This document shows positions 1-64,000 of a stretch of DNA of 64,000 bases, piece after piece. Below the pieces are notes generated by a model, which was not told the DNA's origin, ran no database searches, and saw nothing but the letters and a program-made list of their open reading frames with translations. Source of the stretch: an uncultured Bacteroidales bacterium. GTDB taxonomy: Bacteria > Bacteroidota > Bacteroidia > Bacteroidales > Paludibacteraceae. The translations under genes were made by a program, and so were the position numbers. Where the stretch lies: contig ONGK01000005.1 in assembly GCA_900317345.1 (NCBI GenBank), forward strand, positions 32,099-96,098. The letters are read 5' to 3'. How positions within the stretch are numbered: the stretch's first letter is position 1; every line of letters starts with the position of its first letter.

Positions 1-1702
1 TGAGAATATGCTTGCGCAGCAAGTGAATCATCGCCTCGTCGAAGTGATTAAGGTCCGAGAAGAAATAGTTGGGATTATCCACCAGTTCCCATTGGCGGCG
101 GGCATACTTGTAACTCCAGCCGTTTCCCTCACGCGGGAAGTCAATCCATTCCGGATGGCCGAACTCATTACCCATGAAATTGAGGTAACCGCCGTTGATG
201 GTGGAGGCGGTGATGAGGCGAATCATCTTATGCAGAGCAATACCGCGGTCCGCCATATAGGTCGAATGGCCGTGCTCGAAATGCCAATACATATCCGAGT
301 CCACGAGACGGAAGATGATGGTCTTGTCGCCCACCAGAGCCTGGTCGTGACTCTCGGCATAACTGATGGTCTTCTCGTCCTCACGGCGGTTCGTCATCTC
401 GAATAGGATATGGCCGGCTTTCCAGTCCTCGTCCTTCACTTCCTTAATATATTTAATCCAGAAATCAGGAATACCCATTGCCAGACGGTAGTCGAATCCT
501 ACGCCGCCGTCCTCTATCGGAGCTGCCAGTCCCGGCATACCGCTCATCTCTTCGGCAATCGTGATAGCATCGGGCTTGACCTCATGAATCACTTTGTTGG
601 CAAGCGTCAGATACATCAACGCATCGCCATCCTCATTGCCGCTGAAGTAACTCGGATAGCCGTTGAAATCTTCACCCAGACCGTGGCTGCGGTATATCAT
701 ACTGGTCACGCCATCGAAGCGATAGCCGTCAAAGTCATATTCATCCAACCAGAACTTGCAGTTCGACAGCAGGAAATGCAGCACTTCGTTCTTGCCGTAA
801 TTGAAGCAGAGGCTGTCCCATGCCGGGTGCTCGCGGCGGCCGCCATCGTGGAAATACTGATAAGGTGTACCGTCGAAATTACCGAGACCCTCAAGCTCGT
901 TCTTCACTGCATGGCTATGCACCAGGTCCATGATCACGTGCATCCCGCGTCCGTGGATATCGTCTATCAGCGCTTTCAACTCGTTCGGCGTACCGAAACG
1001 ACTGCTGGCTGCAAAGAAATTGGATACATGATAGCCGAACGAACCGTAATACGGGTGCTCCTGAATGGCCATGATTTGCACGCAGTTATATCCTAATTTG
1101 GCAATACGCGGCAGCACATCGCGGCGGAACTCCTCATAGCTGCTCACTTTCTCTTCCGATGAACTCATGCCGATATGGCACTCGTAGATATAGAGACCGC
1201 CTTTCTCTTTGAGTTTCTTGCCGCGGTTCTTCCATTGGTATTCGGGTTCGTCCCATACCTGAGCGGAGAAAATCTTCGTCTGCTCATCCTGCACCACGCG
1301 GCGTACGTAGCTGGGGATGCGCTCGCCCCATCCGCCGTTCCACTCCACCAACAGGCGGTAGTACTGCTCGTGCTTGATGGCGTCTTCCGGCAGTTTGGCT
1401 TCCCATACGCCGTTGCCTATCGGCTGCAGACGGTAGTTCTCATCCTTCTGCCAGCCGTTCATGTCGCCCTTGATATAGATGGCAGTGGCGTTCGGCGCCC
1501 ATTCGCGAAGCACCCATTCGCCCTTCATATGGTGCAGACCGAAATAGAGATATCCGGTAGCCCAATCTGACAGCGACTTGTCGCCCGCTAATTCTTTCGC
1601 TTTATAGGCAGCGTAGTCATACCGTCCCTGCAACGCGTTCTCATACGGCTGCAGATACGGGTCACGCTCAACGATTTTCAAATGTTTTTGTGTCTTTGTC
1701 AT
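1..1702 (-). CDS. glgB: 1,4-alpha-glucan branching enzyme (GH13), 3' end cut by window edge
   Basis: The minus-strand frame is open from the ATG at 1700-1702 to position 1. It is missing from the ORF track only because no stop lies in the window. Hand translation gives MTKTQKHLKIVERDPYLQPYE... with GH13 branching-enzyme blocks GGLYIYECHIGMSS, GRGMHVIMDLVHSH, DEYDFDGYRFDGVTSM and YAESHDQALVGDK. Plus-strand ORFs 8-1570 are antisense shadows. Confidence 0.85.
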   Translation of the reverse strand, partial: MTKTQKHLKIVERDPYLQPYENALQGRYDYAAYKAKELAGDKSLSDWATGYLYFGLHHMKGEWVLREWAPNATAIYIKGDMNGWQKDENYRLQPIGNGVWEAKLPEDAIKHEQYYRLLVEWNGGWGERIPSYVRRVVQDEQTKIFSAQVWDEPEYQWKNRGKKLKEKGGLYIYECHIGMSSSEEKVSSYEEFRRDVLPRIAKLGYNCVQIMAIQEHPYYGSFGYHVSNFFAASSRFGTPNELKALIDDIHGRGMHVIMDLVHSHAVKNELEGLGNFDGTPYQYFHDGGRREHPAWDSLCFNYGKNEVLHFLLSNCKFWLDEYDFDGYRFDGVTSMIYRSHGLGEDFNGYPSYFSGNEDGDALMYLTLANKVIHEVKPDAITIAEEMSGMPGLAAPIEDGGVGFDYRLAMGIPDFWIKYIKEVKDEDWKAGHILFEMTNRREDEKTISYAESHDQALVGDKTIIFRLVDSDMYWHFEHGHSTYMADRGIALHKMIRLITASTINGGYLNFMGNEFGHPEWIDFPREGNGWSYKYARRQWELVDNPNYFFSDLNHFDEAMIHLLRKHIL

Positions 1703-1716
1703 GGTGAATTATGTGT

Positions 1717-2172
1717 TTATTGGTTAACGCGTGCTTTAACAATTAACTTGCGGTACTCCTTGCCCGGAGCTATACCCGGTTGGTGAGCGTCAGACGGGAA
1801 GAACACAGCGAAATGGCCGGCAGGAACGGTAAACTTAGCGGTAGCCTTGTCGCCGTAGAACTCTACATCCTTGCCTTCGTCATACTCCTGCGTAATCTCC
1901 TGGCAGTCCACCTGAGCTTTCCAGCCCATCTCCTCGTCATCGCCCAGAGGTATCTGGATATCCAGATAATCGCGATGCGCCTCCATACGGCATTTGGACT
2001 CCTCTTTCCCCTTGAAATCAACGATGTTCACGAATAGGTCTTTGCCGTCCAGGAATATCTTGCAAGCAGGCAATTCCTCCAGGTCATTCTCGTTGTAAAA
2101 CTTCATGAATTCTTTCAATCCCGGTACGCTGTCATAGTACCAATCAGCATTTTCTAATTTATCAAGTATCAT
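1717..2172 (-). CDS. YhcH/YjgK/YiaL (DUF386) family protein
   Basis: From ORF 1717-2217. I moved the start to ATG 2172 (MILDKLENADWYY...) because a minus-strand TATCTTTG -7 box at 2195-2202 lies inside the longer ORF. Size and the C-terminal GHFAVFFPSDAHQPG block fit this family. Confidence 0.65.
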   Translation of the reverse strand: MILDKLENADWYYDSVPGLKEFMKFYNENDLEELPACKIFLDGKDLFVNIVDFKGKEESKCRMEAHRDYLDIQIPLGDDEEMGWKAQVDCQEITQEYDEGKDVEFYGDKATAKFTVPAGHFAVFFPSDAHQPGIAPGKEYRKLIVKARVNQ

Positions 2173-2194
2173 AATAATAAAAGATTTTAGCGTG

Positions 2195-2202
2195 CAAAGA
2201 TA
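2195..2202 (-). promoter_or_regulatory. Bacteroidetes-type -7 box (TATCTTTG) for the yhcH-like/glgB unit
   Basis: The reverse complement of caaagata matches TAnnTTTG. An A/T-rich stretch lies upstream and the ATG at 2172 lies about 20 nt downstream. Confidence 0.6.
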
Positions 2203-2275
2203 ATATATTTTCCGCATATACGCAAGTTTTTTTCAAAAAAATGCAGAAAAATTTGGTCAATTCAAAAAAAAGCAG

Positions 2276-2283
2276 TACCTTTG
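2276..2283 (+). promoter_or_regulatory. -7 box (TACCTTTG) upstream of tRNA-Glu and rpsT
   Basis: The context aaaaaaaagcagTACCTTTGcacgc is the typical A-rich stretch followed by TAnnTTTG. It is divergent from the 2195-2202 box. Confidence 0.6.
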
Positions 2284-2431
2284 CACGCTTTTTCGTCAGA
2301 AAGCGCCCTGCGTATAGTTTCCCTCGGGATGCAAACCAGCGGAGCGTTTGCAGACCGAAGAGCGAGAACACGGCGAAAATTCATATGAGCAACGCAGTTG
2401 CGAATCGTATTGAGCCGTAGTTCGCGCGAGA

Positions 2432-2506
2432 GGTGCCATCGTATAACGGTTAGTACTCAAGATTTTCATTCTTGCAATAGGGGTTCGATTCCCCTTGGCA
2501 CTACCA
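2432..2506 (+). tRNA. tRNA-Glu (anticodon UUC), CCA encoded
   Basis: Cloverleaf folded by hand. Acceptor GGTGCCA/TGGCACT (G1-U72 wobble), D stem GTAT/GTAC with loop AACGGTTA, anticodon stem CAAGA/TCTTG with loop TTTTCAT (anticodon TTC), variable CAAT, T arm AGGGG-TTCGATT-CCCCT, discriminator A, then CCA. Total 75 nt. Confidence 0.9.
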
Positions 2507-2621
2507 AGACCTTCCCTAAAGTCAAGTCCAATGGCTAATCCTCTCAAGGCCAACGGATAGTAACGAAACCGCTTAGGCTGACGGCTAACGCCAAAGCCAA
2601 AGCACAAAACAAACAAACAAG

Positions 2622-2876
2622 ATGGCAAATCACAAATCATCTTTGAAGCGTATACGCCAAACGGCTGCGCGCAAAGCACACAATCATTACTACGCTAAAA
2701 CCGCACGTAACGCTGTGCGCGACCTGCGCAAGACTACCGACAAAGCTGCAGCTGCTGCTGCACTGCCGAAGGTTAGCTCTATGCTCGACAAACTGGCTAA
2801 GCGTCATATCATTCATGTGAACAAGGCGTCCAACCTCAAATCGAAATTGGCTCGCTTTGTCAACAAGATGGCGTAA
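2622..2876 (+). CDS. rpsT: 30S ribosomal protein S20
   Basis: 84-aa basic protein [37 protein letters not shown]..., matching the S20 N-terminal signature. Confidence 0.93.
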
Positions 2877-2911
2877 GACAGAAGGGCGTATATACGCACT
2901 TAAGGTCAACG

Positions 2912-2941
2912 GAAGAATCACAAAAGTGGTTCTTCTTTTTT
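2912..2941 (+). terminator. Rho-independent terminator after rpsT
   Basis: 10-bp stem GAAGAATCAC/GTGGTTCTTC (one G-U pair), loop AAAA, followed by TTTTTT. Confidence 0.8.
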
Positions 2942-2973
2942 GCGATATGTTACGAATATGTTCTATTTTACCT

Positions 2974-3017
2974 TCGGACTCATCTCGTACTCATCTCGGA
3001 CTCAACCCGTACTCGAC
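2974..3017 (+). repeat. Four tandem 11-bp units (TCGkACTCAwC)
   Basis: tcggactcatc / tcgtactcatc / tcggactcaac / ccgtactcgac, head to tail, about 115-160 bp upstream of the AraC-gene -7 box. Confidence 0.8.
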
Positions 3018-3130
3018 ACCTATGCAATAATGTTCAATTTTTCACAAAGGAACTGCTAAAGTTTAGGATGACAATTATAAAGAATACACACAAAATCTCC
3101 TTTTTTCTTGCATATATCAAAAAAAAGCAG

Positions 3131-3138
3131 TATATTTG
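3131..3138 (+). promoter_or_regulatory. -7 box (TATATTTG) for the AraC-family gene
   Basis: The context cttgcatatatcaaaaaaaagcagTATATTTGcacc shows the standard Bacteroides promoter layout. Confidence 0.6.
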
Positions 3139-3186
3139 CACCGAATTTTGATACGATTGTTAAGAATTGCATAAAAATGTACTCAA

Positions 3187-4032
3187 ATGAAAGAGAATAA
3201 CATCCCTATTGTGGACTGTCCTCATGGCGATTACATGATTGGTGATGCCAGTGGCAAACTGATGAACGAATATGGTCGCTATCCATGTAAAATCAAGTGC
3301 GGTGTGTACGCGCTCCTCGTTCGCGGAACGGCGCACGCGACCATTAATGTGACCGAGTATGACTTCAAAGCCAATGATATACTTCTCCTCGAGCCGGGCA
3401 GTTTTCTGCTCATCCGTGAGTTCTCGGAAGACGCACTCGTCTATTGGATTGTGTTTGGCAGTAAGTTCCTCGAGAAATATACGGTGAACAACAAGATGTC
3501 GCTTTCGGCCTTGCAACTGCATTCGCCCAAAATCAGCGTCAGCGAGAACCATGCACAGGTGCTCTGCTCGATGTACGGCACCGTCATTGCGGCACTCAAT
3601 GCCCAGCCTACGATGTTGGATACGGAGAAAATGGTGCATATCTTCAACCTCCTCCAGACCAGCTATGCCAAGTATGCCCACGAGCAGGACGAATATCTGG
3701 TGAAGCCGCTCGACCGCAAAACGGAGATATATCAGGACTATTGCCAATTGGTGCTGAAGCATTACCACGAGTGGCATCATGTGAGCCAGTATGCCGAGGC
3801 GATGCGTCTGACGCTCCCGCACTTGTGCTCGACCATCAAATCCGTGGGCGAACGGACGGCTGGAGACATCATCATCGAAGCCATCATCACGGACGCCAAG
3901 TCCCAACTGAAAATCACAAACCTTCAGGTCAAAGAGATTGCACTCAGTCTCGGATTTGACAATGTGGCTTTCTTCAACCGTTTCTTCAAGAGCCATGTCG
4001 GCATGACGCCCAAAGCGTACCGAAATGCATAA
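3187..4032 (+). CDS. AraC family transcriptional regulator
   Basis: 281 aa. The C-terminal HTH_AraC block is ...VSQYAEAMRLTLPHLCSTIKSVGERTAGDIIIEAIITDAKSQLKITNLQVKEIALSLGFDNVAFFNRFFKSHVGMTPKAYR. Confidence 0.85.
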   Translation: MKENNIPIVDCPHGDYMIGDASGKLMNEYGRYPCKIKCGVYALLVRGTAHATINVTEYDFKANDILLLEPGSFLLIREFSEDALVYWIVFGSKFLEKYTVNNKMSLSALQLHSPKISVSENHAQVLCSMYGTVIAALNAQPTMLDTEKMVHIFNLLQTSYAKYAHEQDEYLVKPLDRKTEIYQDYCQLVLKHYHEWHHVSQYAEAMRLTLPHLCSTIKSVGERTAGDIIIEAIITDAKSQLKITNLQVKEIALSLGFDNVAFFNRFFKSHVGMTPKAYRNA

Positions 4033-4058
4033 CGGAAACTAATACAAATGAAAAAATA

Positions 4059-4934
4059 ATGAAAGGAATCATTTTAGCGGGTGGCAGCGCAACACGTCTC
4101 TACCCATTGAGCAAAGCGATTAGCAAACAAATCATGCCGGTGTATGACAAGCCCATGATTTATTATCCTCTTAGTACCCTCATGCTGGCGGGCATCCGTG
4201 AAGTGCTGGTTATCAGTACGCCGCGTGACCTGCCGATGTTTGAAGAGTTGCTGGGCGACGGCAGCCGCATTGGCATGAAACTGCATTATAAAGTGCAAGA
4301 GGTGCCGAACGGTTTGGCGCAAGCGTTTGTGCTGGGCCGTGAGTTCCTCAATGGTGAACCCGGATGTCTTATCTTGGGCGATAACATGTTCTACGGCCAG
4401 CATTTCGGCCATATGCTCAAGGAGGCGGTGGCTTCCGCGCAATCCGGAGGTGCATGCATCTTCGGCTACGAAGTGGCGGACCCGCGTGCTTACGGAGTGG
4501 TGGAATTTGACGAAGAAGGCAAGGTGCTCAGCCTGGAAGAGAAACCGGCGAACCCCAAGAGCAATTATGCCGTGCCGGGACTGTATTTCTACGATGCCAC
4601 CGTGTGCGAGAAAGCAGCGAACCTCAAACCCAGCGCGCGTGGAGAATATGAGATCACCGACCTCAACAAGCTTTACCTGTCTGAAGGAACGCTCAAGGTG
4701 AAACTCTTCAGCCGTGGCTTTGCATGGCTCGACACCGGTAATTGCGACAGTCTGCTCGAGGCCGGTAACTTCATCGCCACTATTCAGAACAGGCAGGGAT
4801 TTTACGTCAGCTGTATAGAAGAGATTGCTTGGCGCAACGGATGGATTAGCACCGAACAGCTTGCTGCACTCGGAAAAGAAATGAAAACAGCATACGGACG
4901 CTATCTGGAACGGGTAGCCGAAAAGGGATTCTGA
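4059..4934 (+). CDS. rfbA: glucose-1-phosphate thymidylyltransferase
   Basis: MKGIILAGGSATRLYPLSKAISKQIMPVYDKPMIYYPLSTLMLAGIREVLVIS... is the canonical RmlA N-terminus, and the 291-aa length fits. Confidence 0.92.
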   Translation: MKGIILAGGSATRLYPLSKAISKQIMPVYDKPMIYYPLSTLMLAGIREVLVISTPRDLPMFEELLGDGSRIGMKLHYKVQEVPNGLAQAFVLGREFLNGEPGCLILGDNMFYGQHFGHMLKEAVASAQSGGACIFGYEVADPRAYGVVEFDEEGKVLSLEEKPANPKSNYAVPGLYFYDATVCEKAANLKPSARGEYEITDLNKLYLSEGTLKVKLFSRGFAWLDTGNCDSLLEAGNFIATIQNRQGFYVSCIEEIAWRNGWISTEQLAALGKEMKTAYGRYLERVAEKGF

Positions 4935-4935
4935 T

Positions 4936-7900
4936 ATGAGACGATTCTTCCTCTTTTTCTGTTTGCTTGCGCTCGGTCTTTCTGCTGCCGCGCATGAGCA
5001 CTACGTCATCCAACACTATTCCATTAAGGATGGCATGAGCCAGAATACCGTGATGGCCATTCTGCAGGACCGGAAAGGCTTTATATGGCTCGGCACATGG
5101 GATGGTCTCAACCGTTTCGATGGCTATGAGTTCCGTGTCTATAAGGCCATGAATAATGGCGTAGCGGCACATGTGAACAACCGCGTGGAGATGATTTACG
5201 AAGATGAGGAAGAACGCATATGGTGGAGCACGTACGACGGGCATTACTACCTGTTGGATGCGGACCGCGAAGTGACGAAGGAGCAGCCCTATGACAGTCT
5301 GCCCGAAGGCATGCTCGCCAAGATGGCAGACGCTGACAAGAATACCAAAGTGGACTCACGCGGCGTCATCTGGCAGACGGACGACAAACCGGGTATCCTG
5401 CGTTACCGCTTCGGCCAATGGAAGCGCTTCACACCGCCTCTGGACACACGCTATGCCGGACAGCTGAGGCAGCATTTCTTCCTGCTGGAAGATAACATGG
5501 GCCGCACATGGGTCAATCCCACAGGCGGAGGATGGAGCTATTACGACTACGATAAAGACGAACTGGTTTTCCCAATCGAGGGTGTGACCAATATGATTCA
5601 CACGGCGTACATAGACCGCGACGGACTGATGTGGATTGCCACATACGACGGCGGAGTGGACTGTGTGAATATGGAGCAGACGCCTTACCAGCTCCACGAC
5701 CTGCGCCACTCGGCAAAGGACAATGGAGAAGTGCGGGCATTCGCCCATACAACCAAAGGAGAGGTGCTGACGCTGGTTAAATCTGAGACCGGCGTGTATT
5801 GTGCGCTGGAGACTTCCCACGGTTTGCTCTATGGTACGAAAGGCAAAGGGCTGAAAAACATGTCCAACGGTACCACTATTGCCACCTCTCATCCTGACAT
5901 CTACGACATCGAGGAAGGCGCTGACGGCACGCTGTATGTGGCTACGTACGGCGGCGGTGTGAACATCATCCGCTGGAATGGTCATGGATGGGATAAGCCG
6001 AGAGTGGTAGGACCGGGAATGAAAGTGCGTGACATCGAGATAGTGGACAATACACTCTGGTGCGGCACCACAACCGGTATCCTGCGCATCAATCTGGATA
6101 ATGAGGAAAGTACCCTTTTGCCCAGTTATGATATACGTGCGTTGTACTACAGCCATGATCGTCTATGGTTTGGCTCGTTCGGAGGTGGACTGCTCACGCT
6201 GGACCCGAAAGACCCTAAGGAGGAAATCACACATGTGGAGACCTTCCATGACATCATCCTCAGCATGACGGGTGACGGCAAGAACCTGTGGTTCAGTTCG
6301 GAGAGCGATATCGCGCAACTTGACCTGGAGACGGGCGACCTGTATTACTATGACGCTCTGGATGGCGAGAATAACACGTTCTTTACGGAAGCTGAGGCGT
6401 TGCGCACTCCGGACGGAACTATTCTGTTCGGTTATTCCAATGGTTACTGTTCATTTGACCCTTCGCTCATTCATCGCTCCACATCGATACCTCCGATGCG
6501 TATCACCGGCATCGAGGTGCAGGACCAACATTTGAGTGGCGACACGATAACCATCGACAATGGCAGCAACATCACCATAGAGTATGCTGCTATGGACTAT
6601 GTAGGCATCAACAAAATATACTATTACTACAAGCTGGACGGGGTGGACAAGAGTTGGAACGGGCCGACGGACATGCGGCGTGTGACATATAGCAATCTCC
6701 GTCACGGCAAATACGCATTCCATGTGCGCTCCACCAACCGCGAAGGAGCAGACGTGGAGAATGAGATAACGCTGGCCGTATTCGTGGAGAAACCACTCTG
6801 GTTGGCATGGTGGATGCTGTTGCTCTATGGAGCGGGTATAGCCTTATTTATCGGTCTGACCATCTACGCCATCTCTATCTATAACGGCTTACGCCAGCGC
6901 GTAGAGGTGGAGCAGCAGGTGACGGATATCAAACTGCGCTTCTTCACCAATATCAGCCATGAGTTGCGTACGCCGCTCACACTCATCATCGGACCGATAG
7001 AGAATATCTTGCAGACGGAGCGTATCAGCCAAAACGTACGCAGCCAGTTGGAGATTGTGCAAAGCAACAGCCAGCGCATGCTCCGTATGGTTAATCAGCT
7101 GCTCGAATTCAGAAAGATTCAAAATCAGAAGATGAAGCTGAAGGTGCAGCCGACCTTGCTTAGTGAGTTAGTGGAGGATACAAGCGCCAATTTCAAGAAA
7201 GAGGCGTACGAGAAACATATCCAATTCGAGATTATCAACAAGGCCGAAGACTCGACTGTATGGGTGGACCGCGGACGTATGGATACCATCCTATGGAACC
7301 TGCTGAGCAACGCATTCAAATTCACGCCGGCCGGCAAGGCCATCCGCGTCATCGTGGCGGACAAACCGGGATTTGTAACCCTGTCGGTACAGGATGAGGG
7401 AGTGGGAATCGCACCGGAGAAACGAAGTGTCTTGTTTGAGCGTTTCTCATCGAACAATGAACTCAATAACTCCGGCACCACCGGCACGGGCATCGGCATG
7501 AACTTGACGAAAGAGCTGGTGGATCTGCACCACGGTTACATCGACGTGGAGAGCGAGGTGGGCAAAGGAACCACCATCACGGTGCTCCTGCATACAGGCA
7601 AGGATCATTTCGGCGATGAGGTGGAGTTCCTGACTGGAGAAGCAGCGAATGTGCCGACGGAGATAACCCCGACATTTGAAGACAAGATAGACCAACTAGA
7701 GCAAGAGCAACAGGAGTCCAAACGGACCATCTTGGTGGTGGACGACAGTCAGGATATGCGCAATTTCCTGGCAAACATCATGAGCAAAGACTATCATGTG
7801 GAGACGGCTGTGGACGGAGAGGATGCCGAGCGAATCATACGCACGAGGCCCATTGACTTGGTGGTTACCGACCTGATGATGCCGAATGTGGACGGACTGG

Positions 7901-8493
7901 AGCTAACGCAATTCATAAAGAAGAGTCCTGACTACAATTTCATCCCCGTTATCCTGCTAACCGCCAAGACGGCCATTGAGAGCCGTTTGCAGGCACTCGA
8001 ATACGGAGCGGACGATTATGTGACAAAGCCCTTTGAACCGGAGTACCTGCGCGCACGCGTCCATAATATACTTGTTCAGCGCAGCCAGTTGGAGCTGAAC
8101 TACCGACAGAGGCTGCTTCGCCTGGAGTCACAGAATCCGGATGAACCGATACCGGGTGACGCATTCCTGGCAAAACTGCTGGCCGTTATGGAAAAGCAGA
8201 TGGACAACAATACCCTGACCGTAGATGAACTGGTGGACGAGATGGGAATGGGTCGGACGGTCTTCTTCAACAAACTGAAGAGTATGACAGGCCTCAGTCC
8301 TGTGGAGTTCATCCGTGAGATACGTATCAAACGGGCTGCACAGCTGTTGGAGGAACGTAAATATAACATTACCGAAGTGACCTATATGGTGGGCATGAAC
8401 GACTCGCGCTACTTCGCGAAGTGCTTCAAAAATACATATGGCGTCACGCCGAGTGAATACAGAAAGACATGTCTGGAAAAACTTGGCTCATAG
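4936..8493 (+). CDS. hybrid two-component system sensor kinase / response regulator with AraC HTH (HTCS)
   Basis: 1185 aa. Signal peptide, periplasmic propeller-type repeats (FIWLGTWDGLNRFDG, LMWIATYDGG, LYVATYGGG), a TM segment, H-box FFTNISHELRTPLTLI, ATPase G-box GTGIGMNLTKELV, receiver ILVVDDSQDM...DLMMPNVDG, and a C-terminal AraC HTH. Confidence 0.9.
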   Translation: MRRFFLFFCLLALGLSAAAHEHYVIQHYSIKDGMSQNTVMAILQDRKGFIWLGTWDGLNRFDGYEFRVYKAMNNGVAAHVNNRVEMIYEDEEERIWWSTYDGHYYLLDADREVTKEQPYDSLPEGMLAKMADADKNTKVDSRGVIWQTDDKPGILRYRFGQWKRFTPPLDTRYAGQLRQHFFLLEDNMGRTWVNPTGGGWSYYDYDKDELVFPIEGVTNMIHTAYIDRDGLMWIATYDGGVDCVNMEQTPYQLHDLRHSAKDNGEVRAFAHTTKGEVLTLVKSETGVYCALETSHGLLYGTKGKGLKNMSNGTTIATSHPDIYDIEEGADGTLYVATYGGGVNIIRWNGHGWDKPRVVGPGMKVRDIEIVDNTLWCGTTTGILRINLDNEESTLLPSYDIRALYYSHDRLWFGSFGGGLLTLDPKDPKEEITHVETFHDIILSMTGDGKNLWFSSESDIAQLDLETGDLYYYDALDGENNTFFTEAEALRTPDGTILFGYSNGYCSFDPSLIHRSTSIPPMRITGIEVQDQHLSGDTITIDNGSNITIEYAAMDYVGINKIYYYYKLDGVDKSWNGPTDMRRVTYSNLRHGKYAFHVRSTNREGADVENEITLAVFVEKPLWLAWWMLLLYGAGIALFIGLTIYAISIYNGLRQRVEVEQQVTDIKLRFFTNISHELRTPLTLIIGPIENILQTERISQNVRSQLEIVQSNSQRMLRMVNQLLEFRKIQNQKMKLKVQPTLLSELVEDTSANFKKEAYEKHIQFEIINKAEDSTVWVDRGRMDTILWNLLSNAFKFTPAGKAIRVIVADKPGFVTLSVQDEGVGIAPEKRSVLFERFSSNNELNNSGTTGTGIGMNLTKELVDLHHGYIDVESEVGKGTTITVLLHTGKDHFGDEVEFLTGEAANVPTEITPTFEDKIDQLEQEQQESKRTILVVDDSQDMRNFLANIMSKDYHVETAVDGEDAERIIRTRPIDLVVTDLMMPNVDGLELTQFIKKSPDYNFIPVILLTAKTAIESRLQALEYGADDYVTKPFEPEYLRARVHNILVQRSQLELNYRQRLLRLESQNPDEPIPGDAFLAKLLAVMEKQMDNNTLTVDELVDEMGMGRTVFFNKLKSMTGLSPVEFIREIRIKRAAQLLEERKYNITEVTYMVGMNDSRYFAKCFKNTYGVTPSEYRKTCLEKLGS

Positions 8494-8990
8494 TAATTGC
8501 TGGTCTCCTTATTGCCGGTTGTTCCCGTCAGGCACCGCAACGACCGAGCCAGCGCATGGGAGAGGCTCCGCAAGTGGATAGTGTACAATTGGCTCTGCTG
8601 GAACTGAACAGGCAAATGACGGTGGCGGCAGATCAGCAACTGGCACAATTGGCGCAAGCGCAGGACGAGCCGTATGCTCTCTACGAGGGAAATGTATGGA
8701 TGACGATTCTCGATAGAGGCAACGAAGAGGAAGGCACGCCTGCGCCGAATGAAGAATGGCGGGTTGCCATGCGTATATATGACCTGAACGGCAGACTGCT
8801 CATCGATAGCGACGGTTCGTACCGGCTTGGGAAACAGGAACTGCCACTTGGTGTGGAAGCGAATATAGATGAACTGCACCGGGGAGGAAAAGCGCGAATG
8901 TTCGTACCATGGTACACCGCCTATGGAGTGACCGGAACGGACGCCATTCCGCCTTATGAAAACGTAATTATAGAAATAGAATTGAAATAA
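8469..8990 (+). CDS. lipoprotein with FKBP-type peptidyl-prolyl isomerase-like domain
   Basis: Lipobox LLIAGC. The C-terminal ...GGKARMFVPWYTAYGVTGTDAIPPYENVIIEIELK resembles the FKBP fold ending. The gene overlaps the HTCS stop by 25 nt. Confidence 0.5.
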   Translation: MSGKTWLIVIAGLLIAGCSRQAPQRPSQRMGEAPQVDSVQLALLELNRQMTVAADQQLAQLAQAQDEPYALYEGNVWMTILDRGNEEEGTPAPNEEWRVAMRIYDLNGRLLIDSDGSYRLGKQELPLGVEANIDELHRGGKARMFVPWYTAYGVTGTDAIPPYENVIIEIELK

Positions 8991-8993
8991 AAA

Positions 8994-9572
8994 ATGAAGA
9001 GAATTGTCTTTTTTCTGTTTGCCGGCATCAGCCTTGTTCTGGCTGGTTGTAGTCAGAATACCTACTCGCGTCTTCGCGACCAGGAAGACCGATTGATTGC
9101 GAACTATATCAGCCGCAATGAACTGGTCATCCTTTCCGAGGAACCTGATGAGAACCATGTGTGGGGCGAGAAAGAGTATTACAAAGTGCGGAGATATGAC
9201 AACTTCTATTTTCATCTCATCGAGCGTGGAGATTCCATTCGTGTGGACTCTATCAGTCCTACAGAGACGGACACGGTGAACCAGAAAATAGTGTCGAACG
9301 ATGTAATCGTAGTTCGCTATAAGAAATTTGGATTGACGGAGATAGCGGATACAATGAGCTATTGGACCACACTTGACGAAGCCTACCCGATGGAGTTTCA
9401 TCAAGGAAATACCAGCGATTGCGAGTGTGTGGCTTGGCATGCAGCGGTCCAGTTGATGAAATACCCGAATTCGCAATGCGAGATTATAGTACCCAGCAAG
9501 TTGGGCTTCGCCGATGATCAGACGACGGTAACGCCGTATGTATATATTATGAAAATCAAAGTAAAGCATTAA
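8994..9572 (+). CDS. lipoprotein of unknown function (possibly FKBP-like/DUF4827-like)
   Basis: Signal peptide plus lipobox (VLAGC). No recognisable catalytic motif. Tightly packed between the neighbouring genes. Confidence 0.4.
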   Translation: MKRIVFFLFAGISLVLAGCSQNTYSRLRDQEDRLIANYISRNELVILSEEPDENHVWGEKEYYKVRRYDNFYFHLIERGDSIRVDSISPTETDTVNQKIVSNDVIVVRYKKFGLTEIADTMSYWTTLDEAYPMEFHQGNTSDCECVAWHAAVQLMKYPNSQCEIIVPSKLGFADDQTTVTPYVYIMKIKVKH

Positions 9573-9573
9573 T

Positions 9574-10947
9574 ATGAGTTTAGTCAAGAGTATTTCAGGA
9601 ATCCGCGGCACGATAGGTGGGCGCGTAGGAGACGGGTTGAATCCGGTAGATATCGTTCGTTTCACAGCAGCCTATGCTACGCAACGCCGTGCAGCCTTGC
9701 CCGGCAATAACAAGGTTGTGGTTGGCCGTGATGCCCGTTTGAGCGGGCATATGGTAGAAGCGCTCGTCTGCGGCACGCTGATGGGCATGGGCTATGATGT
9801 GGTCAATATAGGCTTGGCAACCACGCCGACCACCGAGCTGGCGGTCACTGGTGAGAAAGCAGCAGGCGGTATTATCCTGACCGCTAGCCATAATCCCAAG
9901 CAATGGAACGCACTCAAATTGCTAAATGAGCATGGTGAGTTTCTCAATGATGCCGAAGGAAAATGCGTATTGGCAATAGCTGAGGCGGAAGACTTTACCT
10001 TCGCCGAGGTAGATGATTTGGGGCACATGACTCACAAGGATTATCTGCCTTACCATGTGGAGCAAGTACTCAACCTCAAACTGGTGGACAAAGCAGCGAT
10101 AGAGAAACGCAATTTCACCGTGGCTATTGACTGTGTGAACTCAGTTGGAGGTTTGGCTATTCCTGCTATTCTGCGGGCACTTGGCGTGAAGAATGTCATT
10201 GAATTGAACTGCACACCGGATGGCCGTTTCCCGCATAATCCGGAGCCGCTGCCGCAACATCTGACGCAGATAAGCGACCTGCTCAAGAGCGGTAAGGCGG
10301 ATGTAGGTTTTGTGGTCGACCCGGATGTGGACCGTTTGGCGATCATCTGCGAGAACGGCGAGATGTTCGGAGAGGAATATACCTTGGTCAGCGTGGCGGA
10401 TTATATCCTTCGTCATACGCCGGGGAATACGGTCAGCAATATGTCCTCCACACGTGCGCTGAGCGATGTGACCAAAGCGCACGGAGGTGAGTATAGCGCA
10501 AGCGCCGTAGGCGAGGTAAACGTGGTAGCGGAGATGAAGCGTGTCAATGCGGTCATAGGTGGCGAAGGCAACGGCGGGGTTATCTATCCGGCTTGCCACT
10601 ACGGACGTGACGCACTAGTAGGTATCGCATTGTTCCTGAGCCACTTGGCGCATCTTGATATGAAGGTGAGTGAATTGCGCCGTACGCTGCCGGACTATTG
10701 CATCAGTAAGAATCGTATCGACTTGACGCCCGACACAGACGTAGATGCCATTCTGGCACGGGTGAAGGAGTTGTACAAGAACGAACGCGTGAACGACCGT
10801 GATGGCGTGAAAATAGATTTTGCAGATGGCTGGGTACATCTGCGTAAATCCAATACCGAGCCTATCATCCGTGTTTATTCAGAGGCCGCCACAATGGATG
10901 AAGCCAATGCGTTGGCGCAGAAAGTGATGGCGGTGGTCAAAGGCTGA
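9574..10947 (+). CDS. glmM: phosphoglucosamine mutase (alpha-D-phosphohexomutase family)
   Basis: 457 aa. Contains SISGIRGTIGG, the active-site loop TASHNPKQWNALK, and the metal loop VVDPDVDR. Confidence 0.85.
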   Translation: MSLVKSISGIRGTIGGRVGDGLNPVDIVRFTAAYATQRRAALPGNNKVVVGRDARLSGHMVEALVCGTLMGMGYDVVNIGLATTPTTELAVTGEKAAGGIILTASHNPKQWNALKLLNEHGEFLNDAEGKCVLAIAEAEDFTFAEVDDLGHMTHKDYLPYHVEQVLNLKLVDKAAIEKRNFTVAIDCVNSVGGLAIPAILRALGVKNVIELNCTPDGRFPHNPEPLPQHLTQISDLLKSGKADVGFVVDPDVDRLAIICENGEMFGEEYTLVSVADYILRHTPGNTVSNMSSTRALSDVTKAHGGEYSASAVGEVNVVAEMKRVNAVIGGEGNGGVIYPACHYGRDALVGIALFLSHLAHLDMKVSELRRTLPDYCISKNRIDLTPDTDVDAILARVKELYKNERVNDRDGVKIDFADGWVHLRKSNTEPIIRVYSEAATMDEANALAQKVMAVVKG

Positions 10948-12074
10948 TGGCAAAATATTTCCTGATAGCAGGCGAAGCTTCCGGAGACCAGCACGCAGCT
11001 GCACTTATTGAGCAGATCAAGCAGCGTGACCCGCAGGCACAGTTCATAGGACTCGGTGGTGACCGGATGGTCGCTGCCGAGTGCCGGTTATACAGGGATT
11101 ATAGCCATATGGCGTTTATGGGCTTTGATGCTGTCTTGCGTCATTGGCGGGATGTACGGGATAATTTCCGTATTGCCCAAGATGCTCTTTTGAGCGAGCG
11201 GCCGGACGTGCTGATTCTCATTGATTATCCGTCTTTCAACCTCCGCATGGCCTCTTTCTGCCGCAAGCACTTGCCTAACACCCGAATCGTCTATTATATT
11301 TTGCCGAAAGTATGGGCGTGGAAGCGCAGGCGGATTCATCAAATAGCCCGTTTGTGCGATGAAGTGCTGGCTATCTTCCCCTTCGAGCCGGCATATTATG
11401 CCAAGTACGGCTATCGCTGTACATATGTAGGTAATCCTACGATGGAAGGGATAGAGCGCTTCGCTCAAAGTAGAAAGACCGCTACACTCAAAGTAGAAAG
11501 ACCGCTACGCTCAAAGATGATTGCCCTTCTGCCCGGCAGCCGTCCTTCGGAGGTATCCCACTGCTTGCCGCGGATGTTAGATGCTGCGCGGCGTTTCCCA
11601 GAGTATAGTATAACTGTCTGCGCTGCGCCGGGGATAGACGATGCGTTCTATACTCCTTATTTACGCGCAGGCGAAGCGCTCACGCGCGATACATACACGA
11701 CGCTTCTTCAAGCCGCTGCGGCTGTTGTCAATTCCGGCACGGCTACCTTGGAAACGGCATTGCTGGGATGTCCGCAAGTGGCGGTGTACCATCTGGCTCT
11801 TTCACCGCTGGTAGCGCTCATCCGGTGGGCGCAGCCGTTCTTCTTCTCCGTCAAGCATTTTACGCTCGTCAATATTATCGCCGGCAAAGAGGTTATCAAA
11901 GAATGTATAGCCAATGAGTTTACAAGCGATTGTGTGGCGGACGAACTGCAACGCTTGCTGACCGATGAAGCATATAAAAAAGAGATGCTTGCGAACTACA
12001 AGCATCTCTCTGATTCTCTGGGCTCTCTGCCCGCTTCGGCTACGGCCGCTGACATCATCACATCGAGACAATAA
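10947..12074 (+). CDS. lpxB: lipid-A-disaccharide synthase
   Basis: MAKYFLIAGEASGDQHAAALI..., LILIDYPSFNLR, LLPGSR..., VNSGTATLETALLGCPQVAVY. It contains an internal 23-nt tandem repeat (see findings). Confidence 0.9.
   Translation: MAKYFLIAGEASGDQHAAALIEQIKQRDPQAQFIGLGGDRMVAAECRLYRDYSHMAFMGFDAVLRHWRDVRDNFRIAQDALLSERPDVLILIDYPSFNLRMASFCRKHLPNTRIVYYILPKVWAWKRRRIHQIARLCDEVLAIFPFEPAYYAKYGYRCTYVGNPTMEGIERFAQSRKTATLKVERPLRSKMIALLPGSRPSEVSHCLPRMLDAARRFPEYSITVCAAPGIDDAFYTPYLRAGEALTRDTYTTLLQAAAAVVNSGTATLETALLGCPQVAVYHLALSPLVALIRWAQPFFFSVKHFTLVNIIAGKEVIKECIANEFTSDCVADELQRLLTDEAYKKEMLANYKHLSDSLGSLPASATAADIITSRQ
11464..11516 (+). repeat. 2.3 copies of a 23-nt tandem repeat inside lpxB
   Basis: CTCAAAGTAGAAAGACCGCTACA / CTCAAAGTAGAAAGACCGCTACG / CTCAAAG. 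The two full copies are read in different frames (QSRKTATL and KVERPLRSK). Confidence 0.9.
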
Positions 12075-12336
12075 GGGATGCCAGCAAATATGGCAAAGCA
12101 CCCGCCAGGACGCCTTTGGCTAATCGCCAGGTGTCGGTTGTGTAAAACACAAACACCAGTGCCAAATCGGGAAACACGCTTACCATCAGCAGTTTGCTGA
12201 ACACGCTGCCGGCATGATATTGAAGCGCTTCGAGTGTGTACCACAAGTTCATCACATCGATATAGATGAGCGCGAAAGCGGCAGGCAGAATTAGGCCTAT
12301 CACTATCCCTATCCAATAGCGGTCAAAGCGATCCAT
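12058..12336 (-). CDS. small integral membrane protein
   Basis: ORF 12058-12426 trimmed to ATG 12336 (MDRFDRYWIGIVIGLILPAAFALIY...). About three hydrophobic segments. Sits downstream of surE with a 14-nt overlap. Confidence 0.5.
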   Translation of the reverse strand: MDRFDRYWIGIVIGLILPAAFALIYIDVMNLWYTLEALQYHAGSVFSKLLMVSVFPDLALVFVFYTTDTWRLAKGVLAGALPYLLASLIVSM

Positions 12337-13078
12337 AATCCGTCCAGTCCAAATGGAGTGGGGTGATACTGAGCAGCTGATGCTCCATCGCCCAAATATC
12401 TGTGTCCGTTGCAGACGGCTCATCATTGACGAACTGCCCGCCTAACGTCCAGCCATTAAGCACTCCGTCCGGTGTTTCGCCTTCGATGGGCACTAACTCA
12501 TTCGCCCAATGGCCGACACACTGCCGCGTCCATCGCATACCCTCAATTTCACCCACCGGCGCATTGATGTTGAAGCATGTGCGCGGCGCGATGCCTTCTT
12601 CATACAGGTGTTGCGTCACCTCGCATAGGAAGGGTTGCAACCAATGTAAATCGACGTCCATGTGATGGTCGTTGATAGACCAGCCGATAGCCGGAATGCC
12701 CTTCTCCGCTGCCACGAGACATGCGCCGATAGTGCCTGAATACATGGCGTTGATGGCTGCGTTGCTGCCGTGGTTAATGCCCGATACAAGCAGGTCTATC
12801 TCCTTGTCTGCGAATAGTATCTCACGGGCAATCTTCACGCAGTCTGCCGGCGTGCCGTTGGTCGTATATACCTCTGCGCCGTTCAGGTCATGTTCTTCAA
12901 TGCGTCTCAGGTAAATCGGTTTGGCGGCACTGATGGCGGCTCCGTAACCGCTACGCGCGCTATCCGGCGCAATAACGGTCACATTGCCCAATTTGGTCAT
13001 CTCTTTGGCCAGCAGGCGGATACCCGCTGTGCCCCAGCCGTCGTCGTTGACAACAACTATGTTTATTCTTTCACTCAT
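12323..13078 (-). CDS. surE: 5'/3'-nucleotidase SurE
   Basis: MSERINIVVVNDDGWGTAGIRLL... and GINHGSNAAINAMYSGTIGA are SurE signatures. Confidence 0.92.
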   Translation of the reverse strand: MSERINIVVVNDDGWGTAGIRLLAKEMTKLGNVTVIAPDSARSGYGAAISAAKPIYLRRIEEHDLNGAEVYTTNGTPADCVKIAREILFADKEIDLLVSGINHGSNAAINAMYSGTIGACLVAAEKGIPAIGWSINDHHMDVDLHWLQPFLCEVTQHLYEEGIAPRTCFNINAPVGEIEGMRWTRQCVGHWANELVPIEGETPDGVLNGWTLGGQFVNDEPSATDTDIWAMEHQLLSITPLHLDWTDYGSL

Positions 13079-13092
13079 TCACGCTTTCCTCA

Positions 13093-15897
13093 TTATTCCG
13101 GGAACATGACTACTTCGAACATATTGCCGGATTTGAGCAACTCTTTGAGTGTCGACTGTACGCTCTCAGCCGAGATGGCCTCCACTGCGGACTTGTAGTC
13201 GCGTACCTCGTTCACCCCGTACATGTAATACATGTAAAGCGTCTGGCGCCAGAAGGTGTTCTTCTCCAGGTCTTCCTGGAAGTCTTTGAGCATCGACTCT
13301 TTCTCTTTCTGCAGATCGCTTGCCAACGGACCGTTCTCCACGATGGTTTGAATCTCTTCGTGGATGATTTCCATCAGACGCGTCTGTTTGAGCGGGTCGG
13401 TGTCGAATTGCATGATAAGGCCGGCTTTCGGTGTCGGAAGTATGGTCATGAATCCGTAGGTACCTACGCCGTACGAACCGCCTTCGCGTTCGCGGATGGA
13501 CTCCAGATAACGCGTGCTGAGGATGCGGCCGATGATATCCATATTCAGGTCATTGGCCATCGTGTAAGGCATGTCGTATGAGGTATACTGGATGCGGTTC
13601 GAGGCCGTTGTCGTCTCCATTTGGCGGCTGAAGTAGTTCTTCTGCTGCCCCAGCGCCACAGTCACGTGGTGGTCAATAACGCCCTCGCGCTGATGTTTGT
13701 TGGTCTTCAGACCGCCCAGCCACAGGCAAATAAGGTCTTTCACTTTCGGGTCTTTCGGGTCGATATTTCCCACGAAGATGAAGGTGAAGTCTGCGGGGTT
13801 CGCAAAGCGTGCTTTGTATACCTCCAGCGCTTTGTCCAGTGATACTTTGTCCAGCAATTCCATGTTGAAGAGCGGAGCACGGGGCGAGTGGTTATTGCTC
13901 ATCACCTGTACGGAATCGGAGAAGATGATTTTTGGGTTCTTGTCGCGGTTGAGCAATTGATTGCGCAGCAGGCCCATCAGCGTCTCGTACGCCTCTTCGT
14001 CACGGCGCGGAGCTGTGAAATCAAGATAGGTCAGCTGAAGCATGGTCTCCAGGTCTTTCACACTGGATGAGCCATGGATGCGCTCGGTGTTCTCTGAAAT
14101 CTCAGGGTTCACGGAAACCATCTTGCCGGTTAGGGCTTTTTGCAGTTGGGTGGCGTTGAAGCGCCCGATGCCGCTGTACGAAATGATATATTGTGCCACT
14201 TGTGCCGAAGGCAGGTCTGCGGTCTTCACTTGTGAATAACCGCCTTTCGAGAAGGCCTGCATCAGTATCTCGTCTGCCTTGAACTCGGTCGGTTTGATAA
14301 CCACTTTTATGCCGTTGGACAGCGTCCATTCGGTGATACCCAGTTCTGCATCCTCTTTCACGGATTTGATTTTGCCCTTGTGCGGTGCTTTCTTCACCAG
14401 TTCGCTGTCGATGGCCTCCTCTACGGGTGCCTCTATCTCCAGTTCGCTTTGTCCCGCAAGAGCCGCTAAGATGGTCTCTTCGGACGGGATATTCACGCCT
14501 TCTTTCTCCGGACCGGAGATAGCCACAGTCGGGTTCGCATGAATAAGTGCTTTAGCCACGTTGTTTATGGTCTCAAGGCTCACCATAGGCAGTACAGCCT
14601 GGATGAAATCGTATTCCCACTGTGCGCCGGGCATCGACTCTCCGTCTTCAAAATGGCGGATACACTCGCGTGCCAGCGTGATGTTACGACGGGTGTTACG
14701 CTCATTGTAGTATTTCTCCATCGAGTTGAGTTTCTCGCTCTTCACGCGGTCCAGTTCGCTCTGCGTGAAACCGTAGCGGTGCATCTTCTCCAATTGGAAG
14801 AGCAGGTCGTTGAAGGCTTCTGTCTCGCGTCCTTCTTTCGGAATGCTGACAGCGTTGAAAGCATCCATTTTCTTCACCGTCTCGCCGTAGTAGCAACCGG
14901 CGCCGGTGAACGAAGCTTTCGGGTCAAGTGCCAGTTCCGAGAAACGATTGTCCAGCATGTCGCAAGCCAAGCCGCGAACCAGTTTCAGCATGTATTCTTG
15001 GGCTGTGCCTTGCAGCAACGTGGGCAGTTGGTCGAATTTATACTCCAATGTGATACGGCTGCCTTCTGCCTCCGGGTCGGTCACGATGGCCACCAGCGGC
15101 TTGTCGTTGTGGTTAACCGTGTAGATGGGGCGCTCGCCGTAGTTGGCACGACGTGGCACATTTGCCCACAGCGCTTTTATCTTTGCCTCGATGGTATCTA
15201 CGTTAATGTCGCCTACTACGATAATCGCCTGGTTGTCAGGACCGTACCATTTATGATAGTAGTCGCGCAACGCTTGATATTCAAAATTATTGATGACGGC
15301 GGTATCGCCGATCACATCGCGTTTTGCATACTGCGTACCCGGATACATCTTCGCGTTCATCTCTTTCCATATACGGCGGTTTGCGGTCCTTCCGGTACGC
15401 CATTCTTCGCGAATCACACCGCGCTCTGCGTCTATCTCTTCCGGCAGGAGCAGCAGGCCGCAGCTCCAGTCGTGCATCACTAGCAATGCGCTATCGATGA
15501 TGCCTTCGCGGTATGTCGGCACGTCCGAGAGACGATAAACGGTCTCGTCAATGGAGGTATAGGCGTTGATATTGCCGCCGAAGTTCACACCCACGGACTC
15601 GAAGTAGTTGATGATGCCCTTGCCCGGGAAATGCTCCGTGCCGTTGAACGCCATATGCTCGAGGAAGTGCGCCAAACCGTTTTGGTTATCCTCTTCGAGG
15701 ATGGCGCCCACGGATTGTGCGATATGGAACTCGCAGCGTTGTTTCGGCTGTTCGTTGTGACGGATGTAGTACGTCAGGCCGTTGTCTAACTTTCCGTAGC
15801 GGACTTCCGGGTCCATCGGCAGTTTCTCCGGCGCCTCTTGCGCCGACACCATCACAGCTGCGCACAGCAGCGCGATGTTAAGAAGGATTCGTTTCAT
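13093..15897 (-). CDS. secreted M16 (pitrilysin/insulinase) family zinc peptidase
   Basis: 934 aa. Signal peptide, inverted zinc motif HFLEHMAFNG (HxxEH), and a double M16 architecture. Confidence 0.88.
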   Translation of the reverse strand: MKRILLNIALLCAAVMVSAQEAPEKLPMDPEVRYGKLDNGLTYYIRHNEQPKQRCEFHIAQSVGAILEEDNQNGLAHFLEHMAFNGTEHFPGKGIINYFESVGVNFGGNINAYTSIDETVYRLSDVPTYREGIIDSALLVMHDWSCGLLLLPEEIDAERGVIREEWRTGRTANRRIWKEMNAKMYPGTQYAKRDVIGDTAVINNFEYQALRDYYHKWYGPDNQAIIVVGDINVDTIEAKIKALWANVPRRANYGERPIYTVNHNDKPLVAIVTDPEAEGSRITLEYKFDQLPTLLQGTAQEYMLKLVRGLACDMLDNRFSELALDPKASFTGAGCYYGETVKKMDAFNAVSIPKEGRETEAFNDLLFQLEKMHRYGFTQSELDRVKSEKLNSMEKYYNERNTRRNITLARECIRHFEDGESMPGAQWEYDFIQAVLPMVSLETINNVAKALIHANPTVAISGPEKEGVNIPSEETILAALAGQSELEIEAPVEEAIDSELVKKAPHKGKIKSVKEDAELGITEWTLSNGIKVVIKPTEFKADEILMQAFSKGGYSQVKTADLPSAQVAQYIISYSGIGRFNATQLQKALTGKMVSVNPEISENTERIHGSSSVKDLETMLQLTYLDFTAPRRDEEAYETLMGLLRNQLLNRDKNPKIIFSDSVQVMSNNHSPRAPLFNMELLDKVSLDKALEVYKARFANPADFTFIFVGNIDPKDPKVKDLICLWLGGLKTNKHQREGVIDHHVTVALGQQKNYFSRQMETTTASNRIQYTSYDMPYTMANDLNMDIIGRILSTRYLESIREREGGSYGVGTYGFMTILPTPKAGLIMQFDTDPLKQTRLMEIIHEEIQTIVENGPLASDLQKEKESMLKDFQEDLEKNTFWRQTLYMYYMYGVNEVRDYKSAVEAISAESVQSTLKELLKSGNMFEVVMFPE

Positions 15898-17923
15898 TAT
15901 CGTCTTTCTTTTTACGGGGTTTTCTTTTGGGTTTCTGAGCGGCGGCTTCTGCCTCTTCGGCCGCTATCTGCGCATTCACTTCCAATAGCTCGTCGCCGCG
16001 GCTCTTCCAGGGACGCGGACCGAGGATGCGCTCTACATCTTCGGCAGTAATGACCTCGCGCTCAATGAGCAGTTGGGCTATTTGATGATGTCCCTCTGCA
16101 TGCTCGGTCAGTATCTGTTTGGCGCGGGCCATTTGTTCGGCGATGATGCGTTGCGTCTCTTCGTCAATCAGTTTCGCCGTTTCTTCCGAATAGGGCTTGA
16201 TAAATCCGTAGTCATAGCGGCCTGTCGAGTCATAGAAGCTTACATCTTTCAGCTTGTCGCTCATGCCGTAATAGGCCACCATCGCGTAGGACTGTTTGGT
16301 GGCACGCTCCAGGTCGTTCAGAGCGCCCGTCGAGGTCTGGTTGAGGAATAGCTGTTCTGCTGCCCGGCCGCCGAGTAATGAGCATAGCTCATCGAGGATA
16401 TGCTCTTCGTTGGTCAGCTGCCGTTCTTCAGGCAGATACCAGGCTGCGCCCAATGCCATGCCGCGAGGAACAATCGTCACTTTGACCAGCGGGTTGGCCC
16501 AACGCAGCATCCAACTGATGGTGGCGTGCCCTGCTTCGTGGTAGGCAATCGATTTCTTCTCTTCTTCGGTCATGATTTTGTTCTTGCGCTCCAAGCCGCC
16601 TACGATGCGGTCTACGGCATCCATGAAGTCCTGTTTGCCGATTTTCTTACGGCCGCCGCGGGCTGCTATCAACGCCGCCTCGTTGCATACATTGGCGATA
16701 TCGGCGCCAGAGAAGCCCGGAGTCTGCTTGCTCAGGAAATCCAAATCGACCGTCTCGTCCAGTTTCAGCGGACGGAGATGTACTTGAAATATCTCCTTAC
16801 GCTCCTGTAAATCAGGCAGTTCAACATGTATCTGTCGGTCAAAACGACCTGCACGCAGCAGCGCTGCGTCCAGCACGTCAGCGCGGTTAGTGGCTGCCAG
16901 AATGATAACACCGCTATTGGTTCCGAAGCCGTCCATCTCTGTCAGCAGTTGGTTCAGTGTGCTCTCGCGCTCGTCGTTGCCGCCGGTCATCACTCCTTTG
17001 CTACGGCTGCGGCCGATGGCGTCTATCTCGTCGATGAAGATGATGGCCGGCGCTTTCTCTTTCGCCTGACGGAAGAGGTCACGAACACGGCTTGCACCTA
17101 CGCCCACGAACATCTCCACAAAATCGCTACCCGACATCGAGAAGAACGGCACGTCCGCCTCGCCGGCTACGGCTTTGGCAAGCAGCGTCTTTCCTGTGCC
17201 CGGAGGGCCTACCAGCAGAGCGCCTTTAGGAATTTTCGCTCCTATCTCTGTGTATTTCTTCGGGTTCTTGAGGAACTCCACTATCTCCTGCACTTCCTGC
17301 TTCGCGCCGTACAGACCGGCCACGTCCTGGAAGGTCACTTTGTCCTTTTTCTCTTTGTCGAACAGCTGTGCTTTCGCTCTGCCGACGCCGAAAATACCGC
17401 CGGGACCATCGCCGCCGCCGAAGCCGCGACTCATGTACACGAAGAAAAGAATGAGCAGCGCGAAGGGAAGGATATTAACCAATATCAGATACCAGTAGTC
17501 ATGCGATTTGTTGTATTTCACATCTATCGCCGCCTGGCCGTTGGCCTTGCGTGTCGCGTTCACGCCGTCGATATATTTCGAAAACTCGTCAATGGAGGGC
17601 ACTTGTGTACGCAGTTTTCCTTTCGAGCGCTCCCCGTCGCCTTGCGTGCCGAACACCAGCGTGTAACTCTGAGGCTTGACGGTGGCGATGGCCATCAGGT
17701 CGTCGGACACATCGATACTCTCGATAGCGCCCACTTCGATATAAGCGGTTAACTTCGTGTAACTCAACTCTTTGCTGGCACCCTTGCCGTCTTTGTCACC
17801 GAATAGGTAAAAACCCATCAGCGCAAATGCAATGGTGTAGAATAATATACTCAGCCATCTGCGCGGTCCGCGCGGATGTCCGTTCTGCCGCTGTGGTCTG
17901 TTGCTTCGTTTCTTCTCTGCCAT
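15878..17923 (-). CDS. ftsH: ATP-dependent zinc metalloprotease FtsH
   Basis: ORF 15878-18031 trimmed to ATG 17923 ([11 protein letters not shown]...), which clears the rsfS stop. Walker [14 protein letters not shown], Walker [13 protein letters not shown], zinc site HEAGHA. Confidence 0.92.
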
Positions 17924-17988
17924 ATAGTTTCTTTTATCTTTGTCTTTTATTTTTTGTCTTTGAGGCCGCAGGCCGGTCTTTCTACTTT

Positions 17989-18354
17989 CTACAGCACCTC
18001 CGGCAGCTCGGTAATCTTTCCGTCCGCCCACAGGTGTTCGATGTCGTAAAACGCACGCGGTTCACGTTGCATGATATGCACAAAAATCGTACCGTAGTCC
18101 ATCGCTATCCACTCGGCGTTTTCCTGACCTGCCACGCTCAGCGGATGAACATGGGTCTTCGTGCGCACAAAATCGTCCACTTCGTCTGCTATTGCCGACA
18201 CTTGAGTGTTGCTCTGACCTTCGCAAATAAGCATCATCTCCACCGGTGCTTCTTTGATTTTGCGCAGGTCGATGGTCACAATACGTTGTCCTTTGCGGTT
18301 GCGGATACCTTCAATTATCGTATCCAAAAGTTTCTTTGTTGTTATCTCTTTCAT
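17989..18354 (-). CDS. rsfS: ribosome silencing factor RsfS
   Basis: 121 aa. ...MLICEGQSNTQVSAIADEV...EWIAMDYGTIFVHIM...YDIEHLW. The position upstream of ftsH is conserved. Confidence 0.9.
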   Translation of the reverse strand: MKEITTKKLLDTIIEGIRNRKGQRIVTIDLRKIKEAPVEMMLICEGQSNTQVSAIADEVDDFVRTKTHVHPLSVAGQENAEWIAMDYGTIFVHIMQREPRAFYDIEHLWADGKITELPEVL

Positions 18355-18422
18355 TCGTATTTATAATATATTCTTTATATCTTTAGGTGCCGCTTTGGCG
18401 CCTATTACTCCAAATTAGCGTG

Positions 18423-18430
18423 CAAAGATA
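18423..18430 (-). promoter_or_regulatory. -7 box (TATCTTTG) for the rsfS-ftsH-M16-surE unit
   Basis: The minus strand reads gcaaaatttgttgTATCTTTGcacgc. Confidence 0.6.
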
Positions 18431-18494
18431 CAACAAATTTTGCACATATGCAAGAGTTTAGGTGTTTTTTTGCAGAGAGTGCCGAAGATACAAC

Positions 18495-19004
18495 TTATTT
18501 TTTTGCGTTTCGGGCAAAGTCAAATAATGCTTTTGGAAGGTGGCAGTATCCATCCGGATGCTTTTCCAAATAGTCTTGGTGATACTCATCGGCAGGATAG
18601 AAGTTGTGCAAAGGCAGTTTCTCGACCGCTAAGGCTTGCGAATATTTGCTTTGCTCCTCCGCATAGATTTTTTCGATAGTTGGCAAATCCTCTGCATCCG
18701 TATAATATATGCCTGTGCGGTAACGGGTGCCTTCGTCGTGACCTTGCTTGTTCAGGCTCGTCGGATCAATAGCCACAAAGAACATCCGTAGCAGGAACTC
18801 CAGACTTATTGTATCCGGATTATATGTCACATGCACTGTCTCGGCATAACCGGTCTTATCTGTATATACCTGTTCGTACGTCGGGTTGTCCGTCTGCCCG
18901 TTGGCAAAGCCCACTTCTGTTTCGACCACTCCGGCTATCTGTTTGAAGAAATGTTCCGTTCCCCAGAAGCATCCCCCTGCTAAATAGATGTGTTTGCGTG
19001 TCAT
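18495..19004 (-). CDS. msrA: peptide-methionine (S)-S-oxide reductase
   Basis: GGCFWGTEHFF active-site motif. The start is set at ATG 19004 (MTRKHIYLAGG) because the longer ORF begins at a TTG that overlaps the -7 box at 19020-19027. Confidence 0.9.
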   Translation of the reverse strand: MTRKHIYLAGGCFWGTEHFFKQIAGVVETEVGFANGQTDNPTYEQVYTDKTGYAETVHVTYNPDTISLEFLLRMFFVAIDPTSLNKQGHDEGTRYRTGIYYTDAEDLPTIEKIYAEEQSKYSQALAVEKLPLHNFYPADEYHQDYLEKHPDGYCHLPKALFDFARNAKK

Positions 19005-19019
19005 ATTGTCTTTTTGGAG

Positions 19020-19027
19020 CAAAGGTA
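19020..19027 (-). promoter_or_regulatory. -7 box (TACCTTTG) for msrA
   Basis: The minus strand reads aaaaaaaatgtacTACCTTTGctcc. Confidence 0.55.
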
Positions 19028-19061
19028 GTACATTTTTTTTGATTATGCAAATAAAAAACAG

Positions 19062-19088
19062 AAAAAGCGCACGAAAATTGCGCTTTTT
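19062..19088. terminator. short bidirectional hairpin terminator after the giant gene
   Basis: AAAAAGCGCAcgaaaatTGCGCTTTTT: a 6-bp stem flanked by an A-run and a T-run. It lies between the stop at 19148 and the msrA promoter. Confidence 0.5.
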
Positions 19089-19147
19089 CTATACCTTTGC
19101 AGTCCCACCTTTCATCGAGCGGGAGGTTTAGCATATGAATACCCCAA

Positions 19148-22100
19148 CTAACGGACTAATATCCGTCCTTCTATTGTATAAACCTTCTCCCCGCGGAGGA
19201 TGTAGATAGTACCATTAATGAGCACCTTTGTACATTGTACATCGTCACTTTGTACATCTTCAAAACCTTGGCTCTTTTTCGTAGCTGTGAATTGCGCAGT
19301 GTAGTCTGCATCTGCGGAAGCCGCCACAATAGCCGGTGACCATCCGCTGAACTCGTAGGTGTAGTTGTCGTCTTCGGCGCGTGTAGGTGCTGCACCACTA
19401 TAAGCAGGCATTGTGCCTTCTTTTACCTGCGAAGATTGCAAAACCGTATTATCCCAGTTAAGGAAACGGATAGTGTAATACTCCGGTTGCGGTGTGTCAC
19501 CGGCACAGACAGCGGTTAGAGTTAGGTTCTTTATCTCCCATGTAGCGTAAGCAGAGGCAGTACTCTTATACTTAAATGCGAATACGGTGTTTGCGCCAAC
19601 CATCGACACTGGGACATTAATCGTCACATTAACAAATGTCCAGTTAGTGTTACTTGCGTATGGTGAGATAGTCAGTTGTTGCCACTGCGAGGCTGCTACG
19701 CTGCCTTTGTAATCGGGCGTCACCCACAAAGTGAGTTCGTCAGAAGGATTGCTTGCATAGCGGTGCGCGTGGTTGAAGGCGAGAGTGACAGTCTGCATGC
19801 CGTTCAGGTTCTTTGCAGGGGTCATCAGGTAAGCAGTATAGCCGCCTTGCTTCTTACCTACAGCACCGTAACTGCTGTTATAAGTCCATACAGACGTATT
19901 GTCTGTTGTGATTTCTCCCAAGCCGCTTCCGCCGGTCTGCAGCCAACTACCGCTGACATTCTCGCATTCAGAAACCGTTTTCTGAGTTGCCCTGTATTGA
20001 GCCGTGTAGGTGGTATTGGCGGTTGCAGGAACAATCACCGGATACCAGCCACTGAACTCATACGTGTACGTATCATCCTCCGGGCGCACAGGAGTGGTGC
20101 CTGTATATACGGGCGTTTCTCCTTCAAGAACCTGCGAGGACTGGAGTTCTGTACCATCGTAATTGACAAAAGTGATGGTATAGTAAGTGTCGCTTTCAAC
20201 GGTGACGACGCATGAAGCGGACAGACTGCCTGCATAGGCCGTGATACGCGCCGAGCCCTTTCTAATGGCCGTAACCAGCCCTGTATTCCGATCAACCGTA
20301 GCAAAAGAGGGCTTGTTGCTTGTCCATGTAACCGCCGGCAGGAGCGCATTAGCAGGCGTAGGTACAACCACCATTTGCACCGTCTCGCCCTCATAGAGGA
20401 AAACAGAGTCCTCGCTCAATGCGATAGAAGTGAGTTCCACTTCAACAGCATTTACAGTAAAGGTTACGGATGCCGTTAGCGTACCACAAGTAGCAGTTAC
20501 TGTCGCTGTTCCTGCAGCCAACGCTTCCACAACTCCATTTTCATTTACAGCCACCACGTTGGGTGCATCGGTTGACCATATTATCTCCGGCACGAACGAA
20601 GTTGCCGCAGGTTCTGTGGTGACGGTAAGCTTATTCACATCTCCGACTTCTACAACATGTTCGTAGTTCTCGTTGATAGCCATGCTTGTCGGGTTATATT
20701 GCAGAACCGTATAATTGCGTTGCGCGGATATACCGTTGTATTTGGGATTGGTAACGGTGACCGTGGCAGTTCCTTCTCCCACACATTGTACGACAGCCAG
20801 CGATGCACGATACGTATTACCGGAATAGACAAGCGTGGTATCGTCCTTGTAGGATGCGATTGTCAACACCGACTCATCGCTACTCTGCCATGCAAACGGC
20901 GCATAGGAAAGAGGTTGGGTTGTATATGCGCCCACGATATATTCCCAGTTAAGGGTATATTTGGCATTTGCGTCCTTTCCTTCTAGCCATTCCGCATCTC
21001 CTATGCGACGAGATTTGAGGACTGCCGGATAGTAATTATTTATGTTCGGTATTTTGATATTCAATGTGCATTTCTTGGCATAGTTGCCATCTTCGGTAGT
21101 CGCAGTAATAACAACCGTAGTGGTATAGCTGATAATACCCACGCGCACAAAGCCGTTTTCATCTACCGGCGCAATAGTCGGTTTGTTGGTAGACCAAGTA
21201 ATATTCTGATTGGCTGCATCTTCCGGTATAACGGAAGCATGCAATTGAATACTATCGCCAATCATGATATCTACGCTCGTTTCTTGCAGCGTGATGCCGG
21301 TTACTGTTATCGGTTCAGGACTATTTTCTACATTTGGGTGGAAGAGACGCAGGAACGGATAGCCGTCATTGATGGAGTCATTGCGTCCCCAGACAGTAGT
21401 GAAGTCCCAACCGGTGTAGTTGCTCATTGTGTGCAAGGAGAAGGAACTCTTTGCCGACGAGTCTGTGCCCGGTTCAGCCACCATTTCTCTATCGTAATAA
21501 ACAGAGGTAGCTGCTTTTGCCACACGTGTGTGCGATGCACTATAGCAGTTGGTAAACGTGATCGTGTTGCCGCTATTATCCGGTCCGACCAAACCGCCAC
21601 CTTTGAGGGCATAGGGGTATTTGACAGACGGGTATTGCGCAATGTTCACACGCGAATAACAATTGGTCATAGTCAGCGTATTCAACCTTGCTCCGGCTAA
21701 TCCGCCCGCGTAACCGTCATACCAAGCACTTGTGCCGGCTTCATTATCAAAAGCAATAATCTGACCTTCCGCGAAACAAGTCTCTATGCTACAGCCATTG
21801 ATTCGACCGGCTATCATACCTACGTGAGAGGCGTTTTGCGTGGCTGCGTTACATTTGGTAAAGAGCCATTCTCCCGGATGATTACGTCCGTCTATCACAG
21901 AAGCCTTGATTCCCAGATTACGAATAATCGCTCCTGCACCCACACTTCCGAACAAGCCCCAACCATATTTACCTCCGTAAACATCCGCCGGAGCAGCGTT
22001 TAACTCACAGTACAGACCATAAATGATGTGTCCGTTACCATCAAATGTGCCGAGAAAATCCGTTCCGTCCTCATCTGCACTTGGTTGTCCTATTGGCTTC

Positions 22101-25084
22101 CAAGGTACTGCATAAGCGTTCTTGCCCCAGTTCTGCCAGTTTGTCGTGTCATTTATGAAAATATCATTATCCAGCACAACCGTTTTGCCAGCAAAACTCA
22201 TTGGAGCCACCGTTTGAGTTGGATTAGTGTATCCTCCGCATGACTCCGCATAGTTCCATTCCCACAAGCCGTTTTGCATGACGGCAAAACCTCGCAATTG
22301 AGCAGCAGTCTTGATGTGATACGTCGTAGCAAATTCATTTTGGAACGGAGTCAAGTCATATATATTGCGATCGTCTGTAAGCCATTTCGCATACAAATCT
22401 AAATCGGTAAGGATGGTATCTTGGGTAAAATCGTAGAATTGGGTCAATCCGGCATCTTTGTACCAACCTGCGAAAATGTAACCATCTTTATGAGGGCGAG
22501 TAGGCGGGATAGCCAGACTGCCGACATAGAACGAAGCAGGCAGAATCTCTGTACCTCCGTTTGAATGGTATGTGATTACTGCACCGGGGGTGAAGGATGC
22601 ATCCGGGCTAACACGCGGATAGTCATTCTCGCGCCATTCCCAATAGTTCAAACGCAAATCTTCGCCGTGCGTACGATTCCATTGAGTCACGGCTTCGTTG
22701 TATTGGTTCACGCACTCTTTTGACTGCAACCACGCTGTGGTTCGTGATGTTGCATAATTCTGCAAAGCATTCGGATCAACGAATTCTTCTCCGTTGAAGA
22801 AATAATTGACCTTATATTCATACGCGTGATTAACAATGGCATATTGGTTGTTTACCGGCATATTACCGGTAAATAGATAATTAACGCAAGTGTCTCTTTG
22901 CCAAGAGTCGTTCGCGCCATAGACGGCTCCGGTATAATGGGTACCTGCACTGTTTCCATCCACATACGCGGAGGACGAACAGTTGAGCAAGCGTCCGTGC
23001 CATCCTCTGCCGGCTCCGATGAAAGCACCGGCATCTGCGGCATCTGCTCCGTTGACACGCACATCACCTGATGTGCGGCATTGAATAAGGATATAACCGT
23101 CAGGAACATCACCTGCTAAGATGCCGACAGCTCCTTTGGCCCGTACATAAGCGTCCGTAATAGCCAAATTGCGAATAGAAGTGAATACAATATCATCATA
23201 GGCTTCATCTATCTGTCCGAAGAAACCTTGCTTGGTCAGTGTATTGCTCAAATACATATTCTGCACCTCATGGAAACCGCCGTCATACGTGCCTCTAAAA
23301 TAGTCTTGCGTCGCATGTGAATAGAAGGAATGAGAGTGCTCTGTACCGATGGCCTGCCATTTAACAGGTGCGACCTCGCCCCACTCGCTTTGCGGTGCGT
23401 TTAACGCGATATCCGCTGTTTGCAGAATATACTCATTACGGAAATCGTAGCCGTGATTGGTAAGCCAAGATACATTTCTTAATTGCTCTTTGGTGGCCAC
23501 TTGATAAGGGTCTTCTTTGGTTCCTTGACCACCGGCAAACAGGACGGTCTTATCGGTTGTTCTTACACCGGTAGCACGCGGTAACTGACCTGCACGGTAT
23601 TCCCATTGGCTGGTACCCAAGAAAGAGGCAACCGCGTTAAGTGTGTCCACGAATGCCTGACTTTGCATATACGAAATGGTTACAGGATATCCTGTCCATC
23701 CGAGTTGGTTCTTGACAGAGGATGAAGGCAAACCGTTCGTATTCCAATAGCAGTTGATCTGTCGGCTCGGCACGCGTATCTCCCATCCTCCGCCATAATA
23801 TTCTGCCACAAAAGAATTGGCGCAAGCCATCATGTTTCCTGTGCTGACATCCGTGAGCGTAACAATTCCTGTCGCAAAACAGTTTGAGATAAATCCGGGT
23901 TCCGGTACACACGTGGCACAATTGCTTGGCACGCCATTCTTATACACGAACTGCGCCATGGATATATGACTACCGGAGTCTTCGCTTGTACCAAGGTCTG
24001 TTAAGTTTCCAGTAGCGTAGCACGATTCGATAAGACCAAGATTCTGATAGCAGAAACCGGCAATATAGGCCATTTGACTAAAACCGTCTCCTTGCAGGTT
24101 GCCAGAGGCGACGCACTCGCGGATGATACCTGTCGGTCTATTAACTTGCACAAAGCCGGATGCCATATGGTTACCTTGGTTCGTCTTGAACCACAAATAC
24201 ATGGTAGTGATATCCACCGCCGCGGTACATTGCTCAATCAGACCTTCGTTGGCATATGCCAACCCGGCAGCACCGCTAACGCCTTGCAGACTAAGTGTGC
24301 CGGTTGCTGAGCAGTTACGGATAATACCCGTCTCTTTATTCTCATGCACCAAGCCGCCTATCGCTAAACGCTTGGACGAAAGGGAAAGAGTGACACTGCT
24401 ATTTTCCAACAGACCGTAGTTGTTGGTTACCAATCCCGCAAGAGTTCCGGTAGTAGATTTCAACTCCGTATTGACGGCATGGCAATTACGAACAATGCCT
24501 TCAGGTGCAATTTCTATTGCCAACGGAGCGATATTCACACCACACACGTAGGAATTATTTAATGTCAGATTCTCCACACTACCGCTGATAACACCAAACA
24601 AGGCACGATACCATGAAGAGTAATCCAATTGTGCCAGATAAGCGTCTATATCAAAATCCGGATCTTCCGGTTCCCAGTCATCGCCCCAACCGAGACCATC
24701 TCCGTAATACATATTATATACGGTATGCCCGTCTCCATCGAAATAGCCTCTAAAATGGCATGTATCCGTATCTTCTCCGGCTATCCGCCAGATATGTCCA
24801 ATCGGCTCCCATTGTGGCCAATTGGCTGTATCAAGATTAGCAAAGTTCGTGAGGTAGATATCTGCTGTCAACTTAATGTACTTGCCGGCAAAGTCATTAG
24901 GGGTATCAGGGTCATTACACAGTTCAGCCAGACCGGCTAACTGTTCCGGCGTACTAATTAAATACGGATCGGTCTGTGTACCTGAACCACTGAAGGTTTT
25001 GTCACTCGTACCGTTCCAGTACGTTTGTGCCTGCATTGTCATGAATGACAGAAGTGCCAAAGCGAGCGTTAGAATCTGTTTCAT
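19148..25084 (-). CDS. giant secreted adhesin-like protein (GLUG-like beta-helical repeats, Listeria-Bacteroides repeat, Big_2 domains, choice-of-anchor-J-like domain, short C-terminal tail)
   Basis: 1978 aa. Signal peptide MKQILTLALALLSFMTMQAQ. Three modules open with G(S/Q)GT..DPY.I.T.EQL and continue with GGLV/AGL..N.G.I..C repeats. Flg_new-type repeat ITYHSNGGTEILP...GYIFAGWYKD...LYAKW. About four Big_2 units (ITVTGITLQETSVDIMIGDSIQLHASV...). Two YT(I)xFxNxDxTxLQSSQVxEG...YTYEFSGW repeats. Confidence 0.8.
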   Translation of the reverse strand: MKQILTLALALLSFMTMQAQTYWNGTSDKTFSGSGTQTDPYLISTPEQLAGLAELCNDPDTPNDFAGKYIKLTADIYLTNFANLDTANWPQWEPIGHIWRIAGEDTDTCHFRGYFDGDGHTVYNMYYGDGLGWGDDWEPEDPDFDIDAYLAQLDYSSWYRALFGVISGSVENLTLNNSYVCGVNIAPLAIEIAPEGIVRNCHAVNTELKSTTGTLAGLVTNNYGLLENSSVTLSLSSKRLAIGGLVHENKETGIIRNCSATGTLSLQGVSGAAGLAYANEGLIEQCTAAVDITTMYLWFKTNQGNHMASGFVQVNRPTGIIRECVASGNLQGDGFSQMAYIAGFCYQNLGLIESCYATGNLTDLGTSEDSGSHISMAQFVYKNGVPSNCATCVPEPGFISNCFATGIVTLTDVSTGNMMACANSFVAEYYGGGWEIRVPSRQINCYWNTNGLPSSSVKNQLGWTGYPVTISYMQSQAFVDTLNAVASFLGTSQWEYRAGQLPRATGVRTTDKTVLFAGGQGTKEDPYQVATKEQLRNVSWLTNHGYDFRNEYILQTADIALNAPQSEWGEVAPVKWQAIGTEHSHSFYSHATQDYFRGTYDGGFHEVQNMYLSNTLTKQGFFGQIDEAYDDIVFTSIRNLAITDAYVRAKGAVGILAGDVPDGYILIQCRTSGDVRVNGADAADAGAFIGAGRGWHGRLLNCSSSAYVDGNSAGTHYTGAVYGANDSWQRDTCVNYLFTGNMPVNNQYAIVNHAYEYKVNYFFNGEEFVDPNALQNYATSRTTAWLQSKECVNQYNEAVTQWNRTHGEDLRLNYWEWRENDYPRVSPDASFTPGAVITYHSNGGTEILPASFYVGSLAIPPTRPHKDGYIFAGWYKDAGLTQFYDFTQDTILTDLDLYAKWLTDDRNIYDLTPFQNEFATTYHIKTAAQLRGFAVMQNGLWEWNYAESCGGYTNPTQTVAPMSFAGKTVVLDNDIFINDTTNWQNWGKNAYAVPWKPIGQPSADEDGTDFLGTFDGNGHIIYGLYCELNAAPADVYGGKYGWGLFGSVGAGAIIRNLGIKASVIDGRNHPGEWLFTKCNAATQNASHVGMIAGRINGCSIETCFAEGQIIAFDNEAGTSAWYDGYAGGLAGARLNTLTMTNCYSRVNIAQYPSVKYPYALKGGGLVGPDNSGNTITFTNCYSASHTRVAKAATSVYYDREMVAEPGTDSSAKSSFSLHTMSNYTGWDFTTVWGRNDSINDGYPFLRLFHPNVENSPEPITVTGITLQETSVDIMIGDSIQLHASVIPEDAANQNITWSTNKPTIAPVDENGFVRVGIISYTTTVVITATTEDGNYAKKCTLNIKIPNINNYYPAVLKSRRIGDAEWLEGKDANAKYTLNWEYIVGAYTTQPLSYAPFAWQSSDESVLTIASYKDDTTLVYSGNTYRASLAVVQCVGEGTATVTVTNPKYNGISAQRNYTVLQYNPTSMAINENYEHVVEVGDVNKLTVTTEPAATSFVPEIIWSTDAPNVVAVNENGVVEALAAGTATVTATCGTLTASVTFTVNAVEVELTSIALSEDSVFLYEGETVQMVVVPTPANALLPAVTWTSNKPSFATVDRNTGLVTAIRKGSARITAYAGSLSASCVVTVESDTYYTITFVNYDGTELQSSQVLEGETPVYTGTTPVRPEDDTYTYEFSGWYPVIVPATANTTYTAQYRATQKTVSECENVSGSWLQTGGSGLGEITTDNTSVWTYNSSYGAVGKKQGGYTAYLMTPAKNLNGMQTVTLAFNHAHRYASNPSDELTLWVTPDYKGSVAASQWQQLTISPYASNTNWTFVNVTINVPVSMVGANTVFAFKYKSTASAYATWEIKNLTLTAVCAGDTPQPEYYTIRFLNWDNTVLQSSQVKEGTMPAYSGAAPTRAEDDNYTYEFSGWSPAIVAASADADYTAQFTATKKSQGFEDVQSDDVQCTKVLINGTIYILRGEKVYTIEGRILVR

Positions 25085-25164
25085 ACGTTTGTTTATTAAT
25101 AGGGTGAATGTTGTTTTTCGGTTGATTATAGATACGAAAAAGCGCGGGCTTTCGTTCGCTTCAT

Positions 25165-25304
25165 TTGATTACTTGAGGTCCTAGACTTACCTTAATACTT
25201 CAAATTTACGCACGTAAAACTCACGCTGGTACGTGAGCGTGCATAAACCGTGACTTGAAGTATTAATGATTCTTGTAAACTTGTCTAGGGTTTCAAGTAA
25301 TCAA
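25165..25304 (-). other. 140-nt imperfect inverted repeat / extended hairpin in the 5' leader of the giant gene
   Basis: Outer arms 25165-25186 ttgattacttgaggtcctagac and 25283-25304 gtctagggtttcaagtaatcaa. Perfect inner arms ttaatacttcaa (25192-25203) and ttgaagtattaa (25255-25266). Apical CTCACG-ctggta-CGTGAG. Confidence 0.75.
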
Positions 25305-25415
25305 GTTTTTCGGCTTATTACGCTTTTCTTTGGCGCTCGCTTGCGCCATGTATTATGTTGCCCTAATTTAACGTCTCGGGCGGGGGACGAAGGAGTTATA
25401 CCAACCTTTGCGGCG

Positions 25416-25423
25416 CAAAGGTA
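25416..25423 (-). promoter_or_regulatory. -7 box (TACCTTTG) for the giant gene; implies a leader of roughly 320 nt
   Basis: The minus strand reads cttgcatatatcaaaaaaatgttgTACCTTTGcgccgc. Confidence 0.6.
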
Positions 25424-25512
25424 CAACATTTTTTTGATATATGCAAGAAAAAAGAGAAAAAATGATGCAATCAGGTTTGCCAAAGGATTCTGTGACTATT
25501 ACGTGAGTATCT

Positions 25513-25572
25513 AAATAGTTCGTTAATAATTCGTTAATAATTCGTCAATAGTTCGTCAATAGTTCGTCTTAA
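25513..25572 (-). repeat. Array of five phased 11-bp repeats (copy A of the shared upstream module)
   Basis: The plus strand reads ttcgttaataa ttcgttaataa ttcgtcaatag ttcgtcaatag ttcgtc. Read on the minus strand it is nearly identical to 46091-46150. Confidence 0.9.
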
Positions 25573-25694
25573 TATGCATGAAACACGCTGCTATTTTTGG
25601 AGTAACTGTAGTACTTCTTAGCCAAAAACTACGCTTGTGCAAGCACAGACGATAATTTTTTGCTAAAAACCTTGCAAATTTAAAAAAATTGTAG

Positions 25695-25702
25695 TACCTT
25701 TG
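25695..25702 (+). promoter_or_regulatory. -7 box (TACCTTTG) for the GAF-domain gene
   Basis: aaaaaaattgtagTACCTTTGcagcc, 24 nt upstream of ATG 25726. Confidence 0.6.
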
Positions 25703-25725
25703 CAGCCGATTAAAAGAAGCATATC

Positions 25726-26190
25726 ATGGCAGAAGTGGCACAAAAAATGACAGACAAGGAACAGCTTTATCAGACCATGCTGAAGCAGGCGGAGGCGCTT
25801 ATTGCGGACGAGAAAGACCTCATCGCGAATATGGCGAATATAGCGGCGCTCATACGGGATACGTTTCATTTCTGGTGGGTGGGATTCTATCGCGTTGAAG
25901 GAGAGGAATTGGTGCTCGGTCCATTCCAGGGCCCCATCGCTTGCACGCGTATCAAATACGGTCACGGCGTGTGCGGCACCGCGTGGGAACGGGGAGAGAC
26001 GGTCATCGTGCCCGATGTGTTCGCTTTTCCGGGGCATATCGCTTGTTCTGCAGCCTCGCGGAGCGAGATAGTGGTGCCTATTCGCCGAAACAATGAGATA
26101 ATAGCGGTCCTCGATATCGACAGCTCCGAATACAACACGTTTGACAATACCGACAAGCGCTATTTGGAGCAAATATCGATTGGCAAATAG
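25726..26190 (+). CDS. GAF domain protein (free methionine-(R)-sulfoxide reductase / YebR-like)
   Basis: 154 aa. ...WVGFYRVEGEELVLGPFQGPIACTRIKYGHGVCGTAWERGETVIVPDVFAFPGHIACSAASRSEIVVPI... matches the single-GAF fRMsr family layout. Confidence 0.75.
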   Translation: MAEVAQKMTDKEQLYQTMLKQAEALIADEKDLIANMANIAALIRDTFHFWWVGFYRVEGEELVLGPFQGPIACTRIKYGHGVCGTAWERGETVIVPDVFAFPGHIACSAASRSEIVVPIRRNNEIIAVLDIDSSEYNTFDNTDKRYLEQISIGK

Positions 26191-26273
26191 GGCTGATACG
26201 CATGTTTACTGAGCAAAAAGAATAAAAAAAGCACTTTTATTTCTTAAAATTTGTATATATACAAAAAAAGTTG

Positions 26274-26281
26274 TACCTTTG
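26274..26281 (+). promoter_or_regulatory. -7 box (TACCTTTG) for the mdh unit; leader of roughly 160 nt
   Basis: tttgtatatatacaaaaaaagttgTACCTTTGcaagc. Confidence 0.6.
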
Positions 26282-26447
26282 CAAGCTATTTCGCTTAGGC
26301 TGTTACTCGCGCGACTCGCGACCCCGTCGCTCAAAGGCGCTACGTAACGCCCTACGCTCCCCCCACGGAACATCGTTTTACTAGCGTTCCGCGGGGACCC
26401 TAATAGAAAAGAAAAAGAATATCAACAATATAAAAAAAGATACTATT

Positions 26448-27389
26448 ATGAGCAAAGTAACAGTAGTAGGCGCAGGAAACGTAGGTGCTACGTGCGCAAA
26501 TGTGCTGGCCGTTAACGAAGTGGCCAACGAAGTATGTCTGATTGACATCAAAGAAGGTTTTGCTGAGGGCAAAGCCATGGATATCATGCAAACGGCTCAG
26601 CTGATGGGCTTTGATACCGTGGTAGAGGGTGTGACGAATGACTATAGCAAAACAGCCGGTTCGGATGTGGTTATCATCACCTCCGGTCTGCCCCGTAAAC
26701 CCGGTATGACGCGTGAAGAGTTGATTGGTGTGAATGCCGGTATCGTGAAGAGTGTATGTGACCAGGTGCTCAAATATAGCCCGAACGCTATCCTCGTGGT
26801 GGTTTCTAACCCGATGGATACGATGGCGTACCTCACGCTGCACGCACTCAAATTGCCTCGCAACCGCGTGATTGGTATGGGTGGCGCGCTCGATAGCGCA
26901 CGTCTGAAATATTTCCTCAGCCAGGCGCTGAAGTGCAATGCGAACGATGTAGACGGCTTCGTGATCGGCGGACACGGCGATACCACGATGATTCCGCTCA
27001 CCAGCTATACGACCTACAAGGGCATCAACGTATCCGAGTTCCTGAGCCAAGAGGAGTTGGAGAATGTGGTTAAGTCCACCATGGTAGGCGGCGCTACGCT
27101 GACCGGTCTGCTCGGCACGTCCGCTTGGATGGCTCCGGGTGCTGCAGCTGCTTCCGTAGCAGAGGCGATTATCAAGGACCAGAAGAAGATGATTCCTTGC
27201 TCCGCTGCGCTCGAAGGAGAGTACGGCATGAAGGATATCACTATCGGTGTGCCTTGTATCATCGGTAAGAATGGTATTGAGAAGATTCTTGAGCTCAAGA
27301 TATCCGATGCTGAGCGCCAGAAACTCCACGAGAGTGAGGCAGCCGTGCGCAAGACAACCGCTATCCTCAAAGATCTGAACGTTCTTTAA
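26448..27389 (+). CDS. mdh: malate dehydrogenase (LDH-like)
   Basis: MSKVTVVGAGNVGATCA..., ITSGLPRKPGMTREEL, VVSNPMD, GGHGDTMIP-type block. Confidence 0.92.
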   Translation: MSKVTVVGAGNVGATCANVLAVNEVANEVCLIDIKEGFAEGKAMDIMQTAQLMGFDTVVEGVTNDYSKTAGSDVVIITSGLPRKPGMTREELIGVNAGIVKSVCDQVLKYSPNAILVVVSNPMDTMAYLTLHALKLPRNRVIGMGGALDSARLKYFLSQALKCNANDVDGFVIGGHGDTTMIPLTSYTTYKGINVSEFLSQEELENVVKSTMVGGATLTGLLGTSAWMAPGAAAASVAEAIIKDQKKMIPCSAALEGEYGMKDITIGVPCIIGKNGIEKILELKISDAERQKLHESEAAVRKTTAILKDLNVL

Positions 27390-27405
27390 TAGACCGCTAT
27401 ATTTT

Positions 27406-28599
27406 ATGGATTTATTTGAAAAATGTGACCATTTTGAAACTCTCAAACTTGTCCGTAAATTAGGTATCTATCCTTATTTCCACGAACTTGAGAGTCGCCA
27501 GGCGCCAATCGTGCAGATGGAGAACCATCGCGTGATTATGTTGGGTAGTAATAACTATTTGGGCTTCACCGAGAATGAGGCAGTCATCAAGGCTGGTCAC
27601 GAGGCGCTGGATAAGTACGGAACGGGCGTCAGCGGAAGCCGTTTCCTCAACGGTACGCTGGACCTCCACCTCCAACTGGAGAAAGAGATAGCTGAGTTCA
27701 CCGGATACGAAGAGGCGATGACCGTTTCGACCGGTTTCCAAACCAACCTGGCTATCATCTCTGCCATCGCCGGAAAGGATGATTACATCCTGAATGACCG
27801 TGAAAACCACGCTTCTATTTACGATGCTTGCCGTCTGAGTTATGCGAAAGTGCTGAGATACCGCCACTCCGATATGCAGGATTTGGAGCGCCAGCTCAAA
27901 TCGATACCGGAGAATGCTGGCAAACTCATCATCACCGATGGTGTGTTCTCCATGCGCGGCGATATATGTAAGCTGCCGGAGATTTGTGCGCTGGCGGAGA
28001 AATACGGCGCTCGCGTCATGGTGGACGATGCACACGGCTTCGGCGTGCTCGGTCCCGGTGGACGCGGTACGGCTGCTCATTTCGGCCTGACCGATAAGGT
28101 GGATATCACGATGTTGACCTTCTCGAAATCGCTGGCTTCTATCGGAGGATGTATGCTGACAAGCCATCGCGTGGCCGACTGGCTGCGCCATGTGAGCCGT
28201 CCGTTCATCTTCTCCGCATCCATCACTCCTTGTTCGGCTGCTACGGCACTCGAGGCTTTGCATCAGCTCATCCTCGATCCCGAAAGACCGACGCGACTGA
28301 TGAATATCGCCAAGTATTTCCAGAAGCAACTGCTGGCAAACGGCGTAAAGATTATCGAGGCTCCGACACCTATCGTGCCTATCTTCACCTATAAGACGCT
28401 GGATACACTCTATTATGGCAAGAAGCTGTTTGACGAGGGTGTCTATGTCAATCCGGTGATGGCGCCTGCGTGCGTCGAGGGAGAATGTCTCCTCCGTACT
28501 ACGCTTATGGCAACGCATACCGAGCCTGTGATTGACGAAGCGGTGGACATCATCGCACGCGTGTTGAGAGAAGGGGCACCGGAAATGCAATTGGCATAA
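27406..28599 (+). CDS. alpha-oxoamine synthase family PLP enzyme, serine palmitoyltransferase-like
   Basis: 397 aa. GSNNYLGF, GSRFLNGTLDLHLQLE, DDAHGFGVLG, and the PLP-lysine block TFSKSLASIGG. The SRFLNGT block matches Bacteroidales SPT better than BioF or Kbl. Confidence 0.7.
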   Translation: MDLFEKCDHFETLKLVRKLGIYPYFHELESRQAPIVQMENHRVIMLGSNNYLGFTENEAVIKAGHEALDKYGTGVSGSRFLNGTLDLHLQLEKEIAEFTGYEEAMTVSTGFQTNLAIISAIAGKDDYILNDRENHASIYDACRLSYAKVLRYRHSDMQDLERQLKSIPENAGKLIITDGVFSMRGDICKLPEICALAEKYGARVMVDDAHGFGVLGPGGRGTAAHFGLTDKVDITMLTFSKSLASIGGCMLTSHRVADWLRHVSRPFIFSASITPCSAATALEALHQLILDPERPTRLMNIAKYFQKQLLANGVKIIEAPTPIVPIFTYKTLDTLYYGKKLFDEGVYVNPVMAPACVEGECLLRTTLMATHTEPVIDEAVDIIARVLREGAPEMQLA

Positions 28600-29423
28600 T
28601 GAAAACGCTCGTTATTTCCGGAGGCAGCTCCGGCATAGGGAAAGCAACAGCCTCGCTCTTCGCAGAGCGGGGCTGGTGTGTCTTTGAGTTAAGCCGGCAT
28701 GGGGCAGAGGAGTCGAAAGTAGAAAGAAGAAAGACCGCTGCGCTCAAAGGCGCAGGCGAACTCACGCACGTGCCGTGCGATGTATGCTCGGAAGAGAGTT
28801 GCCGTCAGGCGATAGAGCAAGTACTGAAGCAGACCGACCATATTGATGTGGTCATCTCCAATGCCGGTTTCGGTATTTCCGGTTCTGTCGAGTTCACGGA
28901 TATCCGGGAGGCGGAGCATCAGATGGATGTCAATTTCATGGGCGCTGTTCGTTTCACCCAAGCCGTGTTGCCGCAACTGCGTCAGCAGCGTTACGGACGC
29001 ATCATCTATACGTCATCCGTAGCTGCCATCCTCGCTGTGCCGTATCAGGCGTTCTACTCTGCATCCAAAGCGGCTATCAACGCCATGGCATTGGCGCTGG
29101 CCAATGAGGTGAAAGAGTTCGGTATCTCCGTCTCGGTCATGATGCCGGGTGATGTGAGCACAGGCTTTACCGATGCGCGTCGTAAGAGCACGGCGGGCGA
29201 AGAGGTATATACCGGCGCAAAGAAGGCTATCACTACGATGGAGCGTGACGAACGAGGAGGTATGAACCCGATACAGATGGCTCAGCTATTCTATCATATC
29301 GCTACGTGTCGCAGTCCGCGGCCGCAGTATGTAGGCGGATTCAGCTATCGCGTCCTCTGTTTCCTCGATCGTCTGCTGCCCAAGCGCTTTGTGAACTGGA
29401 TTGAATATAAAGTGTATTCATAG
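28599..29423 (+). CDS. short-chain dehydrogenase/reductase (SDR)
   Basis: TLVISGGSSGIGKATA (TGxxxGIG), NAG, YSASKAA (YxxxK). The start overlaps the upstream stop (TAATG). It carries a motif-bearing insertion at 28714-28750. Confidence 0.85.
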   Translation: MKTLVISGGSSGIGKATASLFAERGWCVFELSRHGAEESKVERRKTAALKGAGELTHVPCDVCSEESCRQAIEQVLKQTDHIDVVISNAGFGISGSVEFTDIREAEHQMDVNFMGAVRFTQAVLPQLRQQRYGRIIYTSSVAAILAVPYQAFYSASKAAINAMALALANEVKEFGISVSVMMPGDVSTGFTDARRKSTAGEEVYTGAKKAITTMERDERGGMNPIQMAQLFYHIATCRSPRPQYVGGFSYRVLCFLDRLLPKRFVNWIEYKVYS

Positions 29424-29457
29424 ACCGCTGCGCTCAAAACAAAAGATAAAAGAAAAA

Positions 29458-30468
29458 ATGGCTCGTCATATTCGCATCATATCGCCATCCGGAGTGATTG
29501 ACCCGTCCTATATTGACGGCGCCTCCACGCGCCTACGTGCGTGGGGATATGAAGTGAGCGAGGGTGCGCACGCGCGCGATAAATGGGGACGCTTTGCCGG
29601 CACGGATAGCGATCGTCTGACGGACTTGATAGACGCGCTCAATGATCCGTCGGTGGACTTCATCCTATGTGCACGGGGCGGTTATGGCCTGCAGCGTATT
29701 ATTGACCGAGTGCCTCCTGTGACCAAACCCGTCATCGGATTCAGCGACATTACCGCATTGCACCAGGCTGCGGGGCTCTGCCAGCAGTATTCCATACATG
29801 GCATTATGTGCAAGCATATTGCTACGCTGCCTGAGGAAAGCGAACCGATACAGGCTCTTCGGAAACTTCTGGCGGGCGAGGATCTGGAATATACATGGCC
29901 CGCTCATCCGCTTAATACGCCTGGCAGAGCCTGCGCACACATTGTTGGCGGAAATCTATCCGTTCTCTACGGACTGCAAGGCACACCGTATAGCATCAGC
30001 AAACTGAGCTTCCAGTTCCCTATTCTGCTCATCGAGGATATAGGTGAACGCCACTATCATATCGACCGGATGATACGGAACCTGCGGATGAGTGGCGTGC
30101 TGGCACATCTAAGCGGGCTGATTGTTGGCCAATTCACCGACTGCGAGGACGACCCGCTGATGCAGCAGACCGTTTATGAGACAATAAAAGAGGCAGTCGC
30201 TGACTACGACTACCCCGTTCTTTTCAATGCCCCGTTTGGGCACGTGGAGCATAATCTGCCGTTATGGTTCCATATAATCCAAGTATTCAGCCAATGCATC
30301 CATGTGGTCTGTTCCGCCGGCGAGATAATCGCTGGTAGCGACCGTATAGTGCGCACGCGGATTCACCGGCTTGCCGCCGATGGTCACATCCGCCAATTGG
30401 TTGTCAATAATCTTCACGCGCATACCTGCCACGCCTTGTGCTCCGTACTGCGCGAACGACTCGCATAG
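29458..30468 (+). CDS. ldcA: LD-carboxypeptidase (peptidase S66) with aberrant C-terminus
   Basis: ORF 29401-30468 trimmed to ATG 29458 (MARHIRIISPSGVIDP...). Ser block GFSDITAL, Glu block LIEDIGE, His block FGHVEHNLPL. Family-like sequence stops at 30264; the remaining 68 codons run antisense through the convergent gene. Confidence 0.75.
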   Translation: MARHIRIISPSGVIDPSYIDGASTRLRAWGYEVSEGAHARDKWGRFAGTDSDRLTDLIDALNDPSVDFILCARGGYGLQRIIDRVPPVTKPVIGFSDITALHQAAGLCQQYSIHGIMCKHIATLPEESEPIQALRKLLAGEDLEYTWPAHPLNTPGRACAHIVGGNLSVLYGLQGTPYSISKLSFQFPILLIEDIGERHYHIDRMIRNLRMSGVLAHLSGLIVGQFTDCEDDPLMQQTVYETIKEAVADYDYPVLFNAPFGHVEHNLPLWFHIIQVFSQCIHVVCSAGEIIAGSDRIVRTRIHRLAADGHIRQLVVNNLHAHTCHALCSVLRERLA

Positions 30469-30927
30469 TTTGAGAACGGACTTTCCGGTTAGAGTCAAAA
30501 CAACCAGCCGATTGTCAAATGGCATCAGTTCATACACGTTTCTTTTGGTGATAGGGCCTGCTTTCCATGAGCAGCGCATACCGCCCATATTGGCGATAGC
30601 GATATCTACGCGGCCGTCATATACCTTCTTTGCCGCCTGCCACAACGCATCGGTCGCCCAGTTCAGCATCGGGCATTCGGGTGAACCGACCCACATATCT
30701 TCCGGTGTATAACCGATTTGCACGTCCATCTCTTTCTCTATGGCGGCGGTAACGGGGGCCAACTGAGCTAAGTAGGCGGCATCTTGAATACCATCCGCGG
30801 AGGCGTTTACAGGAATGGCTTCTGTTTTAACCGATGTGATTTTTACCTGTTTTTGACAAGCGGGTAAAAGGACTGCTAACGCTATAAGACCGGCTATGAG
30901 AAGCCTGTAGGATTTTATTTTTCGCAT
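30262..30927 (-). CDS. lipoprotein with 5'-nucleotidase C-terminal (substrate-binding) domain
   Basis: Lipobox LLPAC. ...IAIANMGGMRCSWKAGPITKRNVYELMPFDNRLVVLTLTG...TSDYLAGGTDHM fits 5_nucleotid_C. No metallophosphatase half is adjacent. Confidence 0.7.
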   Translation of the reverse strand: MRKIKSYRLLIAGLIALAVLLPACQKQVKITSVKTEAIPVNASADGIQDAAYLAQLAPVTAAIEKEMDVQIGYTPEDMWVGSPECPMLNWATDALWQAAKKVYDGRVDIAIANMGGMRCSWKAGPITKRNVYELMPFDNRLVVLTLTGKSVLKLCESFAQYGAQGVAGMRVKIIDNQLADVTIGGKPVNPRAHYTVATSDYLAGGTDHMDALAEYLDYMEP

Positions 30928-31829
30928 AGTGCTTTGGCTGTTTTCGCCGCAAGGCGGGCGTTGTTAAGAACGAGTTGGATATTGGCGGCTAAGCTGTCTC
31001 CGCCGGTTAAATCTTTCACTTTGGCCAGAAGGAACGGCGTGCATTGCTTGCCGTGAATACCCGCTGCGTCCATCTCCTGTATGGCCTGTGCTATCGCTGC
31101 ATCGATAATCTCTTTGGGCATCGAATACTGTTCGGGTATCGGATTGGTTACCAGCATACCGCCTTTCAGCCCACACTCTATCTTTGCTCGGAAGGCTGCG
31201 GCTAATGCTTCCGGTGTGTCAATGCGGTAGTCCACACCGAAACCGCTGTGACGTGTATAGAAAGCAGGCAGTTCGTCCGTCTGATAGCCGATGACAGGTA
31301 CGCCTTTGGTCTCCAGGTACTCCAGCGTCAGCCCTAAATCAAGGATGGATTTCGCACCGGCGCAGATGACCATCACGGGTGTTTGCGCTAACTCTTCGAG
31401 ATCGGCAGAGATGTCAAAAGTCTGCTGCGCGCCGCGGTGCACACCGCCTATGCCGCCTGTTGCAAACACTTTGATGCCTGCCATGGCGGCAATAATCATG
31501 GTTGTGGTTACGGTGGTGGCTCCATCTTCCTTACGCGCCAACAGCACAGGCAGGTCACGGCGCGAGGCTTTGATGACGGCCTGACCTTTCTTGCCGAGAT
31601 ATTCTATCTCTTCGGATGTGCAACCAGCCTTCAGTTTGCCGCCGATGATGGCAATAGTGGCGGGAACTGCTCCGTTCTCACGTACTGTTTGCTCCACGCG
31701 CAAAGCCGTCTCCACGTTCTGCGGATAGGGCATACCGTGACTGATGATAGTGGACTCCAACGCCACTACTGGTTTACCGGCTTTCAGCGCCTCTTGTACT
31801 TCTTGCGATAGTTCTAAATATGGATTCAT
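30915..31829 (-). CDS. psuG: pseudouridine-5'-phosphate glycosidase
   Basis: 304 aa. VALESTIISHGMPYPQN, ATGGIGGVHRG, VICAGAKSILD are YeiN/PsuG signatures. Confidence 0.9.
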   Translation of the reverse strand: MNPYLELSQEVQEALKAGKPVVALESTIISHGMPYPQNVETALRVEQTVRENGAVPATIAIIGGKLKAGCTSEEIEYLGKKGQAVIKASRRDLPVLLARKEDGATTVTTTMIIAAMAGIKVFATGGIGGVHRGAQQTFDISADLEELAQTPVMVICAGAKSILDLGLTLEYLETKGVPVIGYQTDELPAFYTRHSGFGVDYRIDTPEALAAAFRAKIECGLKGGMLVTNPIPEQYSMPKEIIDAAIAQAIQEMDAAGIHGKQCTPFLLAKVKDLTGGDSLAANIQLVLNNARLAAKTAKALCEK

Positions 31830-31842
31830 GATAGTCTTTTGC

Positions 31843-32739
31843 TTATAGCAATATATTCGCGATATCCGGATTGACGGCTCTCGGACTCATAAGGGTGGCG
31901 CGTGCTGCCATTAGACCATATTGAGCCGTTTGCGGGAAATCGATACCTTTGGTATGCGCATAGACAACACCGGCTAAGAAGGCATCACCGGCACCGGTGG
32001 TATTGACGATATCGCCGGGCAGGGCAGGGAAGAGCCATTCTTCGGCGGCATTGCGGCAATAGACGCCCTCTCCGCTCAAGGTGATATACACATGTTGTGC
32101 GCCGAGGTTAAGCAGATGTTGCGCTGCCTCTCCGTACGTCGCTGTTTGTGTCACAGCCAATGCTTCTTTGAGGTTCAGTTTAAGCGTGTGTAGGTACGGC
32201 AGTTTCATCTTACGCAACGCATTCACCACTCGGTGCGCCTTGGTGGAACTCACGCCGTCAATGAACAGAGGTACTGTCACGTTCTCCATGAGCCATCGGA
32301 TGGAGTCTTCTGTCAGGTTTGTGTCTGCCACAATATAATCCGACATGTTAATCTCACCGCTACGCTTGGCTAACCATTCGGGAGTGATAGCCCGAATAGC
32401 CTCGGTATCTGCTACGGCCGCAATCATCTCTCCGCCCTTATTGTTGATACATACATAGAGACCGGAGCGCAGCGCCGACTCGCGTTCAGACAGATGTACA
32501 TCAATGCCCTGTTGCTTGCAGTAGTCATGGAGCAACCCTCCGAACAGGTCTCCGCCGAAGACTGTCAGTAATTGTGTACGGGCACCTAACAGTGACAGGT
32601 TGTGCGCAATATTGCGTGCCACGCCACCATACCCTACATCAATATGACCTGGATTGGAATCTGCGGCTATGAATGTGTCTGCCAGCGTAGCCAGCAAGTC
32701 CACATTTGCACCTCCGATGACAGAAATAAGTGTTTCCAT
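31843..32739 (-). CDS. psuK: PfkB-family carbohydrate kinase, pseudouridine kinase-like
   Basis: ORF trimmed to ATG 32739 (METLISVIGGANVDL...), downstream of the -7 box at 32768-32775. GGVARNIA and the TGAGDAF anion-hole motif are present. Directly upstream of psuG. Confidence 0.75.
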   Translation of the reverse strand: METLISVIGGANVDLLATLADTFIAADSNPGHIDVGYGGVARNIAHNLSLLGARTQLLTVFGGDLFGGLLHDYCKQQGIDVHLSERESALRSGLYVCINNKGGEMIAAVADTEAIRAITPEWLAKRSGEINMSDYIVADTNLTEDSIRWLMENVTVPLFIDGVSSTKAHRVVNALRKMKLPYLHTLKLNLKEALAVTQTATYGEAAQHLLNLGAQHVYITLSGEGVYCRNAAEEWLFPALPGDIVNTTGAGDAFLAGVVYAHTKGIDFPQTAQYGLMAARATLMSPRAVNPDIANILL

Positions 32740-32767
32740 GGTTGTCTCTGTTAAACCTTTGCGACTG

Positions 32768-32775
32768 CAAAGGTA
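32768..32775 (-). promoter_or_regulatory. -7 box (TACCTTTG) for psuK-psuG-nucleotidase unit
   Basis: The minus strand reads tttgcatatatgcaatttttgttgTACCTTTGcagtc. Confidence 0.6.
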
Positions 32776-32862
32776 CAACAAAAATTGCATATATGCAAAT
32801 AATTTAACAAGTTTTTTGTTCCCTATGCGCGATGGCATGATTTTTGTAGAGAATTTTATGCT

Positions 32863-34410
32863 ATGAATAGAATACTTTGGGTGGACGATGAGATAGATTT
32901 GTTGCAGCCTTATATCATTTATCTAAAAGGTAAAGGATATAATGTGGAGACGGCGAGCAACGGTGAAGACGCATTGGACGCCTTGGATACGATTGTGCCG
33001 GATATCGTTTTCCTGGATGAGAATATGCCGGGTATGACGGGTTTGGAGACGCTGCAGGAAATAAAGCGTCTACACCCGGATGTGCCCGTAGTGATGATTA
33101 CCAAAAGCGAAGAAGAGCATATTATGGAACAGGCGATAGGGGAGAAGATTGCGGATTACCTCATCAAACCTGTCAACCCCAGTCAAATACTCCTTTGCCT
33201 CAAGAAGCATATACACCAGCAGGCGATTGTCACCGAGCAGGTGCAGCAGAACTATCGTCAGGAATGGAGCGATATCTCCTATATGATAGATACAGCCACA
33301 ACTATCGAAGAATGGCAAGCCATCGAGCGAACGCTCAGCCGCTGGGATATAGAATTGGAAAATTCGCCTATGCGCTCACTCATTGATGATCAGCGCACAC
33401 AGGCAAACGCTGCCTTCGCCAAATGGATTGCTAAAAACTATGAGACATGGTTTGCTAACGGGCAGAAGATAGCAGCCAATAGTCCGCTGATGTCGCAAGA
33501 TATTATGAAGCATGCGGTCTTCCCGTTGCTTGATAAGGGAGAAAAAGTGCTGCTGTGTGTCATTGATAATTTCCGTTATGACCAATGGAAAGCCATTCAG
33601 CCGCTGCTCAGCGATTTCTATACCATACAGACGGAGGAGCAATACACCTCTATTCTTCCTACGGCCACGCAATATGCCCGAAATGCTATTTTCTCCGGGC
33701 TGATGCCCCTGCAGATACAGCAGATGTTCCCGCAATACTGGGTGGAAGAAGGCGATGAGGAGAGCAAGAATCAATATGAGAAGGAACTCGTTCAAACACT
33801 GCTTGACCGGTATCGCAGGCGTGAGAGTTTTAACTACTGGAAAGTGAATGAGAGCGATTTCTGCGAGCGGGTTATTGCGCAGTTGAAAGGAGTTCATACA
33901 CCTCTTAACATCGTTGTTCTCAATTTTATTGATATGCTCTCACACTCCCGTACGGAGAGTAAGATGATGCGGGAGTTGGCCAATGATGAGTCTGCGTACC
34001 GTAGCTTGACACTTAGTTGGTTCAAGCACTCGCCGACCTACGAACTGATGCACCGTGCCGCAGAACTGGGCTTTACGCTTGTGCTCACCACTGACCATGG
34101 CACTACACGTGTGAAGAACCCCGTACAGATTGTTGCGGATAAGAATACGAATACCAATATCCGATACAAAGTGGGCAAGGCACTTAATTGCAGTTCTAAA
34201 AACGTGATGATGATAGAGCAGCCGAAGCGTGTCGGACTGCCCTCTCCCAATGTGAGCAGCAGTTATGCGTTTTGTACGGGCAATGATTTCTTCGCCTATC
34301 CGAACCAGTTTAATTACTATGCGCAGTACTACCGCAATACCTTCCAGCACGGTGGCATATCGCTGGAGGAAATGATAGTTCCGTTGATTACCCTGATACC
34401 GAAGAAATGA
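32863..34410 (+). CDS. porX: response regulator with PglZ (alkaline-phosphatase superfamily) domain, PorX-like T9SS regulator
   Basis: 515 aa. Receiver ILWVDDEIDLL...DIVFLDENMPGMTG...IKP. C-terminal PglZ blocks FIDMLSH and VLTTDHGT. Length and architecture match PorX. Confidence 0.8.
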   Translation: MNRILWVDDEIDLLQPYIIYLKGKGYNVETASNGEDALDALDTIVPDIVFLDENMPGMTGLETLQEIKRLHPDVPVVMITKSEEEHIMEQAIGEKIADYLIKPVNPSQILLCLKKHIHQQAIVTEQVQQNYRQEWSDISYMIDTATTIEEWQAIERTLSRWDIELENSPMRSLIDDQRTQANAAFAKWIAKNYETWFANGQKIAANSPLMSQDIMKHAVFPLLDKGEKVLLCVIDNFRYDQWKAIQPLLSDFYTIQTEEQYTSILPTATQYARNAIFSGLMPLQIQQMFPQYWVEEGDEESKNQYEKELVQTLLDRYRRRESFNYWKVNESDFCERVIAQLKGVHTPLNIVVLNFIDMLSHSRTESKMMRELANDESAYRSLTLSWFKHSPTYELMHRAAELGFTLVLTTDHGTTRVKNPVQIVADKNTNTNIRYKVGKALNCSSKNVMMIEQPKRVGLPSPNVSSSYAFCTGNDFFAYPNQFNYYAQYYRNTFQHGGISLEEMIVPLITLIPKK

Positions 34411-35210
34411 AATCGTTCATTCTGTTGGCCATAAGTGTTCTTACGTGGAATACGCATCGGATGGGAGACTTCAAAAAACCCGAGCAAAATGAAGTCCTGC
34501 AATACTTACTCTCGCAAGACGCGGATGTGATATGCCTTCAGGAAGTGGAGGTGTTTAAGGATGCACGCTGGCTAACATTACCTGAAGTACGTGAGGCATT
34601 GGGGAGCAAATACCGCTATTCCTATCTTGACTTTTCTCAATACGACAGTCGTCATCAGTTCGGCTTGATGGTATGGTCCAAATATCCGTTGATTAATAAG
34701 CAGACACTTCATTATGAATGGAAAGGCAACTTGTCTAATCGATGCGATATAGTGGTGGAAAAGGATACGATTCGCCTGATTAATAATCACTTGGAGTCAT
34801 ATAGTTTTACGGCGAAAGACCTCGAGGAATTCGACACAAAGCATAACTATGAAGGATTGAAAGCCACGTATTACCGTCTTAAAGAGAAATGGGAGCGGGC
34901 TATCCCATTGCGCAACGAGCAGGCACGAGTGGTGCGAAAAGAAATAGAAGCCAGTCCGTATCCGGTCATTGTAGTGGGTGACTTCAATTCCATAGCGCTC
35001 AGTTATGTCTATTGGCATATCAGTTCCGGGCTACGCGATGCATGGCGCTCTCTGCATCCATGGCAATATGGAGCGACCTGCGTGCACAGAGGAATAGGTG
35101 TCCGTATAGATTATATCTTCTGCTCTGAATCGCTGAAACCGACCGATTGCGCAATCATCCAAACTGCTGGTTCAGACCACAAGCCTGTGGTTGCCACGTT
35201 AGAATGGTAA
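34407..35210 (+). CDS. endonuclease/exonuclease/phosphatase (EEP) family protein
   Basis: LTWNTHRMG, DADVICLQEV, VVGDFNS, GSDHKPVVATLEW. The start overlaps the porX stop (ATGA). Confidence 0.8.
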   Translation: MKSFILLAISVLTWNTHRMGDFKKPEQNEVLQYLLSQDADVICLQEVEVFKDARWLTLPEVREALGSKYRYSYLDFSQYDSRHQFGLMVWSKYPLINKQTLHYEWKGNLSNRCDIVVEKDTIRLINNHLESYSFTAKDLEEFDTKHNYEGLKATYYRLKEKWERAIPLRNEQARVVRKEIEASPYPVIVVGDFNSIALSYVYWHISSGLRDAWRSLHPWQYGATCVHRGIGVRIDYIFCSESLKPTDCAIIQTAGSDHKPVVATLEW

Positions 35211-35228
35211 TAATCACTATGATATGAA

Positions 35229-35254
35229 GAAAGCGACCTGTTCGGGTCGCTTTC
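35229..35254. terminator. bidirectional hairpin between convergent EEP gene and gcvH
   Basis: 10-bp perfect stem GAAAGCGACC/GGTCGCTTTC with loop tgttcg. Confidence 0.7.
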
Positions 35255-35280
35255 CTTATTAATTACGCGTATGCGCGCGT

Positions 35281-35655
35281 TTAGAGACTTGCCTGATATG
35301 CCGCAGCGTCCATCAGTTTGTCCAACTCGGCGGAGTCCTTTACGCTGATGCGTATAATCCATCCTTTGCCGTACGGGTCGTTGTTAACCAACTCTGGAGC
35401 AGCATCCAGTTCTGCATTCAGTTCAAGCACCTCGCCGGTAACAGGCATATTGAGGTCACTTACGGTCTTGACGGCCTCAATGGAACCGAAGACCTCGCCT
35501 TGACCGATGGTCTCGCCTACCGACGGAACATCGATGAAGACTATCTCACCCAACTCGGATTGTGCGTAGTCCGTAATGCCGACATATGCCTCATTGCCCT
35601 CTACACGAATCCATTCATGCTCGCTTGTATAGCGAATGTTATCAGGAAAATTCAT
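35281..35655 (-). CDS. gcvH: glycine cleavage system protein H
   Basis: 124 aa. [12 protein letters not shown]...GITDYAQ and the lipoyl-lysine block [12 protein letters not shown]. Confidence 0.92.
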
Positions 35656-35683
35656 TTCTATATATCAATTAATGATTCACAAA

Positions 35684-37288
35684 TTATTTTACCGCAGTAC
35701 CGGAGATCTGATTGCCCACGGTGGACATAGCGCAACGGAAACCAATCTTAGCTGAAGCTTGGTCTTGGTCAAGGAAACGACGGGTAGACGGATTGAGCCA
35801 GTAGATACGGTCAGCCCATGAACCGCCTTTGTACACGCGGGTCTTCTTTGTAATACGCGGAGCAAGAACATCCGTCGGGTCGGTCTTAACCTCAGACAGA
35901 TTCTCGATACCGGTGGTATCCAACGGATAATCTGTCTCGAACAGACTTGCGAAATCGCCGTCCAGAACATCTCGTTTGTCATCCTCTTTGCCCCAACTGA
36001 TTTGGATGCAACCAACGGAATCCAATACATACTGGCCGTCTTCGCCCAATACAGGATGGCTGTAGATATTACCACGATAAGAGTTGTACTCGCTCGTCTC
36101 TTGAGCGGTGGTCTCGCGATATACATCCATTACCCATTCGTTCACGTTGCCGGCCATGTTGTATAGACCGAAATCGTTCGGAGCAAACTCATCCACAGGG
36201 TTGGTGATGACGTGACGGTCGTTGAGCGCACCGCTCACACCCATCATGTCGCCGCGGCCGCGAACAAAGTTGGCCTGCATCTGACCAAGGTTCTTCTTCG
36301 ACATGTCACGAGGATGAAAACCACTCCAAGGATATACCTTGCCCTCGATGGTCAAACCGTCTTCTCCGGCTACAGGAGCATAGGCTGCGAACTCCCACTC
36401 GGCCTCTGTCGGCAGGCGGTAGCCTGTCACTAAGATACCGTCAGCGCGGTTCACCTTGCGCTCTTCTCCATAGCTGTCGAATTTCGGACGACGGCCATAC
36501 TCAGGTACATATCTGTCATCCATTAAGTATTTCTCTGTGTTGAATACAAAGCGGTCACGAATCCACTCATAGCTCGGACGATACATCGTTACCGTCTGCT
36601 CGGGGTCCTCAGGACTTACCTCTTCGTACGAGAACATCTCGTAACCCGTCTCTTGCTCCCATTCATCTTTGTACGCCTCATCGTCCGTTGGCTGCAGGTC
36701 AGCAAACGGCGGCACTGCGATGGCACCGGCCTTAATCAGAGCCAACTCATTCACACGGTCAGTACGCCACTGGCAATATGCCATTGCCTGCTCCCAGGTC
36801 ACACCTACAATCGGATAGAAGGAGAATGCGGGGTGATCGAAATAGTTGTCCTCATATGGGTCATTGTATGCCAATGCCTCACGCCATACGGTATGGTCAG
36901 GACGAGCCTTGGCTACCAACTCCGGAGCTACGGGACCGAAGACTACCTCAAGCCAATGGAGATATTCGTTCCAGTTCAGGTTAGTCACCTCATACTTATC
37001 CATATAGAACGAACTAACGGTAATGGTTCGAACATCGTTATTACGCGGAGCGGTGAGGAACTCATCTTTCTCACCTACCGTAAACGAACCGCCCTGAATA
37101 GGAATCATACCTGTCGGACTAACATTACCCACGCCTTCGTTAGCTTGGAAATTCGTAGTACGTTGATCGAAATAATTCCAACCGGTGGTGTTGCTCACTT
37201 TGGTATTCAATTCGCGTTGTTGGCACGACATCGCAAATGCAGCCACCGATACAATTAACAAATACTTTACTGTTTTTTTCATATTCAT
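35684..37288 (-). CDS. SUMF1/FGE-domain lipoprotein, GldJ-like (gliding/T9SS-associated)
   Basis: Lipobox AFAMSC. N-terminal TGWNYFDQRT...GMIPIQGGSFTVG and C-terminal RVYKGGSWAD...FRCA match the formylglycine-generating-enzyme fold of the GldJ/GldK families. There is no porLMN neighbourhood, so GldJ-like is favoured. Confidence 0.55.
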   Translation of the reverse strand: MNMKKTVKYLLIVSVAAFAMSCQQRELNTKVSNTTGWNYFDQRTTNFQANEGVGNVSPTGMIPIQGGSFTVGEKDEFLTAPRNNDVRTITVSSFYMDKYEVTNLNWNEYLHWLEVVFGPVAPELVAKARPDHTVWREALAYNDPYEDNYFDHPAFSFYPIVGVTWEQAMAYCQWRTDRVNELALIKAGAIAVPPFADLQPTDDEAYKDEWEQETGYEMFSYEEVSPEDPEQTVTMYRPSYEWIRDRFVFNTEKYLMDDRYVPEYGRRPKFDSYGEERKVNRADGILVTGYRLPTEAEWEFAAYAPVAGEDGLTIEGKVYPWSGFHPRDMSKKNLGQMQANFVRGRGDMMGVSGALNDRHVITNPVDEFAPNDFGLYNMAGNVNEWVMDVYRETTAQETSEYNSYRGNIYSHPVLGEDGQYVLDSVGCIQISWGKEDDKRDVLDGDFASLFETDYPLDTTGIENLSEVKTDPTDVLAPRITKKTRVYKGGSWADRIYWLNPSTRRFLDQDQASAKIGFRCAMSTVGNQISGTAVK

Positions 37289-37326
37289 TTTTGTGAATTA
37301 ATTATATGCACACACGTTTCAGCCTG

Positions 37327-37334
37327 CAAAGATA
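37327..37334 (-). promoter_or_regulatory. -7 box (TATCTTTG) for the GldJ-like/gcvH unit
   Basis: The minus strand reads tttgtaaaaaaagttgTATCTTTGcaggc. Confidence 0.55.
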
Positions 37335-37429
37335 CAACTTTTTTTACAAATATACCAAACTTTAGCATAAAAAATGAAAAAAAAGTGCATTTTTCCTGTA
37401 AAAACGTCATTTTTTTGCAAAAAATGTAG

Positions 37430-37437
37430 TAATTTTG
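37430..37437 (+). promoter_or_regulatory. -7 box (TAATTTTG) for folP-cdaA
   Basis: ttttttgcaaaaaatgtagTAATTTTGcagcg. Confidence 0.55.
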
Positions 37438-37456
37438 CAGCGTGAAAGTGAAAATA

Positions 37457-38164
37457 ATGGCAATCGGCAATGTGACGCCGGATAGTTTTTATGCCTCCTC
37501 GCGCTTGGACTCTGTCTCTAATGTAGTTCGGTGGGCAAAGGAAGCTATGGAGAGTGGCGCGGACATCCTGGATATAGGCGGATGTTCTACTCGTCCTGGG
37601 AGCAAACCGGCTTCGGAGGAAGAGGAATGGCGGCGTGTGGAGCCGGCGTTGAGGGCGATAAAGGACGTTTTGCCGGATACGCAGTTGTCCCTTGATACGT
37701 TTCGTCCCGAAATTGTGCGTCGTGCCCTCTCGCAGTTCGGACCGATGATTGTCAATGATATATCGGGCGGTGATGATGCCATGTATGATGTGGTCCGTAG
37801 TTATGCTGTCCCGTATGTGTGGACACTTCGCGGTCAATTGGACTTGCCTTCCTCTCTGCCGGAAATGAACGATATGGATTTGATTCTCGACCCTGGCTTT
37901 GGGTTCATCGGCAGCACAGAGGAGGACTATGCATGCATGCGGCGCATGAAGGACTTGCAGAAATACAAACGGCCTGTTCTGGTGGGTGTTAGCCGCAAGT
38001 CGATGCTTTGGAGACCACTGGGACTCACGCCGGATACATGTCTCTCTGCGACACAGGCCTTGCAGATGTTTGCATTGCTGCAAGGAGCTACTATATTACG
38101 AACACATGATGTGCGCGAAACCGCGCAAACCGTAGAAATATACAATAGATTATGCATTTCTTAG
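37457..38164 (+). CDS. folP: dihydropteroate synthase
   Basis: MAIGNVTPDSFYASSR, ADILDIGGCSTRPG, LSLDTFR, VNDISGG, DPGFGF. The track ORF begins at GTG 37442; I prefer ATG 37457 given the -7 box position. Confidence 0.88.
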   Translation: MAIGNVTPDSFYASSRLDSVSNVVRWAKEAMESGADILDIGGCSTRPGSKPASEEEEWRRVEPALRAIKDVLPDTQLSLDTFRPEIVRRALSQFGPMIVNDISGGDDAMYDVVRSYAVPYVWTLRGQLDLPSSLPEMNDMDLILDPGFGFIGSTEEDYACMRRMKDLQKYKRPVLVGVSRKSMLWRPLGLTPDTCLSATQALQMFALLQGATILRTHDVRETAQTVEIYNRLCIS

Positions 38165-38937
38165 CTTTTTCGTTTGGATTTAAGGATGTGATAGATATCC
38201 TTCTGGTGGCAGGAATCTTGTATGAGACGTATCGTTTGCTCCGTCGTACGGGCGCAACGAATCTCTTCTGGGGTATCCTGGCGTTTATCGTGGTATGGTT
38301 TCTGGTGACCTTTGTCTTCCAGTTGGACCTTACTGGCGCGTTATTTGATCGCATCATCTCGGTCGGAGCGATAGCACTCATTGTTATCTTCCAGGAGGAA
38401 ATTCGTATGTTCTTTTATCGCATTGGCTCCCGTTTCTCGTCTTGGAATATTTTTGGTCCACGTACACCGGAAGGCGTAGGAATCTCGCGGCAACAGGTGC
38501 TGGAAATCACGCAAGCTTGCCGCCACATGGCTTCTACCAAGACGGGCGCACTCATCGTGATTGCCGGCACAGGCAGCCTCAAAGAAATAGTGGACACGGG
38601 CGAGCGCCTGGACGCGCAGGTGTCCGCGCGTTTAATAGAGAATATATTCTTTAAGAATACGCCTTTGCATGATGGCGCACTCGTCATACGTGGAGGAAAA
38701 CTCTTGGCTGCGGCATGCATCCTGCCGGTTAGCAAGAATCAGGACATTCCGTTGCATTATGGACTGCGCCATCGTGCTGCTTTGGGTCTGGTAGAAAAAT
38801 CCGACGCCACGTGTATTGTGGTGTCGGAAGAGACGGGGCATATATCTGTGGCGCAGGCCGGACAGATACGGGAGGTGAAGGAGGATGATTTATTCCTCGT
38901 ACTTCATTCCTCTTCTACCGTGGAAGCGGGGAGTTGA
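38152..38937 (+). CDS. cdaA: diadenylate cyclase CdaA (DisA_N domain, membrane-anchored)
   Basis: Three N-terminal TM segments, then TKTGALIVI, NTPLHDGALVI, YGLRHRAALGL, VVSEETGHISVA. Confidence 0.9.
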   Translation: MHFLAFSFGFKDVIDILLVAGILYETYRLLRRTGATNLFWGILAFIVVWFLVTFVFQLDLTGALFDRIISVGAIALIVIFQEEIRMFFYRIGSRFSSWNIFGPRTPEGVGISRQQVLEITQACRHMASTKTGALIVIAGTGSLKEIVDTGERLDAQVSARLIENIFFKNTPLHDGALVIRGGKLLAAACILPVSKNQDIPLHYGLRHRAALGLVEKSDATCIVVSEETGHISVAQAGQIREVKEDDLFLVLHSSSTVEAGS

Positions 38938-39894
38938 GCCACGATATGAATCGCTGCAAATAACGCAGGTGCCTGGTTCTGGCAACTGGAACAATACCGT
39001 AAACTTGATTCCTACTACCAGATTGTTTACCGCCTTTGCGAAATCGGTAGTCTTCATCAAATCGTTCATCTGCAACTTATCAATCATCGTTGTTGTCTTA
39101 TACACCGGTGCCGTGGCACCTGTATTGTACCCATCCGGCGTAATCAGCGCTTTCATCTCACCCGCGGTATGGAGATCAAGCAGACCGTAATCCACAAATC
39201 CTGCTAAACGGTATTCTATCTTGCGTTTCGGCACGTCAAATCCTACAGCATCGATTACCTGACCGATGCGGCCGCCAATCTCTAAACTCACATCCAAATC
39301 CAGATTTAGTTTTGTTTTTGCGCTTCCGGATGCAGAGATGTTCTCGAAGAACTGATACTCCGGCTGGTTGCGGAAGTCGTCAAAATCTTCAGATCGGCCA
39401 AGAGTGGTTACGTTGGTGGTGGCGCTTGTCTTCGTGTAGAGATGGGTATATAACTTGACACCGGCCAGCATATAGAATTTCTTGTGCTGTACACCAATCA
39501 TCAACGGCACGTTCAGAGCAATGTCCTTGTACTGGTCCCTGCGGTTGCTCAGTGAATAGACATAGTCGAACTTATCACCATCTAAATCTGTTTGGTCAGG
39601 GAGCACTGCCTCCATGATTCCGCCTTGCTTAAAAGCTGTCATGCCGCCCTGCAAGCCTACGCCTAAATCGAAGAGGAAGCGTGTTGTCTTGGCGGCTGGA
39701 CCTACCTGCAACTCATACAAGGCACCTGCACCTCCGGCCACACCGAAACTTGGCCCGTATTTGCTCTGAGACGGAAGCATAGTCCATTCGTCTAAATTGG
39801 CATATGCGCCGACGTAGTTATTCACCTTCGCACTCATCGTGCCGCTCAGCAGCAGTGCGAGGAATAAAACCGGATATGTTTGATGTTTTTTCAC
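38890..39894 (-). CDS. putative outer-membrane beta-barrel protein
   Basis: ORF 38890-39957. I prefer the GTG at 39894, which gives a clean signal peptide (M)KKHQTYPVLFLALLLSGTMSA. Alternating beta-strand pattern. The 3' end overlaps cdaA by 48 nt. Confidence 0.5.
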   Translation of the reverse strand: MKKHQTYPVLFLALLLSGTMSAKVNNYVGAYANLDEWTMLPSQSKYGPSFGVAGGAGALYELQVGPAAKTTRFLFDLGVGLQGGMTAFKQGGIMEAVLPDQTDLDGDKFDYVYSLSNRRDQYKDIALNVPLMIGVQHKKFYMLAGVKLYTHLYTKTSATTNVTTLGRSEDFDDFRNQPEYQFFENISASGSAKTKLNLDLDVSLEIGGRIGQVIDAVGFDVPKRKIEYRLAGFVDYGLLDLHTAGEMKALITPDGYNTGATAPVYKTTTMIDKLQMNDLMKTTDFAKAVNNLVVGIKFTVLFQLPEPGTCVICSDSYRGSTPRFHGRRGMKYEE

Positions 39895-39925
39895 TATTTT
39901 TCTTGCACAATTCAAATAAATGTAG

Positions 39926-39933
39926 TACCTTTG
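39926..39933 (+). promoter_or_regulatory. -7 box (TACCTTTG) upstream of metG
   Basis: caaataaatgtagTACCTTTGcaccc, about 105 nt before ATG 40038. Confidence 0.5.
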
Positions 39934-39970
39934 CACCCGAATTGGATATTCGTCCAAGGCTTTTGCGGCG

Positions 39971-39978
39971 CAAAAGTA
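39971..39978 (-). promoter_or_regulatory. -7 box (TACTTTTG) for the outer-membrane protein gene
   Basis: The minus strand reads tttgcgtatatcaaaaatttttacTACTTTTGcgccgc. It is face-to-face with the metG promoter. Confidence 0.5.
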
Positions 39979-40037
39979 GTAAAAATTTTTGATATACGCA
40001 AATTTTTTTAAAAATTAGTATAAATTTTACACAAAAT

Positions 40038-42113
40038 ATGGCATTTAATCGCACTTTAATTACTGCAGCGCTCCCTTATGCGAATGGCCCTGTGCATATC
40101 GGCCACCTCGCCGGAGTGTATGTTCCGGCGGACATCTATGCCCGCTATCTTCGTTTGAAAGGAAAAGAAGTGATGTTTGTCTGCGGAAGTGACGAGCATG
40201 GAGTTCCGGTCACTATTCGTGCGCGAAAAGAAGGTATCACAACGCAACAGGTTGTGGACCGCTATCATGAGCTCATTAAGCGTTCTTTTGCCCAGTTCGG
40301 CATATCGTTTGATATATATTCGCGCACCACTTCGGCGGTCCATCATCAGTTTGCTTCGGATTATTTCCGGGCTATGTATGACGCAGGTCAGTTTGTGGAG
40401 GAGACATCCGAGCAGTTCTATGATCCGGAAACCGGACATTTCCTCACGGACCGGAATATCCGCGGAGAGTGCCCACGTTGCCATTCGATGGGTGCGTACG
40501 GTGACCAGTGTGAGAAATGTGGCGCTACGCTTTCGCCCGATGAACTGATTAATCCGTATAATGCCGAAACAGGAAACGCATTGACCAAGAAAGAGACCAA
40601 ACATTGGTATCTGCCGCTTGATAAATACCAGACTTGGTTGGAGGATTGGATTCTCAATAACCATAAGGAGTGGCGCTCCAATGTTTATGGGCAATGCAAG
40701 AGTTGGCTCGACGGAGGACTCAAACCGCGTGCCGTGACGCGAGACCTCGACTGGGGTATTCCTGTGCCGGTAGAAGGTGCGGAAGGAAAAGTGCTCTATG
40801 TGTGGTTTGATGCACCTATCGGATATATATCCAACACCAAGGAACTTTGCGAAGCTCAGCCCGCTAAGTTCGGAAATTGGGAGAAATGGTGGAAGCAGGA
40901 AGATACACGCATGATTCATTTTATCGGCAAGGATAATATCGTCTTCCACTGTATCGTCTTCCCGGCTATGCTTAAGGCGCAAGGTTATAATCTGCCGGAT
41001 AATGTGCCGTCGAATGAGTTTCTTAACCTTGAAGGAGATAAGATTTCCACGTCCCGCAACTGGGCGGTATGGCTCAACGAATATCTGGATGATTTCCCCG
41101 CCAAGCAGGATGTTCTCCGTTATGTCCTCACGGCCAATGCACCGGAGACCAAGGATAATGACTTCACATGGGCGGATTTCCAGGCACGCAACAATAATGA
41201 ACTTGTAGCCATATATGGCAACTTTGTCAATCGCGCGCTCGTGCTCACGGGTAAATATTTTGAAGGACGCGTGCCCGCGTGCGGAGAACTCACAGATTAT
41301 GATAAAGAGGTCATCTCGCAAATCACGAGTTATAAATCGCAAATAGAGAGTTTGCTTGAGTCCTTCCGCTTCCGCGATGCGCAAAAAGAGGCAATGAACC
41401 TTGCGCGTATTGGCAATAAATACCTCGCGGATACAGAGCCGTGGAAACTGGCAAAGACCGACATGAACCGCACGGCCACCGTCCTGCACATAGCTCTGCA
41501 GATTGCTGCGAACTTAGCTATCGCTTTTGAGCCGTTCCTGCCGTTCAGCTCTCAAAAACTGAAGACCATGCTCCAGTTGGATGCATCCATCGGTTGGGAC
41601 GATTTGGGTAGAATAGACTTACTGCCGGAAGGTCAGGCGCTCGGTGAGGTCTCTCTTCTCTTTGAGAAGATAGAGGATGCGGCAATTCAGGCGCAGCTGG
41701 ATAAACTGGCTCATATCAAGCAGGAGAATGAAAAAGCAGCACAGGAGGAGGCTCTTAAAAACTGGCGTCCTGAACCTGTAAAAGAGTCAAATTCTTTCGA
41801 TGAATTCGAGAAAAATGACATCCGTGTAGGTACAGTATTGGAGTGTACAAACGTGAAGAAATCGGAGCGTTTGTTGCAGTTCCGCATTGATGATGGAATG
41901 GGAGGAAGAACCATCCTGTCTGGTATTGCTCAGTCCTATCCTGACCCCTCTGTGCTGGTGGGTAAACAAGTCCTTTTCATCGCCAATTTCCCGCCGCGTA
42001 AGATGATAGGTATTGAGAGTCAGGGAATGATTCTTTCTGCAGTGGATGCGGATGGAAAACTCGTTGTCACCACGGTCTCTGCACCTGTCAAAAATGGTTG
42101 TCAGGTAGGGTAA
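40038..42113 (+). CDS. metG: methionine--tRNA ligase
   Basis: 691 aa. [16 protein letters not shown] (HIGH), zinc knuckle CPRCHS...CEKCG, KISTSR (KMSKS), and a C-terminal tRNA-binding (EMAP-like) domain. Confidence 0.93.
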
Positions 42114-42149
42114 TACAGTTACTGAAAATATCCGATAAAATCGAAGATT

Positions 42150-43661
42150 ATGAAACGTTTCATGCTTGTTGTGGCGGTCTTGACTTGTACCGTTGTGTTG
42201 TCGGCAGGGGAAATAACCTATACGCCCGATAACACCACTATCTTTAAGAATCCCGAGCGCGGATTCACTGAAGAACTCAATGGTAAAGTGACAGTGAAAA
42301 GTCCTTATCGAGTGAAAAATCATATCGACAGTAATTGGGGAAAGAGGGATTGCATGACGATGCCTGTGGTGTTGTATAATTTTGGCAATTTCAAGAGTCA
42401 GGATTTGCCGTCAGAGATTCTAAATGGCTTTGACGAAGATATGCAGGAGCTACGTAACCTCGGCTTGAAATGCGTGCTTCGTTTTGCATATACAGAGCGC
42501 GAAAGTGACATAGTAGATGCGACACCGGATTGGGTAAAACGCCATCTGGAGCAATTGAAATCTCACCTTGCCGCTAATGCTGATGTTATTTATGTATTGG
42601 AGGCGGGGTTTGTAGGAGTTTGGGGAGAATGGTATTATTCCCAGAACTACGGCAATGAGACGCAGCATGTGACGGCCAATAGACGGAAAGTAATTCAATA
42701 CCTGTTTGCCAATACCCCGGCAGATATGTTTATCCTCTTCCGCTACCCGATGATTCAGCAAGAGTATCTAAATGACGTGACACCGCTGACACCTACGGAG
42801 GGATTCAGTGGAACGGAGAAAGCACGTATGGGATGTCACAACGATGCATTCTTGCATAACTGGGGCAATATGGGAACATATGCTAGTGATGATAAGGATG
42901 ATGATCCGGCCATGCGTCAGTACGTTGCCGCTCAGACACTATATGTGCCAAACGGTGGAGAGACGAATATTGATGACGATGATGCGCTGGCTCAGCAGCG
43001 TTATACCCAGGCTCCATCGGAGATGGCAACCTACCACTGGTCGTTCTGTGGCTCCACATATGCAGAGCCTGTTACAAATCGCTGGCGTAGTAGCGGGTTA
43101 TTTGATACCCTGAATATCCATATGGGCTATCGTTATAATCTTCTTGACGCCCAATTCAGCGATGAGGCAGCGCCCGCTGGTAAGATGAATGTCACCATCC
43201 GCGTGCGCAATGTGGGGTACGCACCCATATATAACGAACGCACAGCGTATATCGTGCTCCAGAGTAGCACAAAGACCTATAAACTGCCGCTGGCTTCCGA
43301 CCCGAGACGATGGCTTCCCAATGGGGTGATAACATGGATTAATGAGCAGGTCGATATCCCTTCTGATGTACCGGAGGGCACGTATCACTTATACCTCTAT
43401 ATGCCCGATAAATATTCGTCCATTGCTGCTGACCCGCGTTATGCCGTGCGATTTGCTAATGTCAGTGTGTGGGATGCCAACACCGGTTATAATGACTTAG
43501 GAACCACGGTCACAATATCTAATTCGGCACCGCTTAATCCCGGTCCGCTTCCAGAAGGACTGGAAGAGACGGAGCAGGCCCAATTAAAGCCGAAAAAAGT
43601 CGTTGAAAACGGAATTTTTTATATCCTTATGCCCAATGGAAAGAAATACTATTGTATTTGA
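42150..43661 (+). CDS. secreted DUF4874/DUF4832-like putative glycoside hydrolase with short C-terminal tail
   Basis: 503 aa. Signal peptide, then NPERGF, GFVGVWGEWYYS and GCHNDAF blocks typical of the DUF4874+DUF4832 pair. It ends ...KKVVENGIFYILMPNGKKYYCI. Confidence 0.6.
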   Translation: MKRFMLVVAVLTCTVVLSAGEITYTPDNTTIFKNPERGFTEELNGKVTVKSPYRVKNHIDSNWGKRDCMTMPVVLYNFGNFKSQDLPSEILNGFDEDMQELRNLGLKCVLRFAYTERESDIVDATPDWVKRHLEQLKSHLAANADVIYVLEAGFVGVWGEWYYSQNYGNETQHVTANRRKVIQYLFANTPADMFILFRYPMIQQEYLNDVTPLTPTEGFSGTEKARMGCHNDAFLHNWGNMGTYASDDKDDDPAMRQYVAAQTLYVPNGGETNIDDDDALAQQRYTQAPSEMATYHWSFCGSTYAEPVTNRWRSSGLFDTLNIHMGYRYNLLDAQFSDEAAPAGKMNVTIRVRNVGYAPIYNERTAYIVLQSSTKTYKLPLASDPRRWLPNGVITWINEQVDIPSDVPEGTYHLYLYMPDKYSSIAADPRYAVRFANVSVWDANTGYNDLGTTVTISNSAPLNPGPLPEGLEETEQAQLKPKKVVENGIFYILMPNGKKYYCI

Positions 43662-44265
43662 TTTAGGAGGCGTGCTCATTAACCTCAATGTGCCGCGTTG
43701 TGTTGATAACTTCAAGCGTCTCATGGGCGAGGATAACGTGCGCAATATCCTTGGTATAGACGATGAAGGAGAAGGCGTAGTGGCGGTTAGTGCGGCTAAG
43801 CGTCAGCTCATGCACGATTATGAATACGGCAATATATCTACGGATGAGTTTCTGCAAGCCGTCCTGTCTTATTGCCATCCCGGCACAACGATTGATGATG
43901 TGCGCAATGCATGGATGAGTATGTTGGCGGATTTACCGCAGGAAAAGCTCGATTTCATCGGTGCTTTACGCGCTGCTGGATATAAGACATACCTCCTTTC
44001 TAACTCCAACCAGATGCACTGGGATCCCATTTTTGAGCAGTTCCACCTCGAGCGGTATTTCGATGGAATCTATGCCTCTCATCACCTGCATATGGCGAAA
44101 CCGAATAAAGAAATATTCGATTTCATCGAGAAAAATGCGCATATCGACTCTGCTCACACTATTTATGTAGATGATCTTGAGAAGAATCGTAAGGCCGGTG
44201 AATCCTTCCTCGGTTGGACCACTTGCGCTTCTGTCGATGAACTGAAGCAACTCTTAAACTTTTGA
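43636..44265 (+). CDS. HAD-superfamily hydrolase (subfamily IA)
   Basis: Start set at ATG 43636 (MERNTIVFDLGGVLINL, DxG motif I). LLSNSN (motif II) and YVDDLEKN (motif IV). Confidence 0.75.
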   Translation: MERNTIVFDLGGVLINLNVPRCVDNFKRLMGEDNVRNILGIDDEGEGVVAVSAAKRQLMHDYEYGNISTDEFLQAVLSYCHPGTTIDDVRNAWMSMLADLPQEKLDFIGALRAAGYKTYLLSNSNQMHWDPIFEQFHLERYFDGIYASHHLHMAKPNKEIFDFIEKNAHIDSAHTIYVDDLEKNRKAGESFLGWTTCASVDELKQLLNF

Positions 44266-44303
44266 ACTCTTGAACCCTTAAACTCTTATACTCTCTAACT
44301 AAT

Positions 44304-45380
44304 ATGAAAAACATCCTCCAGCATTTTGCCATCCCCAATCAGGTGGCAGACCCGCAACCGCTTAAAATCGGTTTTATCAATGATTCATTCATCGTGCGCG
44401 CGATTAAGAAAGGAGAGAAATCGTATTTCCTGCAGCGCATTAACCACCATATATTCCGCAATGTCGAAGGCTTGCAGCAGAATATCCGCAAGGTCACTGA
44501 CCATATTCGCCACAAACTGGCCGAGGCCGGAGAGACGGATATCGACCGCAAGGTGCTGGAACTCGTGCCCACCAAAGATGGCAAACTATATTACTGTACG
44601 CCCGAAGGCGACTACTGGCGTGTCTATGTACTCATCGGAAATGCCTCGTCCCAAGAGAAGGTGACGCCGGCTTCTGCCGAACTTGCCGGAGAGGCTTTCG
44701 GACGATTCCAGTGCCAACTCGCGGACCTGCCATTCGATGAATTGTGCGAATCCATCCCGAATTTCCATAACATAGAGTTCCGCCTGCAGCAGCTCGACGA
44801 AGCGCTCGCTGCCGATCCGGTCGGACGAAAAGAGGCTTGCGCGGACATCATCGCTGCCATCAACAGCCGGCGCGATGAGATGTGCCTCGCCGAACGCCTC
44901 TTCCGGGAAGGAAAACTCCCAAAGCATATCAACCATTGCGATACAAAGGTCAACAACATCCTCTTCGACGAAGCCGGACGACCTATTTGTATTGTCGATC
45001 TCGATACCGTCATGCCGGGATTTGTCCTCAGTGATTTTGGCGATTTCATGCGCACCGCGGCCAACACCGGCTTGGAGGATGACCCGAACCTCGATAACAT
45101 ACATGTCGATCTGGATATTTTCGAAGCATACACGCGCGGGTACCTCAAAGAAGCCACTTTCCTGACCGACATCGAGAAGGAACTGCTTCCTTACGGATGC
45201 CGTCTGCTCAGTTATATGCAGACCGTCCGCTTCTTCACGGACTACATCAACGGCGACACCTACTATAAGATTCAGTACCCTGAGCACAACCTCGTCCGCA
45301 CACGTGCACAACTCCGCCTCGTCGAGGAGCAGGAGAAAGTGGCTGACCAGATGAAAGCCATCATCAATAAATACCTCTAA
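44304..45380 (+). CDS. APH-fold kinase, N-acetylhexosamine 1-kinase (NahK)-like
   Basis: 358 aa. Catalytic and metal loops INHCDTKVNNILFDEAGRPICIVDLDTVMPGFVLSDFGDFMR resemble the NahK/MdsC-annotated family. Confidence 0.6.
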   Translation: MKNILQHFAIPNQVADPQPLKIGFINDSFIVRAIKKGEKSYFLQRINHHIFRNVEGLQQNIRKVTDHIRHKLAEAGETDIDRKVLELVPTKDGKLYYCTPEGDYWRVYVLIGNASSQEKVTPASAELAGEAFGRFQCQLADLPFDELCESIPNFHNIEFRLQQLDEALAADPVGRKEACADIIAAINSRRDEMCLAERLFREGKLPKHINHCDTKVNNILFDEAGRPICIVDLDTVMPGFVLSDFGDFMRTAANTGLEDDPNLDNIHVDLDIFEAYTRGYLKEATFLTDIEKELLPYGCRLLSYMQTVRFFTDYINGDTYYKIQYPEHNLVRTRAQLRLVEEQEKVADQMKAIINKYL

Positions 45381-45408
45381 ATCTCCATAACTCATAACCC
45401 CTTCAACC

Positions 45409-45978
45409 ATGAAGCTGAATATCAACAAGGTCAATTGGCCCGACGCCTTTCCATATTGCCCGGAAACAACCGTCGAAATAACCAACAACCATGAGTTCTT
45501 GTTTCTCCAATACACCGTCAAGGGAGAACAACTCCGTGCGGCAACCGTCGACGACCAGGGACCTGTTTGGGAGGATTCATGTGTCGAGTTCTTCTGCCAA
45601 GTGCCCGGAGACAATCACTACATGAATTTCGAAACCAATTGTGTCGGAGCGATGGTGGCTTCGCGCAGGCTCGGCAGAGATAAAGAGGTGCAACCCCTTC
45701 CGGCGGAACAGATAGCGCTCATTGAGCGGAAATGCACTTTCCCGCGTCAGAAAATAGAAGAGAAAGACGGACTTTTCGAATGGACCGTAGAACTCAAAAT
45801 ACCTCTCTCCCTCATCTTCCGAGATCCGAAACTGACCTTTCCGCTGACGCTGCGGGCTAATTTCTACAAGTGCGCCGACAAAACCAAACGCCCGCACTTC
45901 GTCAGCTGGCAACCCATCTACCTGCCAAAACCGGATTTCCATTGCCCTGAGTTCTTTGGAGAAATAGTCCTGAGTTAA
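45409..45978 (+). CDS. carbohydrate-binding family 9-like (DOMON-like) protein, no signal peptide
   Basis: 189 aa. WEDSCVEFFCQVPGDNHYMNFETNCVG and RANFYKCADKT blocks are typical of CBM9-like proteins. Confidence 0.5.
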   Translation: MKLNINKVNWPDAFPYCPETTVEITNNHEFLFLQYTVKGEQLRAATVDDQGPVWEDSCVEFFCQVPGDNHYMNFETNCVGAMVASRRLGRDKEVQPLPAEQIALIERKCTFPRQKIEEKDGLFEWTVELKIPLSLIFRDPKLTFPLTLRANFYKCADKTKRPHFVSWQPIYLPKPDFHCPEFFGEIVLS

Positions 45979-46034
45979 CCTCGCTCTCTCTTTACCAAAC
46001 ATCCCTCCCGACTGTTTCCAAACCACCCTCTGAC

Positions 46035-46071
46035 CGCATACGTGATATCTCCCTTCGCGTATGCGTTTTTT
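46035..46071 (+). terminator. Rho-independent terminator closing the metG-to-CBM9-like unit
   Basis: Stem CGCATACG/CGTATGCG, 15-nt loop, then TTTTTT. Confidence 0.75.
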
Positions 46072-46090
46072 CTGCTATCTGTACCGTTCT

Positions 46091-46150
46091 TAAGACGAAC
46101 TATTGACGAACTATAGACGAATTATTAACGAACTATTAACGAATTATTAC
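46091..46150 (+). repeat. Array of five phased 11-bp repeats (copy B of the shared upstream module)
   Basis: taagacgaa ctattgacgaa ctatagacgaa ttattaacgaa ctattaacgaa ttattac. Confidence 0.9.
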
Positions 46151-46374
46151 TATAGGCACACAATACTCACGCAATACCCACACCGGAGTCATACCCTACT
46201 TTGGAGCACCTCAAAGGCTACGATGCTTGCTCTTTTGCTACCTTCTTTTTCGAAACATTACGAAATAACAAATGAAACATATAATATGCTCATTATCACT
46301 AATTTATGTTTTATTGTTTCGAAAATATGCTCGATAACATATTTTAATGTTACGAAAACTCCGAAAAAATGGTG

Positions 46375-46382
46375 TAATTTTG
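46375..46382 (+). promoter_or_regulatory. -7 box (TAATTTTG) for the AgaS-to-beta-helix unit
   Basis: ccgaaaaaatggtgTAATTTTGcggcg, 32 nt upstream of ATG 46414. Confidence 0.6.
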
Positions 46383-46413
46383 CGGCGTAAATAAAAATTT
46401 TATTTATCTAACT

Positions 46414-47532
46414 ATGGACAACTTCACCTTTAATGAGATTCATCAGCAGCCCGCTATGTGGCGCAAAGAACTGCAGGCGCTGTTGGCTGCTAAGGCTGAG
46501 ATTAGTGCATTCATGCACAAGTATTTAACCCCGGATACAGACATCGTCCTTACTGGTGCCGGTACGTCCGCTTTTATCGGAGATGCCTTACTTCCCGTAA
46601 TGCGTGGCATGTGGCAAAATGTGCGTTCCGTGCCGACAACCGACCTCATCACCCATTCGGAATATCTGCTCTCGAAAGAGCGTCCGTTGCTGCTCGTCAG
46701 CTTCGCTCGTTCCGGTAACAGCCCGGAGAGTGTCGGCGCTGTGAACTTGGCTAACAAGCTCTGCAAGAACGTGGCGCATGTCTACATCACCTGCAACAAA
46801 AACGGCAAACTGGCGCAACAGGCTGCAGGCAAAGACAACATCCTCCTGCTTCTCTTGCCCGAGGAAACCGACGACAAGTCGCTGGCAATGACCAGCAGCT
46901 TCTCCACCATGCTCCTTACCTGCCTCATGCTTGGTCATATTGACCGACTGGACAAGGATGCCGATATGATTGAGAAGACCGCTAAGAATGCGGAGACTGT
47001 GATTGCCGAGTATGAGGAGAAACTCAAAGCCATCGGCGAGCGTCCGTTCGAGCGTGGTGTCTTCCTCGGTTCCGGTGCTCTCAAAGGTATCGCAGAGGAG
47101 TGCCATCTCAAGCTGCAGGAACTCACCGACGGTGCTGTCGTTTGTAAGTTTGATAGCTTCCTCGGCTTCCGTCACGGACCGAAAGCGGTGGTCAACAACA
47201 AGTCGTTGGTAGCATACCTCATGGTCGATGACGAGAAGGTGCAGCGTTATGAGCGCGACCTCGTTAAGCAGGTCGATGCTAATAACACACCGGTAGCACA
47301 AGTCATCGTCATTGCAGGTCGCAAACCTGAACTGCCGGGCGTGAAAGCGGACCTCGTTGTGGCAATGCCGTATGGACCGAAGGATACCGATTTCTATGGT
47401 ATCGTACCATACGTACTCGTTGGCCAGCTCCTCGGCTTCTATGCTTCGAAGGCACACGGCCTTAACCCCGATGCTCCATCCGTTTCCGGAAACATCCACC
47501 GTGTGGTAGAAGGTGTCACCATCTATGAATAA
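46414..47532 (+). CDS. agaS: SIS-domain sugar-phosphate isomerase/deaminase, AgaS-like
   Basis: 372 aa. EIHQQPAMW, double SIS layout (TGAGTSAFIG...SFARSGNSPES...). The length fits AgaS. Confidence 0.75.
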   Translation: MDNFTFNEIHQQPAMWRKELQALLAAKAEISAFMHKYLTPDTDIVLTGAGTSAFIGDALLPVMRGMWQNVRSVPTTDLITHSEYLLSKERPLLLVSFARSGNSPESVGAVNLANKLCKNVAHVYITCNKNGKLAQQAAGKDNILLLLLPEETDDKSLAMTSSFSTMLLTCLMLGHIDRLDKDADMIEKTAKNAETVIAEYEEKLKAIGERPFERGVFLGSGALKGIAEECHLKLQELTDGAVVCKFDSFLGFRHGPKAVVNNKSLVAYLMVDDEKVQRYERDLVKQVDANNTPVAQVIVIAGRKPELPGVKADLVVAMPYGPKDTDFYGIVPYVLVGQLLGFYASKAHGLNPDAPSVSGNIHRVVEGVTIYE

Positions 47533-47566
47533 AAGAATTGTAAATAACTAAATTGTAAATATCACT

Positions 47567-48796
47567 ATGGCAAAAACTGAGAATATCCTCCGCGTAATGG
47601 AGGAGCGTAAAAAAGCAACTGGAGTTCCTATGACACTTTTTGCGGCTTGCCCGAACTCCCTGTCTGTAATCAAAGCATCGTTCCGTGCTGCAAAGCGTAA
47701 TAACTCGCCTATCTATTTCGCTACCACCCTTAATCAGGTGGACTGCGATGGCGGTTATACCGGCATGACGCAGGAGATCTTCACCAAGATTCTTGCTCGT
47801 GAGGCTGCGGCTGTGCACTATACCGGACCGTACGTAGTGGCTATCGACCATGGTGGCCCGTGGCTCAAGGATATTCAGTCCATCGAGCGTTGGGACACCG
47901 AGCGTGCCATGAATGGCGTCAAGAAGAGCTATGAAGCAGCTATCCTTGCCGGATACGACCTCATTCACGTGGACCCGACCGTAGATATCTTCCTGCCGAA
48001 GGGCCAGATTATTGACATCCATGTGGTTGTAAAGCGCACGGTTGAGTTAATCAAGCATGCCGAGGATTTCCGCAAGGCGCATAATATCGCTCCTATCTCC
48101 TATGAGGTAGGTACAGAAGAGGTGCACGGAGGTCTGGCTGACGAGAAGACCTTCGATACCTTCCTCGAGGGCTTGAAGAAAGGTCTGCACGAGGTAGGTC
48201 TGGATGATATCTGGCCTTGCTTCATCGTAGGTAAGGTAGGTACCGACCTTCACACTACCTTCTTTGATGCGAATGTAGCACGTGAACTGACAGCAAAAGT
48301 TCGTCCGTATGGTAGCTATATCAAGGGTCACTATTCCGATGATGTAGATAACCCGGAGGATTATCCGAAGGCAGGCATGGGAGCAGCGAACGTAGGTCCG
48401 GAGTTCACCATGAATGAGTATGACGCACTGGCTGAACTCGAGGAAGAGGAGAAGAAACTGCATGCAGAAGGCAAAGTGGCTCAACTCAGCAACATGACCA
48501 AGGTGCTCTGGCAATGCGTTTATGACTCCAACCGCTGGAAGAAATGGCTCCGTGGTGACGAGGTAGGAAAAGACCTCAGCGAGTGCTCGCCTGAGCGCCA
48601 GCAGTGGCTCGTGAAGACCGGTTGCCGTTATATCTGGCAGAAACCGGAAGCGCTTGTAGCTCGTCAAATGCTCTATGATAACCTTGAGCGCCTCGGAATC
48701 CAGGCGGAGGAAGTGGTCCTCATGCGCATCGAGCATAATATGGATAAGTATTACAATGCATTTAATATTGTTAATCTTAACGATTATCTGAAATAA
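47567..48796 (+). CDS. GatZ/KbaZ-family protein (tagatose-bisphosphate aldolase accessory subunit / tagatose-6-P epimerase family)
   Basis: 409 aa. ...FAACPNSLSVIKASFRAAKRNNSPIYFATTLNQVDCDGGYTGMT... parallels the GatZ/KbaZ N-terminal block. Confidence 0.7.
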   Translation: MAKTENILRVMEERKKATGVPMTLFAACPNSLSVIKASFRAAKRNNSPIYFATTLNQVDCDGGYTGMTQEIFTKILAREAAAVHYTGPYVVAIDHGGPWLKDIQSIERWDTERAMNGVKKSYEAAILAGYDLIHVDPTVDIFLPKGQIIDIHVVVKRTVELIKHAEDFRKAHNIAPISYEVGTEEVHGGLADEKTFDTFLEGLKKGLHEVGLDDIWPCFIVGKVGTDLHTTFFDANVARELTAKVRPYGSYIKGHYSDDVDNPEDYPKAGMGAANVGPEFTMNEYDALAELEEEEKKLHAEGKVAQLSNMTKVLWQCVYDSNRWKKWLRGDEVGKDLSECSPERQQWLVKTGCRYIWQKPEALVARQMLYDNLERLGIQAEEVVLMRIEHNMDKYYNAFNIVNLNDYLK

Positions 48797-48802
48797 ACAG
48801 TC

Positions 48803-50185
48803 ATGAAAAAGCTGTATATCTTTACGCTGATGGTGGTGATGCTGGGGGCATGCGGGTGCGAAAAACCGCAGTCTCCGGTTGATCCGCAGCCTTATGAGGA
48901 ACCGGTGATGGTGAATCCAGATATGTCGCTCATTACGAGTTCGGTACCCGTCACGGATAATTGGATTTGGAGTGGAAAACCGGCTATCACCATACGTATT
49001 GAGAATAAAAACGACAGTGCGGTAAAACTGGATACAAAGGTGAAGATAACCACGGATACCAAAAGCAATGTGGTTACGCTCACCGATACCGTCATCGTTT
49101 CAGCTCGGAGTGTGAAAGAGTTTGTCGTGAAAACGGACGAAGATATAGATCCCGGTTTCTATCGTGCCGCATGTTACGTTCATGGTAAGACGGTGCGTAA
49201 TTTCTGCTTTGGTATTGACCCCTTCGATATCGTTTCTGCGCCGGATAAGCAAACCGACTACGACCAGTTCTGGCAGACGGCGAAAGACCAGCTGGCTGAG
49301 GTGGATATGAAGGCTACCCTCAAGGAGATAACCGAGCGTAGTTCGGCCAAGCGCAAGGTCTATCTGGTGGAGATGTACTCTGTACCGGATGGTCTAACCG
49401 GAGCCCCTGTGAAGATTCGGGGATATTATCTCGAGCCGCAGGATGGAGCCCAACATCCGGTTATCCTCCACTTCTATGGGTATGACACCCAGGGAAGCAA
49501 ATCGAAATGCGAGTGCCCCTATGGTGGCTCGTCGGAGTATGCCGAGTTCTATCTCTCCCACCGCGGACAATACCTCAACAACCGCCCTGCGGGAACGAAC
49601 CCCGGCGTGGATGAGGAAACCGTTAACATCTACGGCGACTGGTTTGCATACAATTTCGGAGACAAGGACAGCTATTATTATCGCGGTGCGTTTATGGATT
49701 GCGTGCAGGCTGTGCGCTTCATGGCAACGCGCGAGACAAGCGATATGACGCATCTCTTCGCGGAAGGTTCCAGCCAAGGCGGGGCACTCAGCTATGCTTG
49801 TGCTGCCCTCAGCGACTATCCGTTCACGGCACTGGCGCCCAATGTGGCGTTCCTGGGTGACTTCCCGGACTATTTCAAGATCGTAGGATGGCCTGCTGAA
49901 ACGGCTAAGAAAGAGGCGAAAAAGAAAGGAATGACGGACGAAGAGATGTATACCTTCCTCTCGTATTTCGACACCAAGAATCTGGCAACCCGTATCTCGG
50001 CCGCTGTGCTGGCGAGTAGCGGACTGCAGGATGGCACATGCCCACCGCATACCAATATTGCGCCGTTTAACAACCTCCGCACACCGGAGGCTGACAAAGA
50101 GTATATCTTCGCGCCGGAGATGCAGCATGACTTTCCTGCCGGATGGGTTTCCAAATGGAATAACTTCTTTAAAGCAAGAATGTAA
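48803..50185 (+). CDS. lipoprotein with CE7 acetyl esterase (AXE1/cephalosporin-C deacetylase) domain
   Basis: Lipobox LGACGC. An Ig-like spacer of about 120 aa, then the AXE1 core with nucleophile elbow AEGSSQGGALS and C-terminal ...HDFP. Confidence 0.75.
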   Translation: MKKLYIFTLMVVMLGACGCEKPQSPVDPQPYEEPVMVNPDMSLITSSVPVTDNWIWSGKPAITIRIENKNDSAVKLDTKVKITTDTKSNVVTLTDTVIVSARSVKEFVVKTDEDIDPGFYRAACYVHGKTVRNFCFGIDPFDIVSAPDKQTDYDQFWQTAKDQLAEVDMKATLKEITERSSAKRKVYLVEMYSVPDGLTGAPVKIRGYYLEPQDGAQHPVILHFYGYDTQGSKSKCECPYGGSSEYAEFYLSHRGQYLNNRPAGTNPGVDEETVNIYGDWFAYNFGDKDSYYYRGAFMDCVQAVRFMATRETSDMTHLFAEGSSQGGALSYACAALSDYPFTALAPNVAFLGDFPDYFKIVGWPAETAKKEAKKKGMTDEEMYTFLSYFDTKNLATRISAAVLASSGLQDGTCPPHTNIAPFNNLRTPEADKEYIFAPEMQHDFPAGWVSKWNNFFKARM

Positions 50186-50198
50186 TTAATAAATCAAC

Positions 50199-51143
50199 AT
50201 GAAAACATTTGATATTATCGCTTTAGGCGAATTAAACGTCGATTTGATTCTCAATCAGATAGAAGGGCAACCGGAAATAGGTAAAGAGAAGTTTGCTAAG
50301 CGAATGACACTTACCTTGGGTAGTTCCACCGCTATCTTTGCTGCAAACGCAGCGGCACTGGGTGCTAAAGTGGCCTTCTGCGGCATGATTGGAAACGATA
50401 GTTTCGGCGACCTCGTGGAGACAAGTCTTCGCGCAAAAGGGGTGGACACACGCTATCTCATCCGCCAGGATAAGTACGCTACCGGTGCTACCATCTGCAT
50501 GAGTTATGATGAGGACCGTGCGAACCTGACTTACCAGGGCGCCATGGATTACATGGGGCTGGCAGACATCAACCCCGAGGTCTTCAAGCAGACCAAGCAT
50601 ATCCATATTTCCTCTATCTATATGCAGAGCGGTGTGAAGCGCGACCTCATGAAGATTCTCGAGCTCTGCAAAGAGAATGGTGTTACTGTCACGCTGGATA
50701 GCCAGTGGGATCCGACTGAGCAATGGGACCTCGACTACAAAGCCGTCCTGCCTTTGCTCACCGTCTTCATGCCCAATGAGACCGAACTTAAGTTCCTCAC
50801 ACGCTCAGAGACCTTGGAAGAGGCCATCGAGAAGATTCGTCCGTACACCAACGCTGCGGTTATCAAGTGCGGCAGTAAGGGCTCTATCCTCATGCGCAAA
50901 GGCCAACCCGACCGCAAGCAGGCGGCATTGCTCAATAAGAATGTAGTCGATTGCATCGGTGCCGGTGACTCGTTCAACTCGGGCTTCATCACACGTCTCG
51001 CTGCTGGCGATCCGTTGGATAGATGCCAGGAGTATGGTAACATGACCGGAGCTGTCAATACCACTGCAGCTGGTGGCACCACCGCTTTCACGTGCCGTGA
51101 AGACGTAGAGCGTATCGGCCGTGAACGCTTCGGCTGGAATTGA
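50199..51143 (+). CDS. PfkB-family sugar(-phosphate) kinase
   Basis: 314 aa. ALGELNVDL, GGSTAIFA-like block, and the C-terminal DCIGAGDSFNSGF motif. Confidence 0.8.
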   Translation: MKTFDIIALGELNVDLILNQIEGQPEIGKEKFAKRMTLTLGSSTAIFAANAAALGAKVAFCGMIGNDSFGDLVETSLRAKGVDTRYLIRQDKYATGATICMSYDEDRANLTYQGAMDYMGLADINPEVFKQTKHIHISSIYMQSGVKRDLMKILELCKENGVTVTLDSQWDPTEQWDLDYKAVLPLLTVFMPNETELKFLTRSETLEEAIEKIRPYTNAAVIKCGSKGSILMRKGQPDRKQAALLNKNVVDCIGAGDSFNSGFITRLAAGDPLDRCQEYGNMTGAVNTTAAGGTTAFTCREDVERIGRERFGWN

Positions 51144-51166
51144 ACCCTTAAACTCCTTGAACTCAA

Positions 51167-53524
51167 GTGAAAAAAATCGCTTTCATAGTACTCTTCGTAG
51201 CAGCGGCGCTTCATGCGTCAGCTGCTACGTGGTATGTGCGTACAGACGGACAGGACGGCAATGACGGCAAGTCCTGGGAGAACGCGCAGGCGTCTATCCG
51301 TCTGGGCATAGATAACTGTCGCGTGGGCGACACGCTGCGCATAGAGGAGGGTACGTATTATGAAGGCATCATCCTCAAGGAGGGAATAACGATTATCGGC
51401 GAAGGACAGGTTATCCTCGATGGTACCGGCCTGAATACGCGTCTTATCTCCTGTGTCGCTGATTGCAAACGGCCTACGCGTATCGAGCATATCACCCTGC
51501 AGAATGCCCGTCATAACCAGCGAGGCGGAGCAGCGTGGCTGCGTGGAAAGGTCGTCATGCGGCATTGCGTCATTCGCGGATGCAGCGGTTTGCAGTGCGG
51601 AGGTGTGCTTATCAAAGGTGACCTGCCGGAAGCCTCAGCACTCGGTGCACGACTCGAAGATTGTCTCATTTACAACTGCTCGGCTACGGGGCATGACTGG
51701 CCCGATGCAGGCGGAGTGGCGAACTTCGATGGTGTACTGAGGAATTGCATCATCGCTAATAACTATGGAGATCGATACGGAGGTATCCACTCCGAGAGTT
51801 CGGTCTATAGTTGTACCATGTGGGGAAACAAGTCCGAGTATGGCTTTGTGGACCCATCCAATTATGTCTCGGATGAGAGCACGTCCGGCATGAGCCGCGC
51901 GGACGAAGGTTTCGAAGACCATTTCTTTGCGAAACCCTGGCTGGACGCGAATAACGAAGCGGAGAACGGTCCGCATTTCCGTGACCCATCAACGTTTGTC
52001 GGGGTGCCCATTACCGATGCGGAGCAGGCTATCATGCTGGCAGCCGACTATACCATCGGCGCGCCGACGCACCGAATCGCCTCCATGCCGCCTGCTTCAC
52101 CGCGCGACTATGCCCCAACGAATCTTGTCAAGATACCTGAACCCTTACCCTATACAGTTCCTTCTTTCATCGGTCATCTCCTAGACAATACAGCACCGCT
52201 CGTGCCGAGAGAGCAACCCTATTGCATGGTGGCTACCATCAATGGTGACCCCAAGACCCGAATGGGCTTCTGCTGGTTTACCAACGAAGGTGTCACAAAC
52301 GGCGAAGTGCAAATCATTGCTAAAGCCAATGCTACAGAAGAGGACTTTAATCGTGAAATCTCAAATCACAAATCACAAATCACAAATGTCGTAGCCACCG
52401 CAACGACCACTCCGCCATTGCACTACGCCATCTCCTCTTCGGGTATTCTGAAGAAGGCGAAGATAGATAAAAGCACCGCTTTCCGCTATGTTAGCCATAA
52501 AGCGCTGGCTCAGAACCTCACGCCCGGAACGGATTATTCCTATCGCGTCGGCTATGAGGGACATTGGAGCGAGATAGGCCATTTCCGCACCGCGGATGCA
52601 GAGCAGGGCGAATTTTCCTTCATCTACATGACCGATAGTCATATACAAGATAAGGAATACGTGGATGAGGCGCGCTTGTGTGCGGATGCGGTCGCGCGTA
52701 ATGAGCGCAAAGCACGCTTCTGTGTCTTCCCGGGCGACTTTGTCGATACCGGTACGGACAATAACTCCGAATGGGAATGGGAGCGCTGGTTCGAAGAAGC
52801 GCTTAAGCCCGTTATTATGGCGATGCCGATTGTTCCGACCGATGGTAACCATGACGACAGCCCGCTGCTTAACTATTCCTATCATTTCAATACCGATACC
52901 ACATTTAATTTAGAGACGAAAATCCGTCCGCAGTTTGCGGGCATCAACTATAGTTTCTGCTATGGAAATATGCAACTCATTGCATTCTCCATGCAGGATT
53001 TCTGGCGAGGAGAATATAACTATACTTCCGGCACCTCGGAGTTCCTCACGCGCGATTTGGGCGGTTGGTTCAAACGGCAAGTGGCGGCAGCGCCGGATGC
53101 TACATGGCGTGTAGGCTTGGTGCATAAGAATCTCTTCTCCGGCTCTGACCATCAGCGCGATAAAGAGACCCCGCTGCTTCGTGCTACCATGTTGCCGCTG
53201 ATGAAGGAGTGTAATATCAATCTTGTCCTGCAGGGTCATGATCATTGCTATGAAGTCATCGGTCCCGTGGACTCTACGCTCTATTTCATTGGTGCTACGT
53301 GTGGCGCGAAACGCTATACACCGCTCACGCGCGAAGAGATGGACGCATCCAAGCATATCCACCATGTGGAGAACTATTTCGACCTCTTCTCGCATCTCGC
53401 GCAACCCGGCGCACCGAGTTATACCCGCGTGACTGTGAAGAAAAACCAGCTGTTGCTCGAGACCTTCAAGGTCCTTCCCAACGGCCAAACAGAATTGTTT
53501 AACACCATTTATCTAAATAAATAA
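51167..53524 (+). CDS. secreted beta-helix + purple-acid-phosphatase-like metallophosphoesterase (paralog P1)
   Basis: GTG start with signal peptide MKKIAFIVLFVAAALHASA. Beta-helix opening TWYVRTDGQDGNDGKSWENA plus C..NC/NN repeats. Metallophosphoesterase motifs MTDSH, PGDFV, TDGNHD, GLVHKN, QGHDHCYE. Confidence 0.8.
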   Translation: MKKIAFIVLFVAAALHASAATWYVRTDGQDGNDGKSWENAQASIRLGIDNCRVGDTLRIEEGTYYEGIILKEGITIIGEGQVILDGTGLNTRLISCVADCKRPTRIEHITLQNARHNQRGGAAWLRGKVVMRHCVIRGCSGLQCGGVLIKGDLPEASALGARLEDCLIYNCSATGHDWPDAGGVANFDGVLRNCIIANNYGDRYGGIHSESSVYSCTMWGNKSEYGFVDPSNYVSDESTSGMSRADEGFEDHFFAKPWLDANNEAENGPHFRDPSTFVGVPITDAEQAIMLAADYTIGAPTHRIASMPPASPRDYAPTNLVKIPEPLPYTVPSFIGHLLDNTAPLVPREQPYCMVATINGDPKTRMGFCWFTNEGVTNGEVQIIAKANATEEDFNREISNHKSQITNVVATATTTPPLHYAISSSGILKKAKIDKSTAFRYVSHKALAQNLTPGTDYSYRVGYEGHWSEIGHFRTADAEQGEFSFIYMTDSHIQDKEYVDEARLCADAVARNERKARFCVFPGDFVDTGTDNNSEWEWERWFEEALKPVIMAMPIVPTDGNHDDSPLLNYSYHFNTDTTFNLETKIRPQFAGINYSFCYGNMQLIAFSMQDFWRGEYNYTSGTSEFLTRDLGGWFKRQVAAAPDATWRVGLVHKNLFSGSDHQRDKETPLLRATMLPLMKECNINLVLQGHDHCYEVIGPVDSTLYFIGATCGAKRYTPLTREEMDASKHIHHVENYFDLFSHLAQPGAPSYTRVTVKKNQLLLETFKVLPNGQTELFNTIYLNK
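52356..52387 (+). repeat. heptanucleotide repeat (AAATCAC) inside P1 coding sequence
   Basis: AAATCTC AAATCAC AAATCAC AAATCAC AAAT: three perfect units, one degenerate unit and a partial unit. It encodes ISNHKSQIT, which is absent from paralogs P2 and P3. Confidence 0.9.
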
Positions 53525-53538
53525 AAACACGTATTGTT

Positions 53539-55305
53539 ATGAAAAAGAAATTCTATTATCTGTTGATGCTTGTATGCTGCATCTGTCTTGTAGCTTGTGA
53601 GAAACCGGTTGAACCCCAACCAGGACCGGGACCGGATCCGGAACCGGGACCCGACACAACAGCCGTTGTGCCAAAGACAGAGTGGGAGAAAGCCGATTCT
53701 GCGTATACGGAGCATGACTACACGATTCCGAGCCACACAGCCCTTAAACTGGCTATCCATGTTTGTGCTGCCAACCCGACCGAGGAGAATCTGGAGGCGA
53801 TGCGCCAAAAGATCACGGAGTTGCAGCCCAAAGAGATGCCTTACTGCATGGTAGCTACGATTAACGGTGACCCGCAGACGCGTATGGGTTTTGCTTGGTT
53901 CACGAATGATAGCATCTTTGATGGCGAGGTGCAGATTGTTGCTATGAAGGATGCTACGGAAGAGGACTTCAACGGAGGAAACGTGACGACGATAAAAGCG
54001 GAAGCAACTCGCACCAAGAAAGCGCTGCGTTATGTCGGTCAGTGCTCGTATATCTATACGAAGGCTGACCTATCGGCTGGAACCAAATATTTCTATGTCA
54101 GCCATAAGGCGCTGGCGGAGAATCTGACACCGGGCACCGACTATTCTTGGCGTGTGGGATATGGCGACTATTGGAGCCCGATTGCCCAATTCCGTACAGA
54201 GGATGCCGCGCAGGGTGAGTACTCGTTCATCGTTATGTCCGATAGTCATATCATGAACAAGGAATATGTGGATTATGCACGTCGTTGTGCCTTAGCGGCT
54301 GTCAAGACCGTGCCGGATGCACGCTTCTGCTGTTTCCCCGGCGACTTCGTGGAGGATGGCACACTGGCGAACTCCGAATGGGAGTGGGAGCGCTGGTTTG
54401 AGGAGTCGATGGAGCCTATCATCAAAAGGATGCCTATTGTGCCTACAGATGGTAACCATGACGACAGCCCGAATATCAACTATACCTACCATTTCAATAC
54501 AGATAGATCGTTCAACGAACTTACTACCAAGCCGCAATTCGAGGGAATTACCTATAGTTTCGTCTATGGTGATGCACTCTTCCTCGTCTTCTCTATGCAG
54601 GATTTCTGGCGCTTGGATTATAGCTATGTGGACTGGAATTCAGCTTATCTGACCGATTATCTGGGATATTGGTTCCGTCGGGAAACAAGCAAAAACCCGA
54701 ATACCAAGTATCGTATCTCGCTTGCGCACTTCAACCTCTTCTCCGGTTCCGATCACTCGACCGATGAAGAGCCGCCTTTGTTCCGTGCTTGTATGCTGCC
54801 GGTCTTCAAGGATTGCGAGATTGATGTTGCGCTCCAAGGACACGATCATACTTATGAGGTTATAGGTCCGGTTAATCCCGATAGTCTCACACCTATTCTC
54901 TCCGCTATTTCTGATCGTCAGCAAGTTGCAGGTGGTTCGGAGAAGAACATGACAGGATATGAGGGAGGTACATATCGCACGGACGATGGTACGTTCTATT
55001 TCATCGGCGCTACCTGTGGCCGTAAACGCTATTCTCCGCACAGCCGTGAGCGGATGGAGAGAGAATATACGGATGACCCGGATGTGTTGAGAGATGGCAA
55101 ACATCATAACGTGAAGAACTATTTCGACCTCTTCACCGGTATGTTCGGTCAGCCCGGTAATCCTTGCTTCACCAAAATCACGGTGAAGGATGACTGCCTC
55201 GAGTTCAACTCGTATACAGCGGATGATGATCGCGGCAATGTGTCTTTGCTCAACACTATGCGTGTTGTCCGCACCAAAGACCACTCTATCCCGATGCTGC
55301 AATAA
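53539..55305 (+). CDS. lipoprotein purple-acid-phosphatase-like metallophosphoesterase (paralog P2)
   Basis: Lipobox CLVAC followed by the Pro/Gly linker PQPGPGPDPEPGPD. Same core as P1 and P3 (MSDSH, PGDFV, TDGNHD, QGHDHTYE). No beta-helix and no C-terminal tail. Confidence 0.8.
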   Translation: MKKKFYYLLMLVCCICLVACEKPVEPQPGPGPDPEPGPDTTAVVPKTEWEKADSAYTEHDYTIPSHTALKLAIHVCAANPTEENLEAMRQKITELQPKEMPYCMVATINGDPQTRMGFAWFTNDSIFDGEVQIVAMKDATEEDFNGGNVTTIKAEATRTKKALRYVGQCSYIYTKADLSAGTKYFYVSHKALAENLTPGTDYSWRVGYGDYWSPIAQFRTEDAAQGEYSFIVMSDSHIMNKEYVDYARRCALAAVKTVPDARFCCFPGDFVEDGTLANSEWEWERWFEESMEPIIKRMPIVPTDGNHDDSPNINYTYHFNTDRSFNELTTKPQFEGITYSFVYGDALFLVFSMQDFWRLDYSYVDWNSAYLTDYLGYWFRRETSKNPNTKYRISLAHFNLFSGSDHSTDEEPPLFRACMLPVFKDCEIDVALQGHDHTYEVIGPVNPDSLTPILSAISDRQQVAGGSEKNMTGYEGGTYRTDDGTFYFIGATCGRKRYSPHSRERMEREYTDDPDVLRDGKHHNVKNYFDLFTGMFGQPGNPCFTKITVKDDCLEFNSYTADDDRGNVSLLNTMRVVRTKDHSIPMLQ

Positions 55306-55324
55306 TCCTTTAAATATAATTATT

Positions 55325-58300
55325 ATGAAACGATTCTTATTTCTCTTGACTCTCGCTACAGCCGTGCTGTGCGCGAATGCAGCTAATCATTACGTTAGCC
55401 AGACTAATGGTAATGATAGTAATGATGGTTTGTCTTGGGAAACAGCCATGCAAACTATCACCGCAGGATTTAGTGCCTGCTCGGATGGTGACACGCTGTT
55501 TATAGCCGCAGGCACATACGGCGAGCGTGTAACGGTTAAAAGCGGTTCGTTTGTCTCTATGATGGGAGGCTACGAAGCTGCAACAGGTATGCGTGACCCC
55601 GAGGTGTTCAAAACCATTATGGATGGTTCGGAGCTCGGCAAAATCTTAATCAAAGCAGAAGCAGAACCGACTATCCCGCTGCTCTATGATGGCTTGATTT
55701 TGCAGAACGCGGAATACTCGTCAAACGGTGCCGGGGTGTATATGCGCGGTAATATGACGGTCAATAACTGTATCATCCGTAATTGCAATTCGCAAGGTGG
55801 CGGAGGTGGTATCTATGTCGATATCGCGGATAAAACCTTGCCTACTGCTATCAGCAACTGCTTGATAGAGTTGTGTACGTCTAATGGTTCCGGTGGTGCT
55901 ATTCATAATACCGGTGCGCTCATTGAGAATTGTATTATTCGCGGTTGCTCCGGTACGTATGGTTCTATCGTTCTCCGTAATGGAGGTGTTGTACGCAACT
56001 GTGTGTTGTATAATAACACGGGCGGTGATAGCTGGCCTAACTCGGGCGGTATATATAATCCGGACGGTATGGTGGTCAATTGTACGTTTGCGAATAACGC
56101 CGGTGCTAAATATGCCGGAATCCACTCTGATAACAGAGTATTCAACTCTGTCATGTGGGGAAACAGAGGCGAAGAGGGTTTTGCCGACCCTGCCAACTAT
56201 ATTGCAGGTGCTCCGTCCAGCAATAATATAGCCGATCAGGGTTTTAACAGCGAGTCATTCGTAAGTCTCTCGCTCAACGAAGATAATAATGCAGTAGACG
56301 GTCCGCATTTCGTGGCGCCGACCAATTTTGTCGGTGTTCCTCAAAATGCTGCTCAGATAGCCATTATGCAAGCCGCAGACTGGTCTATCGAAGCGGGTTC
56401 GTTCCTCATTGACAAAGGTTTGGCATCGCAGGCTCCGGAAACGGATATCAACGGCGTGGTTCGTCCTAAAGGCGACGGAGTGGACGTTGGTGCGTATGAG
56501 TATGACCCCAATGCACCCGTCATTCCTTTGCAGGGATTCAATATCTATCAGGATTCTGTCTTTATCAATGTAGAGAGCATGGAGGCCTTAAGTGTGCTAT
56601 TCACGCCGCGCAACGCAACGAATAGAACGCTGAATTGGGTAAGCGATAATCCTGCTATTGCTACGGTAGATAATCATGGAACAGTGGTCGGCGTTGCAGA
56701 AGGACAGACCATCATCCGCGCAACAAGCGTAGATGGAGGGTTCACCGATACCGTGGTAGCAGTCATCTCTCCCAAACCACCGGTTTACTATCCCGTAGAG
56801 GTTTTGGCTGCTGACTCGCTCTATCCGATGGAGAACTACACGGTGCCTTCCTTCATTCCATTCTTGGTAGCCAAAGAGGCTGCGCGTATCGATAGCTTCT
56901 CTGCTACGCCGGAGGAAATAGCTTCTATCGCAGGTAAGCTTGAGGTGATGTACGCTGAAGCAGCGAAATTGGTGAGCAAGGAAGAACCGTATAACATGGT
57001 GGCTACGTTCAACGGCAACCCGCGTACACATATGGGCTTTGCATGGTTCACCAATGAAGGCATTACCGAAGGAAAAGTGCAAATCATAGCGAAAGAATAT
57101 GCCACAGCAGCGGACTTCGAGGGTGACCAAGTGCTCACATTGAATGCGGTAGCTACCACAACGGTGCCGTTGCGCTATGCTGTTTCCACGTCCGGTCTGC
57201 CTAAAGCGACGCGCTTGTCGCCTAAGACGGCCTTCACCTATGTCAGCCACAAGGCACTGGCTACGAATCTTATGCCGGGTACCGCCTATTGCTGGCGTGT
57301 GGGATATGAAGGGCACTGGAGCAAGATTGGCCATTTCCGCACACAAAATGCAGCGCAAGGCGAATATTCCTTCATCTATATGTCCGATAGCCACATCCAG
57401 GATGCTGAGTATGTGGAGAATGCTAAATGGTGCGCCACCACGGCTGCCAATACGGTGCCGGAAGCACGCTTCTGTCTCTTCCCGGGCGACTTTGTAGAAA
57501 CAGGAACCGACAATAACTCCGAGTGGGAATGGGAGCGTTGGTTTGAGGAATCTATCAAACCTGTTATCATGAAGATGCCGATTGTGCCGACCGATGGTAA
57601 CCACGATGATAGCCCACTGCTCAACTACGATTACCATTTCAATACCGATTGGGGATTTGCTAACGCTGCGCAGACCAAACCGCAGTTCAAGGGTATTACC
57701 TATAGTTTCGTCTATGGCGATGTGCTCTTCCTCGTGTATTCGCTCCAAGACTGGTGGCGCGCACATGGTAGTAGTGAAACGGGCATGACTTCGACCTATC
57801 TGTCAACGGATGTGAAAAACTGGTTCCTCGAGCAGTGCGCTGCTCACCCGAATACCAAGTATCGTGTCACGCTGTCGCATAAGAATATCTTCTCCGGTTC
57901 CGGTCACTCTGTAGATGGTGAGATACCGATGTTCCGTGAAATTATGTTGCCGATTCTCAAGGAGTGCGAGATAGACCTCGCTATCCAGGGACACGACCAC
58001 TGCTATGAGGTTATCGGTCCGGTGGACTGGGATAGCCAAACCGTTGTGGAAGGCTCTGTAGCGAATGTGGTGGATACCATTGTTGACACCAATACCAATA
58101 TAAACGGCAAGTGGGGTGGCGAGTTCACCACGGATGATGGTACCATGTATTTCATCGGTGCTACCTGCGGACGCAAACGCTACTATCCGTACAGCCGTCA
58201 GAAGATGGAGGAGAAATACACCACCGATCCGGAATTGTTGTTCGATGGAAGTCACCACAATGTGAAGGATTATTTCGATCTCTTTACCGGTTTGTTCGGT

Positions 58301-58576
58301 CAGCCTGGGGCTCCCTCTTTCTCCAAGTTCACGGTGAAGAATGATGGCATCGAGGTGAATTCCTATACTGCTTCCGCAAGCGGAAAAGCAACTCTTATCA
58401 ATACCATGAAGGTAAAGCGCACCAAACCGCATACCGTTCCGTATCTTGGTATTAACGAAGTAGAGGTGCAGATGAAAGAAGGCGAGAAATTCATCCGCAA
58501 CGGACAGATGTTCATCCTTAAGAATGGACAGATATACAACGTCCTTGGCCAGAGGGTAGAGAAAATGGAACAATAA
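55325..58576 (+). CDS. secreted beta-helix (choice-of-anchor-Q-like) + Big_2 + metallophosphoesterase + C-terminal tail (paralog P3)
   Basis: Track ORF 55190-58576 trimmed to ATG 55325 (MKRFLFLLTLATAVLCANA). HYVSQTNGNDSNDGLSWETA, ...DINGVVRPKGDGVDVGAYEYD, Big_2 (NWVSDNPAIATVDNHGTVVGVAEGQT). Core motifs MSDSH/PGDFV/TDGNHD/QGHDHCYE. Tail ...KFIRNGQMFILKNGQIYNVLGQRV. Confidence 0.8.
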   Translation: MKRFLFLLTLATAVLCANAANHYVSQTNGNDSNDGLSWETAMQTITAGFSACSDGDTLFIAAGTYGERVTVKSGSFVSMMGGYEAATGMRDPEVFKTIMDGSELGKILIKAEAEPTIPLLYDGLILQNAEYSSNGAGVYMRGNMTVNNCIIRNCNSQGGGGGIYVDIADKTLPTAISNCLIELCTSNGSGGAIHNTGALIENCIIRGCSGTYGSIVLRNGGVVRNCVLYNNTGGDSWPNSGGIYNPDGMVVNCTFANNAGAKYAGIHSDNRVFNSVMWGNRGEEGFADPANYIAGAPSSNNIADQGFNSESFVSLSLNEDNNAVDGPHFVAPTNFVGVPQNAAQIAIMQAADWSIEAGSFLIDKGLASQAPETDINGVVRPKGDGVDVGAYEYDPNAPVIPLQGFNIYQDSVFINVESMEALSVLFTPRNATNRTLNWVSDNPAIATVDNHGTVVGVAEGQTIIRATSVDGGFTDTVVAVISPKPPVYYPVEVLAADSLYPMENYTVPSFIPFLVAKEAARIDSFSATPEEIASIAGKLEVMYAEAAKLVSKEEPYNMVATFNGNPRTHMGFAWFTNEGITEGKVQIIAKEYATAADFEGDQVLTLNAVATTTVPLRYAVSTSGLPKATRLSPKTAFTYVSHKALATNLMPGTAYCWRVGYEGHWSKIGHFRTQNAAQGEYSFIYMSDSHIQDAEYVENAKWCATTAANTVPEARFCLFPGDFVETGTDNNSEWEWERWFEESIKPVIMKMPIVPTDGNHDDSPLLNYDYHFNTDWGFANAAQTKPQFKGITYSFVYGDVLFLVYSLQDWWRAHGSSETGMTSTYLSTDVKNWFLEQCAAHPNTKYRVTLSHKNIFSGSGHSVDGEIPMFREIMLPILKECEIDLAIQGHDHCYEVIGPVDWDSQTVVEGSVANVVDTIVDTNTNINGKWGGEFTTDDGTMYFIGATCGRKRYYPYSRQKMEEKYTTDPELLFDGSHHNVKDYFDLFTGLFGQPGAPSFSKFTVKNDGIEVNSYTASASGKATLINTMKVKRTKPHTVPYLGINEVEVQMKEGEKFIRNGQMFILKNGQIYNVLGQRVEKMEQ

Positions 58577-58595
58577 TTTTTAATTTATTAAAATT

Positions 58596-60743
58596 ATGAA
58601 AAGGTTATTTTCATTTTTCGCTGCAATGCTGGTGGCGTTCGTAGCGAATGCAGCGGTCATTAATATCAATACCAATACCCCCGATGCACTCCGTAAGGCG
58701 CTGGCCGGTGCTGCCAGCGGTGATATTATTGTTATGGCTGCCGGAACATATGTAGAATCCAACGGCGATTATATTGCTTTCACCGGCAAGGAGGTAACGG
58801 TGATGGCGGAACCGGGCGCGGAAGTTATTGTTGTGCCCCAAGTGCCGGTTCGTTTGAAATCCGGTGCACGCGCAGAGTTCATCAATATCAAGTTTGACTG
58901 TGGTCATATTAAGGACAAAGGCTCGTACACTGAGATTATTGTGCCGGCTGATGGCACAGCCAATAAACGCGTAATCCTCGATGGATGTGAGTTCTACGGC
59001 TGGAAGCAGAAAGATTATGCCATTGTTCACACCCGCACGGATCGTCAGTTGGATACGCTGGTTATCAATAACTGCTATTTCCACGACAACCTGTATAATT
59101 GTGTATGGCTGAGATATCCAAGTATCGCTTGCTTGCGCATTACCAATTCCACTTTTACCAACGTCGCTACGGATGCAGCCGCACCTTCAATCGGTGTGAT
59201 TCAAGTCGATGCTACGAGTGGAGATATGCTCATCGACCATTGTACGTTCTACAACTGTGAAGCGAAGAATACCGACTATGGCGCCATTAAGATACCGGGC
59301 GGAGCTCCGATTGTTTCCAATTGTATCTTTGCTATGCCGGAGGAGTATGCTAACGGCCGCGCTATCCATAATGCAGCCGGAGAGGTTAAAAACTGCCTCA
59401 CCTTCAACTACACATCTGATGAGAACACCGGTATCCATTCCGGTCCTACCATCACTGCTTGCCTCCAGGCTAATCCGCTCTTCGTGGATGCTCCTAACGG
59501 AGACTTGCGTATTCAGGGTGGTTCTCCGGCGTTAGGAGCAGGCACGGAAGGATCTGACCTCGGTGACCCGCGCTGGATTCCGCAGATGGAGTATTATCTC
59601 GCGGGAAGTATGACCGAATGGGGACCTGATCCGTTGTATAAACTGGTGAAGAATCCGGAGAATGAAGAGGAGTATATGATTGCCAAAACGTTTTATGCCG
59701 GCGACCAGTTTAAGATTGCCAAGTCCGATGGTTTGACTATCGCGAATACAGACTGGTATCCATCCGGCATGGACAACAACTATCAGATTACTGCTTCCGG
59801 CAACTATACCGTATATTTCCGTCCGGACGGACAAGGCGGCGAAGGATGGCACGAAGGCTATATCTATGCGCAAGCAGAGAGTTTAGGTCCGTGGGACAGT
59901 TGGTTTGGCGATGCAAGCATGCAGCAGGAGACCAATTCGTATCTCGCTTATGATCCTATCGCTGAGAAAGTCACGGTCTTCATCCGTAATGACAAGAACG
60001 GACAATGGCAGGCGCAGGTGAAATACCAAGGTATGCCTGCTGAGGCGGATAAATGCTATCATGTGGCCCTCAAGATGAAGTCAAACCATGATATCACCGG
60101 CATCACCCTCAAATGGCAGGACGACAATAATACGCCGAATGTGATTTATGAGAACCAGTCCATCAGCCTCGCTGAGGACGAAGAGTTTATCTATGATGCC
60201 GTAGTAGCAGGAGTGGTAGGAGAGAAGGGTAGCAATGGTATCCTTGTTCTTGACTTCGGTTTCGCCCACAACGGCGATATCATTGAGGTCTATGGTGTGA
60301 CTATTGAAGAAACAGCATGTCCTGCTCCTCCGATTTACTACCTCGTGGGTTCGATGACCGACTGGGCAGCAGAAGCGGAATACCTCTTTGCGGAGAACCC
60401 GGAAACGGAAGGCGAATACTTCCTTACCACCACTCTCGCCGTAGGCGATGCTATCAAAGTGGTGGGTGTTCAGGATGATGACGAGACCTATTATCCGAAT
60501 GGTTTGAGCAATGAGTATGTAGTGGACGCTGCGCATGCAGGGGAGACCATCGTTTACTTCCGTCCTGCCGGCAATGCGGAATGGGCTGCGTTTGGCGGTT
60601 ACTTCTTCATCCCGGATAACGGACAGGGAATTGAGGATGTCAATATCGATACCAAAGCCACAAAGCTTATCCGCAATGGACAGCTCTTCATTCGTAAGAA
60701 TGGTAAGATTTATAACGTTATCGGGCAGCAAATCGCCCGATAA
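58596..60743 (+). CDS. secreted beta-helix protein with CBM-like modules and C-terminal tail
   Basis: 715 aa. Signal peptide. The N-terminal roughly 300 aa look beta-helical (GTYVESNGDYIAF, DHCTFYNC, NCIF, ANPLFVDAPNGDLRIQGGSPALGAG). Two YYL(A/V)GSMT.W modules flank a CBM4/9-like domain. Tail KLIRNGQLFIRKNGKIYNVIGQQIAR. Confidence 0.7.
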   Translation: MKRLFSFFAAMLVAFVANAAVININTNTPDALRKALAGAASGDIIVMAAGTYVESNGDYIAFTGKEVTVMAEPGAEVIVVPQVPVRLKSGARAEFINIKFDCGHIKDKGSYTEIIVPADGTANKRVILDGCEFYGWKQKDYAIVHTRTDRQLDTLVINNCYFHDNLYNCVWLRYPSIACLRITNSTFTNVATDAAAPSIGVIQVDATSGDMLIDHCTFYNCEAKNTDYGAIKIPGGAPIVSNCIFAMPEEYANGRAIHNAAGEVKNCLTFNYTSDENTGIHSGPTITACLQANPLFVDAPNGDLRIQGGSPALGAGTEGSDLGDPRWIPQMEYYLAGSMTEWGPDPLYKLVKNPENEEEYMIAKTFYAGDQFKIAKSDGLTIANTDWYPSGMDNNYQITASGNYTVYFRPDGQGGEGWHEGYIYAQAESLGPWDSWFGDASMQQETNSYLAYDPIAEKVTVFIRNDKNGQWQAQVKYQGMPAEADKCYHVALKMKSNHDITGITLKWQDDNNTPNVIYENQSISLAEDEEFIYDAVVAGVVGEKGSNGILVLDFGFAHNGDIIEVYGVTIEETACPAPPIYYLVGSMTDWAAEAEYLFAENPETEGEYFLTTTLAVGDAIKVVGVQDDDETYYPNGLSNEYVVDAAHAGETIVYFRPAGNAEWAAFGGYFFIPDNGQGIEDVNIDTKATKLIRNGQLFIRKNGKIYNVIGQQIAR

Positions 60744-60788
60744 CGCGAAAAATTTAATATTTTTCTTGCACAATTGAAAAAATTGTTG

Positions 60789-60796
60789 TAACTTTG
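60789..60796 (+). promoter_or_regulatory. -7 box (TAACTTTG) for the last gene
   Basis: cttgcacaattgaaaaaattgttgTAACTTTGcggcg, about 85 nt before ATG 60881. Confidence 0.55.
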
Positions 60797-60880
60797 CGGC
60801 GTTATCCTGAAAAATGTATATTTTGAATAACACAACCCAATCAATTAATTTAACCAATTTATTAACTAAATTCTAATCGT

Positions 60881-63800
60881 ATGAGAAAAATCTTTTCTTT
60901 CTTCGCTGCGATGCTTATTGCATTTGTAGCGAATGCAGCTACGATTAACATCGACAACACTACTCCGGACGCATTGCGCCTTGCTTTGGGCAATGCTGCT
61001 GATGGTGATGAGATTGTCATGGCTGCAGGTACGTATGTAGAGTCCAATGGTGACTACATTGCTTTTGCTGGCAAGCATGTTATCGTAAGGGCTGCTGATG
61101 ACGCAGCGGTTACTATTCAGCCGCAAGTGCCTATTACCGTTTCCGCAGGTGGATGGGCACATTTCGTTAACATTAAATTTGATGCCTCTCGTCTGACTGA
61201 GCTTGCTGATTGGTATGAGCATCTGATTTATGCTGCTGACGATGATGAAAGCAACACTATTGTGCTGGATGGCTGCGAGTTCTACAACTTTACTCTGAAC
61301 AAGTCTATGTTGTACTGCTCTACTGCCAATCGCCTGGGTGGTGTAGCTATTCGCGACTGCTACTTCCACGATCTTATGAAGAGCATTCTCTTCGTTGAGA
61401 ATATTTCTGCAGATATTGAAGTGGTAGTAACTAACAGTACTTTTGCTAACATCTCGACGAACACCGAGAGCTATTGGGCAGGTATCATTGACCTAAGAAA
61501 TCCTGCTTCTCGGTTACTTGTTGACCATTGTACGTTCTACAATGTAATCCCGATGAACACCGATTACTCCTGCGTTTCTAAGATTACGCTCGCTGACGGT
61601 ATTACATCCAACTGTATCTTTATGCTCCCGACTGCGCAGGATAACATTCGTGCTATGCGCGGTGTTGCAGCTACTAACTGTATCACTTACAATTATCTGA
61701 AGGATAGCGGAACCGGTATCCATAGTTCTGTTACTCAGACCAACTGCGTTCAGGCAGACCCGCTCTTTGTTGACGCTGCTAACGGAAACTTCACACTTGG
61801 TGAGGGCTCTCCTGCTCTGACGATGAATGATGGTGCTCCTATCGGTGACCCGCGTTGGTGGCCCGCTGCTCCTGTTCCTCCCACTCCGCAACCTGTTGAG
61901 GTTTCATGGGATTGGTCTAAGGCTAGTTATTCCAGTGCTTCAGAGTCTTCCGTAGTATGGAGTGGTGATGATGTCACTCTTACCCTTGCTAAGGGAACCA
62001 GCCAGACAGCTGCAAATAACTATCTTGGCGGTACTGGTTCTTATAACCACACTCGTGTGTACCAGAACCAAACATTGACCTTTGCTCCCGCAGAAGGTGT
62101 TACTATTGAATCTATTGAAATTACCGCTACTAGCAATGACTATGCTGGAAAATTTAAAAATTCCACATGGACAAATGCTTCTGCTTCTACTTCTGGTTCA
62201 ACAGTAACTATAACTCCGGTAGATGGAGCAAGCGCTGTAGTATGTACAATCACTGCAGCTACTCGTGCAACCGAAGTGAAGGTTACATACCTGAAGGGTG
62301 AAGCTCCTGCAGTGGCTAAACCGGCTATCGCTGGTGAAGAATTCTTCTATGACACAACGCTCGTTACTATCACTTGTGCTACCGAAGGTGCAGCTATTTA
62401 CTACACTCTCGATGGTACAGAGCCTACTGCTGCTTCTACTCAGTACACCGCAGCGTTCAACCTGACGGCTTCTGCTACTATTAAGGCTATCGCTATCCTT
62501 GGTGATGACGCGAGTGCAGTTGCAGAGAAAACATTTACCAAGAACCCGTCGTTCGCTTCGTTTGAGGCATTGATTGCTGCTGGAGTGGCAGACAAAACGC
62601 TTATAGAGGTATCTTTTGAGAAACTGGTGATTGATAGTTTCTACGTATCTACATCCAATAATGTAAGTACTAATAAAGGTATTTATTTCACTATCAATGG
62701 CGTAGCTTATGAGATTTATAAAGGCAGTGCAGCAATTGACGCATCTTGGGAAATTGGCGGTAAGGTATCCGGTACAATCCGCGGAGAGTGGCAGCACTAT
62801 GTTAGCACACAGAAGGGCATTGATATCTGGGAAGTTATTCCATCCGCATCCGATTGGACCTGGGCTGCACTGACTTATGCTGCACCTGTAGAGGGTTGCG
62901 ATTGGGACAACATCGAGTTCCTCGGTGGACCGGCTGAGTATGCTAACCAATTCAAGGTTTGCAAGGCAGGTGCGCAACCGAATGTTGCAAATATCCAAGT
63001 TGCACCGTGGGCTGACAATAACGTAGGTATTTATGTGAACTTCCCGGATGCTGTTATCGGTGAAATCTCGCTGCCGGAAGGTCAGTATAAGGTAGAAGGC
63101 GCTGGTGTTCTACTCTATCTCTCTGCATTTACTGCAAAAGAGACAGAATTCACTATGCAGTGGCAAGACGGTGTTTATACTCTGACCGTTCTTAATGTAA
63201 ACGGCACAGATCCGGTTGTTGGTGAGAAGAAGTATTACCTCGTTGGTTCGATGAACAACTGGACACCTGGTCTGACTGATGTTTTCGGACAGAACCCGGG
63301 TTCTGAAGGTGAGTATATGGCGAAAGCCACACTGGCTGTGGGTGATGAGTTCAAGGTAATCGGTATTACGAGTGGCGTGCTGAACCCCGATACCGCTTGG
63401 TATCCGGGAGGAACGAATAACAACTATATCGTTGACGCTGACCACGCTGGTGCTGCTAAGAATATCTACTTCCGTCCGGATGGTCAAGGTGGCGAAGGAT
63501 GGCACCATGGTGTTATCTTCGTTGAGCCGAACCCCGCTCCGCAAGATGCATTGAAGGCAGTTAGTGATTCGACTACTTGGAACTTCTCGAAGTTGACACA
63601 AAATACCGAAAGTTCTCTCTATAATAGCAGTGATGATGCTATCAAACTGAGTGGCGAAACAACTCCGAGCACCGCAGACGAGCTTATCTATGCTAATTAT
63701 GATAGCCTCTGGACTATTGCAGCGGAATTCGATGGTGAGGCAATAGCATTTACCGGACAATATCCTATTCGCAAGAACCAGTTCTGCCAGAATGGTGTGC

Positions 63801-64000
63801 TCCGTATCAAGACAACTGTTGCCGGAAACATCTATGTTAAGTTCTCCGATACCGGTTCAAAAGCAAGTGAGACAGCCGTTAAACGCTACTTGATGGTTAA
63901 TGGTGATTCCACAGAGTATTGGGCTTCTCGTGAGAAAACAGGTGAAGGTGCTTATACTGCACAACTCAATGTAGAAACAGGCGCAATCCATGTTCCTGCA
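60881..64000 (+). CDS. large secreted beta-helix/CBM protein, paralog of 58596-60743, 3' end beyond window
   Basis: The frame is open from ATG 60881 to the window edge (1040 codons, hand-translated). It is absent from the ORF track because there is no stop. MRKIFSFFAAMLIAFVANAATINIDNTTPDALRLALGNAADGDEIVMAAGTYVESNGDYIAF... parallels the neighbouring gene. It also has the Pro linker PAAPVPPTPQP, a hexosaminidase-C-like block AAIYYTLDGTEPTAASTQY, and a YYLVGSMNNW module. Confidence 0.75.
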   Translation, partial: MRKIFSFFAAMLIAFVANAATINIDNTTPDALRLALGNAADGDEIVMAAGTYVESNGDYIAFAGKHVIVRAADDAAVTIQPQVPITVSAGGWAHFVNIKFDASRLTELADWYEHLIYAADDDESNTIVLDGCEFYNFTLNKSMLYCSTANRLGGVAIRDCYFHDLMKSILFVENISADIEVVVTNSTFANISTNTESYWAGIIDLRNPASRLLVDHCTFYNVIPMNTDYSCVSKITLADGITSNCIFMLPTAQDNIRAMRGVAATNCITYNYLKDSGTGIHSSVTQTNCVQADPLFVDAANGNFTLGEGSPALTMNDGAPIGDPRWWPAAPVPPTPQPVEVSWDWSKASYSSASESSVVWSGDDVTLTLAKGTSQTAANNYLGGTGSYNHTRVYQNQTLTFAPAEGVTIESIEITATSNDYAGKFKNSTWTNASASTSGSTVTITPVDGASAVVCTITAATRATEVKVTYLKGEAPAVAKPAIAGEEFFYDTTLVTITCATEGAAIYYTLDGTEPTAASTQYTAAFNLTASATIKAIAILGDDASAVAEKTFTKNPSFASFEALIAAGVADKTLIEVSFEKLVIDSFYVSTSNNVSTNKGIYFTINGVAYEIYKGSAAIDASWEIGGKVSGTIRGEWQHYVSTQKGIDIWEVIPSASDWTWAALTYAAPVEGCDWDNIEFLGGPAEYANQFKVCKAGAQPNVANIQVAPWADNNVGIYVNFPDAVIGEISLPEGQYKVEGAGVLLYLSAFTAKETEFTMQWQDGVYTLTVLNVNGTDPVVGEKKYYLVGSMNNWTPGLTDVFGQNPGSEGEYMAKATLAVGDEFKVIGITSGVLNPDTAWYPGGTNNNYIVDADHAGAAKNIYFRPDGQGGEGWHHGVIFVEPNPAPQDALKAVSDSTTWNFSKLTQNTESSLYNSSDDAIKLSGETTPSTADELIYANYDSLWTIAAEFDGEAIAFTGQYPIRKNQFCQNGVLRIKTTVAGNIYVKFSDTGSKASETAVKRYLMVNGDSTEYWASREKTGEGAYTAQLNVETGAIHVPA

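Follow-up and report, generated by a model that had tools for sequence, protein, structure and literature searches.

The two arrays of 11-bp repeats in the window (the whole 64-kb stretch of DNA analyzed here) are best read as promoter-less orphan paralogues of the iteron-like leader of a gene for a small basic protein, p127. At its home locus this leader would be autoregulatory, and the copies in the window would act at most as extra or decoy sites; a probability of about one half is assigned to this reading. The initial annotation had taken the arrays for phased upstream sites of a winged-helix (OmpR/PhoB-type), perhaps phosphate-responsive regulator co-activating an adhesin-like gene and an AgaS/phosphoesterase unit. 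This co-regulatory interpretation proved largely wrong, while the description of the repeats themselves was accurate.

Sequence and organization of the two arrays

A repeat search of the window returned an 86-nt inverted pair, 25487-25572 on the minus strand and 46090-46175 on the plus strand, with 85% identity and a separation of 20,517 nt. Within this pair, Tandem Repeats Finder defined 5.0 copies of an 11-nt unit on the left (25514-25568, 93% matches) and 5.0 copies on the right (46095-46149, 86% matches). Both arrays consist of five in-phase units of the form ACGAAYTATWN followed by a common tail. With at most one mismatch allowed, ACGAAYTATTR had 12 matches in the window, 10 of them within the two arrays, compared with 4.3 +/- 2.0 (maximum 10) in shuffled sequence. 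Three ACG triplets at an 11-nt period (the array motif can also be written as ACGNNNNATNN x3) were confined to these two arrays in the window, with a mean of 0.47 in shuffles. The array sequences read exactly as first quoted, and comparison within the window upheld both their homology to each other and their strict 11-bp phasing. The flank ATACTCACG(C/T)AATA was likewise common to both copies (46163-46176 and 25510-25497), and each copy is oriented toward its downstream gene and lies upstream of a TAnnTTTG -7 box. For such an array, a multi-site, head-to-tail protein-binding platform is a reasonable candidate reading.

The coordinates of the module parts and of the neighboring -7 boxes are listed in Table 1. 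The left head lacks the TAnnTTTG -7 box that precedes the same stretch in p127 loci, and the left tail is homologous to the tail before the p127 start codon, e.g. AGATAATCACGAGATAACCTCACG in locus L048. The right head starts approximately 8 nt past the terminator T-run of a CBM9 gene, and the right tail resolves into two looser units of about 11 nt, CACACAATACTCACGCAATACCCACAC. A CTTTGG element had also been described as following the shared flank. It is present in both copies (46199-46204 and 25485-25480), but because its offsets from the flank differ and other family members are without it, CTTTGG is probably not part of the element. As a -7 box it misfits TAnnTTTG, and as a remnant of an insertion sequence end it was rejected after blastn of an IS3-type end against the window gave chance matches only.

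Table 1. Module parts and associated -7 boxes in the window
Feature	Coordinates	Strand	Description
Left head	25568-25590	-	cagcgtgtttcatgcatattaag; homologous to the initial 23 nt of p127 transcripts (cagcgtcTTTCATGCTTCCAAAC)
Left A-array	25513-25567	-	5 x 11 bp: ACGAACTATTG, ACGAACTATTG, ACGAATTATTA, ACGAATTATTA, ACGAACTATTT
Left tail	25487-25512	-	AGATACTCACGTAATAGTCACAGAAT; two looser ~11-nt units (AGATACTCACG TAATAGTCACAG)
Giant-gene -7 box, TAccTTTG	25416-25423	-	Gene 19148-25084; 89 nt past array; outside module
Right head	46079-46094	+	ctgtaccgttcttaag; similar to the L064 head (TTTG followed by ctgtaccttttacaagactaaac); without -7 box
Right A-array	46095-46149	+	5 x 11 bp
Right tail	46150-46183	+	ctataggCACACAATACTCACGCAATACCCACAC; 11-nt period, 2.5 copies (Tandem Repeats Finder)
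SIS/AgaS-type operon -7 box, TAatTTTG	46375-46382	+	ATG at 46414; 225 nt past array; outside module

Genomic context in the window

A divergent region houses the left copy, which has on one side a minus-strand gene for a 1978-aa protein with Big_2 / Listeria-Bacteroides repeats and on the other a plus-strand GAF-mdh unit. The right copy is preceded by the terminator of the CBM9 gene and followed by a SIS/AgaS-type operon, whose products are SIS/AgaS-like, GatZ-like, AXE1 and PfkB proteins together with three purple-acid-phosphatase paralogues. The latter are encoded in tandem at 51167-58576, combine purple-acid-phosphatase N-terminal and metallophosphoesterase domains, and share DNA blocks of 63-82% identity. 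No p127 gene is found within the 64-kb window. Both downstream units had been said to encode tail-bearing secreted proteins; this was not borne out, as Por_Secre_tail and T9SS C-terminal domain models matched neither the C-terminus of the giant protein, nor those of the three phosphoesterases, nor a DUF5123 protein (window 19148-19600 and 53072-60740).

Several further features of the intergenic DNA were recorded. The giant adhesin-like gene has a leader of approximately 330 nt from -7 box to ATG (25085-25415, minus strand) containing several hairpins, for which Rfam gave nothing above threshold and a weak GP20-b match (E 0.6). A terminator-like hairpin with a T-run is located on the minus strand at 25629-25648, in the interval from the GAF promoter to the left module; it has no minus-strand gene upstream, and a TAaaTTTG match occurs on the minus strand at about 25682-25675. 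Other tandem repeats in the window comprise an 11-nt GAGTMCGAGAT-type repeat (2974-3014) and an 8-nt AACTCTTA repeat (44249-44294), both intergenic, and a 7-nt AAATCAC repeat (52356-52387) inside the open reading frame 51167-53524. Related genomes contain many more short tandem repeats, located just past terminators, and short minisatellites seem to be a general trait of intergenic DNA in these genomes.

That the inverted pair might delimit a 20.5-kb transposon or an invertible segment was considered and rejected. The DNA between the copies is housekeeping in character (mdh, aminotransferase, SDR, LD-carboxypeptidase, MetRS and others), and the pair is therefore not a transposon. Furthermore, all spanning contigs from other samples have the identical arrangement, and no inversion variant appeared among approximately 16 contigs.

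The module family across genomes

A pattern scan for ACGAANTATNNACGAANTATNNACGAA across 185,579 species genomes yielded 47 loci. Approximately 21-25 of these were from metagenome-assembled genomes of uncultured Bacteroidales, Paludibacteraceae and Prolixibacteraceae from rumen and pig gut, and the remainder were unrelated perfect repeats. The contigs of seven further p127 homologues and one metagenome pattern scan were added. The module common to this family has three parts, namely a head, 3-8 tandem 11-bp units of the form ACGAAYTATWN, and a tail. In a set of 102 units taken from 22 distinct arrays, no variation occurred at positions 1-5 and 8, position 6 was C or T only and position 10 was A or T only, a constraint that is partly biased by the search pattern and was the same in four arrays found via the protein. 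Unit sequence drifts in concert between lineages, as in the variants ACGAATGATAT (L048), ACGGAAGATNN (L069) and ACGATAGATAT (L051), while the 11-nt period, kept in all of them, and the ACG..AT skeleton persist. Copy number varies by strain, with five units in L071 versus four in L073, and five at the right window locus versus six in the allele of rumen strain L080. Copies within one genome are near-identical, including the 'free' positions and their order, and differ between genomes; gene conversion without selection would explain this within-genome identity equally well.

Searches of the literature returned nothing on this repeat sequence or on repeats of 11 bp in Bacteroides. Among viral contigs (IMG/VR), L059 / L060 has a stretch of 2.5 units of ACGAATTATAC that stops 14 nt short of an ATG; this may be either a chance repeat or related to the array and phage-borne.

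The module is the leader of the p127 gene

All 12 distinct p127 loci (L004, L005, L010/31, L018, L048, L051, L063, L065, L067, L069 and L071/73) have the module in the interval from the Bacteroidetes -7 box to the start codon of p127, a basic protein of approximately 126 aa. Wherever the region upstream of a p127 gene was intact, promoter and ATG were separated by an 11-nt array and tail. Most of these loci are ordered as promoter, 23 conserved nt (cagcgtcTTTCATGCTTCCAAAC), array, tATTAGTATAAC-type tail and ATG, with the -7 box 23 nt before the first unit and the end of the array 19-24 nt before the ATG. In five loci from the genome scan, the first unit is preceded by TAccTTTG at 23 nt or, in L010/L031, by a same-strand stop codon at 21 nt, and the ATG follows the last unit at 19-35 nt. 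L010/31 is the exception without a -7 box, and its module must be transcribed because it begins so close behind the stop codon of the upstream same-strand gene. L051 has a longer head, and its array is preceded by a tail-like stretch. The head, array and tail of both window copies can all be aligned to p127 leaders, and the homology to these leaders begins exactly where the transcript would start.

The nature of the leader was examined further. A leader peptide initiated at the ATG in TTTCATGC was rejected, since this ATG is absent in L048, L065 and L018 and the length of the upstream reading frame is erratic. A structured RNA was rejected as well: no Rfam match at the gathering score or at E <=1 covered either window module, and the arrays fold weakly and inconsistently. 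One sub-threshold Rfam match upstream of the left copy, to Clostridiales-1 (17.2 bits; gathering score, 48), overlaps only the first base of that copy.

It is doubtful that the module works as RNA only, in the form of a small RNA or an unstructured 5' leader and in the role of a translation enhancer or of a sponge for an RNA-binding protein. Such a role would suit the constant placement of the module on the sense strand between transcription start and ATG in p127 loci, the 19-24 nt from array end to ATG in most of them, and a composition that is A-rich, G-poor and devoid of a stable fold; translation in Bacteroidetes is Shine-Dalgarno-less. It would also suit the orphan copies of L064 and L026, which have their own -7 box, the orientation bias of orphans described below, and L020, in which the module is followed by a strong terminator to give a free-standing unit of approximately 190 nt. 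However, Rfam searches gave no match, DNA geometry suits the strict 11-nt period and fixed 23-nt promoter offset equally well, and the window copies have no promoter, so that under an RNA-only role they would be inert unless read through.

A functionless minisatellite that resides in the p127 leader and was spread by ectopic recombination is unlikely. Tandem repeats of 5-11 nt are numerous in neighboring intergenic regions (2974-3014 and 44249-44294 in the window, as well as related loci), array copy number varies by strain, and two orphans sit where nothing is regulable, all of which a minisatellite would account for. It would not account for the presence of the array in all 12 distinct p127 loci at p127 identities down to approximately 63%, for offsets to promoter and ATG that are fixed in most of these loci, or for variation in only 3 of 11 positions, with an ACG..AT skeleton that outlasts concerted changes of the unit.

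The p127 protein and its gene neighborhood

A total of 418 homologues of p127, none of them named, fall into 151 clusters at 50% identity, with a median pI of 10.1. Profile searches (Pfam, NCBIfam, PADLOC and PHROG) gave no match. The AlphaFold model (pLDDT 78.6) predicts a disordered N-terminus, a basic beta-hairpin (residues 22-40; RIVMRTRYGRTHAYAY) and a helical bundle of four helices, and Foldseek searches of this model against PDB and BFVD gave no match with E below 0.6. A ribbon-helix-helix or other known DNA-binding fold was not found in the model, by Foldseek or by profiles. Remote homologues are other small basic proteins and a few GNAT / methyltransferase fusions of doubtful meaning. 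From charge and gene context we infer that p127 may bind nucleic acid. A phage or plasmid origin of p127 was rejected, as tblastn gave no match in either collection and the pattern matches on viral contigs were unrelated perfect repeats.

The p127 gene is monocistronic. It is often followed on its 3' side by type III and type ISP restriction-modification genes, an EcoRI-type methylase with GmrSD/HNH, RES, DUF3791 with DUF1016, or DUF4417, and defence-type cargo of this kind was seen in L004, L010/L031, L051, L065, L069 and L071. In sequence context, the p127 gene looks like the fixed 5' edge of a variable island. No partition NTPase (ParM/ParA) was present among the genes downstream of p127. 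Unit type correlates with p127 sequence, a correlation that is confounded by phylogeny. Distant small basic paralogues of p127 (110-126 aa, starting MAKxEP..KGKYAK..) were observed in tandem or nearby in L005 (3784-5717, minus strand) and L004 (approximately 570-830, minus strand); the one examined has a similar promoter start (caccgtctttc), another leader and no array.

Orphan copies at other loci

The other copies of the module, including both in the window, are not accompanied by p127. These orphans precede gyrA, recA, DUF4421, SBF transporter, endo/exonuclease and mdh genes, and 11 of 14 orphan loci are co-oriented with the next gene (binomial p of about 0.03 against a crude 50% null). A search for further arrays and a listing of the genes downstream had been proposed as a check on co-regulation. 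The arrays do recur, mostly in co-orientation, but the genes they adjoin, p127 among them, are diverse and extend beyond the two window units, to which the arrays are therefore not specific. In L027 and L020, the orphans lie between convergent genes or antisense to both neighbors with no co-oriented downstream gene, a placement that fits relics better than regulatory sites. The -7 box is kept in the L026 and L064 orphans, decayed in L022 and L025, and absent from the window copies.

Orthologous orphans were compared in two pairs of loci, L011/L036 and L012/L044, in which the array is identical and the tail mosaic. This pattern fits gene conversion from the p127 copy. The L011/L036 orphan occupies the same locus between MFS and DUF4421 genes that in L071-73 holds promoter, module, p127 and six genes. 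The mdh locus of L003 was rejected as an orthologue of the window GAF-mdh locus because its 160-aa neighbor has no relationship to the GAF protein. In three independent loci, an IS3-family element (left end TG(T)ACCCC..TTTTTTGGACACTTTAATTGATT; orfA begins MRKKVPL) is inserted at the module, abutting the tail in L024 and L026 (bases 1-130) and splitting the array from p127 in L054 (4640-6000). Such insertions suggest one route to orphaned leaders. A 25-nt remnant of an IS3-family end stands ahead of the ATG in L051 (5975-6000).

Spread of the module itself as a non-autonomous BrickBuilt-type mobile element, i.e. a leader-minisatellite-tail MITE dispersing through intergenic regions, is very unlikely. 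Its organization as leader, tandem repeat and tail, the intergenic dispersal, the assembly breaks inside the array and the occurrence of copies at breaks in gene order are shared with such elements. No terminal inverted repeats flank either window copy, the sole inverted repeat found there being the upstream terminator hairpin at 46035-46065, and no target-site duplication is definable. Exact-pattern matches number 2-3 per genome, a lower bound since degenerate copies were left out of the search, compared with 19 copies for BrickBuilt. Positions are stable across strains and in related species (L011/L036, L012/L044 and L010/L031), and one copy per genome is tied to a specific gene. A transposon end or an array of integrase arm-type sites was considered as well; with the exception of a Xer-like gene 3 kb away in L069, no recombinase gene was found beside the modules.

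Orphans could also be more than leftovers. In uncultured Bacteroidales of rumen and gut, p127 and its 11-nt iteron leader might constitute an autoregulated system for nucleic-acid binding that has not been described before, positioned where variable defence islands begin on their 5' side (restriction-modification of type III and type ISP, GmrSD, RES and others). The orphans, the window pair among them, would then be genuine trans-targets through which the amount of p127 is coupled to the promoters of surface-protein and sugar-catabolism genes and of gyrA and recA. This is regarded as rather improbable.

The window loci in other strains and sister species

Rumen metagenome contigs encoding an identical SIS or GAF protein have both copies in place in the same arrangement. 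Several contigs from other samples end inside the array, as is expected because the repeat is multi-copy. In sister species with a SIS (AgaS-like) protein of 92, 90 and 89% identity, no module is present upstream of the AgaS-type operon, while the TAatTTTG -7 box of the operon is kept. The comparison of filled and empty sites is between strains that all have both copies and sister species that lack the right copy but also differ in upstream gene order, a different gene preceding the operon. By this comparison, the right-copy module is a lineage-specific addition at a gene-order break, outside the conserved control region of the operon. Upstream of the AgaS-type operon the sister species have other conserved motifs, TTTCGAAA boxes and TGTTTCGAAAATATGCT..(A)GCATAT. 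These motifs occur at 46250-46345 in the window and in L092-L099, approximately 40-60 nt before the TAatTTTG -7 box, and are likelier as the putative operator or activator site of the AgaS-type operon.

These observations bear directly on the OmpR/PhoB-type reading, which now appears extremely improbable. It had drawn on the resemblance of five direct repeats with an 11-bp period, a conserved core and an A/T-rich spacer to tandem pho boxes, and on the co-orientation of both copies with downstream genes whose -7 boxes they precede; a purple-acid-phosphatase-domain gene near L025 and an endo/exonuclease/phosphatase gene after L029 would agree with it. However, the canonical place of the module, as the p127 leader, is beyond the -7 box, whereas an OmpR/PhoB-type activator site would belong on the other side. 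Shared control of the giant gene and the AgaS unit is disfavored by the unequal distance from array end to -7 box (89 versus 225 nt) and by the sister-species operons without the module. Neighboring genes elsewhere (gyrA, recA, DUF4421, SBF transporter and mdh) have no phosphate-regulon theme. The 'non-core' positions are the same within a genome and different between genomes, unlike independent transcription-factor sites. Phased A-tract bends, the other explanation offered for the 11-bp period, do not apply to a unit that contains no A-tract. The evidence thus removes the reading of a phosphate-type regulon in this uncultured rumen bacterium.

Proposed function of the leader array

In the favored reading, that of orphaned p127 leaders, the array would be a head-to-tail cooperative platform for a sequence-specific nucleic-acid-binding protein. 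The best and natural candidate binder is p127, because the array is an obligatory component of the p127 leader and because p127 combines small size with a very basic character. At the home locus, binding would result in p127 autoregulation. This could occur on DNA, with the array as an operator or roadblock just past the transcription start (from approximately +24), or on RNA, by cooperative coating of the unstructured, Shine-Dalgarno-less mRNA leader and occlusion of the start codon. Orphans would have arisen by rearrangement, loss or IS insertion at p127 loci, with gene conversion maintaining their uniformity. On this view, the two copies in the window, upstream of the adhesin-like gene and the AgaS-type operon, would serve at most as extra or decoy sites or would be relics, and neither unit would have them as a conserved control region.

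The pairing of an 11-nt-phased repeat leader with a protein family of 418 homologues, none annotated, is unreported and widely conserved. If p127 binds the array, it would represent a new small regulator or nucleoid-type protein and provide a handle on the control of defence-island-adjacent genes in Bacteroidales. The arrays also break metagenome assemblies and vary in copy number, making them a practical strain marker as well as a source of misassembly.

Comparison with known systems

Pho boxes overlap or replace the upstream promoter element, and several sites can be arranged in tandem. The module resembles them in having approximately 7 conserved bp and 4 A/T-rich bp per unit, an 11-bp period and tandem arrays. 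It differs in its position, which is after the -7 box at home and 89-225 nt before a -7 box in the window, in having no Pho-regulon genes nearby, and in variable positions that are homogenized per genome.

Iteron arrays include parC of plasmid R1, bound by ParR, with two sets of five direct 11-bp repeats, and the heptad arrays bound by the omega protein of pSM19035. The likeness lies in four to eight head-to-tail 11-bp repeats beside the promoter of a gene for a small basic protein, in variable copy number, and in autoregulation as the expected logic. Direct repeats of approximately 11 bp adjoin the promoter of the candidate binder in the 12 p127 loci, while both window copies are without p127 nearby. 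In contrast to iteron arrays, the array is downstream of the promoter, within the transcribed leader, and the module is chromosomal with additional orphan copies. Compared with ParR, the p127 model has no predicted ribbon-helix-helix fold and no match to a solved structure, there is no partition NTPase, and p127 is a candidate binder only.

Autogenous control through an unstructured repeat leader is known from the gene 32 mRNA of phage T4, and autogenous control also operates through ribosomal-protein leaders. Like the T4 gene 32 case, the p127 locus combines a small basic protein with a leader of its own in which unstructured A/U-rich repeats extend toward the start codon. The repeats of the module are longer and strictly periodic, orphans occur at other loci, and single-strand binding by p127 is hypothetical.

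In BrickBuilt of Porphyromonas gingivalis the repeat unit measures 23 nt; the element possesses terminal inverted repeats, occurs in 19 copies per genome and is tied to no home gene (PMC4596501). It shares with the module an occurrence in Bacteroidales, an intergenic location, the succession of leader, tandem repeat and tail, variable repeats and a possible adjacency to promoters (PMC4596501). The module has an 11-nt unit instead, no terminal inverted repeats and 2-3 detected copies (a lower bound, as above), one of which leads a specific gene. By its defining features the module falls within none of these families, be it iterons, pho boxes, BrickBuilt or autogenous leaders; by analogy, it would work most like an iteron array or autogenous leader control.

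Follow-up and report, generated by a model that had tools for sequence, protein, structure and literature searches.

A putative galactosamine-type polysaccharide utilisation gene cluster with no SusC/SusD pair in the surrounding 64 kb of an uncultured Paludibacteraceae genome

Results

The window analysed here is a stretch of 64,000 nucleotides (contig ONGK01000005.1). Downstream of a Bacteroidetes-type promoter box at 46375 it carries nine genes (g1-g9), all on the + strand, which are preceded by four further genes (m4-m1):

42150..43661, +, m4, secreted DUF4874/DUF4832 TIM-barrel glycoside-hydrolase-like protein (Pfam, signal peptide)
43636..44265, +, m3, HAD-IA hydrolase of sugar-phosphate phosphatase or mutase type (Pfam Hydrolase/HAD_2)
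44304..45380, +, m2, N-acetylhexosamine 1-kinase (NahK) homolog (PDB matches, Pfam APH)
45409..45978, +, m1, small CBM9_2-like protein without signal peptide (Pfam CBM9_2, 181.6 bits)
46035..46071, +, terminator-like hairpin, CGCATACG ... CGTATGCG then TTTTTT, 3' of m1 (direct sequence reading)
46095..46149, no strand, tandem repeat of an 11-bp unit, ACGAACTATTA, five copies (Tandem Repeats Finder)
46248..46357, no strand, candidate AgaR-type operator sites (TTTCGAAA at 46248 and 46317; TTACGAAA at 46258 and 46350)
46375..46387, +, Bacteroidetes-type -7 promoter box TAATTTTG(CGGCG), 5' of g1 (exact match to TAnnTTTGCGGCG)
46414-47532, +, g1, AgaS-family SIS isomerase/deaminase, predicted to convert GalN-6-P to tagatose-6-P (TIGR02815, PDB matches)
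47567-48796, +, g2, GatZ/KbaZ-like, predicted tagatose-6-P/fructose-6-P 4-epimerase (Pfam, PDB matches)
48803-50185, +, g3, CE7 acetyl esterase lipoprotein, extended N-terminally by ~150 aa (Pfam, lipobox)
50199-51143, +, g4, PfkB-family sugar or sugar-phosphate kinase (Pfam PfkB, 162 bits)
51167-53524, +, g5, secreted beta-helix, FN3-like and metallophosphoesterase fusion, GTG start (Pfam)
53539-55305, +, g6, metallophosphoesterase lipoprotein, FN3-like plus metallophosphoesterase (Pfam)
55325-58576, +, g7, secreted beta-helix, Big_2, FN3-like and metallophosphoesterase protein with a C-terminal tail motif (Pfam, NCBIfam)
58596-60743, +, g8, secreted protein combining a PL6-like beta-helix/DUF5123 part, SusF/SGBP-like and CBM4-like domains and the C-terminal tail (Pfam, AF2/Foldseek)
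60789..60801, +, second -7 promoter box TAACTTTG(CGGCG), 5' of g9 (exact match to TAnnTTTGCGGCG)
60881..64000, +, g9, g8 paralog running off the window (Pfam, identity to g8)

The intergenic gaps from g1 to g8 are 34, 6, 13, 23, 14, 19 and 19 nt, in agreement with the first-pass annotation, which had described eight co-directional genes spaced by 6-34 nt behind a promoter-like box at 46375. That box and the separate promoter proposed for g9, which follows g8 after 137 nt, are the only exact matches to TAnnTTTGCGGCG in the window, and tolerating a single mismatch raises the number to 7, where chance would give 1.7. The extent given earlier (46375-64000) covers g1-g9, but the cluster is larger. 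In locus L001 it reaches about 4 kb beyond the window end, comprising the remainder of g9 (which is 1370 aa in full), a pair of small ORFs and g10, a third paralog. The four upstream genes (42150-45978), which lay outside the original coordinates, are functionally tied to g1-g9.

Among these upstream genes, m4 matches DUF4832 (181 bits) and DUF4874 (119 bits) in Pfam, and a paralog of it comes after SusD in about 40 related loci. The best NCBIfam matches of m3 (HAD-1A3 and glucose-1-phosphatase) both fall below their cut-offs. The m2 product aligns over residues 4-354 with N-acetylhexosamine 1-kinase (PDB 4wh1, 4ocj; E 7e-68), and synteny of m1 with m2-m4 is kept in L006, L008, L010, L011, L031, L033 and L106. 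The hairpin 3' of m1 was missed by a consensus scan because its loop exceeds 8 nt; the neighbouring repeat has a period of 11, 5.0 copies and 86% matches.

The cytoplasmic enzymes g1, g2 and g4 are very conserved across species (median identity 87% for AgaS, 94% for GatZ and 91% for PfkB). The SIS-domain protein g1 scores 372 bits with TIGR02815, below the 529-bit cut-off, and matches PDB 3odp, 3i0z and 3c3j (E 4e-79 to 3e-68). For g2 we found GatZ_KbaZ-like (110 bits, Pfam) and PDB 3txv (E 2e-11) and 2fiq (E 1e-5); GatZ and KbaZ have C4-epimerase activity on fructose-6-P and tagatose-6-P (PMC11907403). All NCBIfam equivalogs of g4 are far below cut-off (IolC 139, ribokinase 124, tagatose kinase 89 bits). 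No aldolase gene is present in the operon.

The esterase g3 (AXE1, 148 bits; lipobox LGAC) retains the CE7 catalytic triad, since GSSQGG, Asp and His are all present in an alignment to cephalosporin C deacetylase 1l7a. Pur_ac_phosph_N and Metallophos domains occur in g5, g6 and g7. In g5 they are joined by a weak Beta_helix match, to a part whose structure model is of low confidence; the C-terminal half of g5 is similar to plant purple acid phosphatases/phytases (6giz, 2e-19) and PhoD (2yeq, 7e-14). The lipoprotein g6 (lipobox LVAC) is 52-57% identical to the matching parts of g5 and g7, and g7 adds Big_2, a choice-of-anchor Q/DUF4957-type beta-helix and the C-terminal tail FIRNGQMFILKNGQIYNVLGQ. 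The unusual fusion of a beta-helix to a phosphoesterase, pointed out previously, is thus found in two of the three metallophosphoesterases (g5 and g7). Metal-ligand integrity had been named as a test of their status: all five motifs are intact in g5 (D490-x-H492, G523-D524, N561-H562, H653, H691-x-H693), g6 (including DSH, GDFVE, GNHD and GHDH) and g7, and are invariant in 43 homologs. The label purple-acid-phosphatase-like holds for the N-domain and fold, but not for the tyrosine ligand of these enzymes, as GDFVD/E replaces GDxxY.

The Pfam matches of g8 are Beta_helix and DUF5123. Its AF2 model (pLDDT 87.6) matches 7dmk (1.3e-10), 7kwb, 4fe9 and 1gu3 in Foldseek, so that g8 is predicted to be a PL6-like beta-helix combined with SusF/SGBP-B/CBM4-like domains. 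The carbohydrate-binding module claimed for it gave no Pfam match on the window protein, but is favoured by the structure model and by precomputed matches of homologs (CBM_1st_SusF, X25, CBM48, CBM26). The paralogy of g9 was borne out: its first 330 aa share 48% identity with g8, and it contains DUF5123 and CHB_HEX_C_1/Fn3_assoc.

As reported before, the window lacks SusC/SusD: no Pfam match to these families was found among the large ORFs scanned, and tblastn of the window with the SusC and SusD proteins of related loci gave nothing. Neither family occurs in the 8 kb past the window end, and AgaR, GH36, Amidohydro_2 and a transporter are likewise absent from the window.

The order g1-g7 is shared by about 45 species-level Paludibacteraceae genomes from rumen and hindgut. 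PfkB and g5 are both present in 44 species-level genome loci; in 34 of these g1-g6 are strictly colinear, and linkage of AgaS/GatZ/PfkB to phosphoesterase genes outlasts rearrangement in the distant loci L053, L058, L062 and L070. This supports the earlier view that the sugar-phosphate module and the secreted genes form a conserved unit.

In relatives the cluster continues canonically into DeoR(-), Amidohydro_2 (a lipoprotein), GH36, SusC, SusD, a hypothetical protein, DUF4874/4832, GH31 and an EamA transporter. This continuation is present in about 40 metagenome loci, a count biased by their selection through GH36, and in 24 genome loci, from a set that is unbiased and has flanks of only 10 kb. 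All 24 genome loci found through g5 whose downstream flank reaches 6 kb or more run on into DeoR/Amidohydro_2/GH36/SusC. In 36 fetched loci a SusC homolog accompanies a phosphoesterase gene, and 29 of these also have SusD. In most relatives, therefore, the same genes adjoin SusC/SusD and only the layout of this genome is without the pair; the idea of a system organised without SusC/SusD is not supported. The absence is most probably a rearrangement specific to the lineage of this genome. It had also been asked whether homologous clusters sit in SusC/SusD loci with a known non-phosphorylated substrate; they do sit at SusC/SusD, but no substrate is known for them.

In related loci, the TTTCGAAA palindrome occurs in 39 of 44 AgaS-upstream regions and in each of the 71 intergenic regions between DeoR and Amidohydro_2; at the -7 promoter box, AATTTTGC is kept in 34 of 44 upstream regions. 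The window contains four copies of TTTCGAAA, two of them ahead of g1 and none near the 60789 box. The presence of the palindrome at the promoter regions of both halves suggests one regulon.

Discussion

We consider it somewhat more probable than not (about 0.55) that the region is the rearranged, enzyme-rich half of an AgaR-type alpha-GalNAc/GalN(+Gal) polysaccharide utilisation locus, split from its SusC/SusD half. As the window is without SusC/SusD, AgaR, GH36, Amidohydro_2 and a transporter, this model draws in part on the relatives.

In the extracellular steps, g8, g9 and g10, the proteins with beta-helix/CBM parts, would bind the polymer and possibly cleave it, the g5 and g7 fusions and the g6 lipoprotein would take off phosphate-linked decorations or cross-links, g3 would remove O-acetyl groups, and m4 would cut the backbone. 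Oligosaccharides would enter via a SusC/SusD pair presumably encoded elsewhere in the genome. GalN and Gal would then be freed by three periplasmic enzymes, namely an Amidohydro_2 deacetylase, a GH36 alpha-galactosaminidase and a GH31 alpha-galactosidase, whose genes neighbour the cluster in relatives and were not seen in the window. In the cytoplasm, GalN may be phosphorylated by g4 and GalNAc by m2, after which g1 would yield tagatose-6-P and g2 would epimerise it to fructose-6-P. An AgaR-like DeoR repressor at TTTCGAAA operators would co-regulate both halves.

The GalN/GalNAc theme is supported by AgaS, the near-AgaR DeoR neighbour (250 bits against an AgaR equivalog cut-off of 260), GH36 (similar to 9awt, "A type blood alpha-D-galactosamine galactosaminidase"; E 2e-56), GH31 (similar to alpha-galactosidase 8j53; E 5e-213) and the NahK-like m2. 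Together with GatZ, the same genes support the earlier prediction that hexosamine or galactose would feed the tagatose-6-P branch. The AgaS and AgaR matches both lie below the NCBIfam equivalog cut-offs, which we counted against the model.

Most likely, the cluster digests a galactosamine-rich, probably phosphate-bearing and possibly microbial polymer. The target may be an alpha-linked GalNAc/GalN (+Gal) glycopolymer with O-acetyl and phosphate or phosphodiester groups; for a phosphodiester linkage, the pointers are the phosphoesterases themselves and the alkaline phosphatase added inside the SusC/SusD locus of the same families in a horse-gut variant (L066). In the variant loci L126 and L127 the GalN/SusCD core is complete and no phosphoesterase lies within 10 kb. 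The phosphoesterase module therefore appears to be an add-on, and phosphate need not belong to the core substrate. A uronic-acid substrate would be expected from the modelled PL6-like beta-helix, but the rest of the locus gives no pointer to one.

To our knowledge, covalent phosphate is part of no known Pel or galactosaminogalactan structure. Candidate microbial targets include Pel-like or galactosaminogalactan-like exopolysaccharides and GalNAc-containing teichoic-acid or capsule-type polymers. Pel is an alpha-1,4 GalNAc/GalN polymer, and Gram-positive pel loci carry CotH-like kinase and polyphosphate-polymerase accessory genes (PMC12345266, PMC7112168); a pel locus from a streptococcus encodes a DUF4832 protein that disperses Pel aggregates (PMC12345266). 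Among the sequences fetched in this study, uncultured Paludibacteraceae of the rumen and hindgut were the only carriers of the locus.

Gene layout and extent of the cluster

Nine ORFs follow one another on the + strand from 46414 to the window end, and the ORF reading and the Pfam and NCBIfam scans confirmed the first-pass annotation of a co-directional gene run with gaps of 6-34 nt and no SusC/SusD in the window. The intergenic gaps within g1-g8 are 34, 6, 13, 23, 14, 19 and 19 nt, and 137 nt precede g9.

Genes of the cluster (g1-g9, families from Pfam/NCBIfam) and of the module upstream of it (m4-m1, 42150-45978)
g1, + strand: AgaS-family SIS protein
g2, 47567-48796, + strand: GatZ/KbaZ-like protein
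g3, + strand: CE7/AXE1 esterase with a lipoprotein signal
g4, + strand: PfkB kinase
g5, + strand: N-terminal right-handed beta-helix, purple-acid-phosphatase N-domain and calcineurin-like phosphoesterase
g6, + strand: purple-acid-phosphatase N-domain and calcineurin-like phosphoesterase
g7, + strand: N-terminal right-handed beta-helix, Big_2, purple-acid-phosphatase N-domain and calcineurin-like phosphoesterase
g8 and g9, + strand: beta-helix/DUF5123 proteins
m4, + strand: secreted DUF4874/DUF4832 protein
m3, + strand: HAD hydrolase
m2, + strand: NahK homolog
m1, + strand: signal-less CBM9_2-like protein

The sequence past the window end is available in a contig identical to that of the window (L001; ENA k141_1351979, 64.9 kb). 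There, the complete g9 product comprises 1370 aa, and the gene is followed by two small ORFs and then by g10, a third paralog (734 aa, Beta_helix/DUF4957/DUF5123). The genes beyond it, one of the phosphoribulokinase/uridine-kinase family (Pfam PRK) and priA on the other strand, mark the end of the cluster. The two small ORFs overlap (L001:16678-17126; 45 and 104 aa) and may represent an inserted two-gene cassette at the point where this genome diverges from the canonical layout; Pfam gives no match for the 104-aa ORF, and no family is precomputed for the 45-aa one.

On the upstream side, metG is followed by the four genes m4-m1, a module that is syntenic with the g1-g9 cluster in several genomes and that abuts the AgaR-like DeoR gene in one related locus (L106). 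The m2 product is a clear homolog of NahK, i.e. N-acetylhexosamine 1-kinase (PDB 4wh1/4ocj, E 7e-68). A terminator-like hairpin followed by a T-run, read from the sequence at 46035-46071, closes the gene upstream of the cluster.

The SusC/SusD half of the related loci

None of the large ORFs scanned in the 64-kb window by Pfam and tblastn, or in the 8 kb beyond it, belongs to the SusC/SusD families, so the observation made at first reading was correct. The interpretation attached to it, namely that the system is organised without SusC/SusD, did not survive the examination of related loci. From those of their ORFs that had no match in the window we identified a recurrent downstream block, and a metagenome scan seeded with the GH36 gene of this block, followed by mapping and Pfam searches, recovered a canonical architecture in about 40 loci. 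The genes of this second block have no homologs in the window.

Canonical architecture of the related loci (bh, beta-helix; MPE, metallophosphoesterase)
First block: AgaS, GatZ, CE7, PfkB, bhMPE, MPE, bhBig2MPE, (bh/CBM), then DeoR on the opposite strand
Second block: Amidohydro_2 lipoprotein, GH36, SusC, SusD, 262-aa hypothetical protein, DUF4874/DUF4832, GH31, EamA

The genome set had been selected through g5 and is therefore unbiased regarding GH36. All 24 loci of this set with enough flanking sequence run on into DeoR/Amidohydro_2/GH36/SusC; in the remaining 20, the sequence past the last phosphoesterase gene is shorter than 6 kb. SusC homologs co-occur with a phosphoesterase gene in 36 loci, 29 of which also encode SusD, and Pfam confirmed the SusC (CarbopepD_reg_2 and Plug) and SusD (SusD_RagB) assignments. 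Judged from this gene order, the missing SusC/SusD pair is a rearrangement in the lineage of the window and not a property of the system, which is a caution for sequence-only reading, where a local rearrangement appears as the absence of SusC/SusD.

The composition of the related loci varies. A locus from the horse gut (L066) combines SusC/SusD with GH36, DUF4874/4832, beta-helix phosphoesterases, HAD, CE7 and a g10-like gene. Two metagenomic loci (L126 and L127; ERZ808242 and ERZ808259) contain DeoR, AgaS, GatZ, PfkB, Amidohydro_2, GH36, SusC, SusD, DUF4874/4832 and GH31, with neither CE7 nor a phosphoesterase gene within 10 kb. The esterase and phosphoesterase genes thus behave as an add-on to a galactosamine core locus. 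An alkaline phosphatase gene was also observed within the SusC/SusD locus of the horse faeces MAG (L066:17170-18345).

The contiguous locus of the relatives resembles Sus-like polysaccharide utilisation loci (PULs) in having a SusC-like TonB receptor, a SusD-like protein, surface glycan-binding and enzyme proteins, periplasmic glycosidases and a regulator, and the window itself shares with them the co-localised CE7 esterase, DUF4874/4832 and beta-helix/CBM proteins. The PUL regulators most often described are of the HTCS, SusR and ECF-sigma types, whereas the regulator here is of the DeoR/AgaR type. The system differs further in its several beta-helix-MPE fusions and, in the window, in the detachment of the enzyme half from SusC/SusD. 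No PUL of this kind or with such fusions was described in the literature that we searched (on MPE, teichoic acid, galactosaminogalactan and DUF5123/DUF4957). We rate the locus as a predicted PUL that combines a regulator of the AgaR type with a module for GalN catabolism and a family of glycan-directed MPEs.

The proposed galactosamine pathway and substrate markers

The g1 product matches three solved AgaS-type structures strongly and over its full length (E 4e-79), and scores 372 bits on TIGR02815 against a cut-off of 529 bits. For g2 the match to PF08013 covers residues 15-379 (110 bits, cut-off 26.7), i.e. the full length of the family; the protein lies far below the KbaZ and GatZ equivalog cut-offs and therefore represents a divergent subfamily. 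In the relatives, the DeoR neighbour reaches 250 bits on the AgaR equivalog model (cut-off 260), the GH36 protein matches a solved "A type blood alpha-D-galactosamine galactosaminidase" (9awt/9ayu, E 2e-56) and the GH31 protein a solved GH31 alpha-galactosidase (E 5e-213). With the AgaS, GatZ-like, AgaR-like, GH36, GH31 and NahK matches, the theme proposed at first reading, in which hexosamine or galactose would enter the tagatose-6-P branch, is supported. All informative markers (AgaR-like, GH36, GH31, AgaS and NahK) point to alpha-linked GalNAc/GalN and Gal as the likely sugars.

GatZ and KbaZ epimerise fructose-6-P and tagatose-6-P (PMC11907403) and no aldolase gene is present in the operon, so the simplest closed route ends at fructose-6-P. 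GalN would be phosphorylated to GalN-6-P, presumably by the PfkB kinase (g4), and GalN-6-P would then be converted by AgaS (g1) to tagatose-6-P and by the GatZ-like protein (g2) to fructose-6-P. By analogy with the enzymes of PMC11907403, the pathway is probably closed by this GatZ-type 4-epimerisation.

The aga regulon of Enterobacteria and Shewanella likewise contains an AgaS-family isomerase/deaminase and a GatZ/KbaZ-family protein, and the AgaR-like DeoR repressor of the relatives and the repeated candidate operators in the promoter extend the likeness. In contrast to that regulon, the locus has no PTS, AgaA deacetylase or KbaY aldolase and has a PfkB kinase instead, and its AgaS and AgaR matches fall under the equivalog cut-offs. 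Profile scans and tblastn detected no AgaR repressor, AgaA, KbaY, PTS or other GalNAc transporter in the window; in none of the loci examined did AgaA, KbaY or PTS appear, and the AgaR-like gene is found in the relatives only.

A second parallel is offered by Flavonifractor plautii, which reportedly converts blood group A by a two-step pathway of a GalNAc deacetylase and a GH36 galactosaminidase. In the relatives, a lipoprotein amidohydrolase gene directly precedes GH36, an order that mirrors this deacetylate-then-cleave logic. The putative deacetylase is, however, an Amidohydro_2 protein and does not have the F. plautii deacetylase fold (a phmmer search against PDB sequences gave no match for it), and neither gene is present in the window. 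The g3 product, aligned to cephalosporin C deacetylase of B. subtilis (1l7a), shows GSSQGG, the Asp in GLQD and a His before the C-terminus, and has the features of a CE7 acetyl esterase: the alpha/beta hydrolase fold, the GxSQG motif and the Ser-Asp-His triad.

Pel and GAG are alpha-1,4 GalNAc/GalN(/Gal) polymers, and their composition matches the GalN and Gal glycosidases of the relatives' loci; we know of no covalent phosphate in either polymer. Like the systems of the Pel/GAG hydrolases (the PelA hydrolase domain and the streptococcal DUF4832 protein SIR_1591), the locus keeps one or two DUF4874/DUF4832 TIM-barrel proteins. m4 is likened to SIR_1591 through the DUF4832 family, and phmmer found no match for it among PDB sequences. 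The sole literature handle found for DUF4832 is a protein of the Streptococcus intermedius pel locus that disperses Pel aggregates like the PelA hydrolase domain (PMC12345266). In streptococci and clostridia, genes for a CotH-like kinase and a polyphosphate polymerase are also part of the pel loci (PMC7112168, PMC12345266).

Two other substrates were considered and rejected. An inositol/phytate reading was suggested by IolC, the best match of the PfkB protein, and by the phytases among the structural neighbours of the phosphoesterases; there is no other iol gene, and AgaS, GatZ, AgaR, GH36 and NahK all indicate galactosamine. Chondroitin/dermatan was considered because PL6 includes chondroitinase B; against it stand the alpha specificity of the glycosidase types and the lack of linked genes for sulfatases or unsaturated uronates.

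The phosphoesterases

The first-pass annotation had read g5, g6 and g7 as purple-acid-phosphatase-like metallophosphoesterases. Their metal ligands are intact: the five motifs DSH, GDFV(D/E), GNHD, the conserved His and GHDH are complete in all three proteins. In an alignment of 43 sequences the g5 ligands (D490/H492, D524, N561/H562, H653 and H691/H693) occupy invariant columns. By these residues, g5-g7 carry the full ligand set expected of active calcineurin-like MPEs (DxH, GD, GNH(D/E), H and GHxH). Pfam scores reach 48-57 bits for Pur_ac_phosph_N (cut-off 30) and 47-50 bits for Metallophos. Purple acid phosphatases (PAPs) hold seven ligands in GDxG/GDxxY/GNH(D/E)/VxxH/GHxH, the Tyr giving the purple colour. 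This set is not present in g5-g7, in which motif I reads (T/S)DSH and motif II, GDFV(D/E), lacks the Tyr. The proteins therefore combine a PAP-like architecture with a generic calcineurin-type diesterase/monoesterase ligand set.

In the AF2 model of g5 (mean pLDDT 70.6) the beta-helix (residues 140-320) lies mostly below pLDDT 50, so Foldseek could place the phosphoesterase half only. This C-terminal half is nearest to plant PAPs and phytases (2e-19) and to PhoD of B. subtilis (7e-14), a teichoic-acid-degrading phosphodiesterase. With these enzymes it shares, according to Foldseek and to the Pur_ac_phosph_N match above the Pfam cut-off, the FN3-like N-domain and the MPE fold. It differs from them in its low identity (10-16%), in the fusion of the MPE domain to beta-helix and Big_2 modules and, throughout g5-g7, in a motif I of DxH instead of DxG and a motif II without the PAP-defining Tyr.

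More than 900 homologs of g5 were found, the best 120 being full-length and 69-98% identical; none has an informative name. A phmmer search of PDB sequences with g5 gave no relative, and no member of the group can thus be tied to a characterised protein. Among 1.84 billion cluster representatives, 1335 relatives were recovered at E<=1e-10; within the 150 best of them, a dozen or so match both the beta-helix and the phosphoesterase parts. The beta-helix-MPE fusion is, on these matches, uncommon but not unique. If the galactosamine-glycopolymer model is right, these matches point to a large uncharacterised family of secreted FN3-metallophosphoesterases with 1335 cluster representatives.

We prefer to read the cluster as the rearranged half of an AgaR-type locus for an alpha-GalNAc/GalN(+Gal) glycopolymer that is itself probably phosphorylated (probability roughly 0.55). 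Alternatively, the glycan could be unphosphorylated and the MPEs could attack phosphate polymers bound ionically to a cationic galactosamine polymer (eDNA/RNA or polyphosphate), or scavenge phosphate. Pel is cationic and binds eDNA, the GalN/SusCD core occurs without phosphoesterases in L126 and L127, the ligand set (DxH/GDxxD/GNHD/H/GHxH) is of the generic diesterase type and not that of PAPs, and one source names a homolog CpdA; Gram-positive pel loci, moreover, include a polyphosphate polymerase (PMC7112168, PMC12345266). We nevertheless regard this alternative as doubtful: the MPE domains are fused to glycan-type beta-helices within a sugar operon with gaps of 14-23 nt, three to five MPE paralogs are kept in about 45 species, no nuclease-type family is found in the locus, and the structural neighbours are phosphatases, phytases and PhoD rather than nucleases.

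A more far-reaching reading, which we think unlikely, is that the beta-helix-MPE fusions form a novel class of glycopolymer-directed phosphodiesterases, with which rumen Paludibacteraceae would graze phosphate-modified or polyphosphate/eDNA-cross-linked Pel-like alpha-1,4-galactosaminan in the matrix or walls of Gram-positive neighbours. Were it true, one could infer indirectly from the locus that phosphate is placed on Pel, or around it, by the CotH-kinase and polyphosphate-polymerase accessory genes in the pel operons of Gram-positive bacteria, and a bacterial "matrix-grazing" locus under an AgaR-type repressor would be defined.

It is improbable that the locus instead harvests the O-glycans of host mucins, i.e. 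alpha-GalNAc (Tn/sialyl-Tn) of salivary and gut mucins, by deacetylation and alpha-galactosaminidase action like that of gut bacteria converting blood group A, with CE7 removing O-acetyl groups. Ruminant saliva does contain abundant GalNAc-rich, O-acetylated mucin, all of the fetched homologs come from gut and rumen metagenomes and MAGs, and the GH36 protein has a relative in the blood-group-A galactosaminidase. The use of mucin-derived GalNAc, too, typically involves NahK-like and AgaS steps (PMC5583593). However, the loci inspected contain no sialidase, fucosidase, beta-galactosidase, beta-hexosaminidase or mucinase family, and it is not obvious what the PL6-like beta-helices, starch-type CBMs, endo-acting DUF4874/4832 hydrolase and three phosphoesterases would do on mucin.

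The beta-helix/CBM proteins and their C-terminal tail

The AF2 model of g8 is confident (pLDDT 87.6). Its N-terminal helix is closest to PL6 alginate lyases (Foldseek 1.3e-10; fold likeness to 7dmk, 7o7t and 5gkd, with a weak sequence match, E 2e-4), with phage capsule depolymerases, RbmB and PL9 also among its neighbours, and its later domains have SGBP-B of B. thetaiotaomicron, SusF and CBM4 as Foldseek neighbours. Homologs of g8 carry CBM_1st_SusF, X25, CBM48 and CBM26, types first described in alpha-glucan-binding proteins. Neither the C-terminal 385 residues of g8 nor the final 810 of g9 gave a CBM match in Pfam (E<=1), and the CBM assignment is therefore based on the g8 structure model and the homolog annotations. 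Although the g8 model superposes on the PL6 beta-helices and its C-terminal domains on SGBP-B/SusF/CBM4, identities are 12-18% and the PL6 likeness is one of fold. In place of the lipoprotein anchor of SusF and SGBP-B, g8-type proteins carry a signal of the signal-peptidase-I type together with a novel tail at the C-terminus.

This likeness to PL6, PL9 and RbmB would also suit a scheme in which genuine lyases, the beta-helix proteins, act on a uronic-acid polymer such as pectin, alginate or one of teichuronic type and the GalN genes serve a minor component or another substrate; rumen microbiomes are reported to forage on alginate (PMC13377030). We consider such a scheme very unlikely, as the loci examined contain no family for the processing of unsaturated uronates (GH88/GH105, KdgF or a KDG-kinase equivalog), the regulator is AgaR-like, and the glycosidases are of alpha-galactosaminidase and alpha-galactosidase types.

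The g7, g8, g9 and g10 proteins and most of their relatives share a conserved C-terminal tail, which follows a disordered linker, measures some 25 aa and has the consensus K..K.(I/L)RNGQ(L/M)FIxKNGKxYNVxGQ.

Gene ends encoding the tail
Window 58499-58576, + strand: end of g7
Window 60675-60743, + strand: end of g8
L001:16300-16398: end of g9
L001:19300-19393: end of g10

In the fetched loci the tail is carried by 72 of 114 g7-type, 46 of 63 g8-type and 19 of 26 g10-type ORFs, and by 23 unrelated ORFs. It matches no Pfam or NCBIfam model, T9SS sorting domains of NCBIfam included, and does not resemble the canonical T9SS C-terminal domain found at L126:120-3140. The tail of g7-g10 may be an undescribed sorting or anchoring tag.

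Distribution, promoters and regulation

Scanning one genome per species yielded 67 loci, all of them in MAGs of uncultured rumen or hindgut Paludibacteraceae/Bacteroidales, the hosts being cattle, goat, sheep, deer, buffalo and horse. A record from project PRJEB21624, which we take to be a cow-rumen metagenome study, is among the contigs that encode the proteins of the window. Among the fetched sequences, the locus is so far found only in uncultured gut Paludibacteraceae.

According to tblastn mapping, PfkB and g5 are both present in 44 loci, 34 of which are strictly colinear over g1-g6, and in four distant loci (L053, L058, L062 and L070) AgaS/GatZ/PfkB adjoin a g7-type gene in an altered order. 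The proposed coupling of secreted MPE/beta-helix proteins to a galactosamine/tagatose-6-P route is thus a conserved unit, whose linkage survives rearrangement. Median identities to the window proteins are 94% for GatZ, 91% for PfkB and 87% for AgaS, and 58-71% for the secreted proteins. With metG at 89% identity, comparable in two loci only, the cytoplasmic enzymes are about as conserved as this housekeeping comparator, and such strong conservation would be consistent with a heavily used pathway. For g2 the identity ranges from 91 to 98% across about 39 species-level genomes, which is unusually strong for an accessory sugar-pathway enzyme.

The promoter-like box annotated at 46375 and the separate promoter of g9 were both recovered: the exact Bacteroidetes -7 box TAnnTTTGCGGCG has only two copies in 64 kb, at 46375 (before g1) and 60789 (before g9). 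Scans of 45300-64000 for sigma-70 promoters and intrinsic terminators gave no more matches than shuffled sequences, that consensus being uninformative for the Bacteroidetes promoter type. Of the regions upstream of AgaS in the related loci, 39 of 44 contain a palindrome, TTTCGAAA, as do all 71 DeoR-Amidohydro_2 intergenic regions. The window contains four copies in all, two of them at 46248 and 46317, and TTACGAAA variants lie at 46258 and 46350, the latter immediately 5' of the -7 box; the g9 promoter lacks the palindrome. Its presence at the promoter regions of both halves supports a single regulon, predicted to be under the AgaR-like repressor.

That the catabolic genes (g1-g4) and the secreted ones (g5-g9) are independent units merely lying side by side is hardly credible, even though co-transcription of g1-g8 is inferred from gene layout, g9 has its own promoter box without the operator motif, and L126 and L127 keep the catabolic genes without phosphoesterases: no promoter box lies inside the 6-34 nt gaps, the secreted esterase gene g3 sits between two cytoplasmic genes, and the order is conserved in 34 species, with the linkage kept after rearrangements.

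Five tandem copies of an 11-bp unit, ACGAACTATTA, corresponding to one helical turn per unit, were noted at 46095-46149, with the terminator-like hairpin of the preceding gene on one side and the operator/promoter region of g1 on the other. A different short tandem repeat occupies the equivalent place in another related locus (L006).

Wider significance

If the galactosamine-glycopolymer reading is true, the niche would be the foraging of galactosamine-rich, probably phosphorylated and possibly microbial polymers by a lineage of uncultured Paludibacteraceae encountered repeatedly in MAG collections from the rumen and hindgut of many hosts. The locus would then provide a complete candidate route from GalN to glycolysis in Bacteroidales (kinase, AgaS and GatZ-type epimerase), and a source of enzymes for dismantling Pel-, GAG- or teichoic-type matrices.

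Other genes in the window

A hybrid two-component regulator (Reg_prop/Y_Y_Y, HisKA, HATPase, receiver and AraC HTH) is encoded at 4936-8493, 38 kb from the cluster; it is of the usual PUL regulator type, with no SusC/SusD adjoining. The gene at 32863-35210 encodes a response-regulator receiver joined to PglZ, the architecture of the T9SS regulator PorX, and is followed, with a 4-nt overlap, by an endonuclease/exonuclease/phosphatase-family gene. At 30915-32838 (- strand) an Indigoidine_A-family protein (pseudouridine-5'-phosphate glycosidase type) adjoins a second PfkB kinase, which is unrelated to g4; such a pair is typical of pseudouridine catabolism. Finally, the gene at 19148-25084 (- strand) encodes a protein of 1978 aa with three Big_2 domains and a Listeria-Bacteroides repeat, which is probably a large surface protein.

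Follow-up and report, generated by a model that had tools for sequence, protein, structure and literature searches.

Three adjacent PAP-fold phosphoesterases with different modules and export signals in a rumen Paludibacteraceae genus

Three adjacent genes, P1 (51167..53524, 785 aa, GTG start), P2 (53539..55305, 588 aa) and P3 (55325..58576, 1083 aa), lie co-directionally on the + strand of the window, the whole 64,000-nucleotide stretch of DNA analysed, which comes from an uncultured rumen Paludibacteraceae bacterium. The spacers are 14 nt long between P1 and P2 and 19 nt between P2 and P3, and a genome search finds these three copies of the enzyme only. The question raised by the locus is how one enzyme came to be present three times with different accessory modules and export signals, and what the copies are for. 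The original prediction was a recent tandem triplication with module shuffling. The probable answer, in our judgement, is an old, genus-restricted family with the fold of purple acid phosphatases (PAPs), derived from a P3-like ancestor by loss of modules and placing one class of enzyme in three export locations.

A common catalytic core in three architectures

P1, P2 and P3 are true paralogs of one enzyme, as had been proposed, with a common core of a PAP_N and a metallophosphoesterase domain that is 56-59% identical in amino-acid sequence and has all metal-ligand motifs intact. The matches to PF00149 (P1, 50.5; P2, 47.0; P3, 47.0 bits; curated cut-off 21.5) and to PF16656, the N-terminal fibronectin-like Pur_ac_phosph_N domain (56.7, 47.8 and 48.3 bits; cut-off 30), are all above threshold. 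The calcineurin-like superfamily is recognised by five metal-ligand motifs, DxH, GD, GNH(D/E), H and GHxH, and all three proteins have the corresponding D-S-H, G-D, G-N-H-D, H397 and G-H-D-H. Residues D235, H237, D269, N306, H307, H397, H435 and H437 do not vary among 43 aligned P1-, P2- and P3-type sequences. Since every metal ligand is retained, all three proteins are probably active enzymes. In the alignment, NSEWEWERWFEE...MPIVPTDGNHDDSP is invariant across the three, while P1 and P2 have PYCMVATINGDP exactly, in place of which P3 has PYNMVATFNGNP.

NCBIfam provides no family for P2 and marginal matches only for P1 and P3, and a single-sequence PDB search with P2 gives no match; a PDB profile search reaches the PAPs with an E-value of 1e-14. 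The AF2 model of P2 (pLDDT 90.3) has as its best Foldseek match the plant PAP 6gja (E 9.5e-22, TM 0.67 normalised to the target), followed by 3zk4, kidney bean PAP (TM normalised to the target 0.65-0.71) and PhoD. The plant PAPs, wheat phytase (6gja), lupin PPD1 (3zk4) and the kidney bean enzyme (1kbp/2qfp), have the same order of a fibronectin-like domain (PF16656) and a binuclear metallophosphoesterase domain, while Bacillus subtilis PhoD (2yeq) is a more distant relative. Relative to the plant enzymes, to which they are about 14% identical, P1-P3 carry an additional beta domain of about 150 aa at the C-terminus, are bacterial and predicted to be exported, and in P1 and P3 are fused to a beta-helix. 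PAPs have seven ligands, D, D, Y, N, H, H and H, with the Fe(III) tyrosine in GDxxY and GDxG as motif I. In P1-P3, D-S-H replaces G-D-x-G, motif I being (T/S)DSH, and they lack the chromophoric tyrosine of G-D-x-x-Y, their motif II reading G-D-F-V-(D/E) (GDFVD in P1, GDFVE in P2 and P3). P1, P2 and P3 are PAP-like in fold and are not predicted to be purple.

The clade of these PAP-fold phosphoesterases is small and uncharacterised: 132 clusters are found at E<=1e-30 in a search of 1.8 billion representatives, and literature searches found no description of the clade or of the short tail discussed below. A T9SS-secreted metallophosphoesterase with measured acid phosphatase activity is reported from Riemerella anatipestifer (Niu 2021, cited in PMC12398890). 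By that description it resembles P3, as proposed here, in being a Bacteroidota enzyme with T9SS secretion, and differs from P1-P3 in being a single, virulence-linked gene of a pathogen, with neither a beta-helix fusion nor a paralog set.

Each protein has its own accessory modules and export signals, as the original prediction described, and this is borne out by Pfam, NCBIfam and the alignment; all coordinates given here are on the + strand. P1 begins with a putative SPI signal peptide (residues 1-19, cleavage at ...ALHASA/ATW, read by eye), followed by a shortened right-handed beta-helix, for which the Pfam Beta_helix match is weak, PAP_N (residues 355-475, nt 52229-52591) and the metallophosphoesterase domain (residues 485-695, nt 52619-53251). 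It has neither Big_2 nor a tail and ends ...NTIYLNK. Relative to P2 and P3 it has gaps of 37 aa and roughly 11 aa flanking YFIGATCG, the junction of the internal deletion being GPVD/STLYFIGATCG at 53270..53275. The missing 37 aa form a beta-hairpin after the GHDH motif, which is kept in P3 and in P2 (residues about 447-483), where the AF2 model shows it with high confidence as strands 457-462 and 474-480. This deletion is common to G003, G010, G022 and other genomes, and on the P1 tree its presence or absence changes about 4 times.

P2 has no beta-helix and no tail. Its lipoprotein signal (residues 1-20, nt 53539-53598) ends in the lipobox LVAC at Cys20, read by eye and by a regular expression, in agreement with the pattern [LVI][ASTVI][GAS]C with which lipoprotein signal peptides end. 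A Pro/Gly-rich linker and a helical linker lead to PAP_N (residues 105-220, nt 53851-54198), the metallophosphoesterase domain (residues 230-439, nt 54226-54855) and a C-terminal beta domain ending ...SIPMLQ. The equivalent lipobox is present in 29 P2 orthologs and also in database matches. Surface lipoprotein export signals after the Cys have been described as C-X-K-(D/E)2 or S-D-D-D-D (PMC5080379). P2 has C-E-K-P-V-E-P at this place and its orthologs C-K-P-D-P, C-D-K-P-V and C-K-S-D-P, with a lysine and scattered acidic residues and no acidic pair, a partial fit to C-X-K-(D/E)2.

P3 has the full set of modules. Its open reading frame opens at 55190, but what precedes 55325 is an in-frame extension upstream of the gene. 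The signal peptide begins with MKRFLFLL at 55325 and is of the SPI type by eye (...LCANA/ANH). The full beta-helix, which includes a choice_anchor_Q stretch (NCBIfam; residues 355-394, nt 56387-56506), is followed by Big_2 (residues 404-477, nt 56534-56755), found in P3 only among the three genes, PAP_N (residues 555-673, nt 56987-57343), the metallophosphoesterase domain (residues 683-894, nt 57371-58006) and a C-terminal tail of 42 aa, GINEVEVQMKEGEKFIRNGQMFILKNGQIYNVLGQRVEKMEQ (GINEVE...EKMEQ; residues 1042-1083, nt 58448..58573). The AF2 model of P3 has a pLDDT of 81.6, and a fold search with it was uninformative on the beta-helix, the best match being 9cdv, 'Rhombotarget A', beside a weak pectin methylesterase match.

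Age of the family and loss of modules

The conserved gene order around P1-P3 and the divergence among them both bear on when the duplications took place. Upstream are genes for an AgaS-like protein, a GatZ-like protein, an AXE1-type esterase lipoprotein and a PfkB kinase (46414..51143), tightly packed with P1 (PfkB-to-P1 spacer 23 nt), and downstream is a gene for a DUF5123/beta-helix protein (BH5123; 58596..60743). The order GatZ-AXE1-PfkB-P1-P2-P3-BH5123 is kept in eight other species, and a gene of the DUF5123/beta-helix type adjoins the phosphoesterase in the outgroup genus g18 (G261) too. A recent triplication in this lineage, with subfunctionalisation under way, would agree with the adjacent, co-directional genes, their highly conserved protein blocks and the absence of the family from most other genera of the Paludibacteraceae (matches in 4 of 33). 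It is nevertheless highly improbable. DNA identity among the paralogs is 60-65%, with dS of 1.5-3.6 (synonymous sites saturated) and third-position identity of 42-50%. The longest stretch of identical DNA between them measures 19-24 nt, so that the near-identical blocks noticed earlier hold as conserved catalytic protein motifs and not at the DNA level. P1, P2 and P3 form separate clades (support 100/100, 100/100 and 97/96) with one member each in about ten species, orthologs of each occur in dozens more species-level genomes of one rumen Paludibacteraceae genus, and P2 has higher identity with its counterparts in other species (66-76%) than with P3 (58%).

The family is nonetheless lineage-specific at the level of the genus, as the original prediction supposed, and does not consist of three anciently separate order-wide families: in 16 genomes from other families of the order the search gave two weak partial matches only (E 2.7e-6 and 6e-5; 23-27% identity). 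Other subclades of the genus carry their own triplets (G024/G258/G244, and G270). These might be the same three genes, far older than the subclade and homogenised in each lineage by gene conversion. In those subclades too, a short form (about 600 aa) and two long forms lie beside AXE1 and DUF5123, and recombination is demonstrably active at the locus. We consider this quite unlikely, given that conversion tracts are absent between the window's paralogs, that P1, P2 and P3 are distinct in about 40 genomes, that the short forms differ among the three subclades in the residue at which the core follows the signal peptide, and that one paralog of the G024-type clade, itself set apart with support of 100/99, has a different kind of beta-helix. 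By these comparisons P1-P3 are an old, genus-restricted three-gene family produced by ordinary gene-family expansion.

The single-copy homologs of the outgroups (G046, G261, G118 and G221) are P3-like and match Por_Secre_tail, having a canonical type A T9SS C-terminal domain (CTD). P3 therefore seems to retain the ancestral architecture, and P1 and P2 are better described as having arisen through module loss from a P3-like ancestor than through shuffling. This ancestor would have had a Sec signal, beta-helix, Big_2, PAP_N, phosphoesterase and T9SS C-terminal domain. After duplication, P1 would have lost the tail, then Big_2 and then the loop (the lid hairpin), and P2 the beta-helix and Big_2, leaving the catalytic core only. 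The loss in P1 is taken to be stepwise because its basal member G020c still has Big_2; a tail is present in 0 of 36 P1 orthologs examined. Of the shuffling in the original prediction, what holds is a real module swap in another subclade only, where G024_988 has a helix of the DUF4957/DUF5123 type; in the window, stepwise loss fits better.

Export signals and the two forms of P2

The short tail of P3 takes the place of the canonical CTD found in the orthologous proteins of outgroup genera. In both model libraries the C-terminal end of an outgroup homolog reaches 48 bits, whereas the tails of P3 and of its downstream neighbour, which has the same short tail, match no T9SS model (TIGR04183 or PF18962) at E<=10. 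About 76 open reading frames of this genome end in the short-tail family, and T9SS components are found in it above all cut-offs (SprA 2642, PorU 860, PorV 433 and GldM 402 bits). PorU spans two frames in this assembly. A C-terminal sorting end is present in 20 of 20 P3-type proteins, as the short tail in 18, the canonical CTD in L133 and a half-length form in L134.

CTDs processed by PorU have 67-88 aa and form a seven-strand beta-sandwich (PMC11285876), a length that the 42-aa tail falls short of. In the AF2 model the tail is a flexible or disordered linker with three short strands (pLDDT 58-69). It resembles the type A CTDs (TIGR04183/PF18962; RgpB, HBP35, PorZ) in being the last element of proteins with a Sec signal, in a genome that has SprA, PorU, PorV and GldM, and in never occurring together with lipidation. 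Its distance from the end of the core and its orthologous position fit a cut-down CTD. Homology between the two is not claimed, because the profile-profile match is non-significant (probability 7%, 13 columns around YN..GQ.V).

P2 orthologs come in two forms, 29 being lipoproteins with no tail and 20 having an SPI signal and a tail, with 0 mixed; among the best 120 database matches, 0 combine lipid and tail. Lipid anchor and tail are thus mutually exclusive. Between genomes with flanks that are 95-98% identical, a cassette of about 2.6 kb that runs through P2 into the 5' part of P3 is 56-82% identical, and the P2 type follows no pattern on the P1 tree, changing 10 times, vs 8.9 in shuffles. 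Recombination swaps the two versions of P2 as a cassette between close relatives. By an AU test on a 57-row tree, the lipoprotein P2 forms could have arisen once (p 0.26, one origin not rejected), while the larger P2 tree forces at least 3 changes of type. Both the DNA comparison and the P1 tree show recombination, which makes the number of switches moot.

It may be, and we put this forward tentatively, that P2 is a standing dimorphism of two whole-gene alleles with exclusive attachment, by SPII lipid or by SPI signal and tail, which recombination moves between genomes, and that the 42-aa tail is a surface-delivery signal interchangeable with lipidation that replaced the canonical type A CTD in the genus. 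If so, the P2 alleles would be a swap experiment already performed by nature.

The same exchange, with the scattering of P2 types on the P1 tree, would also be expected if the copies and alleles were kept mainly as variable surface antigens that evade phage, protozoa or host antibody, and not as enzymes specialised by compartment. The orthologs are fast-evolving, being 60-80% identical where PfkB and the cytoplasmic neighbours are 86-97% identical, and diversifying selection on surface antigens, not division of labour, could be the cause. As the main reason for keeping the copies this is unlikely: the catalytic residues are invariant throughout the three orthogroups, the architecture of each orthogroup is stable, and P1, which is predicted not to be surface-exposed, is an equally conserved separate gene.

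Predicted locations, substrate and significance

The preferred reading remains one class of enzyme in three locations. The distinct and conserved export routes fit specialisation by location. Of the proposed subfunctionalisation into soluble, lipid-anchored and tail-sorted forms, the difference between predicted routes, kept in each orthogroup, holds good, while a soluble P1 and a tail-sorted P3 are what we infer from the signals. All three proteins would most likely have one class of phosphate ester as substrate, each in a place of its own. P3 would be exported through the outer membrane by means of its tail, with the beta-helix and Big_2 holding a polymer; P2 would be tethered to the outer membrane by its lipid; and P1 would remain soluble, either in the periplasm or in vesicles. 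A phosphorylated glycan or another organic phosphate may be the substrate.

Expansion and module loss are common in Bacteroidota gene families for exported enzymes. There is nothing unusual in the triplication as such, and mixed lipoprotein and T9SS paralogs in one rumen cluster are already published: the Cel5A-D cluster of the rumen bacterium 'Candidatus Paraporphyromonas polyenzymogenes' has three T9SS-CTD enzymes and one single-domain SpII lipoprotein (Naas et al. 2018, PMC5831590). As described there, that cluster is like P1-P3 in consisting of rumen Bacteroidales paralogs with varied modules and mixed export routes. It differs in that its members are GH5 cellulases with CTDs that match TIGR04183, which the P3 tail does not, and the description of the cluster in that paper reports neither a tail-less periplasmic copy nor an allelic lipoprotein/tail dimorphism.

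What the locus offers is one core in a clean series, from canonical CTD to short tail to lipid anchor or no signal, which makes it a test bed for the short tail, and the exchange of the P2 cassette means that export signals at this locus swap as units between close relatives. The conserved gene order links the phosphoesterases with an AgaS/GatZ/PfkB module for the catabolism of sugar phosphates, with an acetyl-esterase lipoprotein and with tail-bearing beta-helix proteins, and points to the use of phosphorylated glycans by abundant uncultured rumen bacteria.

Layout and catalytic core of the triplet

The three phosphoesterase genes lie in the same direction at window positions 51167-58576, separated by spacers of 14 and 19 nt. 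P1 (51167-53524, plus strand) has a GTG start and encodes 785 aa, P2 (53539-55305, plus strand) 588 aa and P3 (55325-58576, plus strand) 1083 aa. The P3 signal peptide begins at 55325, the ORF opening at 55190 being an in-frame extension upstream. Pfam assigns the core domains Pur_ac_phosph_N (PAP_N) and Metallophos to all three, Big_2 to P3 alone among them, and a weak right-handed beta-helix signal to P1; NCBIfam marks a choice-of-anchor-Q stretch in P3. All the sequence details listed in the original prediction hold in a three-way alignment. Conserved blocks are present across P1, P2 and P3, and P1 has two gaps around YFIGATCG. P2 carries the lipobox LVAC with Cys20, followed by a Pro/Gly-rich linker, and ends in SIPMLQ, while P3 extends 42 residues further. 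These are the only copies of the core in the 1.96-Mb assembly, which is 96% complete. By database names, the lineage consists of uncultured rumen and gut Paludibacteraceae.

The metal-ligand motifs (in P2 numbering D235-S-H237, G-D269, G-N306-H307-D, H397 and G-H435-D-H437) are invariant in 43 aligned P1-, P2- and P3-type sequences. A fold search with the AlphaFold model of P2 (pLDDT 90.3, pTM 0.87) gives wheat phytase as the best PDB match (6gja, E 9.5e-22, TM 0.67), followed by lupin PPD1, kidney bean PAP and then PhoD. A profile search of the PDB by sequence agrees, pointing to purple acid phosphatases. The model thus predicts a PAP-like fold shared with the plant enzymes. The purple colour of PAPs is due to a tyrosine. 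Since motif I reads D-S-H and motif II G-D-F-V-(D/E), the colour-giving tyrosine is absent, and P1, P2 and P3 differ from purple acid phosphatases in missing this defining residue.

The conserved AgaS/GatZ/PfkB, AXE1-type esterase lipoprotein and tail-bearing DUF5123 beta-helix neighbours, together with the beta-helix/Big_2 fusion, suggest that the substrate may be a phosphorylated, acetylated glycan. The DUF5123/beta-helix gene (58596-60743) adjoins a phosphoesterase gene in the window, in G156, G217, G270 and G258, and in G261 of the outgroup genus g18. Their adjacency in an outgroup as well dates the pair to before the triplication, and the two products probably work together.

Age of the duplication and direction of module change

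Over 498 shared core columns the paralogs have 56-59% protein identity and 60-65% DNA identity, with a third-position identity of 42-50%. The triplication had been proposed to be recent, which is contradicted by a Nei-Gojobori dS of 1.5-3.6 over these columns, by a longest identical DNA run of 19-24 nt and by the presence of one ortholog per species in about 10 species. The dS, the third-position identity and the short runs also argue against recent gene conversion; the supposed near-identical blocks are the catalytic motifs. A maximum-likelihood tree built on 57 cores, sampled in this genus and in three further genera of its family, separates P1, P2 and P3 into distinct clades (support 100/100, 100/100 and 97/96). 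The order GatZ-AXE1-PfkB-P1-P2-P3-(DUF5123 beta-helix) is retained in eight other species, in which identity is 86-97% for PfkB and 60-80% for the P orthologs. The conserved order and the ortholog divergence make the duplication older than these species, and the three exported proteins change faster than the cytoplasmic proteins encoded beside them. Contig RGIG4898, from a basal lineage of the genus, carries P1-like, P3-like and P2-like genes (loci L089, L119 and L120) inside a stretch of about 25 kb, where they are non-adjacent and the P1-like gene is on the opposite strand; this scattered arrangement indicates that the close packing of the three genes in the window is derived.

The searches did not turn up three old families shared by the whole order: in 16 genomes from its other families there are only two matches, both weak and partial (E 2.7e-6 and 6e-5, 23-27% identity), and in the family itself a match occurs in 4 genera out of 33. 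The genera g18, g23 and g40 have mostly one gene per genome, at 37-52% identity. The triplet is a genus-level expansion, though not a recent one, of a small family, to which 132 of 1.84 billion cluster representatives belong at E<=1e-30.

The outgroup genes of g18, g23 and g40 encode proteins with a long N-terminal region and, at the other end, a canonical T9SS C-terminal domain (CTD). Por_Secre_tail of Pfam scores 42.8-46.6 bits in G221 and G118 and 23.3 bits, under the 27-bit cut-off, in G046; the C-terminal end of G261 matches TIGR04183 at 48 bits. In G230 (g18), a 1182-aa protein (locus L056, 1995-5540, minus strand) contains two complete PAP_N and phosphoesterase cores in tandem before a canonical CTD; the cores are each other's closest relatives, which indicates an internal duplication.

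The P3 layout, with signal, beta-helix, Big_2, PAP_N, phosphoesterase and C-terminal sorting domain, occurs in outgroup and basal genus genomes (G046, G156), and P3 is the conservative copy. G261 can be aligned with P3 along 1033 residues and bears a canonical CTD. A basal P1 member (G020c, 949 aa) keeps Big_2 and has no tail. Later P1 genes are without Big_2, and a subset including that of the window also lacks the 37-aa hairpin that follows the GHDH motif. P2 has lost both beta-helix and Big_2. The modules do differ as predicted, but the P3-like layout of outgroups and the stepwise absences in P1 and P2 point to differential loss in the window rather than to shuffling.

A real module swap is seen in another subclade, where a DUF4957/DUF5123-type helix, the type of the neighbouring gene, replaces the usual N-terminal beta-helix of paralog G024_988 (locus L044, 3258-6221, minus strand); the same replacement occurs in G258 and G244. 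Each of the subclades G024/G258/G244 and G270 has a triplet of its own, and in the 57-core tree these triplets group by subclade. Concerted evolution could produce such clustering, but conversion tracts are not seen and domain junctions differ, so that parallel duplication is favoured, if not settled.

The short C-terminal tail

As far as sequence signals go, the proposal holds that these paralogs are lineage-specific and differ in export route: read by eye, P1 and P3 have SPI-type signals with an AxA end, and P2 a canonical lipobox. For the P3 tail, no T9SS model gives a match at E<=10, and the similarity of the tail's profile to canonical CTD profiles is not significant. At 42 aa it is shorter than CTDs processed by PorU, for which 67-88 aa are reported (PMC11285876), and it is modelled with moderate confidence as a flexible linker and three short strands. 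According to an HMM built from the tails of homologs, 76 ORFs of the 1.96-Mb genome end in this element of about 40 aa (consensus P.GIE(D/N)......KA.KVLRNGQL.I.R..K.Y...GQ.V), against about 8 canonical type A CTDs. Examples in the window lie at 58448-58573, 60621-60743 and 19148-19270 (minus strand). The tail is highly expanded in all five sampled genomes of the genus (27 to 59 or more copies each); it is rare or absent in other sampled genera of the family, and absent from the searched g18, g23 and g40 genomes. Its abundance in this genome and across the genus, the presence of genes for SprA, PorU, PorV and GldM in this genome, and its occupation of the position of the canonical CTD in outgroups argue for a sorting role, and it is reasonable to expect from these sequence features that its export would depend on the T9SS. 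The match to PorU, the T9SS sortase, is split over two frames (206 aa and 925 aa; contig C63, about 53190-53286, outside the window), either by an assembly error or by a real frameshift.

Two exchangeable forms of P2

Among 49 P2 orthologs, 29 have a lipobox without a tail, 20 have an SPI signal with a tail, and none has both or neither; a mixed form is also missing from the best 120 database matches. Since the sequences at the base of the P2 tree form a tail-type grade, the lipoprotein form is the derived one; well-supported branches force at least three type changes. Mapped onto the tree of the neighbouring P1 gene, the two P2 types are spread as if at random (10 changes, against 8.9 in shuffles). 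Two genomes, represented by loci L064 and L102, have 95-98% DNA identity across P1 and most of P3, but 56-82% over the whole of P2 together with the first ~700 nt of P3. This block of about 2.6 kb (positions ~2850-5430, 26-44% different), set between near-identical flanks, is a recombination cassette that brings in P2 either as a lipoprotein or with the tail. Since signal type and tail, at the two ends of P2, always travel together, lipid anchor and tail appear, on this indirect evidence, to be alternative ways of placing the same enzyme.

Both ingredients have published precedents. A GH5 cluster from the rumen combines three forms bearing a CTD with one SpII lipoprotein (PMC5831590), and Riemerella is reported to secrete a metallophosphoesterase by the T9SS (Niu 2021, cited in PMC12398890). 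The most useful by-products of the analysis are the cassette dimorphism of P2 and the replacement of a canonical CTD by a short tail on one enzyme core.

Follow-up and report, generated by a model that had tools for sequence, protein, structure and literature searches.

The window, by which we mean the whole stretch of 64,000 nucleotides analysed here, encodes four predicted secreted proteins that end in much the same way. The question raised by this locus is why a giant adhesin, a DUF4832 enzyme, a metallophosphoesterase and a beta-helix protein should share one short C-terminal tail, and what function this tail might have. A preliminary description of the window, made from the letters alone, had pointed out the resemblance in these four proteins. 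All four tails were found at the positions given there, each at the 3' end of its open reading frame (Table 1). The observation of a shared tail is confirmed, and its scale is far larger than four proteins. We propose that this mini-tail is probably a minimal C-terminal signal of the T9SS, centred on the Paludibacteraceae, which would have largely displaced the canonical CTD in the genus.

Table 1. Mini-tails, their genes and further genes of the window named in the text
Feature	Position	Strand	Score or model
Mini-tail QGFEDVQSDDVQCTKVLINGTIYILRGEKVYTIEGRILVR of the giant adhesin	19148..19270	-	profile E 2e-20
Cargo gene: surface protein with Big_2, Listeria-Bacteroides repeat, mini-tail; 1978 aa	19148..25084	-	
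PorX, T9SS response regulator	32863..34410	+	NF052313, 752.7 bits (cut-off 300)
GldJ-like lipoprotein	35684..37288	-	TIGR03524, 355 bits, under the curated cut-off of 458
Cargo gene: signal peptide, DUF4874 + DUF4832 enzyme, mini-tail; 503 aa	42150..43661	+	
Mini-tail EGLEETEQAQLKPKKVVENGIFYILMPNGKKYYCI, early-stopping variant	43554..43661	+	profile E 2e-08
Metallophosphoesterase paralogue P1: signal peptide, no tail	51167..53524	+	
Metallophosphoesterase paralogue P2: lipobox (LVAC), no tail, ends ...KDHSIPMLQ	53539..55305	+	
Cargo gene, metallophosphoesterase paralogue P3: signal peptide, beta-helix/choice-of-anchor Q, Big_2, purple-acid-phosphatase-like metallophosphoesterase, mini-tail	55325..58576	+	
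Mini-tail LGINEVEVQMKEGEKFIRNGQMFILKNGQIYNVLGQRVEKMEQ of P3, the third metallophosphoesterase paralogue	58445..58576	+	profile E 2e-13 to 2e-20
Cargo gene: signal peptide, right-handed beta-helix/DUF5123, CBM-like repeats, mini-tail; 715 aa	58596..60743	+	
Mini-tail GQGIEDVNIDTKATKLIRNGQLFIRKNGKIYNVIGQQIAR, near the family consensus	60621..60743	+	profile E 8e-21; AF2 model

The mini-tail, its carriers and its range

An HMM was seeded with the four window tails and searched against 12,373 stop-to-stop reading frames (>=60 aa) of the whole genome, which comprises 1.96 Mb in 77 contigs (96% complete, 49.6% G+C). The initial four-tail profile matched 66 reading frames at i-E<=0.01, and after three iterations the profile was stable at 81. 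Each of these 81 matches ends 0-12 residues before the stop codon. With the reading frames reversed, the same profile gave no match even at E<=1.

The profile can be written as P-[TQE]-[GA]-[ILV]-[ED]-[ND]-[VIT]-x4-K-A-x-K-[VI]-[LI]-R-[ND]-G-Q-[LIV]-[YVF]-I-x-[RK]-x-G-K-x-[YF]-[NTD]-h-x-G-Q-x-[VIL]-[KRQ], and the consensus drawn earlier from the four tails proves essentially right. Near-invariant are K23, G28, I32, [RK]34, [YF]39 and G43, all of them except [RK]34 being counted in 75-80 of the 81 mini-tails each. The last glycine lies exactly four residues before the protein end in 51/81, and the C-terminal residue is K or R in 48/81. For the opening motif, P9-[TQE]10-[GA]11-[ILV]12-[ED]13, we counted P in 32/81, T/Q/E in 66/81, G/A in 62/81 and I/L/V/F in 71/81, followed by E/D in 60/81. 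From the putative processing site within this motif to the stop the modal distance is 37-38 residues (range 29-48 among the 81 mini-tails).

Between genes the DNA coding for the mini-tail is at most 80% identical and the flanking DNA is unrelated. It is thus the peptide sequence that is conserved, and explanations by a DNA repeat or a mobile cassette were rejected on these grounds.

A Sec signal peptide (MKK-hydrophobic-A), mostly of the SPI type, was detected by a heuristic on nearly all carriers that are complete within their contig, and a lipobox on few. P3 itself most likely starts at the MKRFLF... codon at 55325, within a reading frame that extends from 55190 to 58576 on the forward strand. 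Among 20 randomly sampled carriers we found GH16, GH32, GH13, subtilase, S28/S37-like peptidase, BspA-type LRR, InlB B-repeat, fn3 and beta-helix proteins, as well as seven proteins without any Pfam domain. In none of the 20 does a Pfam domain cover the mini-tail. The sampled types are typical T9SS cargo.

The range searches used a 73-tail alignment (A1). All 24 sampled congeneric genomes carry the mini-tail, with 11-102 matches each. Within the family it occurs in 14 of 33 sampled genera in the same discrete form (1-15 copies), and outside the Paludibacteraceae in only two of about 297 genomes, with one C-terminal copy each; the survey of the Bacteroidales covered 301 genomes from about 150 families. 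Transitional forms of the tail were sought in the other genera and families searched and none was found. Of 1.84 billion cluster representatives in public data, 20,632 are matched at E<=0.001, and 1,817 remain at the stricter E<=1e-10. In the best 150 of the 20,632 the match lies at the protein end or within a few residues of it, except in two short entries. The scan of this genome and its relatives that had been suggested from the four tails leads to 81 genes here and to more than 20,000 public protein clusters. Species lacking a T9SS and cytoplasmic proteins were both kept in view as places where the tail might turn up; it was found on signal-peptide proteins only.

Known C-terminal signals and the secretion machinery

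The type A CTD of the T9SS is a seven-stranded beta-sandwich of about 70-100 residues. The type B CTD (TIGR04131 / PF13585) is a longer domain and depends on PorP/SprF-like partners. Pfam-A (2025) and NCBIfam 20.0 gave no domain match on the four isolated tails at E up to 10; chance-level matches on the proteins or tails (FlgE/FlgF, DUF2058) were dismissed. In the genome as a whole TIGR04183 finds 12 sites, eight of them over the cut-off, and PF18962 finds three. All of these are canonical C-termini of 65-105 residues on other proteins, including one on PorU. Neither model matches any mini-tail, even at E 0.01-10, and TIGR04131 gave no match in the NCBIfam scans of the four proteins and their four tails. 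The view that the tail is too short for a canonical type A CTD therefore stands, with 37-38 residues as the modal length and no match to TIGR04183 or PF18962; the comparison suggested at the time, with TIGR04183 and TIGR04131, finds that neither recognises it. In the literature on RF16 or Paludibacteraceae we found no description of the mini-tail.

The likeness to the type A CTD (TIGR04183 / PF18962) is one of place and use: both occupy the same position on the same kind of cargo, they can be exchanged at the same site of a GH16 protein (see below), and the genome bearing the mini-tail encodes the cognate machinery. In build they differ. The mini-tail has about half the length, three to four predicted strands instead of a seven-strand sandwich, no YPNP strand and no HMM match. 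With the type B CTD it has in common that an alternative class of CTD exists alongside type A in one genome, but it is shorter, lacks a TIGR04131 match and its genes have no adjoining PorP/SprF-like gene.

One could suspect that the mini-tails are ordinary, low-scoring Por_Secre_tail domains or artefacts of gene calling that lost the end of a CTD, and profile-profile comparison with the long CTDs of the same genome, which are weakly similar in their N-terminal half (P 0.003), points in this direction. However, the tails do not score as Por_Secre_tail at any threshold used, they stop at a fixed distance, and the same form of 37-38 residues recurs in 81 genes, in every congener searched and in the public representatives, nearly always at the very end of the protein. 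We consider this explanation hardly credible.

That a T9SS is probably present had been concluded from PorX and a GldJ-like protein encoded in the window. Both genes are there, the GldJ-like one with a score under the curated cut-off (Table 1), and the conclusion is borne out by the genome, which encodes SprA (2642 bits), PorV (433 bits, contig C63:49258-50400), PorU, PorP, PorQ, PorX and the GldJ-like protein. PorV, PorU and SprA are single and conserved, and there is one clear PorP. PorU is split into two frames in the assembly of the window and is a single reading frame in 5/5 congeners; it is present in all eleven tail-bearing genomes checked, including two from other families. A tail-specific PorV paralogue was considered as a dedicated reader and rejected, as the second gene of the PorV family is an ordinary PorQ.

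Three classes of C-terminal end occur side by side in the genome, namely long CTDs (about 10, with 9-12 TIGR04183 hits), short CTDs resembling those of Prevotella (a few) and mini-tails (81). One of the short CTDs, ending SGIDEVAELELDAQPYDILGRPVDDSYHGIVIMRGKKILR, belongs to a paralogue of the DUF4832 protein that is encoded a short way upstream of the window. Type A CTDs were found in all 121 Paludibacteraceae genomes examined, in very different numbers: in six congeneric genomes, among them that of the window, TIGR04183 finds 8-31 sites each, and most other genera of the family have at least 43 hits, with 50-125 candidates. Across the family genomes, which are related to each other, TIGR04183 counts are inverse to mini-tail counts.

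Exchange of C-terminal ends in orthologues and paralogues

The three metallophosphoesterase paralogues of the window differ in their ends. P2, which has the lipobox, stops at ...KDHSIPMLQ exactly where P3 runs on, the latter reading ...KPHTVPYL|GINEV and continuing into its mini-tail.

For the DUF4832 protein, homologues bearing a Por_Secre_tail were sought and none occurred among the best 120 matches listed, all of which are close Paludibacteraceae orthologues with mini-tails. For this reason a GH16 protein in whole genomes was used instead. The catalytic part of a GH16 carrier (contig C39) was searched across the genomes of the family. In congeneric genomes the orthologues run on for about 50 residues and end in a mini-tail in 5/5 genomes with a match (A1 HMM, E 5e-11 to 6e-20). 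Orthologues from 12 other genera, at 43-54% identity, carry a long or medium type A CTD from the same point on. The long ones follow the pattern YPNP...GxY...KhhK (for example ...YPNPSTDFF...VINLAGAVIY...WPKGTYIAKI...RKMLKN), and the medium ones measure 56-67 residues, such as GMEDLCSTQKGIDELAGSIYNINGLLVRTFNAGESSVIGNLKEGIYIIQLENGESFKIIKKK. A C-terminal extension is missing in three GH16 orthologues, which come from two of the genera searched.

The ends of P1, P2 and P3 together with the swaps in the GH16 orthologues lead us to conclude that the mini-tail is a module, starting at [GA]-[ILV]-[ED], which is exchangeable with other surface-targeting solutions. Since the genomes are related, the swaps and the inverse counts of both signals may go back to a single evolutionary event.

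The exchange also bears on the idea that the mini-tail addresses a sorting route other than the T9SS, working without SprA, PorV and PorU, be it a dedicated outer membrane exporter, the loading of vesicles or another sortase-like enzyme. The tail is a discrete sequence class, without transitional forms in the genomes searched and detected by no CTD model, and as long and Prevotella-like short CTDs are found in the same genome the destinations of the proteins could differ. Yet where orthologues swap their signals at one and the same position, use of the same machinery is the simplest explanation, the central components PorV, PorU and SprA are single and conserved, and a lineage-specific partner was not found, the second PorV-like gene being the PorQ mentioned above. 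In Prevotella intermedia a single pathway can serve short and long CTDs alike (PMC11969387). A separate route thus appears improbable to us, and less likely than a minimal T9SS signal.

Predicted fold and relation to known short signals

A further hint towards the function of the mini-tail arises from structure prediction. With the 73-tail alignment, AF2 folds the tail at 60621..60743 (46-residue query, pLDDT 82.7) into a small beta-meander with strands at residues 19-24, 27-32, 35-37 and 43-44 of the query. In a full-length model of the 503-aa DUF4874/DUF4832 protein (75 orthologues, pLDDT 83.4) the enzyme extends to about residue 456; residues 471-478, immediately past the putative site, are predicted to be disordered (pLDDT <50), and residues 482-501 form three short strands. 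The structure prediction suggested at the outset thus returns a small beta-meander behind a disordered linker. The tail of this protein is an atypical, early-stopping form. Its orthologues have the full tail or end at YYC[ILF] or LGQ, and those that stop early show that the last of the predicted strands can be lost. When the PDB was searched with the tail model, Foldseek returned nothing below E 2.5 and no CTD-like match, the model being too small to inform.

The lack of a CTD match in Foldseek, and the fact that motifs D and E of known CTDs find no confident placement on the tail, would also fit a module for surface retention or binding that is kept on the protein, with export by some other route. 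The core h-x-[ND]-G-x-h-h-I...G-K-x-Y-x-h-x-G may resemble one hairpin repeat of glycan-binding repeat proteins. Such a module would be comparable to a single cell-wall or choline-binding repeat or to a dockerin-like connector, holding on to a surface glycan or receptor. The mini-tail, however, is always single-copy, sits at the extreme C-terminus at a fixed distance from the stop, and takes the place of T9SS CTDs in orthologues. Moreover, it opens with a motif resembling a sortase site within a disordered linker, it was found only where a T9SS is present among the genomes searched, and no candidate receptor was seen. A binding module is therefore a quite improbable explanation, and like the suspicion of an ordinary CTD it is less likely than a minimal T9SS signal.

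The closest parallel comes from P. intermedia, which Ye et al. describe as the one species in which long and short CTDs had been reported together (2025, Open Biol 15:240335, PMC11969387). There, 48 of 80 predicted T9SS cargo proteins have short CTDs of 43-55 residues with a predicted three-stranded sheet. Their cleavage consensus, PT/GI with Ile conserved at +2, was confirmed by mass spectrometry for five short CTDs; a linker followed by a small sheet was the criterion by which the sites were validated (PMC11969387). The mini-tail shares many of these features. It is C-terminal, occurs on signal-peptide proteins of an organism with a T9SS and with long CTDs alongside, stays well under the 70-90 residues of type A, and is predicted to form a single small beta-sheet behind a flexible linker. 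The opening recalls PT/GI, position +2 being hydrophobic and the next one often acidic, and the cargo is again made up of LRR proteins, proteases, beta-helix proteins and adhesins. It differs in its length (37-38 residues from the putative site compared to 43-55) and in the taxon (rumen Paludibacteraceae).

The bodies of both signals differ as well. Using one published peptide we recovered 25 short CTDs from a P. falsenii genome, which follow PT|GI[EDN]-x10-12-IYTLSGVRL-x9-GIYIVNGKKVVK. Where the Prevotella signal reads IYTLSGVRL, about nine residues and GIYIVNGKKVVK, the mini-tail reads K-h-h-R-[ND]-G-Q-h-h-I-x-[RK]-x-G-K-x-Y-[NT]-h-x-G-Q-x-V-[KR]. By hhalign the two align with confidence only at the opening motif, over 14 columns (P 4.8e-5, 68% probability). 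The A1 profile found nothing in the P. falsenii genome (best E 0.155), and the Prevotella short-CTD profile found a few true short CTDs and no mini-tail in the genome of the window.

The mini-tail is built of three similar hairpins, and its register to motifs B, D and E is ambiguous for this reason. Local and global hhalign runs, made with the Prevotella short CTDs and with the long CTDs of this genome, give weak scores and place the last hairpin (kYNxxGQxV) on motif B, leaving no D or E. When the tail is aligned by hand and colinearly to a short CTD from this genome, two one-residue indels suffice; the RNG loop would then be motif B, and GKIYNVIGQQIAR would supply motifs D and E. In a third register, GxYI...NGKK is matched by G28...I32 and K37. 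Motifs D and E were reported to be essential in P. gingivalis (PMC11969387). If the mini-tail lacks the D and E strands and ends after a motif-B-like hairpin, it could form a separate class of signal that is read differently, by the B-loop of PorV alone or by another adaptor, and that perhaps leads to release instead of anchoring. We regard this as unlikely; were it so, no smaller T9SS-type signal would exist in nature, and what recognition requires at the least would have to be redefined.

Coming back to the mini-tail as a minimal T9SS signal, its mode of action may be pictured as follows. The carriers would cross the inner membrane via Sec by means of their N-terminal signal peptide. Behind a flexible linker the tail of about 38 residues is predicted to fold as a three- to four-stranded beta-meander, and this could be the part that is recognised when the carriers are exported through the SprA translocon together with PorV. 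We infer dependence on the T9SS and binding to PorV. The opening P-[TQE]|[GA]-[ILV]-[ED] most likely represents the PorU sortase site, at which the tail would be cut off, so that the mature protein could be released or joined to a glycan of the surface. By analogy to P. intermedia we infer cleavage at [TQE]|[GA]-[ILV] and attachment to the surface. In the genus the mini-tail would have largely taken over from the type A CTD of 70-90 residues as the signal of cargo proteins. The preliminary description had put forward a minimal or novel tag for sorting, anchoring or quality control. The exchange with CTDs and the presence of the T9SS components favor the sorting signal, and a role in quality control finds no support.

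Should the mini-tail be a working T9SS signal, current annotation overlooks about nine tenths of the secreted cargo (81 mini-tails compared to about 10 recognised CTDs), and predictions of the secretome and of fibre degradation would be badly incomplete for abundant rumen and gut bacteria. No natural T9SS-type signal would be shorter than its roughly 38 residues, and the phenomenon of short CTDs would reach beyond P. intermedia. It would further provide a natural test of which signal parts are needed by the machinery, and Bacteroidota could be engineered with a compact export tag. A curated mini-tail HMM would be directly useful to Pfam, NCBIfam and PGAP.

Another rumen case is of interest in this context. 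The work of Naas et al. reportedly relied on canonical type A CTDs, and such an approach would miss the mini-tail. 'Candidatus Paraporphyromonas polyenzymogenes' (Naas et al. 2018, PMC5831590) is likewise an uncultured rumen Bacteroidales, with T9SS-linked multi-modular CAZymes, and its glycoside hydrolases are exported by C-terminal T9SS signals and not by a lipoprotein/Sus system. As to the origin of the window, the closest MetRS genes (88-92% identity) belong to rumen MAGs labelled Paludibacteraceae or Bacteroidales, namely Tb.RUG.376, RUG454 and goat RGIG bins.

CTD classes and the sortase frame

A few Prevotella-like short CTDs (T9SS C-terminal sorting domains of the P. intermedia type), with the motif order B-D-E, occur in the same genome as the mini-tail, and three CTD length classes therefore stand side by side in one genome. 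One of these short CTDs is carried by a gene that lies outside the window, approximately 9-11 kb before its first base, and is a paralogue of a window gene. In 5/5 genomes of the same genus PorU occupies one uninterrupted ORF (1138-1262 aa), compared to two frames in this assembly. The split is probably a frameshift error of the MAG; a strain-level pseudogene is the less likely explanation.

Features of the genome under study, with contig handles of its assembly
Feature	Location	Details
PorU (T9SS sortase), two overlapping frames	C63:50518-53713, outside the window	206 aa + 925 aa
Prevotella-like short CTD on DUF4874/DUF4832 paralogue of window gene 42150-43661	C35:20890-22938	ends SGIDEVAELELDAQPYDILGRPVDDSYHGIVIMRGKKILR
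Further Prevotella-like short CTD	ORF on contig C60	
Gene paralogous to that of the 715-aa beta-helix/CBM protein	window 60881-64000, cut off by the window end	begins 138 bp past the 715-aa gene

Variation at the end of the mini-tail

Erosion of the mini-tail is seen among the DUF4832 orthologues (window 43554-43661 and entries P0004-P0120). In one subfamily, which includes the window copy, the tail terminates at ...NGKKYYC[ILF]; other orthologues end at ...LGQ, and still others retain the full mini-tail. The last strand of the mini-tail appears to be dispensable. Extension is observed as well: five tails of this genome (one each on contigs C61, C43 and C6, two on C68) share V-E-[SN]-R-K beyond the usual terminus, a recurrent four-residue extension. 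Two Bacteroidales genomes from outside the Paludibacteraceae, one of family f134 (G278) and one of family f79 (G223), contain one mini-tail gene each (loci L193 and L194); in both cases the tail is followed by an extension of 7-8 residues. The two mini-tail genes may represent horizontal acquisitions. PorU is present in both genomes.

Targeting of paralogues within the window

Three tandem metallophosphoesterase paralogues (51167-58576) each possess a different targeting solution, i.e. a signal peptide only, a lipobox, or a signal peptide together with the mini-tail. The lipoprotein copy ends at the exact point where the mini-tail of the next copy starts. The frame of the beta-helix/CBM paralogue is still open at the window end after 1040 aa, and the contig itself stops only about 690 bases further on.
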